Positions 1 through 64,000 of a DNA stretch of 64,000 nt are shown one piece after another. The DNA comes from Mobula hypostoma. Taxonomy: Eukaryota. The notes beneath the pieces are model-generated. The model made no database searches. It saw only the letters and a list, made by a program, of their open reading frames with translations, and was not told the origin of the DNA. Within the stretch, counting starts at the first letter, position 1. Every line of letters begins with the position of its first letter. Both the position numbers and the translations under genes were made by a program. Where the stretch lies: positions 93,684,001-93,748,000 of the forward strand of contig NC_086108.1 of assembly GCF_963921235.1 (NCBI RefSeq), written 5' to 3'.

Positions 1-385
1 AGAAATACATAGAGTCAATGAAAAACTACACAGAAAGACTCAAACAACCGATGTGCAAAAGAAAGCAAACTCCAAAGAAAATAAGTAGATAATAAATAAA
101 CAAACAAATAAATAAATAGGTAGATAATATTAAGAAAATGAGTTATAGAGTCCTTGAAAGTAGGTCCACAGGTTGTAGAATCAGTTCAGTGATGAGGTGA
201 GTGAAGTTCTCCTCCCGGCTTAGGAGTGTGATGGTTGAAGGATATTAGCTCTTCCTGAGCTTGCTGATATAGGAGCAAAGGCTCCTGTACTTCCTTCCTG
301 GTGGCAGCAGCGAGACTAGAACATGGCCTGTGTGGTGGGGGTCCTTAACAATGGATGCTACCTTCCTGTGGCAGTGCTCCTTGTA
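1..385 (-). mobile_element. Rex1/Babar-like LINE 3' remnant
   Basis: Minus-strand peptide KVASIVKDPHHTGHVLVSLLPPGRKYRSL followed by a 3' UTR shared with other copies in the window. Confidence 0.65.
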
Positions 386-1399
386 GAGCTCCCGGGGTGA
401 TAAGCAGTGGTGCCGGGTGCTGCTATCACTGTGAGGTCGCTGCGGTTGAGCAAACACACAAGCTGCTTTCATTTAAATAAGCTCAAAGTCTCGCATTACA
501 TCTACAGCACCAGAGCCACACTACTGTCCCTCATCACTGTCCAACCACAAGACACAGGAGCAGAATTAAGCCAAATGGCCCATTGATCATGGCTGATTTA
601 TTTTCTCCTTCAACACGATTCCTTGTATCTACTAATCCAGAACCTATCAACCTCTGCTTTAAGTATATCGAGTGCAACAGTAAGATGGCCGTTATGCCTA
701 CATTCAGGAATACTCTCTGTGTCTGAGCAGCCCGTCTGCATGGTGTCCATAATAAGACAGTTCTGATCAACTGATAATATTTTTGACTGTACTCTGTGCA
801 ACTGCAGTCAAGTTGTTATTGAGGTGACTTCACATTATCCAGTGAGAACCATTCAATCACAGATAAACGGTTCCAGGAACTCTCCTCCCACATGAGCCTC
901 TCCCACTCACCCCTTCTGAGCCACGTGCAGCAGCAGAACTGGTAACCTGTTCAGAAAAGGGACTATAAAGCAGTATTTAAAATATCTGGAGGCACAAGAG
1001 ACTGCAGATGCTAGAATCAGATGATGGGTCTCAACCCTAAATGTCAACTGCTTGTTTCTTTCCATGGATGCTACCTGACTTTGCTGAGCTCCCCCAGCAG
1101 TCTGTGTGTTACTTAAAGTATAAACCTACTGTTTTTTCTTTTTCTTCTCCTTCACTCCTGCTATCGTCACCTTTCCTACCTTGCACCCAACTCCATCACC
1201 TCACCACCCTCACGACCTTTATCCTCACCCTCATCTTTACCATCTTTATCTTCACCATCTCAAAATTCACCTCCAGCACTTTATCCTCCATCACCTTCAC
1301 CACCTCCAATCAGAGGATGACTTGATTTCACTCCGAATGTTAGTTCTGAAGTGACCGATGAGACCACTCGGGGAGCCGCAGATCCTTCCATAGTTGGGG

Positions 1400-4300
1400 C
1401 AGGAGGTGCCTGGTGGCAGCTGGTGAATTTCTTCCACTGTTTACAGAAAGTTCTTGGTGCCATCTTGAATATTCCTTCTCCACATTGAGTGATCATGGGC
1501 CAGGGATTGTCAGGAGTCAGTGGGCATGGTGCATTTTCATCACAGAGGCTTCAAGTACATTCCTGAACCTTTTCCTGTAGCAATCTCTTCGCATTACAGA
1601 GCTCAGAGTAGAATGTCTGGTGTGATCTTCTGAATGATGTGGCCCAGCAGTGCTGACAATCTGTAACCAGGGGCTCAGTGCTTGGGGTTTGGCCAAGGAG
1701 AGGACACAGGCATTAAATTGTTTATTTTCCCAGTGAATTTGACTGAATTTGGAGGATCTGGTGATATCTTGAGGCACCTGCTACAGGTGTCCCAGAAACA
1801 TTCAGGACGGCAGGGATCACTATGGGTTTTGTGCCAAGTCTAGATCTTCAAACACTCTTCTGCACAATTGATCAAAGGCTAAAGGGATGAATTTCATCAC
1901 TGATGTCTGTTTTGCCTGTGCACAACGACATATATATTAAATAAAAGCACGCATGCAGTAGACGGCTTTAACTGGTGTTTTCACATTGCAGTGAGAGAGA
2001 GAGAGAGAGAACAATGCGCATGTGCTGACAACAGATCAGTATGTAGTGCCAAGTTGGAGGGTCATTACTCTAAAAGAAATAGATCCATACATTATACTTC
2101 CTCCCCTTTAGATTAATGAAACATGAACTGTATATGCACAAAACCTTCAACTTCTCTTTCATAACCCATACTCCAAATAAAGATGCTTTCACAATAACAG
2201 TCCATAACTAACTTCACAGTGCTAAAGGTTCAGTCTTTTTGGTGGTGCTCTGTATCTTTCAGGATAGCACCTCTAGACCTGTGGAGTGACATCAGGTTTG
2301 TTAGGTGTTTTTGTATAAGACAAAGTTCTTGGTTTCCAGTGTCACGTTGATGTCAGTGACATCATCACTGAGAGGTAGGTCTGGTGACTGTAACGTGCCC
2401 ATCTTGTTGGATGCAATTGACTTAGGTGTGTTCTCCAGTTGAGCATCCAGTATCTGGTCCACATGACGTATCCATGTCTGATCTCCGACATCCACTGTGT
2501 ACATCAGTGGTCCAGTTCTTTTAGCCATCCTACCAGGTGTCCACTTGTCTTCTCAGTAATCACATTCTAGGACTTCCTGTCCAATCTCGAATCTCCTTGC
2601 TGCTTCACTTGGCAACTGGCTGAACTGCTTATTCTGCACTTCCCCCCACAGATTTGGTTTCGGAAGGTCTATGTGAGATCTTCGATTCCTGTTCATGATT
2701 AGCATTGCAGGTGTTTGATTTGTTGTTGCATGATCAGAGTTCTGATACACAAAAAGGAAGTTGTCCGCCTTGCGCTGTAGAGAAATGTCCTCCTTGTCCA
2801 TTGCTTTAATTGACTTCTTGAAGGTTTGGATAAACCTTTCAGCTAACCCATTCATTGCTGGGTGGTGAGGAGCTGACTTAAAATGTCTGATGCCATTTTT
2901 CTTCATGAACTGTCGGAATTCTTCTAACGTGTATTGTGGTCCGTAGTCACTCACCATTTGTTCTGGTAAGCCGTTTCTGGCAAAGGAGGTCCTCAGAGCA
3001 GAGACAGTCTTTGCTAAGGTGGTTGACTTCATTGGTATAACCTCCGGCCACTTTGAATGAGCACCCACAGCACTCAGAAACATGACCCAGCAAAGCAATA
3101 TTTACTCTTTGCCATGATGGCAATGGCCACTCCCATGGTGTAACAGTGCCTGTGGGGGTGCATTTTGAGCTTTCTGGCATCCCGAACAGCTTTTGGCCAG
3201 GTTTTCAATCTGTTAATCTATTCCCTTCTCAAACACCTTCTGATTAGCATTAAGCAGCTGTGATAGCCTTTGGTTAGTGCTACCATTTGGGCTGCCACAC
3301 TGACAGCTTTGAATGAGTGCCAGTCTAGTTGGAATTTTCTCACCCATTAACATCTGAAAAGTGCTGGCCCTCCACTTTTCAATGCCTAAAGCTCTAACTG
3401 TTGTGTTTGGCCTCCATACATCACATTTACTTTCAGTTTGCCTTTGGGAGACACTTGTTCACCTGTGTAAGTCTCCAACATCACTGAGGTCTTCTCTAAT
3501 GGTACCTTAGATAGTAAACTGTTGCTTCTGGAATTATAGACAAAGCTGATCCTGTAACCAGCTCCATTTTCAGTTTTACATCAGACACATCTATTGTGAT
3601 CCATGTTATATTGTGATCTGCTTCAGTAATACTATGCAGTTCTAGGCATGACAGTTCACCTTTCTCAGAGTCTGTGTTGTCTGATTCTGTTTCACATTCA
3701 GTCACATTATACATTTGCTCAGTTTTGTGTTTGAAACTTTTCACTTGGTGTGCTTCTTCTCTTGCCTGTCTTGCACACTCTCTCTATGTGACCTGCTCTG
3801 TGACACTTTCTGTAGACTTTTTCTTTGAATCAACAATCATTTGTACCATGGAAGGATTTGCCACATCGATAATATCTTTGGCTTTTTGCACCATTCAGGA
3901 ATATTTTGTGCATTTCACATTCTAACCTCCTTTTCTCTAGCTTTGCTGCACCCTTTGTTGCAGTCTCTAATTATATTGCAATGGTCAATGCCTGTTCTGA
4001 GGTTAAGTATTTTTTGGACAGGAGCCTCTTTTGAGTGCTTTGACTATGCATACCAAGTATAAATCTGTCCCTTGATGCATCAGGAAGTCCATCTCTAAAG
4101 TAACAGTACTGGGAAAGTTTGCGCAGTTCTGCAATGTATTCAGAAAGGCTTTCATCTTTCATCTATTACCAGCAGTTTAGGGCTTAAGTGATTTTGTAAA
4201 ACTGTAACAATTTCATCAAAACATCTTGTTTGCTGGCTTTTCAATGGTTACTAGTTTGCGTAAGAGTCTGTACGTCCTTGAGCCCATTATGCTAAGACGT

Positions 4301-4900
4301 TTAGGGGCTTTCTTTTGCTCCTCCACATTGTTCGCTTTACAATACCGTTCAACCCTCTTGATATATGACTCCCACCTTCATTAGTGCTATCAAATTCATC
4401 AACTTTCCCAAATGAAGCCATCACCACGTTATTTCCACTTTAAATTCAGCACGTCTTTCACTGTTACTCACGGATCCTCCAGCGTTCTCGTGCTCTTTAA
4501 CTCTCGCTGTTTAGTCTCGTAACTGTTGGCGCAGTTCATGATATCTTCTGACATTCAGGTTCGTACTTGTTGCCAATTTGTTGTGTCTGTGCACAACTAC
4601 ATATCAGTTAAATAAAAGCGTGCATGCAGAAGATGGGTTTAACTGGTGTATTCACATTGCAGAGAGAGAGAGAGAGAAAGCAATGCGCATGTGTAGACAA
4701 CAGGTCAATATGTAGTGCTAAAGGGGGTGCAGTCATTGCTCTAAAAGAAATAGATCCTGTCCATCTTCACTACGAGGTGACGCTTAAGATATGAGAAGAG
4801 GCCCATATTTTCCAATACCTTCCCATGACCCTGTGTCAGGGTATGGCATTGTACAGCAGTGGCATTTTATTAGAGGGCTTTTGTCATATTGAGTGACCCA
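1400..4900 (-). mobile_element. Old RTE-clade LINE remnant, split by the Gypsy element (segments ~1400-1907 and ~4758-4900)
   Basis: Minus-strand reading VLENMGLFSYL..VKMD/ISDEI..RRVFEDLDL..QIHWENKQFN..RKRFRNVLEAS rejoins across the LTR element. Confidence 0.65.
1908..4757 (-). mobile_element. Gypsy/Ty3 LTR retrotransposon, degenerate, with RT/RNaseH deleted
   Basis: LTRs at 1908-2091 and 4579-4757; polypurine tract (rc of ttatacttcctcccc) beside the left LTR; PBS-like TGGCAACAAG beside the right LTR. Gag (ESLSEYIAELRKLSQYC), protease (LKMELVTGSALSII) and integrase (SDYGPQYT..NGLAERFIQTFK) remnants; TSD TGTC. Confidence 0.92.
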
Positions 4901-6424
4901 TCCTCTCATAATCTTCTTCAAAAGTAAATCATAAACACAAGGGATTCTGCAACACACACAAAATGCTGGAGGAACTCAGCAAGTCAATCAGCGTTTCGGA
5001 ATGTGACCCTTCATCAGGACTGGAAAGAAGATGGGGGAGGAAGGAAAGAGTCAATATAGCGTTAAATATTTCACAGCAGTTACAATATATAATGGTAGGC
5101 TTTACTAGACCTTGGTAGGAAAGTCTTAGAGAGATGTGGATCAAATGCAGGCAAATAGGACTACCTTAGATGGCCTTTTGTTTGGTTTGGTCAAGTTGCT
5201 GAAGGGACTGCTTCTGTGCTGAATTACTGTCTGACTTTGACTCTAGATATAATGTTGGATACCAGAATGTTAGTGCATAAATAAAGCTGGGTGGTACAAT
5301 ATAAATAATGACACACTAATAGAAATCCACTATTATGTGTCAACTATATATCACTTTGGACTCCACACTACATATGTTAAATTCTGCTGCAGTAGAAAGC
5401 AGAATTTCTTGAGCGTTCAAATACACCTGAAGTATTCATAGACCATTGTAAGACAAAATTTGACCCCGAGTCCCTTGAGTAAGTGTTACGACAGATGTTA
5501 GCCAAAGGAGTTGATTTTCATTAGAATCATAAAGAGAAGGAGAGAGGTTGGAGTGGAGGGTTTGGTGGAATTCCGGAGCTTAATGTCTGGGCAGCTGAAG
5601 GCAGAGCCGCCTGGGGTGGGGTGATGAATGTCAGGAATGCTGAATGGAGCTCTATAATTCACACTGCTGATATGGAGCTCTGCACACCCAGCACACGCTG
5701 GGGGCAGCTGAACAGTGTGCTTAGCACTGCTGAAAGGACTTTCTCCCTGTTAACGGGAGCAAACCCTGCAGGACCTGAATTCCTGTCTCTGCCATTGGCA
5801 TTGTGACTTGGACAAATCCATACCAATAATTTGGAAAGGAAAAGGAATTTTAAGGTCTTTTTAACTGAGATTATTCCAAACAATGCGCATTTTCGTAAAC
5901 GCAAGAGATTCTGCGCATGCTGAAAATCCAGAGCAACACACAAAAGATGCTGGAAATGGTCTCTCTTTCAAAAAAAAATGTTCTCTCTTCCACCCATCTT
6001 GAATATTTATCAAGAGCGCTACGTACACAGGGTTGCTAGCATTGTCAAGGATCCCTCCCACCTGTCCCACAATCTCTTTGACCCCTATCATTAGGCAGGA
6101 GGTATAAGGACAAGGATTGTTAGGATGGGAAACAGTGTCTTCCCCCAGGCCATGAGACTACTGAACTCCCTGACACCGCCCAGGTCTCATCAGTTATGAA
6201 GTGCCAGTAGCATTATACTGTTTACTTTTTAACTTGTGTCGTGAGTGCACCTTATGCTAAATCCCAGTCTTCTGGAATATATTTTAATATTTGTTAATTC
6301 ATTTGTAGTATTACTTTACCTGTTATGTGTGAACTATATATCCTGTGCTGTGCATCTTGTCTGGAGGAATGCTGTTTCGTTTGATGATATACATGAATAC
6401 GGTTGACTGAAAATAAACTTGAAA

Positions 6425-7065
6425 TTGAACTTGGAGGGCACAATGTCAGTCAGGGGAATAAACAGTCAACATTTCAGAATGAGACTCCATCAAAACTGAA
6501 AAGGAAAGGGGAAGATGCCAGAATAAGAAGGTGGGAGGAGGAGCTGGAGCACAAGTCGGGAGGTAATAGGTGAGACCAGGAGAGGAGAAAGGTGAGTGGG
6601 TGGGGGCAGGGGGAGGGGTTGAAGTATGAAGCTGGGAGGTGATAGGTGGAAGAGACAACAGGCTGAAGAAGGATGAATCCAATAGGAGAGGACAGTAGAC
6701 CATGGGAGAAAACAAAGGAGGACGGGAACCAGAAGAGGGTGATGGGCAGGTGATGCGAAAAGAAGGAGTAATAGGATAACCGGAATTGGGAATGGAAGAG
6801 AGGAGGAAGGGTGTGAAATTAGGGAAGTTAGAGAAATAAATGTTCATGCTATCAGTTGGAGGGTGGAGTTATCAATCTCAGGAATGCTGAATAGAGTGGA
6901 ATATGAGGGTATGACTCATCCAACCTGAATTTGGCCTCATCATGGCAGTAGAGGAGGCTATGGGCAGACATGTCAAATGGGATTGTGGGTAGTCGAATTA
7001 AAACGGGTGGCCGCTGGGAGATCCTGACTTTTGTGATGGACGGAATGAAGGTGCTTGACTACAGT
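6425..7065 (-). mobile_element. Penelope-like element 3' fragment (GIY-YIG C-terminus plus terminal repeat)
   Basis: Minus strand ends in ..MNIYFSNF, then a pyrimidine-rich UTR and a degenerate hammerhead motif near 6465-6500. Confidence 0.7.
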
Positions 7066-8689
7066 GCACTTTCTTGTTCTTTATTAAACCCGTCTCACTA
7101 AAGAAACCTCTCCAAGAGTATTTCCACCATATTAATCCCTGAGAGAGCATCTTCTCAAACTCTGCTGCATGTCTGTTCTGAGCACAGTTTTCACAATGCC
7201 AGTTTCTGTATTGGGGGAGAATACAGAGACAAGTGCAGTTAATGAAATGTTGAGTCATTTAATCGAAAAATTCTCAAATAAATCTCAAAAGACTGGACTG
7301 AGGTTTCACTCCTGTGACCTTTGTCACCCTCAACTGTAAGCTCTGAAACCTTTTGTTTTTATTACTTTGCTGTTGTTCCGTTGACGGTAAATGTAGGGAA
7401 ACTCCAGCAAAAGTTTCCAGTTTCACTGTGAGTTATTCACTGCCCTCTCTGAAAGATCAGGCATTTTCAGCAAGGAGCAGGCTCGCCCTTTCACAGAGCT
7501 GATTTCTGGTGTTAATAGTACCCCCTGACAAATGAATCAAACTGAATTCTCAAAATAAATGTTTGGAGAGTGACTCTCACCAGGTGGAACGTGAAGATGT
7601 GCGGGTTAATGCTGGCGCTGTAAGAAGAAGAGGAAACGAAGTGGCTTATTGCTGTGGGTCGTCAAAAGCAAACCCGTGGGAGTCCCCTTGGTTCAATCTG
7701 TGCCGTAATGTGCTGTCTTGATTGTGGGTTTCCTTGGTGGAGGGGGCTGATAGGAGAGTTATCATGTACAGGGGATGAGAGAAGAGGAGGAAGTTAGTAG
7801 GAGAGAAGAGCTTAAAAGGAAATACTCTACTTTGAAATGACTCAAAGTAATTTATACCGGAGATTAAAAATTACAAGGCTCTGACTATTAGCATGCAGAC
7901 ATGCAGGTTAATTTTATGCTGTTCTTAATAATACCAATTTAACAGAGGCATTAGCCATTTATATTAATTCATTTAAAGTCCCTTCTGAATAGAGTGGACA
8001 AAGAATTCAACACAGACGTGACAGGCATCCATGTGGTAATATTGTGAAATATGTTCTCTTCCTGAGCTGAGATGTTTGTGCTATTATGTCACATTTTCAG
8101 AAGGCCTCTTCCCTGCAGTTCGCTGTAAATTAGTTCTGTGTCCTTGCTGTTTTTTTTTATATGCCACTCTTGGCCAGGGCAGCCTCTCAGCTGGAACATA
8201 GATTCTTCAGCTGTGTTTGGTAACTTCATGCATGAGGACATCTGGACTCTCATCACAGTCAAAGAACCACAAGGCAGAATATGTCGATAACTCATCTTCC
8301 ACATCTTCCAACCACCCTCTTTTCTGGCAATTGTCCACAGTTTTATTGTACATAGTTGCACCTATACTAATAAACAGAATAATTAAATATTTTATGTGAA
8401 ACTTGATGGATAAGGAATTTATGACTAACCAAAGCTTTTAAATTCTTGAAACATTCCCAATTGTTCCAGTAAATAGTTCACCGGGTTTTCTTGTGCCTCG
8501 GTGGTAACTCTCTCAGCGCTGAGTGTGAAGACTGAGAACGTACTGAGCTCCAGAGAGCATGTTGTGGTCTAGCACTGCACCAGTGGGAATACCTCCTTAC
8601 ACTGAGGGCTGATCAGTTCTCTAGGGTAGCAGTAAAAATCCCACAACACTGTGAAACAGAACTCAAAGTCAAACCTTTCAGGAGTGTCA

Positions 8690-9255
8690 GACCCCACTTG
8701 GAGTACTGTGTTCAGTTCTGGTCACCTCACTATAGGAAGGATGTGGATACTATAGCGAGAGTGCAGAGGAGATTTACAGGGATGTTGCCTAGACAGGAGA
8801 GTGTGCCTTATGAGAACAGGTTGAGTGAACTCGGCCTTTTCTCCTTGGAGCGACGGAGGATGAGAGTTGACCTGATAGAGTTGTGTAAGATGATGAGGGG
8901 CAATGATCAGGTGGATAGCCAAAGCCTTTTTTTTCCCAGGGATGAAATGGCTAACAAGAGGGAGCATAGTTTTAAGGTGTTTGGAGGTAGGTACAAGGGG
9001 GATGTCAGGGGTAAGTTTTTCACACAGAGAGTGGTGAGTGCGTGGAATGCATTGCCAGCAACGGTGGTGGAAGCGGATACAATAGGGTCTTTTAAGAGAC
9101 TCTTAGATAGGTACATGGGGCTTAGAAAAATAGAGGGCTATGCAGTAGGGTAATTCTAGGCAGTTTCTAGAGTAGGTTGCATGATCGGCACAACATTGTG
9201 GGCCGAAGGGCCTGTAATGCATTGTAGATTTATATGTTCTAAATTCTATGTCCTA
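8690..9255 (+). mobile_element. CR1 LINE 3' fragment
   Basis: EYCVQFWSPHYRKD..QRRFT..FFTQRVVSAWNALP; ends in a ttctatg-type tail. Confidence 0.9.
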
Positions 9256-9429
9256 TGACTCTTCCTTCATTTTGTGCACAAGGACGTAACTGGATTAATA
9301 TTTACTCTGCAAGAGCAATGGAATTTAAACAACTTAATGTCAAAGACAGTCAAACACAGACACAGGCCAAGTTTGATCTAAGTCTTTATCTGTAAAGTCT
9401 TGCTAGTGGTTTGGGTATTTTATTTTTAT

Positions 9430-9678
9430 TTAGAGACGCAGCACAGTAAAAGGCCCTTCCGGCCTAACAAGGCTGTGCCGCCCAATTATACCCATGTGAC
9501 CAATTAGCCTACTGACCCGTACATCTTTGGAATGTGGGAGGAAACCGGAACACCCAGAGGAAACCCCATACTCACAGGGAGAATGTACAAACTCCTTACA
9601 GTCAGTGTTAGGAACTGAACCTGGATTTCTGGCGATGTAAAGTGTTACACTAACTGCTATGCTACAGCGCTGCCCCAT
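9430..9678 (-). mobile_element. tRNA-derived V-SINE (HE1-like). Other copies at ~30205-30525(+), 37740-37965(-), 39260-39525(+), 55235-55510(-), 56180-56400(-), 58650-58900(+)
   Basis: B-box-like GGTTCA..CC and V-domain-like GGGTTTCCTC(T/C)GGGTG(T/C)TCCGGTTTCCTCCCACA. Confidence 0.75.
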
Positions 9679-10156
9679 TCAGAAGAAAGCTTGTGAGCTA
9701 ACAAGTAAAACAAATGTGGATGTGTGGATGGGGGATTTGGGGGCGGGGGGGTGAAGCAAAAATAAGAGAGGGGGGGAAGAGGGATTCAACGAGCAATAGC
9801 CATCCATCGATCTACATCATGAAAGCAAATTATCTTGGTATTGCACTGTTTTTTGCCGTTTGCCATGGGGAAGACTGGAGGGCACATTTCCACCATCACA
9901 ACATGGACTGAACCAGCTGTAGCATGCTCAAGGATGTTCTGAAATGTTCATGCAAGATGCAATACCGGAACAGATTCGATGGGTTGAGTGGCCTAATCAT
10001 GCTCCTGTGCCTTATGTCTTATGGTTTAATAAAAAGCTTTTATCTTTATTTTGTGTATATTTCATTATGTTTCCACCAGTCCAAAACCATGCTCAGAGAA
10101 ACCCCAAAATGATTAAATTTCTTGTAATCGCGTTGACTGGTGAACTATTGAGAGTG

Positions 10157-10715
10157 TAAACACAAGGGATTTTACAGGTGCTGGAAATCCAGAGCAACAC
10201 ACACAAAATGATGGAGGAAGTCAGCAAGTCAGGCAGCATCAATGGAAATGGATAAACAGATGACGCTTCGGGCCGTGATCCTTCACGAGGACCAAAAAAG
10301 AAGAGGGGAGAAGCCAGCTGGGGGAGGGGAAGGAGGTCTCACCTATCTCCTACACAAACACAAGAGTTTGTGCAGATGCAGGAAATCCAGAGTAGCACAC
10401 ACAGAAAAGCTGGAGGAGCTCGGTAGGTCAGGCAGCATCAATGGAGAGGAGTAGAGATAACGTTTCAGCCAAGATCCTCATCAGTCATCTCCGAAGATGC
10501 TGCCCACCTTGCCAGATTCCTCCTGCTTTTCGTGTGCGTTACTCACCTATCAGCTGCCAGCTTGTACTCCTTCTCTCCCCCCGCCCTGCCTTCATATCCT
10601 GGCTTCTTCCCCCTTCCTTTCCAGTCTCGCTGAAGGGTCTCGGCCCAAAATGTCGGCTGGTGGTTCCCCTCCATGGATGCTGTCTGACCTGCTGAGTGCA
10701 TCCAGCGTTTTCTGT
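10157..10715. mobile_element. Cluster of Penelope-like terminal repeats (two minus-strand copies and plus-strand pieces)
   Basis: Repeated acacacaaaatg(c/a)tggagga..cagca module in both orientations with degenerate hammerhead motifs. Confidence 0.7.
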
Positions 10716-10877
10716 GAGAAGCTATTGGGAAAATGTTTTATTCCACCTGAGGAATAGTGTGAAGGACAATGGAGCAGGCAATGCCGGCTGGTGGAAAAGC
10801 TCCCCCTGCTGGGCAGTGTTAACTTTCCCAGTAACAGCCCCAAGAAGGATAAAAGGTTCCCATGCTGTTGCCCTCAG

Positions 10878-11071
10878 GTAGAACGATCATCCTCTCCACA
10901 CACCACATGGACGAAGCTGACCTCCTCGGCGACCGAATCGCCATCGTCTCCAGGGGGAAGCTGCAGTGCTGTGGCTCCTCGTTATTCCTGAAGAACAGCT
11001 TTGGCTCTGGCTTCCACCTCACCCTGGTCCGCAGCATGAAGAAAGTGAAGCGGCGGAGGCAAGACGCAGCG
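10878..11071 (+). CDS. ABCA4: ABCA4 exon ~23 (NBD1 H-loop region), 194 nt
   Basis: ccctcag|GT...GCG|gtaagt; (G)[64 protein letters not shown]. Confidence 0.95.
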
Positions 11072-11471
11072 GTAAGTTGGTGGACCACAGGACAGGCCAC
11101 GCAGTCCGTGCAGCTCTCGGGGGTTCTCTGTTTTCTGAGGGTAGATCATACCTCATGAAGGAGCAGGCTGTTGACAATGTGCATTCATCTGTAGTGCACA
11201 TGTCAATGGAAAGGTATTTCCCTGATTCTTTTCCTGATGATTATTGGTAAAGCAGCCTCAGGAAATTACCCAAGACTGTGCAAGGGAAACATTGCCACAG
11301 AAACAATATAACTGATCTCAGGGAAGTGGATCAGAAGCGTGAAGCTAAAATTGGAACAGGTCAAGGAGTTTCTCTCACACAGATGTAAGACCATCCTGTG
11401 GAATCAATTCTGTTTGCTGCTGTGCGGTTTTGACTGACGCCTGCTGTTCTTTTACCCACCGACTACCACAG

Positions 11472-11559
11472 CCGACCTGTACCTGTGAACCGGGCTGCAG
11501 CTGTTCCTGCTCCAATTGTTTCCCCATTGACGAGACTCTCCCAGAAGAGGAACCTGATG
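11472..11559 (+). CDS. ABCA4: ABCA4 exon ~24, 88 nt, Cys-rich linker
   Basis: accacag|CCG...GATG|gtacgg; PTCTCEPGCSCSCSNCFPIDETLPEEEPD(G); phase 0 to 1 fits both neighbours. Confidence 0.85.
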
Positions 11560-11734
11560 GTACGGTTTACAATCCCCACCCCACCCCCACACCCGCCACC
11601 CACCTTAGTGTTAGATGTTCCATCCACGCGTGCGAGTGGCATCATTTCTCCCTGCCGTGTAGGAACCCCTCTGAACTAGCCGACGGATCCAGGCTGCCAA
11701 TTAATTACTAAAATGTGGTAGATTCTCAGATATT

Positions 11735-12760
11735 TCCCATCTTTAGTAAAGCATTTGACCAGGTCCTTCTTGGCAGAATGATCCAGAAGATTAAGTCACT
11801 TAGGACTGTGGAAACTTGGAAGATTAGCTTGAAAATTAGGTTGACCAAGCAAAACAGAGTAAAGTGATGGAAGAGGTGGGGTTTTGGTTGGAGATCTATG
11901 AACAGTAGTGCAAGGATCAGTGTCTGACATATATAAATGACTTGGATGAAAATGTAGGTGGGCTGACTAGCAAGTTTCTCAGACACACTGAAGTTGGTAA
12001 AATCGAGGATAGTGAGGAAGGATTCAACAGGATATAGACCATTTGGGAATGTGGACAGAGAAAAGCCAGACTGTAGAAGTGTGAGGCGTTGCACTTTGGG
12101 AAGACAAATGTATAGAGTAACCCTGGGGTGCAAGTCCATAGCACCCTGCAAATGGACAGGGCAACAAGGAAGGTACAGATCATACTCGGGGTGTTGAGTA
12201 TAAAAATTGAAAACTCATGTTGCTGCTGTATAAGACTTTGCTCCAGCCACATCTGAAATATTGTGTGTAGTTCTGGTCACATGGGAAAGTTGGGGAGGGA
12301 CAGAATGTTGTCCTGATTAGAGAGTTTTATATATGACGAGAGGGTAGACAAACCTGGCTTATTTTCTCTGGAGCGTCAGAGGCTAAGTGGAGACCTGTTA
12401 AAAGCATATTACATTATGAGAGGCATAGATAAATAGTCAGGGTCTTTTTTACAACCCCAGGTGGAAATGTCAAATACTATATTGAATAGGTTTAAGGTGA
12501 GAGCAGGAATGTTTGAAGGAGATTTAAAAGAGCAAGTACTTTACACAATGAGAGGTTGAAAGCTGGAACGCCTTTCCAGGGGAACTGGTGGAAATGGATA
12601 CAATGCCAAAGTTCATGAGGCACTTGGAAAGTCACGTGGACAGGAAGCAACTGCAGGGCTCTGGGCTACGTGCAGGCGGATGGGATTAGTTTGGTCTGAC
12701 ATCGTGATCTGCACAGGTATCATTGGCTGAAGGGCCTGTTTCTCTGCTGTGTTCTATGTT
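11735..12760 (+). mobile_element. Old CR1 LINE fragment
   Basis: Degenerate RT and 3' UTR (ataaatgacttggatgaaaatg; gaagggcctgtttctctgctgt). Confidence 0.75.
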
Positions 12761-14298
12761 TGTTTGCCCTCAGTTAGGCACTGGTAGGGAACTGATGCCA
12801 CAAAGCATGCAAGCAATAGTCTAGTGTCATTTCTAATGTTACTGCTACAGATCTATCCCTCCCTGTAACACTGCTAGTTCCTTTCCCCCATTACAAGAAT
12901 TCCCATTTGATGTTGTTGTTTCGACAGGAAGAGAACTATTTCTTCAACGTTTGAAAGGTTAAGTCTGCAAGGTTAGCCAACAGGAAATGTCATTAGGCTC
13001 TCAGCTGCAACACAGCATCTTATCCAAGGCTGCAGTGCAAGGGGTTTTGTATCTCTCAATAACCCTCCAAAGTGTCCCTCGTTCATTAGACTCGCATTCA
13101 TTTTCTATCATCGATTATTCTAGCCTCACGCAGAAATAATTGTGTGTGAAATTAGCATCCAAACTAATACATTCCCTTTCACATGCCAATCTAGTTTTTG
13201 CTGCTTTAACAGATACATGCATTTGTAAAACGCTAGGGATGAATGATTTTGTTAAAATAGCAGGTGTTATTGAATGTCATATCAGCATGTGAATGCCAGT
13301 ATCTCACTCATAGAGTCATACAGTGTAGAAACAGGCCATAAGACCACAAGGCATAGAAGCAGAAATAGGCCATTCAGCCCATTGAGTCTGCTCTGCTATT
13401 CCATCATGGCTGGTCCCAGATCCCACTCAACCCCATACACCTGTCTTCTCGCCATACCCTTTGATGCCCTGACCGATCAGGAAATGTTAACCTGCTCTAA
13501 ACATACCCTCAGACTTGGCCTCCACAATTCATCTCACTGCTTCCACAGCACGGTTCAAGGCTTATATTTCTTAGCTTCACGTAGAATGTAGCCACTGGAT
13601 GTAGATGGAGGGCAAGTGGTCACATCAACCTGCCTCATCACTTAACACGTTTGCAGCTGATCACGACAACTCAAATTCTTCACCCAAAGTCAAAGTCCAA
13701 GTCCCCTCCTCTTGGTCCTTCGTTTTCCCCATGTCTAATAAATTCAACAAGAATAATCTATCTGGATAGCACATAAAACAAAGCTTTTCACTGTATCTGA
13801 ATGCATGTGACAAATAATAAGCCAATTGCGTGGTAGTCATAGAAAAGGACAGCACAGAAACAGGCCCTTCAGCCCATCTAGTCCATGCTGAAACCATATA
13901 AACTGCCTACTCCTATCGACCTGCACCGGGGGCCACAGCCCTCCATATCCCTACCATCAACATACTTATACAAACTTTGCTTAAATGTTGAAATTGAGCT
14001 CACGTGCACCACTTGTACCACCTCAATAACTGAACATCCTCAAGCTGACTGGGCTGGGAATTCCTGACGTTGTGACCTCCCCTTCCTCATTCTGAATTCT
14101 TTCACTTCAAAAAACAGACGCTCAGCATCTTGAGTCTCAATGAAATTATCCCTCACTTTTCTAAATTCCACTGAGTTTAACCGGAGGTTTTTAATTCTAA
14201 GCCACTAATGATAAAGGATTGTGTGCGTTGGAAGGGCGTTGACTGAGTTTTGTAAACTGTAATGCCTTCTTGTACCTCTTGTTGATATCTCTCTCCAG

Positions 14299-14504
14299 GT
14301 GACGTAGACACATTAACAAAGCTCATCCAGCACCATGTCCCTGAGGCCCAGCTGATAGAGAACGTTGGTCAAGAGCTGTACTACCTGCTGCCAAGTAAAG
14401 ACATCAAACATCGTGCTTACGCTAGCCTGTTCCGTGAAATTGAGGAGACACTGCAAGATTTAGGCCTCAGCAGCTTTGGAGTATCAGATACCTCGCTGGA
14501 GGAG
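14299..14504 (+). CDS. ABCA4: ABCA4 exon ~25, 206 nt (regulatory domain 1)
   Basis: ctctccag|GT...GAG|gtaagg; [68 protein letters not shown]. Confidence 0.95.
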
Positions 14505-14678
14505 GTAAGGCTGGTTATTACTTACTCCAGGATGTTTTTGTTACCAGCAACTCAAGTCACAGAATCATGGCATTAACTAGCATAGAAACAGGTCCTTTAG
14601 TCCTTTTGATCTCTGCTGCCCATGTTGCCAACCTGAGCTAGTCCCATTTGCCTGCATCTGGTCCACATCCCTCTAAAC

Positions 14679-14759
14679 CAGAGGTTCCCAACCTTTTTTA
14701 TGCCATGGGGCTCCTACCATTAACAGAGGGATGTGTGGACTCCAGGTGGGAAACCCCTG
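14679..14759. mobile_element. 81-bp hAT (Charlie-type) MITE
   Basis: Terminal inverted repeats (TIRs) CAGAGGTTCCCAACC / GGTGGGAAACCCCTG; 8-bp TSD ctctaaac / ctctaagc. Confidence 0.8.
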
Positions 14760-15161
14760 CTCTAAGCCAAATTATTTGGTAGCTGAATCAAAACAACCTT
14801 TCCAAAGTTGTGTCTGTAGAAAATTGTGAGTAGTCATGAGGTAAGATTCTTGCAGACAAAGCACAAAGGTTTCAGCTCCTAGAACTAGGTGGTTATTAGT
14901 TTAATAGAGGTAGACATTGTCTTTTAAATATACTAATAGGATGCCCACTTAAGCCAGAGATCAGGTGAAGATTTTTCTCTCAGAGGAGCTTTGGTCTTTG
15001 AAGAGAAATGGAAAAAAAAAGTCCTTTATGTTTTTATGACAAATAGATTATCATATGGTGGGCATGTTATGTTGGCGCCGGAATGTGTAACAGGATGTGC
15101 AGGATGTCCCCAGAACATCCTTAGTTTGTGTTGGTTGTCAACGCAAACAATGAATTTCACA

Positions 15162-15735
15162 AACACGAGAAAGTCTGCAGACGCTAGAAATCCAGATGCT
15201 GGGTTGTATGAAGACTGCAATGCACACAAAATGCTGGAGGAACTCAGCAGGCCAGGCAGCAATCTATGGAAAAGAGTACAGTCAACGTTTCGGGCCAAGA
15301 CCTTTCTTCAGGACAGAGAAGGAGGTGGGAAAATGGCAGAGTAAAAAGGTGGGGGGAGGGGAAGGAGGCCAGCTGGAAGGTGAGAGGGTGAAGCCAGGTG
15401 GGTAAGAAAGGTCAAGGACTGGAGAAGAAGGAATCTGATAGGAGAGCAGAGTATACCACAGGAGGAAAGGAAGGAGGAAGGGACCCTAGGGCAAGAAATA
15501 GGCAGGGGAGAAGAAGGAAAAGGTCGGAGTGGGGAACAGAGGAGGGATATTTGTTCACCGGAAAGAGAAATCGATATCTATGCCATCGGGTCGGAGGGTA
15601 CCCCAGACGAAATCTAAGGTAATGCTCCTCCACACTTAGGGTGGCCTCACCTTGGCACAAGAGAAGGCCGTGGATCACCACATCAGGATGGGAATGGGAA
15701 TTAAGATGCTTGGCCATCGGAAAGCCCTGCTTGCA
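15162..15735 (-). mobile_element. Penelope-like element 3' fragment with hammerhead core
   Basis: FPMAKHLNSHSHPDVVIHGLLLCQGEATLSVEEHYLRFRLG (GIY-YIG C-terminus); rc CTGAAGA..GAAACGTT near 15280-15315. Confidence 0.8.
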
Positions 15736-16317
15736 GTGGATGGTGTATTTCACGATGTGCTTGTGATAATTTAACAAATCTGAAGCTGAATCTTTATAAA
15801 CAGGGAAGTGAAAGGTAGATAGTAGTGACAGACTGAGATTATGATAGATTGACCATGATCTTATTAAACTGAGGATCAACTTTGAGGGCATGATTTAGCT
15901 ACTCCTGCCCCTCATTCATATATTTCTATTTACTTATATTTTGGTATCTTTATATGTCTGAGAATATCAAAAATCTATGTTTTTTCAAACCTTCTGGAGG
16001 AACTCAGCAGATTGAGCAGCTTCTGTGGGGTGGGGTGGGGGAAAGGTTGGCGACAGTTCCATTTCCTACTGCAGATGTAGCTCAAGCCACCAGGTTCCTC
16101 CAGCAGATCGTTTGTTGCTCCAGATTCCAGCATCTGCAGTCTCCTGTGTCTTGACAGAGGCAAACAAATTGGATTAAGGAATTCCATGTGGACACTTGTA
16201 GCATTGTTAACGAATGAATTCAGAGACGATGTCTGGAACTGTGCTCACGTGTAAGCTCTACACGACCTTACACCCAATAGCTGAAGCATGTAAGGTTTTA
16301 TTGAGATGGTGGTAATA

Positions 16318-16700
16318 TACATTCAGTGGCAACTTTATTAGCTATACCCGTACACATTGTTAATACAAATATCTAATCAGCCAATCATGTGGCAGCAACT
16401 CAATGCATAAAAGCATGCAAGCATGGTCAAGAGGTTCAGTTGTTGTTCAGACCAAACATCAGAATGGGGAAGAAATGTGATCTAAGTGACTTTGACCATG
16501 AAATAATTGCTGGTGCCAAATGGGGTGGTCTGAGTATCTCAGGAACTGCTGATATCTTAGGTTCTCCATGCGCCCCAGTCTCTAGAGTTTACAAAGAATG
16601 ATGTGAAAAACAAACAAAAAAGAAATCCACTGAGTGGCAGATCTGTGGGCAAAAATATATTGTTAATGAGAGAGGTCAGAGGAGAATGACCAGACTGGTA
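16318..16700 (+). mobile_element. Tc1-like transposon 5' fragment
   Basis: TIR-like cattcagtggcaactttatta; MGKKCDLSDFDHEIIAGAKWGGLSISGTADILG; same family as 39600-40145. Confidence 0.75.
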
Positions 16701-17309
16701 GATTAGGATAATAATCTATGAGACAGGTCAGTATCTGAACAGTGGCCGATATTATATCAGCTGGTGGATAATACCCAGCAGGAATTTATCCCGATTAGAA
16801 AGAGGAATTCCCTGGGAAAGAGGCACACAGAAAGGGGACATGCCCTCATCTCATTACTACCATCAGGGAGAATTGATGCTTTAGGAACAGCTTCTAGTCA
16901 AAGTCAAAGTAACACTCATTATCAGAGTACAAACATGTCACCACACACAGCCCTGAGATTCTTTTTCTGTGGGTATACTTAGCAAATCTATAGAATAGTA
17001 ACTGTAAACAGGATCAATGGACAACAAATAGTGCAAATGCAAATATAAATATATGGCAGTAAATAACGAGCATGAAATAACACTATAACAGAGTCCTTAA
17101 ATGAGTGTAGCTATCCCCTTTTCAAAAGCCTGATGATTGAGGGGTAGTAACTACTCTTGGACCTGGTGGTGCGAGTCCTCAGGCTCTTGTACCTTCTACC
17201 TCACGGCAGCAGTGAGAAAAGAGCATGGCCTGGGTAGTGAGCATCTTTCATTAGATTATGAAGTCACGCAGTGCTCTTTTATTATCATTTAGTAATGCAT
17301 GCATTAAGA

Positions 17310-18288
17310 AATATATATTAATGACTTGGATGAGGGAATTAAATGCAGCATCTTCAAGTTTGCGGATGACACGAAGCTGGGTGGCAGTGTTAGCTGTGAG
17401 GAGGATGCTAAGAGGATGCAGGGTGACTTGGATAGGTTGGGTGAGTGGGCAAATTCATGGCAGATGCAATTTAATGTGGATAAATGTGAAGTTATCCACT
17501 TTGGTGGCAAAAATAGGAAAACAGATTATTATCTGAATGGTGGCCGATTAGGAAAAGGGGAGGTGCAACGAGACCTGGGTGTCATTATACACCAGTCATT
17601 GAAAGTGGGCATGCAGGTACAGCAGGCAGTGAAAAAGGCGAATGGTATGCTGGCATTTATAACAAGAGGATTCGAGTACAGGAGCAGGGAGGTACTACTG
17701 CAGTTGTACAAGGCCTTGGTGAGACCACACCTGGAGTATTGTGTGCAGTTTTGGTCCCCTAATCTGAGGAAAGACATCCTTGCCATAGAGGGAGTACAAA
17801 GAAGGTTCACCAGATTGATTCCTGGGATGGCAGGACTTTCATATGAAGAAAGACTGGATGAACTGGGCTTGTACTCGTTGGAATTTAGAAGATTGAGGGG
17901 GGATCTGATTGAAACGTATAAAATCCTAAAGGGGTTGGACAGGCTAGATGGAGGAAGATTGTTCCCGATGTTGGGGAAGTCCAGAACGGGGAGTCACAGT
18001 TTGAGGATAAAGCGGAAGCCTTTTAGGACTGAGATTAGGAAAAACTTCTTCACACAGAGAGTGGTGAATCTGTGGAATTCTCTGCCACAGGAAACAGTTG
18101 AGGCCAGTTCATTGGCTATATTTAAGAGGGAGTTAGATATGGTCCTTGTGGCTACGGGGATCAGGGGGTATGGAGGGAAGGCTGGTACAGGGTTCTGAGT
18201 TGGATGATCAGCCATGATCATAATAAGTGGTGATGCAGGCTCGAAGGGCCGAATGGCCTACTCCTGCACCTATTTTCTATGTTTCTAT
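17310..18288 (+). mobile_element. Young 5'-truncated CR1 LINE (open 290-aa RT C-terminus)
   Basis: [24 protein letters not shown]; (TTCTATGT) tail; nearly identical to 45515-46501. Confidence 0.95.
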
Positions 18289-18699
18289 TTCCTCCAGTGT
18301 GATATCACAAAACACAGGACAGACCAAGAGTGAAAAAACTGACAGAGCCACATTATTATAACATATAGTTACAACAGTGCAACAATACCATAACTTGATG
18401 AAGAAGTCCATGAGCACAGTAAAAATTTCAAAGTCACTCAAATGTCCCGCATCTCATGCAGACGGGAGAAGGAAGAAAAACTCTCCCTGCCATACCCAAC
18501 CACAATCCGTCACTGAGTCATCCGAAAACTTCGAGCCTCTGAATCAGCTCTCCGCCACCGAGTACCGAGCGCCATCTCTGTCCGAACAATTCAACCTCAA
18601 TCTCGGTCACCAACAGCAGGCAAAGCCGGGGATTTTGAGGCCTTCCCTCCGGAAGATTCCCGACCGCGCAGCAACGACAGCAGCAAACGATGATGATGG

Positions 18700-19025
18700 G
18701 TGTTGATTTTCCATGGCAATGTTTCATGTAGATGTGCTCACTAATAGGGAGGGCTTTACCTGTGACATACTGGGCCGAATCCATTACCTTTTGTAGGATT
18801 TTCCACTCAAAGGCATTGGTGTTCCCATACCAGGCCATAGTGCAGCTTGTCAATACATTTTCCACCACACATCTATAGAAGCCTGCCAAAGTTTTGATGA
18901 CATGCTGAAACTCCGCAGCCTCCTGAGAAAGTAGAGACGCTGTCGTGCTTTCTTCACAATTATATTTATATGATGGGTCCAGGACAAGTCCTCTGAGATA
19001 GTGACACTCAGGAATTTAAAGTTGC
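18700..19025 (-). mobile_element. Rex1/Babar-like LINE fragment. Related pieces at ~26735-27085, 33315-34240, 46845-47370, 49975-50400, 52660-53205
   Basis: FYRCVVENVLTSCTMAWYGN; other copies give KAASIIKDPHQPGHALF and NLSINVSTTKELIIDLRR. Confidence 0.7.
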
Positions 19026-20113
19026 TATCCTTCCACCATCAGATTTATGAATGATCCATGAACATTACCTCACGATGTTTGCTCTCTTTTGCACTGTTTG
19101 TTTAATTCTTTATTAGAATTTCTTTAAACGTAGTATTTTTTGTATTGCAGTGTACTGCCCCAAAACAATAAATTTCAATCCATACATCAGTGATAGTAAA
19201 TTTGATTCTAAGACTGTGGTTAACAAAGGAAGTCAAGGACAATGTTACATTGAAAAATATGGCATACAAAGTGGCAAGGACTGGCGGTAGGCCAGAGGAC
19301 TGTGATCCCACAGCGAAAAGCTAAAGAGCTCATGAAAATGGAGAAAACTGATTTTGAGAGAAAATCAAAACAAACAGTACGAGTTCCCATAGATATGCAA
19401 ATGCAAAGGAGTCAAGGATGGAAAGTTCAAAGTAAATTTATTATCAAAGTATGTAGACCATATACAACTTTGTAATTTAATTTCTTGCAGGGACCCACAG
19501 GAAAATAAAGAAATACAATAGAATCCATGCAAAACCACACCTAACAAAGGCAGACTCCCTAAAAGTGAGTTTATAGGCTATGTAGTCTGTTCAGCAATGA
19601 GAAAGTGAAGTCATCCACACCAGTCCAGAGCCCAATGGTTGTAAGGCAACAACTGCTCCTGAAGCTGGTGATGTGGGACCCAAGTCTCTTGCACCTCCTG
19701 CTTAATGGTAGTAGGGAGAAGAGAGGGAGGTGGTTCGAACACAGGCAGATGGGATGTGCTCAGCTGGAGATTCTTGGCTGGCACGGAGGAGTGGGACTGA
19801 ACAGCAGTTTCTTTTCCACAGTCGGGCCTCAACACTTCAATCTGACTCTCTCTTCTGCCAATGGCCGTACCTACATTCCTGAAAGTCAAATTCGCTGAAT
19901 ACTTCAGGAGACTGTAAACTTGCTAGTTTGCTAGGATGGTTCAGAAGTTCATTTCTTAAAGGGAAATCACAGGCTGCAGATTGCAGCAACCATAGTTCAG
20001 AAGGAAATCAAGTAGAATATCCAGCAGTTTTGTGAACTGCTTACAAAATGTTGCAGTATATCGCCAGCGACATCATGAAGTGTGGACCATTAGATCCGGC
20101 CTATTCAATTAAT

Positions 20114-20505
20114 ATCATCATCATCATTATGAGACATGTCGTCTGATGTGGGCGATCATGGTCTTTGACCATGATTGCTCTTGTCAATTTTTTTCTACAG
20201 AAGTGGTTTGCCATTGCCTTTTCTGGGCAGTGTCTTTAAAAGATGGGTGACCCCAGCCATTATCAGTACTCTTCAGAGAATGTCTGCCTGGCGTCAGTGG
20301 TCGCATATCCAAGACTAGTGATATGCACCAGCTGCTCGTACGACCATTCACCACCTGCTCCCATGGCTTCACATGACCCTGGTTGGGGGGGGGGGGTAGT
20401 CTAAACAGGTGCTACACCTTGCCCAAAGGGGACCTGCAGGCTAGCGGAGGGAAGGAGGGTCTTACATCTCCTTTGGTAGAGACGTATCTCCACCCTGCCG
20501 CCCAG
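20114..20505 (-). mobile_element. ~400-bp SINE-like repeat with (GAT)n tail. Copies at 32055-32695(-) and ~38075-38480(+)
   Basis: Three alignable copies sharing ggtgaccccagccattatca.tac.cttcagaga and a cacggcacat(gat)n-type end. Confidence 0.75.
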
Positions 20506-22003
20506 GTGAATTGATAACAGGAAATAAAACAAGTTAAGTTAACTCATTGCATCGGTCTTCACAGTGGAGGATAGTTGCAAATGTGTTCAGATAACAGTTG
20601 GGCTAATTTTGGAATCAAGTTTATTGTCACTGATATAGGTCATGAAATCTGTTGTTTTGAGACAGGATGAGTGGACAAGGGTGTCATGTAGAGAACAATC
20701 TCCACAGAAAGCGGGGAGGTGGAGACGGAAAGGTGGCTGAATTGTAATGCTACATCTATTTTCTTGTTTTGAACCCATCACTCCTGTGCAAGGAGTTTCC
20801 CAATGATTTAACCACTTTCTGAAAGAGTTTTGACAGCTCAATTTTGAGCTACGGGATTTCCAACCAGTGGCTGTGGGCTTGAATGAGTCATCATTGTGTT
20901 GGACTGAAATTTCAGTGATGATCCACCCACCAGTCTACCATGGCTGCATGAAAGATTTCTTTGTACTTCCTCCTAAGATGCAGTCAACATCTATAACTCT
21001 TCCCTGACTGATCTCAGAACTAAGTGACCAACTTCAGGAGATGAATAACAGTTAATAACATTGCAGCTGCCGTAAATAAGGCAGACTGGTTATGAACAGT
21101 AGATTCCTTCCCTGAACATATCTATGAGCTAGATAGATTTTTAGAGTGATCCATTGTGTTCATGATTGTCATTCCTGATGACAACTTTTTAATTTACATG
21201 TACTTAATTGCCTCACTTTAAGTTCCCTGACTCCAATGGTGAGATTTGAACTTGTACCTTCACATGTAATAATCCCCCTCTCTGAATACTGGCCTAGTAA
21301 CATAGCCACTATGCTACTATACCCCCACAATGGTTTTAGGATTTTTTTAAAATTATAATGGATATTATAGGACATCTACACATGAAATTTGATTCCACAC
21401 CCCATCAGATTTGCTTTCAGCTTTTCTGATTTCCCAACGGGTGTGACTACATCTTCACTTGAGGTTATTGCATATCATGGCTGGGATCATGGCAGCAAGC
21501 GGGTAAACTCCACAAAATTCAATGGCACTGACATCATTTATGTTCCGCTACATGAATCGAGGATAATCAGTTGCCATTGTTGACGTATCAAAGTGTGGAA
21601 ATAAATAATTCATGAACACAGAGAGCTGTGAAATACAATTAATCTACGCAGTATCTCTTTTACTACATCATTTTAGTCATTGGAATTTGGAATTATTGAG
21701 CCTTTGCTCCAAATCATTGCTGCCTGTATTTTGCCTGTTGTCTCTAACATCTTTAGTTCACCTGCCACCCGTACTTCATCTACCTTCTCCAGATGACTTC
21801 CTGCCTGTAGTTCACTTCTCCATGTTCTTAACCTTCTTGTACCTCACCCTCTCCCTTCTTGACCTACTGCCTGCATCATATAGCCAACTCCACCCATTCT
21901 CCATGTCTCACCTGCTGCCGTTCTTTAGATCAATTGCAATTCACCTAACATCTATACCTCACCTGCTGCCAGTAATTCAGTTTAATTATTTTCCAACCTG
22001 CAG

Positions 22004-22043
22004 ATATTCCTGAAGGCTACGGAAGATGCTGCTCTCAAAGCAG
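22004..22043 (+). CDS. ABCA4: ABCA4 exon ~26, 40 nt
   Basis: cctgcag|ATA...GCAG|gtaaat; IFLKATEDAALKA(G), completing the conserved LEE-IFLK motif. Confidence 0.92.
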
Positions 22044-22757
22044 GTAAATAAGCATTTTCAAAAAAATCCTGAAAAATGTGGTTATGGGGTGTAATTTTGG
22101 TGAGCTTTCTGGGAACAAATATATCTGCAACAGTGTGCATTCTTCCAATTCGGAAATTTTAGACCCATTTTTGTTAATCAAAGCTTAGGTAAATAACCTT
22201 GGAAGGATGGAAATTAAGTCTGGTAAATATCAATGTAAGTAGCTGTCATTTATGATGCCAAGCAACCTTTTTGCTACAGAACTGACTAACTTAAACTGTG
22301 AAATTTGACTAGAGCACCAGGGAATGATCTAAATATACCTTTACATGTCCATTTCTTTTAGAAGTTTTGATTGTTTACCCTTTGGACTCCTGTTTTCCCT
22401 GTCTTAATCTATCTTGCTCTCTTTCCTGCCACTTTGTGAGAGTAATTTTAATTTGTCTTCAATTATAATATGTTCTCTGTTTCCTGTTTTTTATTCTTCT
22501 GTTATTTGTTACAACACTGTTATTCACTAAACTCTGAGTGCCTTAGATACATTATTTTGTCACCTCATGGGTCATTTGTAAACTCTTCAATAAAATATTC
22601 TCTAATAAGATGTCTATGTATAATATAATAATCATAAGGTACACCTCGCAAGGAAGGAATATCCAAGAACATAATCCTCACCACGACAAACAAAATTCTC
22701 AAATTACTAAATTCTTATTCTTTTTTCCTTCCCTTTGTTAATCATGGTGCCTGCAAG

Positions 22758-22838
22758 GCTGTGTGAACCCAAAAAAATCAAATGCAGGCGTTGAAGAGGA
22801 GCAGAAAGCAACAGTTGTCAATATTGAAGCGAAGGACG
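22758..22838 (+). CDS. ABCA4: Candidate additional symmetric exon, 81 nt, between exons ~26 and ~27
   Basis: Long pyrimidine tract, ctgcaag|, open phase 1-1 frame (G)CVNPKKSNAGVEEEQKATVVNIEAKD, consensus donor G|gtgagt. Confidence 0.65.
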
Positions 22839-25689
22839 GTGAGTCGAGAGAGCATTCCCCATTTCCCTGTATTCTGCATGGGGACCTAAGGAAGCCAGGG
22901 AGGGGAAATTCACCTTTAGCCCTTGAAGCGAACTGGATGTGAGAGTATCAGGTGTGGGTCGTTCTCCTTCCCAACATTTCCTGCAATGATTTTTATTGGA
23001 ACTGAGCATACAACCTACAATAATACCCATGCATACTTTCAGCATTGGAGTCGGGGGATGAATTACCCTCCTCATATCATAGTTTTGGCCAGACTGTAGA
23101 TGAAGCCTCTGTGATATTAGAACTGACATGGTTGTTAATGCAAAGGACGCATGTCACTGTATGCTTCAGTGTACATGTGATAAATAAATCTGAAAATCTT
23201 GTTCTTGATAGGAATCGTTAACCAGGACCTCACAGAAATTCTATTTTATTGTATGTAATTGTTTTGTTGATCACATAAAGCTAGACAAAAGTCTAATATA
23301 AAGGATAAAGGAAGCACATGGTTAAAATGGGATGATTGTGAGTAACAAGGACGTTTCCAGGACTAAAGAGTGTGAAGTTGGCCAGGCTGGGTCTTTATTT
23401 CTTGGAGTGTAGGAGCACGAGGGGTGATCTTACAGAGATGTTTAAAATTATGAGAGGCACAAATGAGGTGGATGGTAACAGTCTTTTCCCCAGGGTAGGA
23501 AACCTCAAAACTAGGGGACATAGATTTAGGGTGAGATGGGAAAGATAAAAACAGGACCTGGGGCGGGGGGCAACTTTTTCATACACAGGGTGGTGAGCAT
23601 GTGAAATGAGCTGCCAGAGGAAGTGGTTGAACAGGTACATAGGTATCATTTATGAAGCACTTGGACAGGTACGTGGAGGGTTGGGTCTTAGAGGGATATG
23701 GGCCAAATGCCGGAAACTAGGACTAACTGGGCGGGAACTGTGTTCAGCATGGACCCATTGTCCAAAGAGGCCTTATCGAGACTGTGTTGCTCAATGACTC
23801 CATTCAATGTTATTGTTACTAGCAGAAATGAACGTAAAATTAGGGATTTTACACTTCAGTTCTACAGGGTATTGAAACGACCTCCACCTGCACTGCACTT
23901 TCCCTGTAGCTGTAATTGTAGCACTATATCTGGCGCTTTGTAATTGTTTTTCACTTTGTACTAACTTGTACTTGTGTTTTCAAATGATCCATATGGATGG
24001 CACGCAGAACAATGTTTCGAAACATGTGACATTAATAAACTAAACCAATGACCAATTATAAATAGAATGGAGAATATTGAGTTACAATTGTGGGGACGGT
24101 GCAGTGCAGGTTGACAATAAGGCGTAAGGACCATGACAAGGTAGATTGAGAGATCCTTATCATATAAGAAATCCATGCAAGGGTCTTGTAACATACAGTG
24201 CATTTGCGCACAATGACCGATTAGCTCATACGTAACAATAATTTTGGTTCATGTTACCATATAGCTGCATATGTTTGCGAATTTCTATTATCGCAGGTCC
24301 ATTCACATGACGGGATATGTTTCTTCCGCAGAATGTTGCTACCTGACACCTGAGAAGCAACCATACAGACACAGAACAACTTTACTGCCATTTCAGTCAG
24401 TTTTGTGCTTCTCTCAGCTTAATGACTCCTCTCCTCTGTCGTTTCTCTTTCTTAGACCTTCATTTTCACTGTGTAGGCTTATATTGTCATTATAGATCAG
24501 TATTTCACAATTGAACCTTAGATAAGCAGGTGTATTCCTGTTTCAAACAATGGATAACTTTTTTATATCTTTGAAGTTCCAATTACTTACATTACTGATC
24601 TTTCCCTTTGAAGAATTCTTGGCACCACCTTTGATAGAATAAAGGTTGAGAGATGAAAAGTTATTGCAATATTTTTACTTCAACTTTCCTTGGATTGACG
24701 ACAGAAACAGAACAAATTCCTTCACAATTAATCATATAATGTATGTGATTTCCTCTCCACTTCTCTACCTTCCCACAGAAAAGGTTCTTCATACCTATTC
24801 TGCACAAATAGTAATTATCAGACATTTAATTTCATAACTTCATTATTAACACAGAAATTAATCTCTACTTCAAATTATTAGCATTGGTCTCCAAAGTTAA
24901 AAGAAAAGTCAATTTTTAACTCAAAGGATAAAAATTCAATATTGGAATGAATTATTCCCTGGATAACACAGAGCAATACTCAGTGGAAAAAAAAATCATC
25001 AGTTGTACGAATGGATCAGAAATAGTGTAAAATTACAAACATTTAAAAAAACAGATGGTGAACAGAACCAACAGTGTTCATATGTATAAGAGTTGATTAT
25101 TCTTAGATTTTCACTCTGTACGTGAATGTCAAAGTGTGCACATTAAAAATACAAACACAAGCAGGATTAGGCCATCAGTTCTCATGACCTAGCTAGCATT
25201 CTGTTCCGTGAATTTTACATTCCCTTCATCTTCAAAGGCAGTCTTTTGTGATGATGTTAAACTGGTCCCAGTCCAGGTTCGTGGGTTCTGAGTGACTAAT
25301 GAAGCCAGAGCGGTAACCACAGATCCCATCATGGATGGGACCGGAGATACTTGGTGTGGTGGGTGTGCAGTTTGTGAGGTAGTGCAATTCTTTCACCAAA
25401 TATGCAGTCTTCTGTATTCATTTGACCCATGGCCTTGAAATTCTCAATAGCACTCCCAAAACTCTTTCTCTACCTTGAGAGATCATGAGCCAGAGATTCC
25501 CTGGAATCAGGAGGGATGATGCCCTTTCCTGTCCACCTGGTATCTCCTCCAGAAACCAAGTTCAGAACAGAGTGTCTTTATTGGAAGTTTGTGGCTGGGC
25601 ATGGAAAAAAGTAGCTCCATTATACATTGATGTTATCTGGAAGGTTGTATGGGGTGTCGAGGGAGTGGTAGCATCTCTGGTGAAGGGGC

Positions 25690-26140
25690 TTGTTGTGTAA
25701 ATTCTGGGGCAGCTCACTCACCTCTGGTCCCCATCAGACACTCAGCTCTCACCTGTGGCTCACATGTGACAGCAGCTACTACCTGGTACATCTCTTTGAC
25801 AAGCTAAAATAGATGAGGGTAGCTGACGGGCCTCGGTGAGATAGGGACATGCCTGTCCTAGCATGTGAAGTCAGCTCTGGCAGACTGGGGTGATAAGATC
25901 AATGATGAGATCCAATGGCCAAGAAGGCAGTTCTGTAAACGCTTTGCAGAGAGTGAAGGGTATGACAAGGCACAGAAGAAATCATGGTTATCCACTGTAA
26001 CCAAGGGAGACCCCAGTTCTGACGTCTACTGTCGGACTTCCCTGGTCAAGAGAGTGGAACTGCCCCAATGCAATGTCTTTTCACTTTAAAACCTCTCCAA
26101 CACAAGTTTCCTGTCATTGTCGGATATGATGGACAACCGA
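25690..26140 (+). repeat. Unclassified ~450-bp interspersed repeat; diverged inverted copy at ~36870-37370
   Basis: Shared gagagtgaagggyatga.aagg and gtcaagagagtggaactg blocks in opposite orientation. Confidence 0.65.
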
Positions 26141-28444
26141 CAAATTATTTGGAAAGTGTAGAATTGAAACAACTCATTAGATAGAGGATACCAACTAACA
26201 AACCAATGAGTTTGAAGAAAAATTTTAAAATATCTGCATAAACATCAGAGCAACTGGTCCCTGTTAAAAAGTTTCTATGTGAGTTTAATTTGAAGGGCCT
26301 AGATAGAGTCAATGCGGAGAAGGTGTTAAAAATAGTGGGAGAGTCTAGGACCAGAGGGCACAGCCTCAGAATACAAGAGTCTCCCTTTAGAGTAGAAATG
26401 ATGGGGAATTTCTCCAGCCCGAGGGTGGGGAATCTGTGGAATTCATTGCCACAGATGGTTTTAGAGGCTTGAGAGGTTCTTGATTAGAAAGGGTGTCGAA
26501 GATTACAGGGAGAAGGCAGGGGGATGGGGTTGAGAGGGATAGTAAATCCACCACGGTGGAATGGCAGAGCAGACATGATGGGCTGAATGGTCTAATTCTG
26601 CTCCCATGTCTTATGGTCTTAACTAAGGTGCTGCATTACATTCCCCTTATGCCTGTCACAACAGGATATGCAGAGTATTATGGAGTACATCACAGCTGAC
26701 AAGTTGATGGCATTTGTTGCTGTTGGCTTGAAACAGAATCAGGTTTATATGTCATGAAATTTGCTGTTTTGTGTTAGCGGTAGAGTGCAGGGCATAAAAA
26801 TCACTGTAACTTACAAAAATCGTGCAAAAGAGGAATAGCGAAGTACAGTTCACGGGTTCATGGAAAATTCAGGAATCTGATGGTGGACAAGAAGAAGCAG
26901 CTCCTGAAATATTGAGCGTGGGTCTTCAGGCTCCTGTACCACCTCCCTGATGGTAGTAATGAGAAGAGGGCATGTCCCAGATAGTGAGCACCCTTAATGA
27001 TGGATGCCACCTCCTTGTGGCCCCGCATTTTGAAGATGTCCTCGATGGTAGGGAGGCTTGTGCCTATGTTGGAGCCGGCTGAGTCTTTAAATGCGATGTT
27101 CTCTTGCTCTTTTTCCCTCTGCCAACGTCCACTGAACCTATAGTTCAGGCTGGGAGGGGTTGGATACTTGCTGAGTAAGCCATCATGCCTCGGTCAAGAG
27201 GCCAGCATCTGTGTATTGAATCTTGGCAGTGAGAGTTGTATCATGGAGTTAAGCCTGATATCCAGATGCATGCAATTACAGCAAGACTCAATAGCACATT
27301 AGTGAGGAGCGAAAGTCTGGCCATGTTCCATCCACCCACTCCCAAAGCAAACAGTGATCCAAAACACCAACACACCCTCTCTGAGCTGAGCTGACAACTC
27401 TGAATCTCCAATGCCATTTAACTCAGATCCCTAACTGAATTCACTAAAACTTCAGCAAAGAGTGCTTAATTTTCGTTCATTATGCACAGTCCATTACAGC
27501 AACAACATTTTTCGTTATCATCAAAACGTGATCATTTAAGAAGTCTGGTGCAGAAGGTCGCTTCAAATAATATACAGGGTTGAAGGGAAGTAACAGGAGT
27601 TACAGAATTCTGATGTCTCACTGATGTGCAGATGTGTAATTAGATCTAATGACGAAGCCTTCAGGCGTGCATTGTCATGGGATTACCAATAACCTTCTAT
27701 CCATTCTGCAATTGTAATTACACTGGAATTCAAAAATATAATTTTCTTGTGATGAGCAAGGTTTCTGGTCAACTGGAAAAGGTGATATTGCTTCAAAAGT
27801 ACAGAACTTTCAATGGAAACAACGGGTTTTATTTCACTAAGTGTGTTTTCTTGAGTGAGAGCAACTATAGGGATAGAGTTCCTTCATGTTTGCCCACTGA
27901 TTCACAAGATAGTCTTGGAAAAAGTAATACCTCAGCATCCAGAAGGAACTGCAATCCCCGTCATGGTTCCTAAATGATTTTATTGGCTCTATCTTTATTC
28001 ATCAAAAATTGTTTTATCAGGCTACCTTCCTGAAATCAGTTCCAAATTATTGTCTTGAACCTTTACTATTGGTTAATTTGGAACTCTGCCCCATGATTGC
28101 GTTTATTTTTAACTGACTTGGATATCTTTCAATTACTTCACTGCAAGGTCTCATGTCCCATTTTTTCCAATTCAGTCCACTTTTGCCCATGTTCTTCTCC
28201 ATGATGTTAACTACGGATTCAACCAACTCATTCTGGGTTTGAATGAAAAACAGTAGTAATGATACCATTCTAAAATCACCTTTTGCTTCAACTTTCTCAT
28301 TCAATCCCATGTTCCATTGTGAAACCCCCATTTTAATGCTAAGTCATAGCCACTTACATGATTTCTGTTTGGGAAGTAGTGGATATTTAGCAGCTCATTG
28401 GACCATATTTAGCCCAGTGGCTGCAAGGAGAGCAGTGGCTCATG

Positions 28445-28480
28445 GTCCTGACGAAGGGTCTTGGCCTGAAACGTCGACTG
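28445..28480 (+). ncRNA. Minimal type I hammerhead ribozyme motif (GUC triplet)
   Basis: Core CUGACGA 28448-28454, helix II agg/cct, GAAA 28468-28471, palindromic ACGU, GUC, helix I gtc/gac. Confidence 0.7.
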
Positions 28481-28577
28481 CGCCTCTTCCTAGAGATGCT
28501 GCCTGGCCTGTTGCGTTCACCAGCAACTTTTATGTGTGTTGCTTGAACTTCTAGCATCTGCAGAATTCCTGTTGTTT
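28445..28577 (+). mobile_element. Penelope-like terminal-repeat fragment starting at the hammerhead, flanked by a ggctcatgg duplication
   Basis: gtcCTGACGAagggtcttggcctGAAAcgtcgactg...gcagaattcctgttgtttg; ggctcatgg at 28437-28445 and 28578-28586. Confidence 0.8.
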
Positions 28578-28743
28578 GGCTCATGGATAGTTCAGTGGAC
28601 CATAAGCACCAGTTGAAGTGTGAAGATTCAACTGGTGCTTATGGTCCACTGAACTATCCATGAGCCAAACTAATAGTCGAATTTTCAGGGTGAATTTAGA
28701 TTTGTGAAGATCTAAAATCTAAATTCACCCTGAAAATTCGACT
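28574..28743. repeat. Two adjacent perfect inverted repeats (44-bp and 29-bp arms)
   Basis: 28574-28617 = rc of 28627-28670; 28675-28703 = rc of 28715-28743. Confidence 0.97.
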
Positions 28744-28747
28744 CGAG

Positions 28748-29295
28748 GTAGTCATTAAGAAGGTATATATTGTGCTGGCCTTCATTAGTTAGGGGATTGA
28801 ATTCAAGAGCCATAAGGTAATGTTGAAGCTCTGTAAAACTCTGATTAGACCACATTTGGAGTATTGTGTTGAGTTCTGGTCGCCTCATTATAGGAAGAAT
28901 GTGGAAGCATTAGAGAGGGTGCAGAGGAGATTTACCAGGATGCTGCCTGGATTAGGAAATGTCTCTTATGGGGAAAGGTTGAGCGTGCTAGGGCTTTATT
29001 CTTTGGAGCAATGGAGGATGAGAGGCTTGATAGAGGTGTATAAAAACATAGGCATAGATAGAGTGGACAGCCAGTGTCTTTTTACCGGGGAGGCAATAGC
29101 TAATGGCAGAGGACTTCCATTTATGATGAGTTGAGGAAAGCTTATGGAGATGACAGAAGTAGGCTGTTTACACACAGAGCTGGGTGCCTGGAATGTGCTG
29201 GGATCAGTACAATAGGGAGCACTCTTAGGCATATGGATGTAGGAATAATGGAGGGCTATAGGTCAGATTGATTGTGGAGTGGGTTTATATAGCTC
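28748..29295 (+). mobile_element. CR1 LINE 3' fragment
   Basis: MLKLCKTLIRPHLEYCVEFWSPHYRKNVEALERVQRRFTRMLPG. Confidence 0.88.
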
Positions 29296-32200
29296 AGCTC
29301 AATATCTACCCTCCTGCTCTTTTCCCTTTGACCTACTCTTCCCAACCTCTGACTTCCTGCTCATGACATCATTAAATCTTTTCCTTTGAAATAATACTTT
29401 CTTTAACATTTTCTGATAGTCACAGCTGAGCCCTTTCCCTATTTGTTTTTTAAACGAGATGTTTATCACTGGCAAACAGTGCACCAGCTCTTTAAATGTT
29501 AATGATTGTTTATTTACTGTCAAACATATAAATGTCATTTCCCCAACTCACTTCGCATACTTTTGTATTTTGTTTTACTCTTTGCCTTCAGAATGAACTG
29601 AGTTACTTTCAATATTTATATTTAAAGGGTCGTCAGAGTCCTGATGAAAGGTCTCAGCTCTAAATGTCAACTATTTAATCCCTTTCATAGATGCTACTCA
29701 GTTCCCCTAACATTTTGTGTGTGTTGCTCAAGAGTTCCAGCTTCTGCAGAAACTCTGGTGTTTAATATATCAAATATTGTTGTTTTTGATCACTGTTCCT
29801 CACAAGGCTTTAATGCCAGATTTCCAATTAACCATCTCTCAGAACATTATACTAGATCTACAGCAAACACAAGAAAATCTGCAGATGCTGGAAATCCAAA
29901 GCAACACACACAAAATGCTGGAGGAACTCAGCAGGCCAGGCAGCATCTGTGGAAAAGAGTAAACAGCCGAGGTTTTGGGTTGAGACCCTTCCTCGGGACT
30001 GGAAAGGAATGGGAGAAGTCAGAGTAAAATTTAAAGTACCCCGTTTCCTTGCTGAATCCTTAACCTCTTTATCCAGAAGCCCGTCTCTTATACACTCCAT
30101 CAGTTTGTCCTTCAAATGTCCTAACCTGCCTCGTTCAGACAACATATAGATTAAAATTTCGGTACTATTTCTTTTCCATGTACCTGTCAATATGTTGTAC
30201 AGTTGCAATGCTTTACAGTGCCAGCGATTAGGGTTCAATTCCCACTGCTGTCTGTAAGAGGCTTGTACTGCACATTCTCCCTGTGATCGTATGGATTTCC
30301 TCCAGGTGATCTGGTTTCCTCCCACATTCCAAAGATGTGCAGGTTAGGGTTAGTAAGTTGCGGACATGCTATACTGGTGCCCAAACATGCTTCACCCAGC
30401 ACATTCTCGGACTCATTAGGGGTTATAAAACCCTAACCCTAATGTGTTAGTCATTGACACAACCAGCACATTCACTGAATGTGTAGAGGTACGTGACAAA
30501 TAAAGTTAATCTAAATGTAAATCTCATTTGTATCATGTTCTACAACACGATTACTGTGCAGAGACTTGCCATCAACCCTTACCAGTGTTTCCTGACCCCT
30601 GTAGCTACCCAGCTCCATCTGCTGATCCAACACTGCAATGTGTTGACGCAGGATCCCTGCGGATTGATGTTATCTCTTACTAATAGTGCCACCACTAGCC
30701 CCCATCCCCACGCCACTCCACATCCTCTCCTCTTCTCACCTACCCTTCCCAAATGTTAACTACCTTGGAATATTTAGTTCCCATCTTTGGACACCATGCT
30801 ACAGAATTTCTGTAATGGAAGTTAGATCATACTCATTTAAACTATTCTTGCATCCACTTTGTTGCATATACAGCATGCATTTATATTAAAGTGTCTTTAA
30901 ATTTGTCTTTTGACATGTTTCTCTACTCTGCCCTTACTTGCCTTTGTTTCCGTGACCCTCTTTATTTTGCTTAGCACATTTCCAATTTCAGCTTCCTGTT
31001 TTGTTTCTCTCTCTCCCGACTCTCCTATCGCTTCCCTTTTCCCCGTCAAGCTGCCTTAAACACTCCCAAAAAGCACCAGCAAGTCCCTTCACCCGCAGCC
31101 TGCTGTTCCACCCCACCAGGATATTGGTCCATTTCTGCTGGGGTGTAACCTGTCCAGCTTGTACCCAGCCCAGCTGTCCCAGTTCATTGGTAAATTAATC
31201 CATTATTAATCCATTACTGAGGTACAGTGTAAAACCTGTCATGTATACAAGTCTTGATGAAGGGTTTCAGTCTGAAATGTCAACTGTTTATTCCTCTCAA
31301 AAGACACTGCCTGACCTGCTGAGTTCCTCCAGCATTTTGTGTATGTTGCTCTCAATTCATTGCAAAAGTGCATTGAGGTAGTACAAGGTAAATCAATGAC
31401 AGAGTGCAGAATGAAGTGTCACAGTACAGAGAAAGTGCAGTGCAGGCAGACAATAAGATGCAAGCTCATAATGATGTAGATTGTGAGGTCAAGCATCCAT
31501 CTTATTTACTAGGGAACCGTTCAGAAGTGCTATAACTGCAGGATAGAAGCTGCCCTTGGGCCTGGTGGCACATAACTTCAGGTTTTTGTATCTTCTGCCG
31601 CATGGGAGGAGGGGAGAAGAGAGGATATTTGGGGTGGGACGGTTTTTTGATTGTACTGGCTGCCTTACTGAGGCAGCAAGAAGTATAGACAGAGTCCTTG
31701 GAGGAGAGTCTGATTTCCATGATGCTGGTCACCAAGTGTCACATCGGCAGCATCCCTCCAGCCACGTTCTCATGTGGTCTCTCTTGCTGTTTCTGAAGGT
31801 GTTGCCATGTGTACTGGGAGCAGTCCTGAATTTCCTAGTTCTCTAAATTCCCAAGTTCCCTAGTTCCCTAGTTCCATGGTCCTAGTTCCTTAAATTCAAC
31901 AACCACATTGTGTAGATATGATAGTACATTGTACTGGAGAGAGTGCGGAGGAGATCGACCTGAATGTGCCCTGATTGAAGGACTTTAGTTATGGGGAAGG
32001 ATGAGACAGGCTGGATTTGTTTTCCTGGATTGAAGGAAGCTGATGGATGACCTGTTTGTTTGTTATGTGCAATGTCGTATGACGTAGGCAATCATGGTCT
32101 TTCCGTGACATGATTGTTCTTGGCAAATTTTTCTACAGAAGTGCCTTCTTCTGGGCAGTGCATATACAAGACAGGTGACCCCAGCCATTATCAATACACT

Positions 32201-32333
32201 TCAGAGATTGTCTGCCTGGCGTCAGCGGTTGTATAACCAGGACTTGTGACGTACACCGGCTGCTCATACGTCCATCCACCGCCTGCTCCCATGGCTTCAC
32301 GCGACCCTGATGAGGGGGGAAAAGCAGGTGCTA

Positions 32334-32344
32334 GATATGGTAAA

Positions 32345-32377
<33 letters not shown>

Positions 32378-32597
32378 TTGTAACTGGGTTACTTGTCTGG
32401 ACACGCCCAGACACGCCCCTTTGCTGACTACTCCTTCGGCTCCTCCCACAGACCCCTGAATAAAGGCGATCGTGTCACTGCTCCTCCCTCAGTCCAGGAC
32501 AGATACTCAGCATGGACGTGGGTCCATTTTACTGTTAATAAAAGCCTTTCAGTATTTACTCTACTTCCAGTCTTTTGGAGTAATGGATAGTGCATCA
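32334..32597 (+). mobile_element. Probable solo LTR containing a (TA)n tract, inserted in the SINE-like repeat
   Basis: Interrupts aggtgcta|caccttgcc, which is contiguous in the 20.4-kb copy; contains AATAAA; ends ..gtgcatCA. Confidence 0.6.
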
Positions 32598-34652
32598 CCT
32601 CACCTTGCCGAGGGGTGACCTGCAGGCCAGCAGAGGGAAGGAGTGTCTTAAACCTCCTTTGGTAGAGACCTTCACTATCTCCACCCTGCCCCCCAAGGTG
32701 ACCTGGTAGAAATATAAAAAATGATATGAGGCATAGGTCAGGAGGATGGTCAATCTCTTTCCCATGCTAAAGGTATCAAAAACAAAAGGGTGTGGGTTTA
32801 AGATGTGAGGAAGGTGTTTAAAGGAGATTTCAGGGGAGGAGCACAGCTAAGCTTCTTGGTCAGCAGGGAGGAGTTGGGCCAAAGGGCCTTTTTCTGTCCT
32901 GTATGACTATATGACTCTACATAGCACAGAATGTAAAAGAAAATCCATCCAGGCAGGAGCCAGGGGGAGTCTAATAAGTTTTCAAAATGTCTTTAGAAAT
33001 CAGCATGGTGGTGGAGTTAAAAAATGTGGACTGTCACTGGACCACCACAACCTCTCCTACCAATGGTGGAGTCAAGGGAGAAGGAAATGGACATGAAATG
33101 ACAGTTGTATACAAAAGTATGAGGGGGTATAGATAGGGTAAATACAAGCAGGCTTTTTCTCACTGAGGTTGGGTGGGACTAGAACTAGAGGTCATGGGTT
33201 AAGGGTGAAAGGTGAAATGTTTGAGGGGAACCTGAGGAAGACGTCTTCACTCAGAGGGAGATGCGAGTATGGAACAAGCTGACAGTGGAAGTGGTGTGTG
33301 TAGGTTCGATTTCAAAGTTCAAAGTAAATTTATTATGAAAGTACATATATGTCACCATATGTCACCCTGAGATTTGTTTTCTTGTGGGCATTCACAGTAG
33401 ATACAAATAAGCACAATAGAGTCAATGAAAGGCTGCGCACATACCAAGACAAACTGTGCAATTACTAAATAATAAATAGGTAGTACTGAGAACATGAGTT
33501 GTAGAGTCTTTGAAAGTGAGTCCGTAGCTTGTGGAATAGTTCATTGTTGAGGTGAGTGAAGCTATCCAGGCTGGTTCAGGAACCTGATGGTTGAAGGGTA
33601 ATAACTGTTCCTGACTCTGATGGTGTAGGACCTTTGCCTCCTGTATCTCCTTCCCGAGGGCAGCAGCATGAAGAGAGCATGGCCTGGATGGTGGGGGTCC
33701 TAGATGATAGATGCTGCTTCCTTGTAGATGTGCTCATCGATGGGGAGGGATTTGCCTATGAGGGACTGGGTTGTATCCATCAGTTTTTGTAGGCTTTTCC
33801 ATTCATTGGCATTGGTGTTTCCATACCAGACCATGATGCAACCGGTTATGATGCTCGCCGCTGTGCACCTACTGTATAGAAGTTTGTCAAAGTTTTAGAT
33901 GACATGCCAAATCTTCTAAGGAATCTTCACAGACTTCAAAGATAGTAGAAGTGCTGATGTGCCTTTTTTCACATACCGGTCCCAGGACAGATCACCTGAA
34001 ATGATAACGCCGAGAGGTGACCCTCTCCACCTCTGACCCCCCAGTGAGGACTGGCTCAGGCATCTCCGGTTTCCTCCTCCTGAGGTCAATAATCAGCTCT
34101 TTGGTTGTGCTGACATTGATTGAGAGATTCTTGTGACAACACTCAACCAGATTTTCAATTCCCCCCATCTGCTGATTTGTCACCACCTTTGATTCGGCCA
34201 ACAACGGTCCTGTCATCAGCAAACTTGAATATGACATTGGAGATGAACATTGCCTTTAAGAGAAAACATTTAAGCTTCAATTGTTAAGAGAAATTTGGAT
34301 AAGTACATGGATGGGAGGTGTATGGAGGGCTATGGTCCAGGTGCAGGTTGATGGGAGTAAGCAGAATAACGGTTCAGCACAGATGATGGGCTGAGTGGCC
34401 TATTTCTGTGTTACAGTGCTCTGAGACACTAAATGAAGGAATTATGCAGAGAGCAGGGTGTGGAAATAGAGATGGTGTTGCAGCCAGAGTACAACAAGTC
34501 TGAGTGGTTTATACACCGGGAACACTTTTGTGAGCAGCAACCACCTTTGGTTTACATTGCTCAATAAGATAATACTTTGTAAATAGAGCCATCTTATTTC
34601 CAGTGCTTTGTGCAAAGGTTTAAATATTGTCTTCATTTCTGAATGCAATTAG

Positions 34653-34933
34653 CAGCCAAGGGGCAGTCCCAGAACAGCCAAGCTGTGGAGAACACCCGGA
34701 ACGCTGCATCCACTTCCGAGGTGAACGCAAGCGGGCAGCCGGCAGCGGAGAGCTTGGATCCAGCCCCCGCCGAGGAGCCGTCCGACCCCACCGGCCAGCC
34801 GCCAGCACCAGGGAGAGATGGCAAGGGCTCCAGGCAAATCAAAGGCACAGACCTTCTAAAGCAGCAGTTCAAGGCATTGTTCATCAAAAGGTTGAACCAT
34901 GCTACCCGCAGTCAGAAGGATTTCGTGGCACAG
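34653..34933 (+). CDS. ABCA4: ABCA4 exon ~27, 281 nt (278 nt if the distal NAGNAG acceptor is used)
   Basis: aattag|cag| acceptor, CAG|gtagag donor; ...GRDGKGSRQIKGTDLLKQQFKALFIKRLNHATRSQKDFVAQ; the 5' boundary is less certain. Confidence 0.88.
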
Positions 34934-35629
34934 GTAGAGTGAAACATGTCAGGCCTCCCTGACTTAAGTTGTCTTTTGATTAATATTTATTCATACCTGG
35001 ACATAGCATTGAACAGAGGAGTGGGAATGAACAAACCAACACTGAAGGAGCTTCCAACTGCACAACAAAGTGTTTTAGACCATAAGACCATAAGATATAG
35101 GTGCAGAATTAGGCCATTTGGCCCATCTATTCTGTTCTGCCATTTCATTATGGCTGATCCATTTTCCTTCTCAGCTCCAATCTCCTGGCTTCTCCCTATA
35201 ACCCTTCATGCCCCGACTGATCAAGAATCTATCAACTTCTGCCTTAAGTATATCCAATGGCTTGGCCTCCACAGCCTAGGGGAGGAAAAAGCATTTAATG
35301 ATTTGGACCAAGATCTTGCTCAAGCATCTGCACAATCTCGTGCTGTTTATTTTATTGTACGTTCCCACTTCCTCCTCTCCCAACAAAACTTTGTGAAATC
35401 TGAGCATTAAAAGATGCCATCAAAAGCACCATATGACATACAGTATAAACACTGCCAGTCCTGACCCTGTCGCCTCTACCAACCCACGCTGTTTCTGATG
35501 ACACATTCATCTTTCATCAGAAATTCTGCGTTATACTCCAGCGTGAGAAGCTTCTTTCACCACCCCAGCTCCAGCTTGAGCTGGCAGAGATCACTTGACT
35601 GGTTACAGAGCAAACATCAAACCTGTAGT

Positions 35630-35631
35630 TT

Positions 35632-35664
<33 letters not shown>

Positions 35665-35678
35665 TCCATCCATCCATC
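35630..35678. repeat. (TG)n microsatellite followed by (TCCA)n
   Basis: Direct reading. Confidence 0.95.
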
Positions 35679-36690
35679 CAGGCACGTGTGCACTTCCCTC
35701 TCACACTGTGCAATGTTCCTACAGGCAACCAGAAATAGAAATAACTCAATTTTAATCTTAAGATCCAATCATTAATAAACCTTGTCAAGACAAACCATTG
35801 CTCTGGCCAGTTCTTCCTCCACATTTGTTTTTGCAGCTGTTAATCTGTACTGAATTATGTTCATTTTCTTGTTCAGCCACCGAACAAGAAAATGAGCATA
35901 ATTCAGTCCTGATTAATAGCTTCATCTTCAAAGTGAAAGGATTGTGTCTATATACCCCTTTCTAGAGGCAATCAGTTTCTGATAAAGGTCGATATTCACT
36001 CACAGATCCCCAAATTATCTAGCTGTTGCTGCATCTAAATGTATGTGCAATGTGCCTTCTTTAGTTTGACTGCAGCCAGTATATTGTGAATTGATTTTGA
36101 CCAAGGGGTTCTGGGATCAACACAGAAATCAATGCTGACACGATAATAGAATACTGGGGTGTGCTGTCTCTCAAATGATCCAGGTTTGAGGAGGAGCAGC
36201 ATGATTATGCCAAGTGTCTTGGCCAATATTTGTCCTTTCCAAGTAACATCATGAAAACAGGTCATTATTACACAGTTTTTTCTGGGATTGCATCGTGCAA
36301 ACTGCCACCTTTCCTACATTAAGAATGTCAGGGTTATATAAATACAAGTTTTATTTTAAACCATTAGGAAATTCTCAGATTTGGCAGAGTGTTTGGAACT
36401 GCTCCCAAGCCATGACAATGATCCTTCAGAGACATGTGGATCAGTGCTGTTTCAGTGGTGGGGCTCTGTTGCTTTTGGAGTAACTACAATGAGCCTCAGA
36501 AAGTGAACAAATAATCGTGCTTCCCACACTCATATCTGGATATTTATGTACATATTATAATCATTTTTAAATCTTGACAACTTGTGAAAGTGGAGGGCAG
36601 ATTCAGGACTATAAAATTACAGCTGTGTTATTGCTGACTCTCAGGTATAAAACCCATCCTGCACAAATTAAACTTCTTTCTTTTTAACAG

Positions 36691-36815
36691 TTTCTCCTTC
36701 CTGCCAGCTTTGTGCTTTTGGCTCTTTTCTTCTCTCTTATAATCCCTCCATTTGGAGAGTATAAAAGTTTAACGATCCATCCATGGATGTACGGTAAACA
36801 ATACACCTTCTTCAG
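36691..36815 (+). CDS. ABCA4: ABCA4 exon ~28, 125 nt (TM7)
   Basis: tttaacag|TTT...AG|gtacgt; [41 protein letters not shown](S). Confidence 0.95.
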
Positions 36816-38504
36816 GTACGTCAGCTGCTTTTGACAATTTCACATTGTAATATTCTTCTGTTGAAATGATTGGTTGGTTGTCCATTGATGACAGTGAAAC
36901 CAGTGCAAGAGAGTCTTCAGAGTGGAAAGGCCATTGTACTGGAGCAGTTCCACTCTCTTGACCTCGGAACCTCAGCTCCAGTGGTGTAAGAAGTCATCAC
37001 AATTGGGGTCTTCCTTGGTCGCAATGGATGGCCATGACCTCCTTTGAACCTTATCATGCCCTTCACTCTCCACAAAGCATTGCAGAACCCAGAACTGCCT
37101 TCCTGGACATTGCATCTCACTGTTGATCTCATCTGACAATGTGCCTGGGTTGACTTTGCATGCTGGGAAAAGCATGTTCCTAACTCTTTGGGGTATGAGG
37201 CCCTCCGGCTACCCTCACCGAGTTTAGCCCCCCTGCCAAAGTGGTGCAGAGGAATGTGGCTGCTGTAACATATGAACAGCTGGAGCTGCAGGTGAGAGCT
37301 GAGTGTCCGGAGGGAACTGCCCAGAATGGACATGACAAGCCCCTTCACCAGAGGTGCTACCCCTCTCTCGACTCCTTAGTCTGTTGGAGTATAATATATA
37401 TTATTGTATTGTTTGCTATACTACACAATATGCAATAATGAGTACTAGCTATCAGTATTATGCACAGTTTAATTTATATAAAATTGTCAGATTTGTTTGT
37501 TTAATTTATATGACAGTTTGGCTTGATAGTGGTTCCCTTGCTCGAGATAGACCGTGTTGCATTCATGGCCTTCCAGTATTTGAAAGCAGCACCTGAGGAA
37601 GGCTGAGAAGATGTCCTGCATCTCTATTGTCCTATCTGATATTTAAGACACTTGGCCATTGTTCACTGCAGGCCCAACACTTCCAAACCACATTATCTGG
37701 ATCTCTTCTTCTACTGTTTGTGGAAACTTGTAATACTTTTTTGTTTATTTTTTATTTTTATTGGGAGATACAGCATAGTTACAGGCCCTTCCGGCCTAAT
37801 GAGCCTGCCCCGTCCATCAGCACCCAGATTACCAAGTTACCTACTTTGGAATGTGGGGGGAAGCGCACGCGCTCATGGGAGAGAGTGTAATACTCCTTAC
37901 AGGCAGTAATGGAATTGAACCTGGTTGTTGGCAATACAGTAGCATTATGTTAACCATTATGCCATGTGAATTACCACAAAAGCTATAGCTGGGAACACAC
38001 TTTACAACCTACGAAGCTCTAGGGAAACCCTGACGCTGTGGATGAAGCTGTACAAATGCAAGTCTTATTGGGTGGTGGGTTGGAGATACTGAATGTTTCT
38101 ACCAAAGGAGGTCTAAGGGGCTCCTTCTCTCCGCTAGCCTGTAGGTCAGCTTTGGGCAGTGTGTAGCACCTGCTTAGCCCCCTCCCCAGCTTGATCAGGG
38201 TCACATGAAGCAATGGAAGCAGGAGGTGGATGGTTGTATGTGCCCCTGGTACATATCACTTCCTGGATATGTGACCATCGATGTCAGGCAGACAGTCTCT
38301 GAAGAGTATTGACAATGGCTGGGGTCACCCGTCTTGTAAAGACACTGCCCAGAAGAAGGCAATGGCAAGCCATTTCAGCAGAAAAATTTGCCAAGAACAT
38401 TCATAGTCATGTGACCATGATTACCCACGTCACAGGACACGGCGCATAGTGATGATGTCATACGACATGGCACATGATGATTTCTGCAGCACCACTATCT
38501 GTCC

Positions 38505-39055
38505 TCTCATCATCATCATCGGGTGCCGTGCCCAGTTTGAGCTTTGACTGCCATGGCCCACACACTCCTGTTTCAGGTCAAGTGGATCAATTCATTGGTA
38601 TTCATTTCCAGTTCTCTGGCTGCTGTCTCCATCATCATTTGTCTTTGTCATCCTCTTGCTTTCTTCCCTTCAATCTTTCCCATAATTACTGTGCATTCTA
38701 ACACCTCTTTCCTAATCACATGTCCAATGAAGTTATGTTGCCTTTTCATGATCTCATACATTATTTCTCTTTTTGTGTTTGCTCTGTTCATGACATCCTC
38801 GTTAGATATTCATTTCATCCATGATATTTTTTGCATCCTCCTCAAAAACCACATCTCTGCTGCTACAATTCATTTCCTCATGTTACTAGATATTGTCCAA
38901 CATTCTGAGCCATATAACATAACTGGATAGACGTAACATTTCAGTACTCTGAGGCGGGTTGTCATGCCTAGTTTAGTATTGGTCAGTATACTCTTCATTC
39001 TCTTAAAGGTGTCTTTTGCCATCCCTATTCTTCTTTTGATGTCCAAGTCGCACCC
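38505..39055 (-). mobile_element. RTE-clade LINE 3' fragment with (GAT)n tail
   Basis: rc reads DLDIKRRIGMAKDTFKRMKSILTN..LKCYVYPVMLYGSECWTIS..AAEMWFLRRMQKISW. Confidence 0.85.
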
Positions 39056-39599
39056 GTCCCCTAGCCCAGTTAAAACATAGTCTCTACAAAATCATCTTTA
39101 ATTATTTTATAATTGGAATAATTAGTTACATTTTTAAATTAAAAATGCATTTCATAAAATATAAATGGGATTTTCACAACTTTCATGCCTTTGTGATTGG
39201 CAGGTACTTTATTCACGCTAGGAATTTGCAACATGATGCAGATACATACTTTGGGAATTGGTGGTGTTGTGGTTAGTACAGCGCTTTTCAGTACAGGTGA
39301 CCTGGACTCAATTCTCTCCACTGCCTGTAATGAATCTCCCTGAGACCGTATGAGTTTCCTTCGAGCACTCCAGTTTCCTCCCGCAGTCCAAAGATGGTGT
39401 GGTTGGTTGGTTAATTGGTCATTGTCAGTTGTCCATGACTAGGCTAGGATTAAATCATGCAATTGCTGGGCGGTGCGGCTCGAGGGACCGGAAGGGCCTA
39501 CTCCATGCTGTATCTCAATAAATAAAAAAAGAATCAATGCTCGTCTGCCAAGTGACAACCACATCCTGTGAAGGAATGAATGAAAGTTACCACGTTTTA

Positions 39600-40145
39600 C
39601 ACACAGTGGCCACTTTATTTGACATCTCCCATGGTACAAAATAAAGCGGTACCTCCGGAGTGTGTTTTCATGGTCTTCTGCTGCTGGAGCCCATTCACTT
39701 CAAGGTTTAACGTGTTGTGCATTCGAGAGATGCTCTTCTGCACACCACTGTTGTAATACGTGGTCATTTGAGTTACTGTTGCCTTCCTGTCAGCTGCCCA
39801 TTCTTCTCTGACTTCTCTCATTAACAATGCATTTCGCCCAAAGAACTGCCACTCAGTGGATGTTTTTGTTTGTTTTTCACACCATTCTCTGTAAACTCTA
39901 GTGAAAATCCCAGGAGATCAGCAGTTTCTGAGATGCTCAAACCACCCCATCTGGCACCAACAATCATTCCTGTGGTCAACGCCATTTAGATCACATTTCT
40001 TCCCCATTCTGATGTTCAGTGTTGTTCAGATCAAACCTCTTGACCATGTGTACATGTTTTATGCATTGAGTCCCTGTCCCATGATTGGCTGATTAGATAT
40101 TTGCATTAACGAGCAGGTGTACTTAATAAAGTGTCCACGGAGTGT
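39600..40145 (-). mobile_element. Non-autonomous Tc1-like element, ~545 bp
   Basis: TIRs acacagtggccactttatt / taataaagtgtccacggagtgt; remnant ADRKATVTQMTTYYNSGVQKSIS. Confidence 0.8.
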
Positions 40146-40476
40146 TTGGGATCTGTGAGTAAAATTTATTTAGTTTGGATCATTCTGACACAAGCGACCA
40201 CAGCATACAAAGATTCCTGATGGTCAACATGTCTTGAATAGCTGATGGCTGTGCACCATTGTGCTGTGACAAAGGATTAATTTATTTGTAAATAAGAGCA
40301 TATGAAGCAGTTCTGTATAAATGTTCTGCATAAACCAGACGAACCAGTAAATTTTAAGCACAAACCAAGTGCAGAAACTATATCTGGATATCCCCCCGTT
40401 CACAATATTCTTTTTACATTAAATGCCTGTATTATTTTAAGATGAAGATGTAGAGAGGTAGTTCTGGTCAAAATGA

Positions 40477-40998
40477 CACTCACAACACGCTGGAGGAACT
40501 CAACAGGTCGGGCAGCATCCGTGGAAAAGATGGGTCAACGTTTCGGGCCAGAACCCTTCGTCAGGACTGTAGAGGGAAGGGGCAGAGGCCCTATAAAGAA
40601 GGTGGGGGGAGGGTGGGAAGGAGAAGGCTGGTAGGCTCCAGGTGAAAAACCAGTAAGGGGAAAGATAAAGGGGTGGGGGAGGGGAACAGGGAGGTGATAG
40701 GCAGGAAAGGTGAAGAAGGAATAAGGTATGAACATAGAATTCTCCAACTTCCGGTAATTCCCTCCCCCTCCCTTCCCCTATCCCTATGTCACTCTGCCCC
40801 CTCCCCCAGCTGCCTATCACCTCCCTCATGGTTCTGCCTCCTTCTACTACCCGTTATGTTTTCCCCTATTCCTTCTTCACCTTTCCTGCCTATCACCTCC
40901 CTGCTCCCCCCCCCACCCCCTTATCTTTCGCGGCCTGCTGAGTTCCTCCAGCGTGTTGTGAGTGTTGCTTTGACCCCAGCATCTGCAGATTATTTTGT
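40477..40998. mobile_element. Penelope-like insertion with an inverted terminal-repeat structure and 16-bp TSD
   Basis: gttctggtcaaaatga at 40461-40476 and 40999-41014; minus-strand repeat with hammerhead, then plus-strand GMNIEFSNFR* and UTR. Confidence 0.88.
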
Positions 40999-41065
40999 GT
41001 TCTGGTCAAAATGATTGTCATGATCTGCTTGCTAGGTAACATGTTCATTCCCTACATCTCAACAG

Positions 41066-41164
41066 CAATGAACGCCCATCTGATAAGAAGCTGAGCCAGA
41101 TGACAGACGTCCTGGTGAACAAGCCTGGATTTGGGACTCGGTGTATGAAGGACAACCCCATCGA
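41066..41164 (+). CDS. ABCA4: ABCA4 exon ~29, 99 nt (ECD2)
   Basis: caacag|C...GA|gtaaga; NERPSDKKLSQMTDVLVNKPGFGTRCMKDNPI(E). Confidence 0.95.
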
Positions 41165-41326
41165 GTAAGACTGATTACTTTCTACCACTTACTCACTTCA
41201 GGTGAAATTAGCATTGCTTTTCTGATGACCTGCTTCAGTCTCTGTTCTGAATGCCATGGTTTATATATCCTGCCTTAACATTCAGTGTCCATCTTGCAAC
41301 AACACTCATGTGTTATTTTGAAACAG

Positions 41327-41516
41327 GGGCTACACCTGCAGTAACCACTCCAGCAACTGGGAAACCCCGCGAGCTGACCACACAGTTGTCAACCTGCTGA
41401 AATCCCCCTTTTATTCTGAAAACAACCCTTCGCCGCCATGCCAGTGCAGCACGAGAAACCGGCTCATCATGCTTCCCGACTGCCCCCCAGCGGCTGGAGG
41501 CCTTCCTCCACCACAG
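41327..41516 (+). CDS. ABCA4: ABCA4 exon ~30, 190 nt (ECD2)
   Basis: aaacag|G...CAG|gtacca; GYTCSNHSSNWETP...NPSPPCQCSTRNRLIMLPDCPPAAGGLPPPQ. Confidence 0.95.
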
Positions 41517-41763
41517 GTACCAACCGCATTCTGTAAGAGTGCTTCCGAATGAATGAGTCAATCAGGCAGACCTGAGTGAGTGTGCAGGAGCCAGTGCGAG
41601 GAGGTAGATACGTGCGTGCGTGCGTGCGTGTGCGTGTGTGTTTGTGTGTGTTTCTGCATGCGTGTGTGTTTCTGCATGCGTGTGCGTCCATCTAAGTCAA
41701 GTCAAATTTATTGTTATTTAACTATATATATGTATACCATCAAAAGAGGCAACATTTCTCTGA

Positions 41764-42030
41764 AACGGTGTAAGTCTTGCGAGACCATGGATCTGCACCT
41801 GGAAAGTCTTCACTTTGAGCAAGATTGTATGGGAGACCAGCAGTTGCCCATGCTGCAAGTCTCCCCTCTCCACAACACCAATATTGTCCAAGGGAAGGGC
41901 ATTAGGACCCATACAGCTTGGCACCAGTGTGCCTTGCTCAAGGATTCCACACGTTGCCTCAGCTGGGGCTCGAACTCACGACCTTCAGGTTGCTAGTCCA
42001 ATGCCTTAACCACTTGGCCACGTGCCCACA
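41764..42030 (-). mobile_element. tRNA-headed SINE
   Basis: rc head gggcacgTGGCCAAGTGGttaaggcattggactagcaacctgaaggtcgtgaGTTCGAGCCcc (A and B boxes) followed by a non-tRNA body. Confidence 0.75.
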
Positions 42031-42239
42031 CGTGTAAAGCATAGCAGTACACAAAGCAGACAATAACTTAGGAAAGTAAGGATGAAATCTACAAATGAAT
42101 TTTGCATAAATAAACAAAGTAAAGCGCATAAATTAAATATTGTAAGGTACAGAACAGATTAACTGGTGATGCGGCAGGGTGTTCAAAACCCTAATGGCCT
42201 GAGTGAAGAAACTTTTTTCCCATCCTGACCGTTCTTGTT

Positions 42240-42503
42240 TATGTGTGTATATGTGCACATATGTGTGTATGGTATGTTTCTGTATGTTTCTGCATGCATG
42301 CGTATGTATGTGTCCATCTGCATGTTGTGTGTGTGTATGCGTGCATTTTGCATCTCTGTGTGCAAGTGTGTGTATGTTTCTGCGTGTATATGTATGCATG
42401 TGTGTATGCACATGTGTGTATGCATGTGTATGTACAGTATCTATGTGTCTATTTGTGTGTGTGCATTGTACATCTGTGTACACACATGTATGTGTTTGCA
42501 TGT

Positions 42504-42546
<43 letters not shown>

Positions 42547-42640
42547 TATTGTGCATCCGTCTGTGCATACGTGTGTATGTTTCTGCAGGCACATGTGTGC
42601 ATCTATCTGTGCACGGATGTTTCTGTATGTCTTTATACAA
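42240..42640. repeat. TG-rich low-complexity/microsatellite tract (a smaller one lies at 41610-41690)
   Basis: (TG)n, TGTA and TGCA units; source of the spurious Cys/Val and His/Thr ORFs. Confidence 0.95.
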
Positions 42641-42749
42641 ATACCTGTAGATTAGCTCGACCCCTGCTAGAAGATTGTTTGAGGTGAGGTGCAGCATTGA
42701 AGATTAAGGAAAGAGTTGTTAAGGTAGTGGCCTTGCTTGAGTTCTCTGC

Positions 42750-45700
42750 ACTGTGACTGGCTCTGCTGTGGTTTACATATGGCTTATGTGGCGTCATATA
42801 TCAGCAGAAAGATGATTGCAAATTTCTGTGGGGAGCCAGCCGACGTCAACCTCCACGATAAGACCAAACAGAATCCTAACCTCAGTCACGGAACTGCAGT
42901 ACACAGCATGCATTCAGACTCTGAGCTCCAAGTCTGCTACAACCCATTCACTGATGTGTGTGAGAGACTGGCCCCACACTAAACATCTCCAAAGAGAGAT
43001 CGCTTACCGATCGGCCTTCACTAGATATCTTTGGCTGCTGACAGTGAAGGTCCATGAAGAGATCTTGGGGAAAAAAGTGGACCAATTCCCATACCAAAGT
43101 GACCACTCCCACTGATGAAGAAATCTACTACTCCCTGCAGTGCGTCAGCACAAACTTTGGTCTTCTGAGGAAAGAAGTGTTTGAAGTTATAAACCACAAA
43201 CCGAGCATAAATTCATGGTCTACAGAGCAGAAGTGATTCCTGGCCTCCAGTACTCTTCAGAGACAGAGTGGATTATGAAAAGGGTGTTGAAAGGCTTGAG
43301 GGGAATAGAGCCAGGTTACATGGATGGGCGAGGGCAGGGTAGTTAGAAAAATAGGAAATCATCCAATTTGATGGAAAAAGTAGAAGTACAAGCTATTCTT
43401 CAAATGAGGAGGTTAGTTCATAACAGAGGGATGGGAACCAGTGCAGAGAGACAGAGGGGTGTAAAGTGAGGGTAGAAGCAAAAAGTACAAAGGAGAAAAG
43501 TAAAAGTGGCAGGCCGACAAATCCAGGGCAAGCATTAAAAAGGGCCACTTTTCAACATAATTGTATAAGGGCTAAGAGAGTTGTAAAAGAGCGCCTGAAG
43601 GCTTTATGTGTCAATGCAAGGAGCATTCGTAATAAGGTGGATGAATTGAAAGTGCAGATTGTTATTAATGATTATGATATAGTTGGGATCACAGAGACAT
43701 GGCTCCAGGGTGACCAGGGATGGGAGCTCAAAGTTCAGGGATATTCAATATTCAGGAGGGACAGACATGAAGGAAGGGGAGGTGGGGTGGCGTTGCTGGT
43801 TAAAGAAGAGATTAACGCAATAGAAAGGAAGGGCATAAGCCAGGAAGATGTGGAATCGATATGGGTAGAGCTGCGTAACACTAAGGGGCAGAAGACGCTG
43901 GTGGGAGTTGTGTACAGGCCACCTAACAGTAGTAGTGAGGTCGGAGATGGTATTAAACAGGAAATTAGAAATGTGTGCAATAAAGGAACAGCAGTTATAA
44001 TGGGTGACTTCAATCTACATGTAGATTGGGTGAACCAAATTGATAAAGGTGCTGAGGAAGAGGATTTCTTGGAATGTATGCGGGATGGTTTTTTGAACCA
44101 ACATGTCGAGGAACCAACTAGAGAGCAGGCTATTCTGGACTGGGTTTTGAGCAATGAGGAAGGGTTCATTAGCAATCTTGTCGTGAGAGGCCCCTTGGGT
44201 AAGAGTGACCATAATATGGTGGAATTCTTCATTAATATGGAGAGTGACATAGTTAATTCAGAAACAAAGGTTCTGAACTTAAAGAGGGGTAACTTTGAAG
44301 GTATGAAACGTGAATTAGCTAAGATAGACTGGCAAATGACACTTAAAGGATTGACGGTGGATATGCAATGGCAAGCATTTAAAGGTTGCATGGATGAACT
44401 ACAACAATTGTTCATCCCAGTTTGGCAAAAGAATAAATCAAGGAAGGTAGTGCACCCGTGGCTGACAAGAGAAATTAGGGACAGTATCAATTCCAAAGAA
44501 GAAGCATACAAATTAGCCAGAGAAAGTGGCTCACCTGAGGACTGGGAGAAATTCAGAGTTCAGCAGAGGAGGACAAAGGGCTTAATTAGGAAGGGGAAAA
44601 AAGATTATGAGAGAAAACTGGCAGAGAACATAAAAACGGACTGTAAAAGCTTTTATAGATATGTAAAAAGGAAAAGACTGGTAAAGACAAATGTAGGTCC
44701 CTTGCAGACAGAAACAGGTGAATTGATTATGGGGAGCAAGGACATGGCAGACCAATTGAATAATTACTTTGGTTCTGTCTTCACTAAGGAGGACATAAAT
44801 AATCTTCCAGAAATAGTAGGGGACAGAGGGTCCAGTGAGATGGAGGAACTGAGCGAAATACATGTTAGTAGGGAAGTGGTGTTAGGTAAATTGAAGGGAT
44901 TGAAGGCAGATAAATCCCCACGGCCAGATGGTCTGCATCCTAGAGTGCTTAAGGAAGTAGCCCAAGAAATAGTGGATGCATTAGTGATAATTTTTCAAAA
45001 CTCGTTAGATTCTGGACTAGTTCCTGAGGATTGGAGGGTGGCTAATGTAACTCCACTTTTTAAAAAAGGAGGGAGAGAGAAACCGGGGAATTATAGACCG
45101 GTTAGCCTAACGTTGGTGGTGGGGAAACTGCTGGAGTCAGTTATCAAGGATGTGATAACAGCACATTTGGAAAGCGGTGAAATGATCGGACAAAGTCAGC
45201 ATGGATTTGTGAAAGGAAAATCATGTCTGACGAATCACATAGAATTTTTTGAGGATGTAACTAGTAGAGTGGATAGGGGAGAACCAGTGGATGTGGTATA
45301 TTTGGATTTTCAAAAGGCTTTTGACAAGGTCCCACACAGGAGATTAGTGTGCAAACTTAAAGCACACGGTATTGGGGGTAAGGTATTGATGTGGATGGAG
45401 AATTGGTTAGCAGACAGGAAGCAAAGAGTGGGAATAAACGGGACCTTTTCAGAATGGCAGGCGGTGACTAGTGGGGTACCGCAAGGCTCAGTGCTGGGAC
45501 CCCAGTTGTTTACAATATATATTAATGACTTGGATGAGGGAATTAAGTGCAGCATCTCCAAGTTTGCGGATGACACGAAGCTGGGTGGCAGTGTTAGCAG
45601 TGAGGAGGATGCTAAGAGGAAGCAGGGTGACTTGGATAGGTTGGGTGAGTGGGCAAATTCATAGCAGATGCAATTTAATGTGGATAAATGTGAAGTTATC

Positions 45701-48700
45701 CACTTTGGTGGCAAAAATAGGAAAACAGATTATTATCTGAATGGTGGCCGATTAGGAAAAGGGGAGGTGCAACGAGACCTGGGTGTCATTATACACCAGT
45801 CATTGAAAGTGGGCATGCAGGTACAGCAGGCAGTGAAAAAGGCGAATGGTATGCTGGCATTTATAGCGAGAGGATTCGAGTACAGGAGCAGGGAGGTACT
45901 ACTGCAGTTGTACAAGGCCTTGGTGAGACCACACCTGGAGTATTGTGTGCAGTTTTGGTCCCCTAATCTGAGGAAAGACATCTTTGCCATAGAGGGAGTA
46001 CAAAGAAGGTTCACCAGATTGATTCCTGGGATGGCAGGACTTTCATATGAAGAAAGACTGGATGAACTAGGCTTGTACTCGTTGGAATTTAGAAGATTGA
46101 GGGGGGATCTGATTGAAACATATAAGATCCTAAAGGGATTGGACAGGCTAGATGCAGGAAGATTGTTCCCGATGTTGGGGAAGTCCAGAACGAGGGGCCA
46201 CAGTTTGAGGATAGAGGGGAAGCCTTTTAGGACCGAGATTAGGAAAAACTTCTTCACACAGAGAGTGGTGAATCTGTGGAATTCTCTGCCACAGGAAACA
46301 GTTGAGGCCAGTTCATTGGCTATATTTAAGAGGGAGTTAGATATGGCCCTTGTGGCTACGGGGGTCAGGGGGTATGGAGGGAAGGCTGGGGCGGGGTTCT
46401 GAGTTGGATGATCAGCCATGATCATAATAAATGGCGGTGCAGGCTCGAAGGGCCAAATACCCTACTCCTGCACCTATTTTCTATGTTTCTATGTTTCTAT
46501 GTATGCTTAGATAGGGTATGTATGTGATAAGAAGATCAACAAAATTGCTTATTCTGGAAATCTTTAAGATAAAAGCAAAAAATATTGGAACCCCTCAGCA
46601 AGTCAGGCAGTATCTTTGGAAAGAGAACAGTTAATGTCTCAGATCGGGGCCTCTTCATCAGATCTGGGTAAGAGTGAAAAGCAAGTTAGCTTTCAGTGGC
46701 AGAGGAAGTTGACGAGGAATGGAGAGAACAAAGGAAATATTTTTGGTAGAAGGAGACCAAATAAGCCAATGTACCAGCTGGGCACATTATTCTTCTTTAT
46801 CTGTATTTTATGATGCTAATAGCAAGTCTGTGGGATCTGACCAGGTTCAAGTTCTTTATCAACTGACAGAACATATATACAACCAAACAAAACAAAGTTC
46901 CTCCAGATCACGGTGCACCCACGCAATATATATCACACACAGCACATAAACCAAAATATCAAACTAAAAATAAGTTAATAAAATATAATTCAAAATGCAT
47001 GCAGTAAAGTGCGACACGGGCAAACAATAAACAGCTCGTTGTCCTCGTGATGAGACCTCTGTGGTGGCAGAGTATTCACTAGTCTCGCAGCCTGGGGGAA
47101 GAAGGTGTTACCCAGTCTCCTTCCTGATGGTAGTGGGTCAAAGAGATTGTGGGATGGGTGGCAGGGATTCTCAACAACGTTCCTAGTAAATGTCATAAAT
47201 AGTGGGGGAGGGAGACCCCAGGGATCCTCTTGATGGTTTTTACTATCCTCTGTAGGGTCTTGCAGCTTCCATATCACACAATGATGCAGCCAGACAAGAC
47301 ACTCTTGTTGGTGTTCCTCTAGAAAGTTGCTAGAACAGGGGTGGGGAGCCTTGCATGCCTCATTCTCCTCAGCAGGCCTGCTATACCAGATGAAAATGAA
47401 CAAATGATATTGCTGATTCTGATTGAGTCAGAACAAAAGAGTAAATTACCTAAATTTGCAGGAATTAATATTGAACCTGAAAGGCCACATTGTGCTAATC
47501 CTGAAGCTGGGCCTCATTTCGGCAGTGCAGGAGGGGACAGACAGGAACATCAGAATGGGAGAGGGATGAGGATTAAAGTGACCTTGAATGTGAATCACAA
47601 AAGTCAACATGCAGGTACAATTAAGATGGCAGGTGGTTTGTTGGTCTTTTTCTGAACAGATATGAGGCAATTTACTCCAGGCTGTGGTGAGACCAAATCT
47701 GAAATGTGATCAGACCTAAGGAGTGCCTCCATGAGATGGGCTTATTCTCCCTTGGGTTAAAGAAGACTATGAGATGATCCTGCTGTAGTGTAGAAACCTG
47801 ATAGGATAGATTCAGGGATAATTTCTGTTCTGGATAGCTTGTCTAAGATGTGTCATTCTAAGTGAGGATGAAAAGTTTCTTCAGCCAGATCTGGCAGATC
47901 TTGGGAATTCTCTACCTAAGAGGCCATGGAGGGAGTGTCACTGAGCACGGCAGACATTGGGCCAGATGACAACGTGCTGGAGGAGCTCAACAGGTCAAGC
48001 AGCATCTGTGGGAGGAAGGAAATTGTCAATGTTTCGTGTTAAAACCCTGTACCGAGATAGAGCCCCAGCCCTGCATTTCACACTCCCTGAGTACAAATAT
48101 TGATGGGTTTTAGTTGGCAAGGAAATCAAGGGATATATAGTTAATGCAGGAGAATTTAAAAGATAGTACTGAATGCAAAACAGGCACACCAGGCTAAATA
48201 TCTTATGCCTGATTCTATTTCTTATGTTCTTATAGGAGGTTGAGCGAGTTAGGGCTTTTCTGTGTGAAGTGAAGGAGGGTGAGAGGTGGCCTGATAGAGG
48301 TGTACAAGATGATAAGGAGCATAGATCGAGTGGGCATCCTGCACCTTTCCCTCCAGGGTGGAAATTCTCATACAGGAGGGCATAATTTTAAGGGAATTGG
48401 AGGAAAGTATAGGGGGATTGTCAGAAGTAGTTTTTTTTTACACAGCAAGTGATAAGTGTGCAGAACACTCACCTCGGGTCATGGTAAAAGCAGATACATT
48501 AGAGAGATTCAAGAGACTCTTTGATAGGCATGTGGACAAAAGAAAAAATGGAGGGCAATTTGGGAGGAAAACATTAGATTCTTCTCGGAGTAGTTAAGAG
48601 ATTGGCACAACATTGTGGGCCAAAAGACCTGTACTATGAAACCTGGACTGTTTACAGAAAGTAACTCAAAACACTGGTCAGTGGCCCCCAACATTGTCTC

Positions 48701-48950
48701 CACAAAGCCCTCCAGAATACAAGCAGAATATGTGAGTTAATATTAGTGACCTTTCCATACCATCATCCCCGATAGTGAGATGCCAATTAAACTCAGCCAG
48801 CTCTGACTGGCAGGCCACCTACACACCAGGCTCTCTGAACAGACACCGGACTCCAAGCTCCACCACAGCAAGAGTTTACCAAATGATTCAACAATGTTCT
48901 CAAAGCCTCCTTTTGGGGCACAAATCCCAAATGACGTGGTGACCCATGAC
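42750..48950 (+). mobile_element. Old RTE LINE remnant in two parts (~42750-43265 and ~48636-48950) separated by nested insertions
   Basis: ..DEEIYYSLQCVSTNFGLLRKEVFE..VIPGLQYSSET resumes as ETWTVYRK..QHCLHKAL. Confidence 0.6.
43425..46501 (+). mobile_element. Young CR1 LINE with full ORF2 (APE endonuclease + RT) broken by one stop codon
   Basis: ORFs 43466-45664 and 45668-46402 are in one frame; [38 protein letters not shown]; (TTCTATGT)3 tail. Confidence 0.96.
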
Positions 48951-50534
48951 CCTTTAATTGAACAGGGAATGTTTACGGTAGTGTTGATAACCTCAGTCCC
49001 TTTGTTAGGAGTGACAGAAGCCTGATATAATAGGGTGAATGAGTACTACCTCCTAATCTATGCACCCACTTTTCCCCTTTAGCACCTCCTGCCCCATTGG
49101 TTGCAGAATCAGTGGGTCCAACATTGGCCCCAGAACACTCAGAACTGAGCATTTACAGGCAATTAGTCGGCCAACACTTGGAGTATTGTGAGTAGTTTTG
49201 GGTCTCTTATCTAGGAAAGGGTGTACTGGCATTGGAGAGGGTCCAGTGAAGGTTTATGAGAATGATCCCGGAATGCAAGGGTTAATGCATGAGGAGTGTT
49301 TGAGGCTCTGGAGCTGTACTCACTGGAGTTTGGAAGAATGAGGGGGGATCTCTATCCCATATTGGAAGTTCCAGATAGAGTGGATGTGGAAAGAATGTTT
49401 CCTATAGTGGGGAAATCTAGGACTGGGGGTATAGCCTCCAAATACAAGGTCAGAGGTGAGGAGGAATCTCTTTAGCTCAGAGCCTGGTGACTCTGTGGAA
49501 CTCATTGTCACAGATGGCTGTGGAGACCAAGTTATTTGGTATATTTAAAGTGGATGCCAATGGGTTCTTTATAAGTTACCTAGAGAAGGCAGGAGAATGA
49601 GGTTGAGAGGGAAAATAAATCAGCCATGATGGAATGGTGGAGCAGGCCTGAATGGTGGAATATCCTAATTCCACTCCTATGTGTAACTGGAGTGGAAACA
49701 TATCATCCTCAACCTCAAACAACTGCTTAAGATATTTGAATGTGGGTGTGTATCAGTCTGTGTCTGTGTTATGTTATTACAGAGTCCTGATGAAACATTA
49801 CTTGCAGATTAAAACAATATACAGTTCATTGTCGGCATATAATTATAGCTGGAAAATTAACTGGTCCAAGATGATCGTACTTATGTGTATACGTGTCTGT
49901 AAGTGAATCTCCATCTGTGCATGTGATTTTGCTGTTGTTAGAATGAAATAAACAGTAGATGGGAAAGGGGATTCAGAATCAGGTTCATTATCACTGATAT
50001 CTGTCATGAAATGTGTTGTTTTGTGGCAGCAGTACAGTGTAAGACATAGAAATGACTATAATTCACAGTAATAAATAATCAGAGCAAAAGAGGAATAACA
50101 GCTCCTCTTCATGGGCTCATGCGCCGTTCAGAGTTCTGATGGAGGAGGGGAAGATGCTGCTCCTGAGACATTGAATATGGGTGCTCAGCCTTAGCCGCGA
50201 CGGTAGTAATGAGAAATGGGAGTGCCCTGGATGGTGAGGCTCCTTAACGATGGGTGGCACCTCTCCAGCCCCACCCAGGGCACCACCTCCTGATGGTGTC
50301 CTCGATGGTGGGGAGGGATCTGCCCTTGATAGATTGAGTCTACAATCCTCCACAGCCTCTCTTCCAATCCTACGCATTGGAGTCTCAGTACCAGGTGGTA
50401 CCATACAATTGTAGAAATTTCATCCATTATAACAATATCTTATAAACTGCTTGGAGCTTAATTCTGTTAACAAAAAAACAGTAATTTAGTTTCAGTTTTT
50501 TAATGTGGCAGCCTCTTTTAATGTTAATATTCAA

Positions 50535-51140
50535 TTCAAGTTTAATTGTCATTCAACCATACATGAAAACCTGTGAATATAGCCAAATGAGACAGTGTTA
50601 CTCTGGGGCTAAAGTATAAAGCACAGTGCAACAGACACAGAGGACAAAGCACATACAAGACAGCAAACATATAAGATATCAGTAAGATACAGCCATGCAA
50701 AAAGATCTGCACACAGAACTCTGCAGTCAACCACAATACAGCTTGTCTTTTGCTGAATGAAGGTTGGGGGAGGGGGGCAGCACCAACTCCGGCCTAGATG
50801 CCGTGCTACACCACCCCCGGTGGAGCACCCCAGCTCTGACACCTCTCTCCTGGCGGTTGTAAACAGGCAACACCCTGGCTTGAGGCCTAGTCTTTGCTAC
50901 GACCGAGGGCACACAGCAGCTCCCACGCCGTCCGCCAATAAATCAGTGAATTGAACTTGCAGCATTCAACATTAACAATGTCCAAAGGGTCTTGTGACCA
51001 CAAGTCACTCACTATCAGACTGCAAGGCTCCATCAGCTCAGGCAGCAGCACAATGCACAGCTCCTTCATTTTGTCTGCCAACGAGCAACTCACTGATGAG
51101 GTAGACCTGCCGTACTTTAAGTCTTTAATGTCTAGGAGGA
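50535..51140. repeat. ~600-bp interspersed repeat; second direct copy at ~51917-52580
   Basis: Both begin ttcaagtttaattgtcattcaacca and share acttgcagcattc.acattaacaatgtccaa and gagcaact..ctgat..ggtagacct. Confidence 0.8.
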
Positions 51141-51283
51141 TTTTGCAAACATGAAAACTATGGTTAAAAAGGACAATAGCACCTTTTGTTGACCCGCAGC
51201 AGCCTCTGTGATCGAACGTGCCACAATCTGACTGGAACAAATCTTAGCCTTTGACACAAATTAAGTTGCTTTCTCCATTTCAG

Positions 51284-51378
51284 AGGGTCCAGAGCTCGAC
51301 AGACATTCTGCAGAATCTCACTCAAAGGAACATATCGGATTTCCTGGTTAAAACATACCCCAAATTGATAAAGAGCAG
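51284..51378 (+). CDS. ABCA4: ABCA4 exon ~31, 95 nt
   Basis: atttcag|AGG...AG|gtagga; [31 protein letters not shown](S). Confidence 0.95.
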
Positions 51379-51551
51379 GTAGGACTTGTTCTACCTTCAG
51401 GCTTCTGCACATTCAGAACTTAGTATTCGTAAACAATATCATTGTCCAAGTAACACGCTCTTACCTGAATTAAAAGTATCTAGTTCTCACCTCAGAGGAT
51501 TTCTGATCATTTTGAATATTTAATCTTTCTGCCTTTGTTTGTGTTCTTCAG

Positions 51552-51584
51552 CATGCAGAGCAAGTACTGGGTGAACGAACGCAG
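51552..51584 (+). CDS. ABCA4: ABCA4 exon ~32, 33 nt
   Basis: tcttcag|C...AG|gtatgg; MQSKYWVNER(R). Confidence 0.93.
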
Positions 51585-54500
51585 GTATGGAACCAGTTTA
51601 ATCAATATACAGTAAATCCTAAGTGTTTGATATATGGAACTGAGATGAGAAAAACATAAAGTGAATGTGCTATATCCAACGTCCTGTAAAACCAGGGGTT
51701 TTAAGTGTTGTGGTGGGGTTTTTTTGTGCTTTCCTGCCCCAATAACTTTATTCCACAAAGTGAAGTTTAAAAAAATCACGATAATGAATCATTTCTGCCC
51801 TCAAAGATGCACTCCAGCCCGAGCAGTGCTCTTCGAAGTTCGAAGTTTGAAGTTCAAAGTAAATTTCTTTTCAAGCATGTGTACTGAATGTTACCTTGAG
51901 AGTCAGTTTCTTCAGGTTCAAGTTTAATTGTCATTCAACCAAATGTGATTCCCTATGAATACAGCCAAATGAAACAGTGATACTCTGGGCTCAAAGTGCA
52001 AAACACAGTACCAACAGTCACACACAGCACAAGGCACATGCAACGCATATAAACTAGCAGTAAAATACAGTCACACAAACAATCTATAACCCAAGTCCCT
52101 GAGTCCATGAATATTGCAGCAGTCTGCAGTGAAACACAATCCGGCTTGTCTTCTGCTAAGTGAACACTGGGGGCAGCACCGATTCCAACATGGATGCTGT
52201 GTCACACCACCTCCTCCACTTTGATGGAGTGCCCAACTCCAATGCCTCACTCTGGCTGGCTGAAAGCATACGACGCCTTGGCTTGAAGCCTAGTCCTCGC
52301 CACGACCGAGGTCCCACAGCTCCTCTGCCATCTGCCAATAAACCAGTGAATCAGACTTGCAGCATTCCACATTAACAATGTCCAACAAGGTCTCGTGATC
52401 ACAAGAAAGGTGACCAAGACGATCTCTCCCTGTTAGACTGCACACTTGTTTTACACACCAACTTCACTCTGCTGCAGATAGCATCACAGTCCTCATCAAA
52501 TCCAGATCCTTCAGTTTCTCCACCAATGAGCAACTTGCTGATTGGGTAGACCTACAGTACCTTAAATTCTTAATGTCCAGCGAGGTCGTGCAATTGCAAA
52601 AAATACGTTTGATAAAGGGAATATCACCTTGGGTTGACCCCTTAGAAACCCTTGTGACATCTTACTAGAAGTCATCTTGTTGGCACTTAGAGGAAAAAAA
52701 CTTAAGAAATACAATTGAATCTTTGAAAAAACATACATAAGCAAAGACTGACAAGCAACCAATATGCAAGAGAAGACAAACTGTGGAAATAATGCTGAGA
52801 ACATGAGTTGTAAAATCCATAAAAGTGAGTCTGTAGGTTGTGGAATCAGTTCAGAGCTGAGGTGAGTGAAGTTATTCATGCCAGTTCTGGAGCCTGATGG
52901 TTGTAGGGTAATAATTGTTCCAGAACCTCGTAGTGTGGGTCCTAAGTCTTCCATACCTGCCCAATAGAAGTAGCAAGAAGAGAGCATGGCCTGGTTGATG
53001 GGGGTCTTTGATGATGGATGCTGCTTTCCTGTGACTGCACTCCACATCAGTGTACTCAATGGTGGGGAGAGTTTCATGGGTGACGGACTGAGCTGTATCC
53101 ACTGCCCTCTGTGGTCTTTTCCATTCCTGGGCATTGGTGTTTCTGTACCAAGCCGTGATGGATACTCTCCACTGTACATCTTTACAAGTTTGTCAAAGCT
53201 TCCAAGTCATGGGCTAGACCTCCAGTGTATTGTTGGACATTGTGTTCTCTGTCTCCATTTCACCCAGTCACAAACCTGCCTTGCAAAAGGGGCAGGCAGT
53301 CAGAATGAACAGACTTCCGATGCCCTGTTGCTTAGAACTGTAAGTGGTCACCTTGTTCAGACCCAGGAGCTGTCAGGTGAATAGATCCCCAGACCAGCCC
53401 AACCTTCTCTGCTCCAAGTGCTCAGAGATCAGATCAGCTTAAGTGCAGCTAAAACCTGAGAAGCAGTCTCTTTAAGGACCCAAACGTAATCTGCAATCTC
53501 CTTCCCGCCATATAGATGTGGAGCACAAATCTCTCCAGGCCAGAGAACTGCAGGCAGCCTAGAAGCGAGCCTATTTAAATATATATTAAAAAAGTTTTTT
53601 TTGTCTCTGCTTTAAGCTATTTGGTCCTGTTGAAATACTCCTTGTTGGCTAAAACAATTCACAGTGCTTAAGGTGACCCCCCTCTGGACCATCTCCAATG
53701 TCAGCACATCCTTTCTGAAGATAAGGGGCCCAGAACTCCAAGTGCTGTCTCACCAAGGCCTTATAAAGCTTAAGCAGGATTGATTGCCTAACGTAATTGC
53801 CCTTGTCTAGAGGTGGAGGTCATCCCTTGAAGCACTGCATTTCGTTTAGTGAAATGAGTCCCATAATTCGGCAGTCAGCCCAGTTTCAATGAAGAAAAGA
53901 CATCATATTTCTGAGTTCAGATCCCCCGTGACCTGGAGGGGAATCTGGAGTTAATGCTGTTTCCATGCTCTCGTGGGGAGACAAATGCTTTACTTGGGCG
54001 GTGTATAGGTTGGTCATGGCCTCGCGTAGAGCGAGCATTACATACTCTGTTTGGTGTCATGGTGAAACAAATGCTTTAGCTGGAGGGATGGACGTCGCCT
54101 TGTGTAGAATTAACATTGCATACATGGATGGTAGAGGTATGGAAGGCCATGGCCCTGGTGCAGTTTGATGGCAGTTTAAATGGCTCAGCAGGGACTAGAT
54201 GGGCTGAAGGGCCTGTTTCTGTGCTTTACTTTTCTATGACTCTATGCCTCTGTACCCTGTTAAATGTCAAGGAGAAGCAACTGGGGAGGGTTGGTCATCG
54301 CCTCGTGTAGAGTGAACATTACTCACCCTGTTGGCCCAAGTTTGAATGTTATCCAGATGCTGCTGAGCACTGACATCTTCTCTTAATTTTCTGATGGCTG
54401 TAAAGAGAACTGAGCATTGTGCAATCTTTGTGAAACATCCACACAATGACCTTTTGAAAAAGAACAGGTCACCAAATCTGGTAGGGATGAGAGTGTTGTC

Positions 54501-54601
54501 CTGAGTAACTCGTGCAGGGAAGCCCTGAGTCTGAGGTGACAGACCTCCTTCTCGTCATTGTTTCTGCATTCACTTGATGTGTGGCTGTTTCATCACTCCA
54601 G

Positions 54602-54707
54602 GTATGGCGGGATCTCCATCGGAGGAAAACTTCCAGGTCTACCCGTCAACCATAAACAGATAAGCAGCTTTTTCACCCAGCTGGGCCGCCTGCTGAATAT
54701 CACTGGG
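54602..54707 (+). CDS. ABCA4: ABCA4 exon ~33, 106 nt
   Basis: actccag|G...GGG|gtaggc; YGGISIGGKLPGLPVNHKQISSFFTQLGRLLNITG. Confidence 0.95.
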
Positions 54708-54973
54708 GTAGGCTGCTCAAACCTTCATTTTCTACCTTTGCAAAGTAGCTGGTTGCTCGGCCTAGTTCAGTGGTTAATTGTATTACACTTCACATGATGT
54801 GGTTTACCGAAGCGAAGGAAGTTGTAACTGATCAACACTACTCTTTTAGTCAGTTCCCTTGCAATCAGAAACTAATCCTCAACTATTTCCCTGCTCCTGA
54901 CCACCCCTCCCATCCTATCATTTCGGATCTCCCCCTCTCCCTCCTACCTTCAATCTCTAGCTCTTCTTTCAGT

Positions 54974-55011
54974 TAGTCCTGACGAGGGGTCTCAGCCTGA
55001 AACGTCGACTG
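54974..55011 (+). ncRNA. Minimal type I hammerhead ribozyme motif (GUC) within a Penelope-like repeat (~54880-55075)
   Basis: tagtc CTGACGA ggggtctcagcct GAAA cgtc gactg. Confidence 0.7.
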
Positions 55012-56900
55012 TACCTCTTCCTAGAGATGCTGCCTGGCCTGCTGCGTTCACCAGCACTTTTGTGTGTGTGTTGCTTCCGTTTATCCAGATTTCCTTTGAC
55101 AGATAAAATAGCCTCAACTCAGCAAATTCACTACAGCTATTCACATAATGTGGTGGGACTACAACTAGTATGAGTTAGGGTGAAAGGTGAAAATTTTAAG
55201 GGGAACATTTTTTTTTGATTAATTGAAGGTTGATTGACTGAGATACAGTGCAGAATAAGCCCTTCCAGCCCTTCGAACCACACCGCCCAGCAATCCGACT
55301 TCATCCTAGCCTAATCACAGGACAATTTACAATGAATGACTGACTAACCTACCAACTGGTAGGTCTTCGGACTGTGGAAGGACACTGGAGTTCCTGGAGC
55401 CATGCATTCACGGGTAGAACATACAAACTCCTTACAGGCAGTGTCAAGAATTGAACCCGGGTTGCTGGTACTGTAAAGCATTGTGCTAGGCCACAACGCT
55501 ACCGTGTCGCCAATGAGGGGAAACCTCTTCACTCAGAGAGTTGTGAGAGTGTGGAGAAAGCTTCCAGCACAAGTGGTGCATGTGAGCTTGATTTCAACAC
55601 TTAATGGAACTTGGTTAGGTACATGGATGGTAGGGGTATGGAGGTCTATGACACCAGTACAGGGCAATGAGTAAAGGCAGCTTAAATGGTTCAACATAGA
55701 CAAGATGGGCCGAAAGGCCTGTTTCTGTGTTGTTTTTCTCAATGACTCTATGATACCATCTCCAGTAAAAGCAATACACTGGTTAATGGAACAATGAATA
55801 AAAATTAATATAATAATCTCCAGTGAGTTCTTAATGTTTTACTGCTCAGCTGTCAGATGATCTTCCATTTAGGTTTAGATATTAAATGATGCCTGGCTCA
55901 GTTATGAATTAATTAATGCAACAGGGAAGCCAACCTAGTACCTCCCTGCTTTCCAGGGACACTGAATCAATTAAATGACTTTGTCAAAGAAAGATGACAA
56001 TAAAATTATGAACTTCTCTTCACATATTTGATAATCCACATAAACAGTAAACAACCAGCAGCATTTTAGTACTAAATTAAAGAAGGCGCTTTGGCTGATG
56101 TAACTAGCTGATGGAATAATTCAAATGTCATATTGGCATTACTTGGAGTCAACATCACCGAAAGCACAATAGGGTTAAAGTTTATTTCGAGATACAGGAC
56201 GTTCTGGCCTAATGAGCCCGTGCCACCCAAATACAACCACGTATCCAATCAACCTACCAACCAGTATGTCTTCAGAATGTGAGAAGATATTGGAGAACCT
56301 AAAGGACACCCACACCATCCAAAGGAGAACATACCATCCCCTTACAGACGGCGGCAGAACTGAACCCGTGTCAGCGGCTCAGCGATTGTGTCACGTCACC
56401 CCAAACTTGTCAGTGTTAGTTCACTGTTCAGGATCTTGTAAGGCTGATGGAGTTGACAGTTTTGGATATGAAGTCTAATGAGTCTATTATTTGGTGATGA
56501 TCACGTTATTTTAGCCATCGAGTTCGCTGACCTTCCGAAACCTTATCTTGTGGGCCATCTGATCTTCTTTTCCTCTCTTACCTTCTCTGGTGAAGTGTTG
56601 TAGTAGCAAAGGATGTAAGCATGTCCCTCTACTGTACAAGGTGTAAAAGCTCACCACATACATACAGCTGAATGCAGCTTATCTCCAAATGAAGAGGGAA
56701 AAGATGCACTTCATTGTTCAATAAGTTTCTAGATAGGACCAAAGAGCAAGGCCATCCAGTAGCATTCAGAGGATATTTCCATGCTTCATTGCTCCCTCTA
56801 GTGGTACAAAGATACAGCTTCTTCCATCCAATTCTTGCTGCAATGTTCAAGTTGAATTCCTGGTCATATTATTCAATTAATTGATTTTTTTTTGCACTAG

Positions 56901-56975
56901 GGCAATACTACACAGATGGTGTATAGTAATCTGAATGATTTCCTTAAGTATTTGGAGACTGAAGAAAATATCAAG
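56901..56975 (+). CDS. ABCA4: ABCA4 exon ~34, 75 nt
   Basis: tttgcactag|GGC...AAG|gtgagt; GNTTQMVYSNLNDFLKYLETEENIK. Confidence 0.95.
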
Positions 56976-57965
56976 GTGAGTCGCAAAACCTGAAATGAAG
57001 ACCACAAAGTTCTTTTGGCTGAGCTCGTATCTTTTGTAGCGGCCAATTCTAAAAAAAAACGATTGCCGCTGCTGGCAACCACCATGAATTTGTTATACTT
57101 GTATAACGCGCCCTCAGCTCCAATAATGATTGTCCCAAAAGTTGAAGAAAGTTATTCGACCCTTTATTCACAATTAGCAAACTTATCATCTAGAAGCGAT
57201 GAAATTTCAGTGTACTTAAGCGTAATTGAGCATAACTAAGCAGTCAACAAAAGATATGACCTCAGCTCCAAACCACCATGAACAAAGCTTTTATTCCATG
57301 GCAGATTGTAACATCGTAATCAGCGAGCTGTTTGGTTTCGTTGGTCTCCCCACCCGCTGTGAAATTGTGACACCTCTCTGTCCCTTGTTATGGAGAGAGA
57401 GAGAGAGAAAGAGCCCTGTAGCATGTTGAATTGTCAGATGAACAATTGTTTTTGTTGGGCTGCAAATCATGGTCTCTGTTTGGGGGCTTTGCTGTTGCTT
57501 GTTTGGTGGGGGAGGGTTGACACTTCGCTGCTGCTTGTGCGTTGGGGGGAGAGGGGTGCTTGGGGATCCAACGCTTTTCTGTCACTCATTCCCTTCTGTT
57601 TTCATGGACGTCTGTGAAGAGTAAGAATTTCAGGTTGCATACTGTATACATTCTCTGATATTAAATGGAACCATTGAACACAGAATACAAAGCAGATGGA
57701 GAAGAGATGCATGGCTCCTACATTTTTGATGCAATAGTTTGCTTTGTCTGTTCTGTGTAATGTGTGCACACCAGTCTGTGGTAAGACTCATATTGTTTGC
57801 CATATGGATAAAGAGCAACTGGATACCTCAAGAATCTGACGTAAAACTATACTCCGCATGAAAACATCTGACCTCGTTTAGGATTTCATTTATAACCGGA
57901 AAGTACAAAACTGATGCTTGCTCTCCTTTCAGGAGTTGTGACTCCCTAACGTATATCTATTCCAG

Positions 57966-58135
57966 GTGTGGTTCAGTAACAAAGGTTGGCACGCCATGGT
58001 TGCCTTCACGAATGTGGCCAACAATGCAATTCTCCGGGTGAACCTTCCCAAACAACATCACGCAGAGGACTATGGCATTACCGTCATCAATCATCCGCTC
58101 AACCTCACAAAGGAGCAACTTTCAGAGGTGACAGT
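57966..58135 (+). CDS. ABCA4: ABCA4 exon ~35, 170 nt
   Basis: attccag|GTG...GT|gtaagt; [56 protein letters not shown](V). Confidence 0.96.
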
Positions 58136-59134
58136 GTAAGTGGGTGAGCGCCGAGGCCACATTTATTGAGCGACACCTGACCATCTCTGTTAGTCACGGG
58201 AGTAGGCCATTCAGCATACTCCACTATTTCACAGGTTCATGGATGACCCGGTTATAACCACAACTCCACATTCTCACCAACCCCAGTGATCTTTCACCTT
58301 CTTGCTCATCAGGAATTTACTTCAAAAATATTCAGACAGCACAACTTAGACCGTAAGACCACAAGACATATGATCAAAATTAGGCCATTTGGCCCATCGA
58401 GTCTGCTCTGCTATTCAATCATGGCTGATCCTTTTTTACCCCTCCTCAGCCCCACACCCCAGCTGAGGAGAATTCTCCAAAAACTCATAACCCTCTGAGA
58501 GGAATAAAAGTTGCTTCATCACAATTTGAAATGGGTAACCCTCACTTTTAAACACAATCAAGATTTAATACTTGCTACCACTTAGTAATTTTGAGATTTG
58601 CAAAGCATCCTCTGAAACCTCTGAAAGCATCACCTATAAAGCAATCAATGGCATGGTACCATAGCGGTTAGCGTAAAGTTATTACAGAACCAGTGACCTG
58701 GGTTAAATTCCATTCGCCGTCTGTAAGGAGTTTATATGCTGCCCCTGTGGCCATGAGGGTTTTCTCCAGGTGCTCCAATTTCCTCCCACGTTCCAAAGGT
58801 CTGCGGGTCAGTAGTTAAATTGACCACATGTGTGTAATTGGGCAGCACAGGCTCACTGGGCTGGAGGGCCTGTTACTGAGCTGTATCTCTAAATGAAAAT
58901 TAAATAAGTTTTCACTAACTGCAGGGGAAGGATATCCAGTAAGTCTTTTTTTGGAGGTGTTGGCCCAGTGGTGAACAATAGCCGGGAGTCTAAAAAGGCA
59001 GATGGGCAAGAAAGGCCTGGGACCGTGCTGCATCTCTATAAGGGCCTCTTTGAGTTTCCCTCCCTGTTATAATTGTACCAACTTTGCTGATGTTTCTTGC
59101 TGCCATTAACAGCGAATTGGACATGTGATTTCAG

Positions 59135-59312
59135 CCTTACTACTTCAGTGGATGCAGTGATTGCAATCAGCGTGGTCTTCGCCATGTCATTTGTCCCAGC
59201 CAGCTTTGCGATCTACCTGATACAGGAGAGGGTTTCGAATGCGAAGCACCTGCAGTTTGTCAGTGGAATGAGCTCAGCCACCTACTGGGTGTCCAACTTC
59301 GTCTGGGACATG
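59135..59312 (+). CDS. ABCA4: ABCA4 exon ~36, 178 nt (TMD2)
   Basis: atttcag|C...ATG|gtacgt; [59 protein letters not shown]. Confidence 0.96.
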
Positions 59313-59588
59313 GTACGTCATAATCCACTGCTCAAAGGAAAAGTAGCAGCTGCTAATAATGTCCCTCACTTGAAACTGTCTTATAATACATGTTAAGTGT
59401 CTAAAATGTAATATAATTCAGTTACATAATAGAAATAGATCATTGCAATATCCCAACACCTAAATATATATTTATGATTTTGAGTTTCTAGAGCTGATAA
59501 GATGAAACCTTCAAACTCAAAGGATTCAGAGATACAAGTCAAGCACAGTTAACCTTTTTTAAAAAACGGTATTAAATAGGTTTAATTA

Positions 59589-60783
59589 TAGTGCCTATAA
59601 AAAGTATTCTTCCTTCTTGGAAGTTTTCATGTTTTATTGTTTTCCAACATTGAATCACAGTGGATTTAATTCGGCTTTTTTGACACTGATCAACAGAAAA
59701 AGACTCTTTCATGTCAAAGTGAAAACAGATCTCTAAAAAAGTGAGCTAAATTAATTACAAATATAAAACACAAAATAATTGATTGCATAATTGCTCACCC
59801 CTTTCAAGTCAGTATTTAGTAAATGCGCCTTTGACAGCAATTACAGCTTTGAGTCTTTGTGGATGGGTCTCTACCAGCTTTGCACATCTGGACACTACAA
59901 TTTTTCCCCATTCTTCTTTACAAAACTGCTCAATCTCTGTCAGATTGCATGGGGATCATGCATAAACAGCCCTTTTCAAATTCTCAATTAGATTAAGGTC
60001 TGGGTTCTGACTTGGCCACTCCAGGACATTAACTTTGTTGCTTTTAAGCCATTCCTCTCTAGCTTTGGCCTTACGCTTGGGGTCTTGCTAGAAAGTAAAT
60101 CTCCCAACTCACAGTTCTCTTGCAGACTGCATTAGGTTTCCCTCCAGGATTTCCCTCTATTTTGCTGTATTCATTGTACCCTCTACCTTCTCAATCCTTC
60201 CAGGGCCTGCTGCAGTAAAGCATCCTCAGAGCATGATGCAGCCACCACCATGCTTCACAGTTGGGATGATGTGTTTCTGATGATATGTGATGTTTGGCTG
60301 ATGCCAAACATAGCGTTTAGTTTGCTGGCCAGAAAGCTCAATTTTGGTTTCATCAGACCATAGAAACATCCAGCTGACTTCGGAGTCTCCCACATGCCTT
60401 CTGGTAAACTTTAACTGAGATTTCATGTGAGTTTTTTTCACAGTAGCTTTCTCTTTGCCACTCTCCCACAAAGCTGTGACTGGTGAAGCACCCGGGCAAC
60501 AGTTGTTGTATGTGCAGTCTCTCCCATATCAGCCACCGAAGCTTGTAACTCTTCCAGAGTTGTCATAGGTCTCTTGGTGGCCTCTCTCACTGGTCCCCTT
60601 CTTGCATTGTCACTCAGTTTTTGAGGACAGCCTGCTCTAGGCAGATTTACAGCTGTGCCATATTCTTTTCATTTCTTGATATTTGGCTGAACTGTACTCC
60701 AAGGGATACTCAGTGACTTGGAAATTTCTTTGTATTCATATTCTTGAAAACTTCCAAGGGGCTGAATACTTTTACAGGCACAA
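59589..60783 (-). mobile_element. Tc1/mariner DNA transposon, internally deleted
   Basis: TIRs tagtgcctataaaaagtattc..cttggaagttttc / gaaaacttccaag..gaatacttttacaggcac, flanked by TA; LWSDETKIEL..TVKHGGGCIML. Confidence 0.88.
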
Positions 60784-60974
60784 TACATTCAGCTTTCCTA
60801 AGTGGTTGGTTAATTGTTCCTTTTCTGATTATTGATTCCAGCATCGTCTCAATAATAGATGTTAAACTAATTGGCCTGTAGTTCCCTGCTTTCTGGCTCT
60901 CTTCTATTTTGTACAAGTGAGTCACCCTGGCTGTTTTCCGATCTTCAGTAACCCTCCCAGATTTCAGTGTGATA

Positions 60975-62400
60975 TTGAGTCATAGAACACAACAACACAG
61001 ACACTGGCCCTTTGGTCTATCTAATCCATGCCAAACCATTAGTCTGCCTAGACCATCGACCTGCACCTGAACCATAGCACTCCATACCCCTCCCACCCAT
61101 GTACCTTTCCAAAAGTCTCTTAAATAATGAAATCAACCCTGCATCCACTACTTGTGCTGGCAGCTCGTTCCACACTCTCACCACCCACTGAGTGGAAAAA
61201 GTCCCCCCCCCCACCATGTTCCCTTAAACATCTCAACCTTCACCCTTAATCCATGATGTCTAGTTCTAGTCTCATCCAACTTCAGTGGAAAAAGCCTATC
61301 TATACCCCTCATAGTTTTGTATAACTCTATCAAATCTTCCCTCTATCTTTTCTACATTATAGGGATTAAAATCCTAACCTATTCAACCTTTCCTTAAGTC
61401 CCAGCGACAACCTTGCGAATTTTTTCTGCACTCTTTTGATCTTATTTACGTCCTTCCTGTAAGTAGGTGAGCAAAACTGCACACAATATTCCAAATCAGA
61501 CCTCACCAATGTCTTATACAACTTCAGCATAATATCCCATCTCCTGTACTCAATATTTTGACCTATGAAGGCCAACGTGCCAGAAGCTGTCCTTATGAAA
61601 CTATCCACCTGTGACGCCACTTTCAAGGAATTATCTACTGCCAGATTCCTACCGCTCTGCTCAGTGCCCCATTGTTCGCTGTGTAGGACCTACCCTGGTT
61701 AGTCCAACCGAAGTGCAACATCTCACAATTGTTTGTATTAAATTCGACCTGCCAATTTTCAGCCAATTTTTCCAGCTGGTCCAAATCCCGCTGCAAGCTT
61801 TGATAGCCTTCCTCATTTTCGACTATACCCCCATTCTTGGTGTCATCAGCAAATCTGCTGAGCCAGCTTGCCACATTGTCATCCAAATCGTTGATATAGA
61901 TGACAAACAGCAATGGTCCCAGCACCGGTCCCTCCAGCACACCGCTGGTCACAGGCCTCCAGTCAGAAAGGTAACCATCTACTACCACGCTCTGGTTTCT
62001 TCCGCAAAGCCAATGTCTAATCCAATTTACTACCTCATCTTGAATGCATGAGAATGAACCTTCTTGACCAACCTCTCACGCTGACCTTGTCAAAGGCCTT
62101 TCTAAATCCATGTAGACTCCATCCACTGCCTTGCCTTCATCAATTTTCCTGTTAATTTCCTCAAAAAACTCTATAAGATTAGTTAGACCGGAGCTACCAT
62201 GCAGAAAGTCATGTTGACTATCCTTAATCGGTCAATGTCTATCCAAATACTTACATATCCGGTCCTTTGAATACCTTCCAATAACTGTCCTACAACTGAT
62301 GTCAGACTCACCAGCCTATAATTTCCTGATTTATTCTTAGAGCCTATCTTAACAACATTAGCTATCCTACAATCATCCGCAACCCACCCATGGCTAAGGA
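60975..62400 (-). mobile_element. CR1 LINE RT fragment, degenerate
   Basis: WRPVTSGVLEGPVLGPLLFVIYINDLD..RFADDTK; LEYCVQFCSP. Confidence 0.9.
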
Positions 62401-62404
62401 TTTT

Positions 62405-64000
62405 TTATAATGAATACTTTGCTTCAGTCTTCACTGTGGAAGACACTAGCAGTGTGCCAGATATTGAAGGGTCTAAGGGAAGAGAAGTGAGTGCAGTTAC
62501 TATTACAAGGGAGAAGGTGCTCAAAAGGTTAAAAGTCCTAAGGGTACGTAAGACACCCGGACCAAATAAACTGCACCCTAGGGCTCTGAAAGAGGTAGCT
62601 GTAGAGATTGTGGAGGTATTAGTAATGATCTGTCAAAAATCTCTGGACTCTGGCATGGTGCCAGAGGACTGGAAAATTCCAAATGTCACTCCACTCTTTA
62701 AGAAAGATGGAAGGAAGCAGAAAGGAAATTATAGACCAGTTAGCCTGACCTCAGTGGTTGGGAAGATGTTGGAATCAATTGTTAAGGATGAGGTTATGGA
62801 GTACTTGGTGACACAGGACAAGATAGTACAAAGTCAACATGGTTTCCTTAAGGGAAAATCTTGCCTGACGAGCCTGTTGGAATTCTTTGAGGAGATTACA
62901 TGTAGGATAGTTAATGGGGGTGCAGTGGATGTTCTATATTTGGACTTTCAGAAGGCCTTTGACATGGTGCGACACGTGAGGCTGCTTACCAATTTAAGAG
63001 CCCATGGTATGACAGGAAAGTTACTGGCATGGTTAGAGCATTGGCTAATTGGTAGGAGGCAGCGACTGAGAATAAAAGGATCCTTTCCTGGTTGGCTGCC
63101 ATGGGGTCGGTCAGTGTTGGGACTGTTTCTTTTTATGCTGTATATCAATGATTTAGATGATGGAATAACTGGCTTTGTTATCAAGTTTGCAGATGATATG
63201 AAGGTTGGTGGAGGGGCAGGTTGTGTTGAGGAAACAGGTAGGATGCAGAAGGACTTAGACAGATTAGGAGAACGGGCAAGAGAGTGGCAAATGGAATACA
63301 AGGTTATGAATTGCATGGTCACACACTTTGGTAGTAGAAATAAATGTGCAGACTATTTTCTAAACAGGGAGAAAATCCAAAAATCTGAGCTGCAAAGGGA
63401 CTTGGGAGCCCTTGTGCAGAACAACCTGAAGGTTAACTTGCAGGTAGAGTCAGTGGTGAGGAAGGCAAATGCTACGTTAGCATTCATTTCAAGAGGTCTA
63501 GAAAATAAGAACAGGGTTGTGATGCTGAAGCTTTTTAAGGCACTGGTGAGGCCTCGCCTTAAGTATTGTGAACAGTTTTGTGCTCCTCATCTAAGAAAAG
63601 ATGCACTGGCATTGGAGATTGTTCAGAGGAGGTTCACAAGGATGATTCCGGGAATAAAGGGGTTATCATAGAAGGATGAGGGCGGATCTCATTGAAACCT
63701 TTTGAATGTTGAAAGGCCTAGACAGAGTAGATGTGGAAAGGATGTTTCCCATGGTGGGGGAGTCTCGGACAAAAGGGCACAGCCTCAGATTAGAGGGGCA
63801 TCCGTTTAAAACAGAGATGCGGAGAAATTTCTTTAGCCAGAGGATGGTGAAGTTGTGGAATTTGTTACCACAGGCAGCTGTGAAGGCCAGGTCATTGGGT
63901 GTATTTAAGGAGGAGATTGATAGGTTCTTGATTTAGCATGGCATCAAATGTTATCAGGAGAAGGCTGGGGAGTGGGGCTGAAGAGGAGAGAAAAGGAGCC
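62405..64000 (+). mobile_element. CR1 LINE RT fragment, different subfamily
   Basis: 411-aa ORF with [33 protein letters not shown]. Confidence 0.92.

Follow-up and report, generated by a model that had tools for sequence, protein, structure and literature searches.

The 64,000-nt window analysed here carries an ABCA4-like gene on its plus strand (10874-59318), with approximate exons at 10874-11070, 11480-11560, 14298-14503, 22004-22043, 34650-34933, 36691-36815, 41067-41164, 41328-41517, 51284-51378, 51553-51585, 54602-54707, 56901-56976, 57965-58136 and 59136-59318. ABCA4 is a retinal transporter gene. Self-matches within the window pile up deepest, to a depth of 14, on one repeat, which the first-pass annotation rightly singled out as a highly abundant short repeat. 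It is represented by 19 fragments in a profile search, and 15 of these span a hammerhead segment. In four of the 15, the minimal type I hammerhead core is complete at all 13 bases, with C3 at 28448(+), 54979(+), 40564(-) and 15311(-). Using a scan pattern of CUGANGA, helix II, GAAAC-GU-H and a helix I of at least 3 bp, no such motif was found in 200 Markov-resampled windows. The motifs lack a helix III loop at their palindromic 15.2-16.2 segment, carry one additional base between A9 and 10.1, and have a helix II of 4 bp. A scan against Rfam, a check suggested in the first-pass annotation, gave 35 matches to the window up to E=10, none of them to a hammerhead family; we read this blank as a consequence of the models needing helix III and do not take it as counter-evidence to the motif.

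The four cores had been called intact, a description that holds for the 13 core bases but not for the helices around them. None of the four motifs has the full cagtc/gactg helix I: the 28448 motif forms three Watson-Crick and two G.U pairs, the 54979 motif four Watson-Crick pairs and one G.U, and the 40564 and 15311 motifs 3 bp each. At the first pair of helix II (10.1-11.1), both sense copies have G.U and the 15311 motif has A.C, against G-C in seven of the 15 copies and in the majority sequence. The cleavage triplet is GUC in the sense copies, hereafter A and B, and GUU in the two antisense motifs.

Copy A (28446-28576, +) is a 131-bp 5'-truncated insertion that starts partway through the 5' strand of helix I and has the long 3' tail. 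It is flanked by 10-bp target-site duplications (28436-28445 and 28577-28586), and the outer part of that helix I strand comes from the left one. Its hammerhead occupies 28445-28480, and a cut at its GUC would follow 28475. Copy B (54890-55076, +; 5' edge approximate) is a terminal-repeat fragment of about 190 bp with the short 3' end, lying about 270 nt downstream of an ABCA4 exon; its hammerhead occupies 54974-55011, and a cut would follow 55006. Both cut positions match those predicted earlier, and both copies do lie on the ABCA4 pre-mRNA strand, as had been proposed. Copy A is a recent insertion: it is present in run X5, which is closer than run X9, and missing at the orthologous site of a relative in X9 (skip 28435->28577, with 10 ambiguous letters), so that cross-species orthologous conservation fails for this copy. 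The two copies are 90% identical and belong to one subfamily, and both carry C7 and U11.1. The shared diagnostic bases pointed out earlier are markers of a high-copy subfamily, and their predicted effect is a weaker active fold. The idea that U11.1 arose by private CpG decay, separately in A and in B, was considered and rejected, the site not being among the listed positions changed in at least 5% of depth (X1, X5, X21). Both copies retain all 13 core bases and GUC, an observation that points against inertness.

The remaining copies are more heavily rearranged or decayed. A compound head-to-head insertion (40477-40998) lies between 16-bp target-site duplications (40461-40476 and 40999-41014); its minus arm holds a hammerhead at 40533-40569 (GUU, helix I 3 bp), and its plus arm, which opens with the last endonuclease-like codons (40725-40754), has lost its hammerhead. 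Copy D (15160-15765, -) comprises an endonuclease-like C-terminal frame (15601-15765, frameshifted after), a pyrimidine-rich terminal repeat and a tail, with its hammerhead at 15280-15316 (GUU, A.C at the helix II base, helix I 3 bp). A second endonuclease-like C-terminus is found in copy O (6451-7059, -; broken frame at 6909-7059), whose hammerhead near 6480 is decayed. Decayed copies cluster at 10169-10724, namely 10169-10308(-), 10368-10484(-) and 10601-10724(+), with an inverted tail piece at 10486-10546(+), and two of opposite strand lie within 29626-30017 (29626-29752, +; 29875-30017, -). Further decayed copies are located at 1018-1117(+), preceded on the 5' side by a short inverted piece of the tail (1002-1016); at 4934-5037(-), where the cleavage site is deleted; at 31235-31363(+), where C3 and C15.2 are changed; and, from the profile search, at 46543-46683(-) and 47969-48048(-). 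All 11 decayed copies named in the first-pass annotation were recovered among the 15 hammerhead-spanning fragments.

The hammerhead sits at the 3' end of the repeat, and the 5' truncation is variable, with ends that fall anywhere between the hammerhead and a point 600 nt upstream, in the endonuclease-like frame. On the 3' side two ends are favoured, separated by about 33 nt (equivalents of 28540-46 and 28575-78), inverted pieces are joined head to head (1002/1018, 10484/10486, 15988-16139 and 40477-40998), and a clear target-site duplication was found for two of the 16 intervals searched. In run X1, 48,195 contigs align to 651 bases, indicating a very abundant repeat. The peptide of the longest copies matches the ray proteins P0122 and P0124 (tblastn E 3.6e-10 for copy O against P0124); the other three of five protein matches, P0121, P0123 and P0125, were dropped as unrelated repetitive proteins. 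For residues 200-274 of P0124, eight of ten structure rows are GIY-YIG clusters, one with RT and HTH_animal, all below the family-naming bar. Searched directly, the window's own peptides gave no Pfam family (two peptides), none of 20 and none of six candidates in word-index searches for GIY-YIG, and a best score of 0.75 in the Atlas search. The GIY-YIG C-terminus previously assigned to the longer copies is accordingly probable through the homologue P0124 only. No copy in the window extends beyond about 600 nt, and no reverse transcriptase lies there. Inverted 5' copies and a tail of 30-40 bp are hallmarks of Penelope-like elements (PMC8557442), and both inverted copies and a tail are present here; the repeat is likely a Penelope-like element.

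Minimal hammerheads in the terminal repeats (pLTRs) of metazoan Penelope-like elements were described by Cervera & De la Pena in 2014 (PMC4209133), and the anatomy of the window motifs fits that dimer-type kind, as the first-pass annotation had held: a type I core, no helix III loop, a palindromic ACGU, an extra base after A9, a short helix I, and mostly solo copies with some opposite-strand pairs from truncated elements. The pairs at 10169-10724 and 29626-30017 resemble the opposite-strand pairs, 100-700 bp apart, reported there alongside solo motifs. In contrast to the Schistosoma motifs of that study, with a helix II of 7-8 bp, helix II here has 4 bp, and the highly conserved G10.1-C11.1 pair is replaced by G.U in the A/B subfamily. 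As in the Poseidon element PAc of Anolis carolinensis (Frangieh et al. 2024, PMC11167929), a terminal-repeat hammerhead follows a C-terminal endonuclease, here a probable one, and two 3' ends define a tail, and extension of both strands would explain the head-to-head insertions; however, reverse transcription of PAc starts in an AC-rich stem-loop, whereas the window ends are GU-rich on the hammerhead strand. The sense-strand intronic position recalls domesticated ribozymes such as the amniote RECK, CTCL and DTNB hammerheads (PMC6155905) and the HDV-like Cpeb3 ribozyme (half-life 2-3 min; PMC10919898), but conservation across species marks those ribozymes, and copy A is instead a repeat that inserted recently and carries a dimer-dependent motif. 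One supplementary file of PMC4209133 contains no shark or skate terms, our literature search, with most subscription papers and some supplements outside its reach, found no earlier shark or ray report, and one chondrichthyan genome was sampled in the preprint of Li et al. (bioRxiv 10.64898/2026.07.22.740005).

Excess conservation of the core, proposed earlier as a test of function, was not observed across the 15 window copies. In a pairwise tally, non-CpG core positions were kept in 131 of 147 cases (89.1%) vs 564 of 647 (87.2%) in the 3' body (Fisher p=0.58), a comparison of modest power, as the copies come from several subfamilies and the majority sequence derives from the same copies. All ten non-CpG core bases were kept in five of 14 copies (expected 4.6), and CpG sites in 57 of 87 cases. 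The pairwise tally replaced a MAFFT-based one because two alignment rows were shifted, and it agrees with that earlier result (core 82% vs flank 85%, p=0.38). For helix covariation, 80.5% of cells were paired vs 77.3% after shuffling, with 28-116 of 500 shuffles reaching the observed measures and two rows indel-shifted. In run X1, ribozyme CpG sites were changed less often than a downstream CpG (6-7% vs 14-16%), which would speak against inertness, but run X9 had no such gap (9-10% vs 9-12%). Run X21, guessed to be RNA, is continuous across the cut site, with C17 changed in 1.6% of depth vs 6.2% in DNA; we do not count this as evidence because contigs show neither ends nor strand.

By folding energy, copies A, B and C are predicted to adopt an inactive rod. 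The active A:B dimer lies 10.0-11.6 kcal/mol above two monomers, compared with 5.8 for the in-window majority motif, and 16.5 kcal/mol above the best inactive dimer; nearest-neighbour energies omit core tertiary contacts and score the majority motif unfavourably too, so only the ranking is usable. In 220-nt context folding, the probabilities of helices I and II were at most 0.03, a window-dependent and weak result. In these models, C7, common to A and B, is predicted to favour the rod, and C7 together with U11.1 to disfavour the active fold. In published relatives, the minimal hammerhead is inactive as a monomer and of low activity as a dimer (PMC4209133), cleavage of the Anolis motif requires the element's protein and was not visible as RNA-seq ends (PMC11167929), and eight of nine Xenopus dimers did not cut (bioRxiv 10.64898/2026.07.22.740005).

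These data bear directly on the earlier suggestion that A and B could pair within the ABCA4 pre-mRNA and cut intronic RNA. Both copies are sense, with complete cores and GUC, a 14-bp A-B cross-pairing can be drawn, and a fast intronic ribozyme can lower its host mRNA (PMC10919898). However, A and B occupy separate introns with 26,531 nt and seven exons between them, and a double cut ahead of splicing would remove those exons. Splicing of the first intron has probably taken place by the time the second copy is transcribed. Given also the energy penalty of the active dimer relative to inactive pairing, the recent origin of A, a core kept no better than its flank and shared bases that mark a subfamily, cutting by the A/B pair is unlikely, and a double hammerhead formed across the transcript is extremely improbable. 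It is somewhat easier to conceive, though still improbable, that sense copies are occasionally cut in trans, by same-subfamily transcripts or element protein, imposing a slight burden on long genes: the family has a very high copy number (the 48,195 X1 contigs on 651 bases), protein-assisted cleavage is known for the Anolis element (PMC11167929), and tandem retrozymes are under-represented in Xenopus introns. Against this, C7 and U11.1 should make the active fold less favourable, core conservation is not in excess, and hammerhead-bearing copies in the mapped gene are four sense and five antisense of nine, too few to test.

The short copies had also been proposed to form a retrozyme-like family. 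They resemble non-LTR retrozymes (Cervera & De la Pena 2020, PMC7229834; Li et al. 2026 preprint) as short non-coding type I hammerhead repeats akin to Penelope-like terminal repeats, from which animal retrozymes appear derived (bioRxiv 10.64898/2026.07.22.740005), and at 10169-10484 one decayed copy follows another in head-to-tail order. Canonical tandem hammerheads are, however, typical of retrozymes (PMC7229834), which form fixed-unit tandem arrays and circles, whereas the window holds dispersed, variable-length, 5'-truncated monomers with target-site duplications and inverted pairs. The repeat occurs in none of the window's ten tandem arrays, both cores of the single head-to-tail pair are decayed, and no tandem units each with a complete hammerhead were found in the window. 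The 5' ends vary from the hammerhead to 600 nt upstream, and back-joints, among those listed, have depths of 19-129 vs millions for the repeat. A self-standing family spreading via small circular RNAs is therefore very improbable.

We consider it highly probable that the motifs are the 3'-end minimal hammerheads of decaying, 5'-truncated, likely Penelope-like copies, and we infer that they are most likely inert passengers in the ABCA4 introns. As a plausible mechanism, the RT-endonuclease protein of the full element would copy element RNA from the tail, and copying would mostly halt after 100-600 nt, leaving one hammerhead per copy. In the parent element, cleavage by the motif probably requires either two adjacent tandem repeats acting as a dimer or the help of the protein that the element encodes; a copy standing alone in the genome would instead fold into the rod, with G5-G8 paired with C15.2-C17 and the core hidden, and would afterwards drift by CpG decay. 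A more speculative and improbable extension is that this is a young, very abundant ray subfamily with its hammerhead locked off by two shared changes, U11.1 and C7, the latter completing the inactive rod. Residual cutting of sense-strand intronic copies, in trans or with protein help, would then burden long genes such as ABCA4 throughout the genome, and selection against this burden would have promoted the silenced subfamily and skewed the strand distribution of intact copies.

Nothing new is learned about ABCA4 itself; the finding adds a cartilaginous-fish example, of very high copy number, to the class described in 2014. Were host pre-mRNA indeed cut by copies of this sort, splicing and the pattern of insertions would be shaped across the genome by a retroelement ribozyme that each gene holds many times over, and the high copy number makes the question of cutting testable from the genome alone, by comparing strand bias between intact and decayed cores.

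A descriptor scan of the window recovers four complete minimal hammerhead motifs, against none in 200 Markov-resampled windows. Two lie on the plus strand, in copies A (28446-28576; C3 at 28448) and B (54890-55076; C3 at 54979), and two on the minus strand, in copies C (the minus arm of a compound insertion at 40477-40998; C3 at 40564) and D (15160-15765; C3 at 15311). The majority motif of the in-window copies has one additional base following A9, a helix II of 4 bp and a palindromic ACGU replacing helix III; it corresponds to the min-HHR described by Cervera and De la Pena in the available text of PMC4209133. No hammerhead is among the 35 matches of the Rfam search of the window, one of the checks proposed in the first-pass annotation. 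That annotation called the four cores intact, which holds for the 13 core bases, all kept in every motif, but not for the helices and cleavage site: helix I has three Watson-Crick pairs and two wobbles in A, four and one in B, and just 3 bp each in C and D; the basal pair of helix II is a G.U wobble in both A and B but A.C in D; and the cleavage triplet is GUU in C and D. Copy A begins at 28446, directly after a 10-bp target-site duplication, so that host DNA supplies the outer 5' strand of its helix I. With a profile built from nine copies we find 19 fragments of the repeat, 15 of which cover the hammerhead segment and include all 11 positions previously listed as decayed hammerheads.

The repeat copies have common 3' ends, and their 5' ends range from a point within helix I (A) to ~600 nt upstream (D, and copy O at 6451-7059, minus strand). 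Contigs aligned to the copy A region place the 3' joints at 28540-46 and 28575-78, ~33 nt apart, and four insertions in the window are head-to-head with tails outward, that at 40477-40998 being flanked by a 16-bp duplication. Penelope-like elements are characterised by frequent 5' truncation, an inverted 5' copy and a tail of 30-40 bp, according to the portion of PMC8557442 consulted. The reading frame ending the longest copies is similar to parts of two ray proteins (E 9e-6 and 5e-4), identified from Hemitrygon and Hypanus, and one of the two finds copies D and O with E ~1e-10; the ray hits make a ray the likely host organism. In a comparison of that homologue's predicted structure, 8 of 10 rows are GIY-YIG clusters, the label proposed earlier for the C-terminus of longer copies, but all rows fall below the family-naming threshold, and direct searches for a family label returned nothing for the window peptide or, in one search, for the homologue; the endonuclease label, reached through the homologue, is therefore probable, not proven. 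The window copies contain no reverse transcriptase. The endonuclease-like peptide is also spliced into annotated ray gene models (P0122 and P0124, the matched proteins), a RecQ5 isoform included, reflecting either exonisation or annotation error.

The host gene, whose exon at 59136 has homologues named ABCA4, has 14 mapped exons on the plus strand (10874-59318); copy A sits within the intron that spans 22044 to ~34650, and copy B follows the exon that ends at 54707 by ~270 nt. A:B pairing, possible on paper, would span 26,531 nt and seven exons, and we regard it as highly improbable. Alone, A, B and C are predicted to fold as a rod that pairs G5-A6-C7-G8 with C15.2-G16.2-U16.1-C17, with a stability no greater than that of shuffles (z ~ -0.5). 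Folding energies leave out tertiary contacts and are therefore used only for ranking: the drawn active A:B dimer is predicted to be less favourable than the two separate monomers by 10.0-11.6 kcal/mol and than the best inactive dimer by 16.5, and the computed dimer penalty is 5.8 for the majority motif and 10.8 with C7 and U11.1 added. By this ranking, the supposedly diagnostic bases would work against cleavage. Summed depth, which is not a copy number, is in the millions over the repeat versus ~10 on its flanks, and T at 11.1 is absent among the listed sites changed in at least 5% in runs X1, X5 and X21; bases common to A and B (90% identity over 101 nt) thus mark a high-copy subfamily and not, as had been argued from them, a paired device. 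Copy A is a recent insertion, since a contig of X9, a run from another organism, skips from 28435 to 28577 with 10 ambiguous letters, its empty site; in X5, from a closer source, the flank continues into the element. Sporadic cleavage in trans, whether by any transcript of the family or assisted by the element's protein, is unlikely, if a more plausible residual than A:B pairing. In the sections of PMC11167929 available, the Anolis motif cleaves only once the element's protein is added, is dispensable for in vitro insertion and has no RNA-seq ends at its site. A Schistosoma min-HHR is described as lacking activity in monomeric form and having weak activity in tandem dimers or trimers (PMC4209133, in part), slow intronic ribozymes as having no effect on splicing (Fong 2009, as cited in the text seen of PMC10919898).

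That the short copies form a retrozyme family is very doubtful: such a family needs tandem units with hammerheads, by the excerpt of PMC7229834, and the repeat is involved in none of the 10 tandem arrays of the window. Nor do in-window copies bear out excess conservation. Measured against the in-window majority, in a small sample of mixed subfamilies, non-CpG core bases match in 131/147 cells (89.1%) versus 564/647 (87.2%) in the 3' body (p=0.58), and CpG sites in 57/87. All ten non-CpG core bases are kept in 5 of the 14 copies with enough body, 4.6 being expected from their own body divergence, and helix covariation shows no clear excess, 28-116 of 500 shuffles reaching the observed values. 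The pattern looks like ordinary post-insertion decay; run X1, which may derive from the window's own source sample, leans the opposite way, with ribozyme CpG sites changed in 6-7% of depth versus 14-16% at a downstream CpG, whereas in X9 both are changed alike.

Directly 3' of copy A lie two perfect hairpins (28574-28743; arms of 44 and 29 bp). They arise from a 75-nt insert in which both flanks are copied in inverted orientation; a 9-bp repeat (28619, 28703) bounds this insert on each side. One arm copies the element's last 4 nt, so the insert formed during or after the insertion of copy A; it may have arisen when a second staggered break was repaired by fold-back synthesis from its two ends, or may be an artefact of the assembly. 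X9 depth ends at ~28618 and resumes at ~28703 at equal value, which fits absence of the insert, the joint not being among those listed. A third, older hairpin (35832-35924; 43-bp arms, 88%, 7-nt loop) is unlinked to the repeat. Elsewhere, 43424-46402 (plus strand) holds a nearly intact LINE reading frame (746 + 245 aa, interrupted by one stop; by eye it resembles an endonuclease and RT), which we take to be of CR1 type, with related pieces at 17308-18198, 62322-63671 and 8536-9153. Also by eye, 2553-3800 (minus) has fragments resembling an LTR-retrotransposon integrase and protease region, and 60226-60528 (minus) a Tc1-like transposase fragment. About 5 of 15 repeat copies start no more than a few bases from the 5' edge of the hammerhead (28445, 29636, 31250, 1018, 10484) and none at the cut site; these edge starts, small in number, may reflect reverse transcription stalling on the rod fold.

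This class of hammerhead-bearing repeat is already known. A literature search of limited coverage found no shark or ray report; a preprint (10.64898/2026.07.22.740005), in the part available, sampled one chondrichthyan and describes 8 of 9 Xenopus dimers as uncut. We consider it very likely that the copies follow from how the parent element replicates: its protein would reverse-transcribe starting from the tail and usually end early, leaving one hammerhead per insertion, and the motif would serve the parent element's tandem transcript, while lone copies would misfold and then decay.
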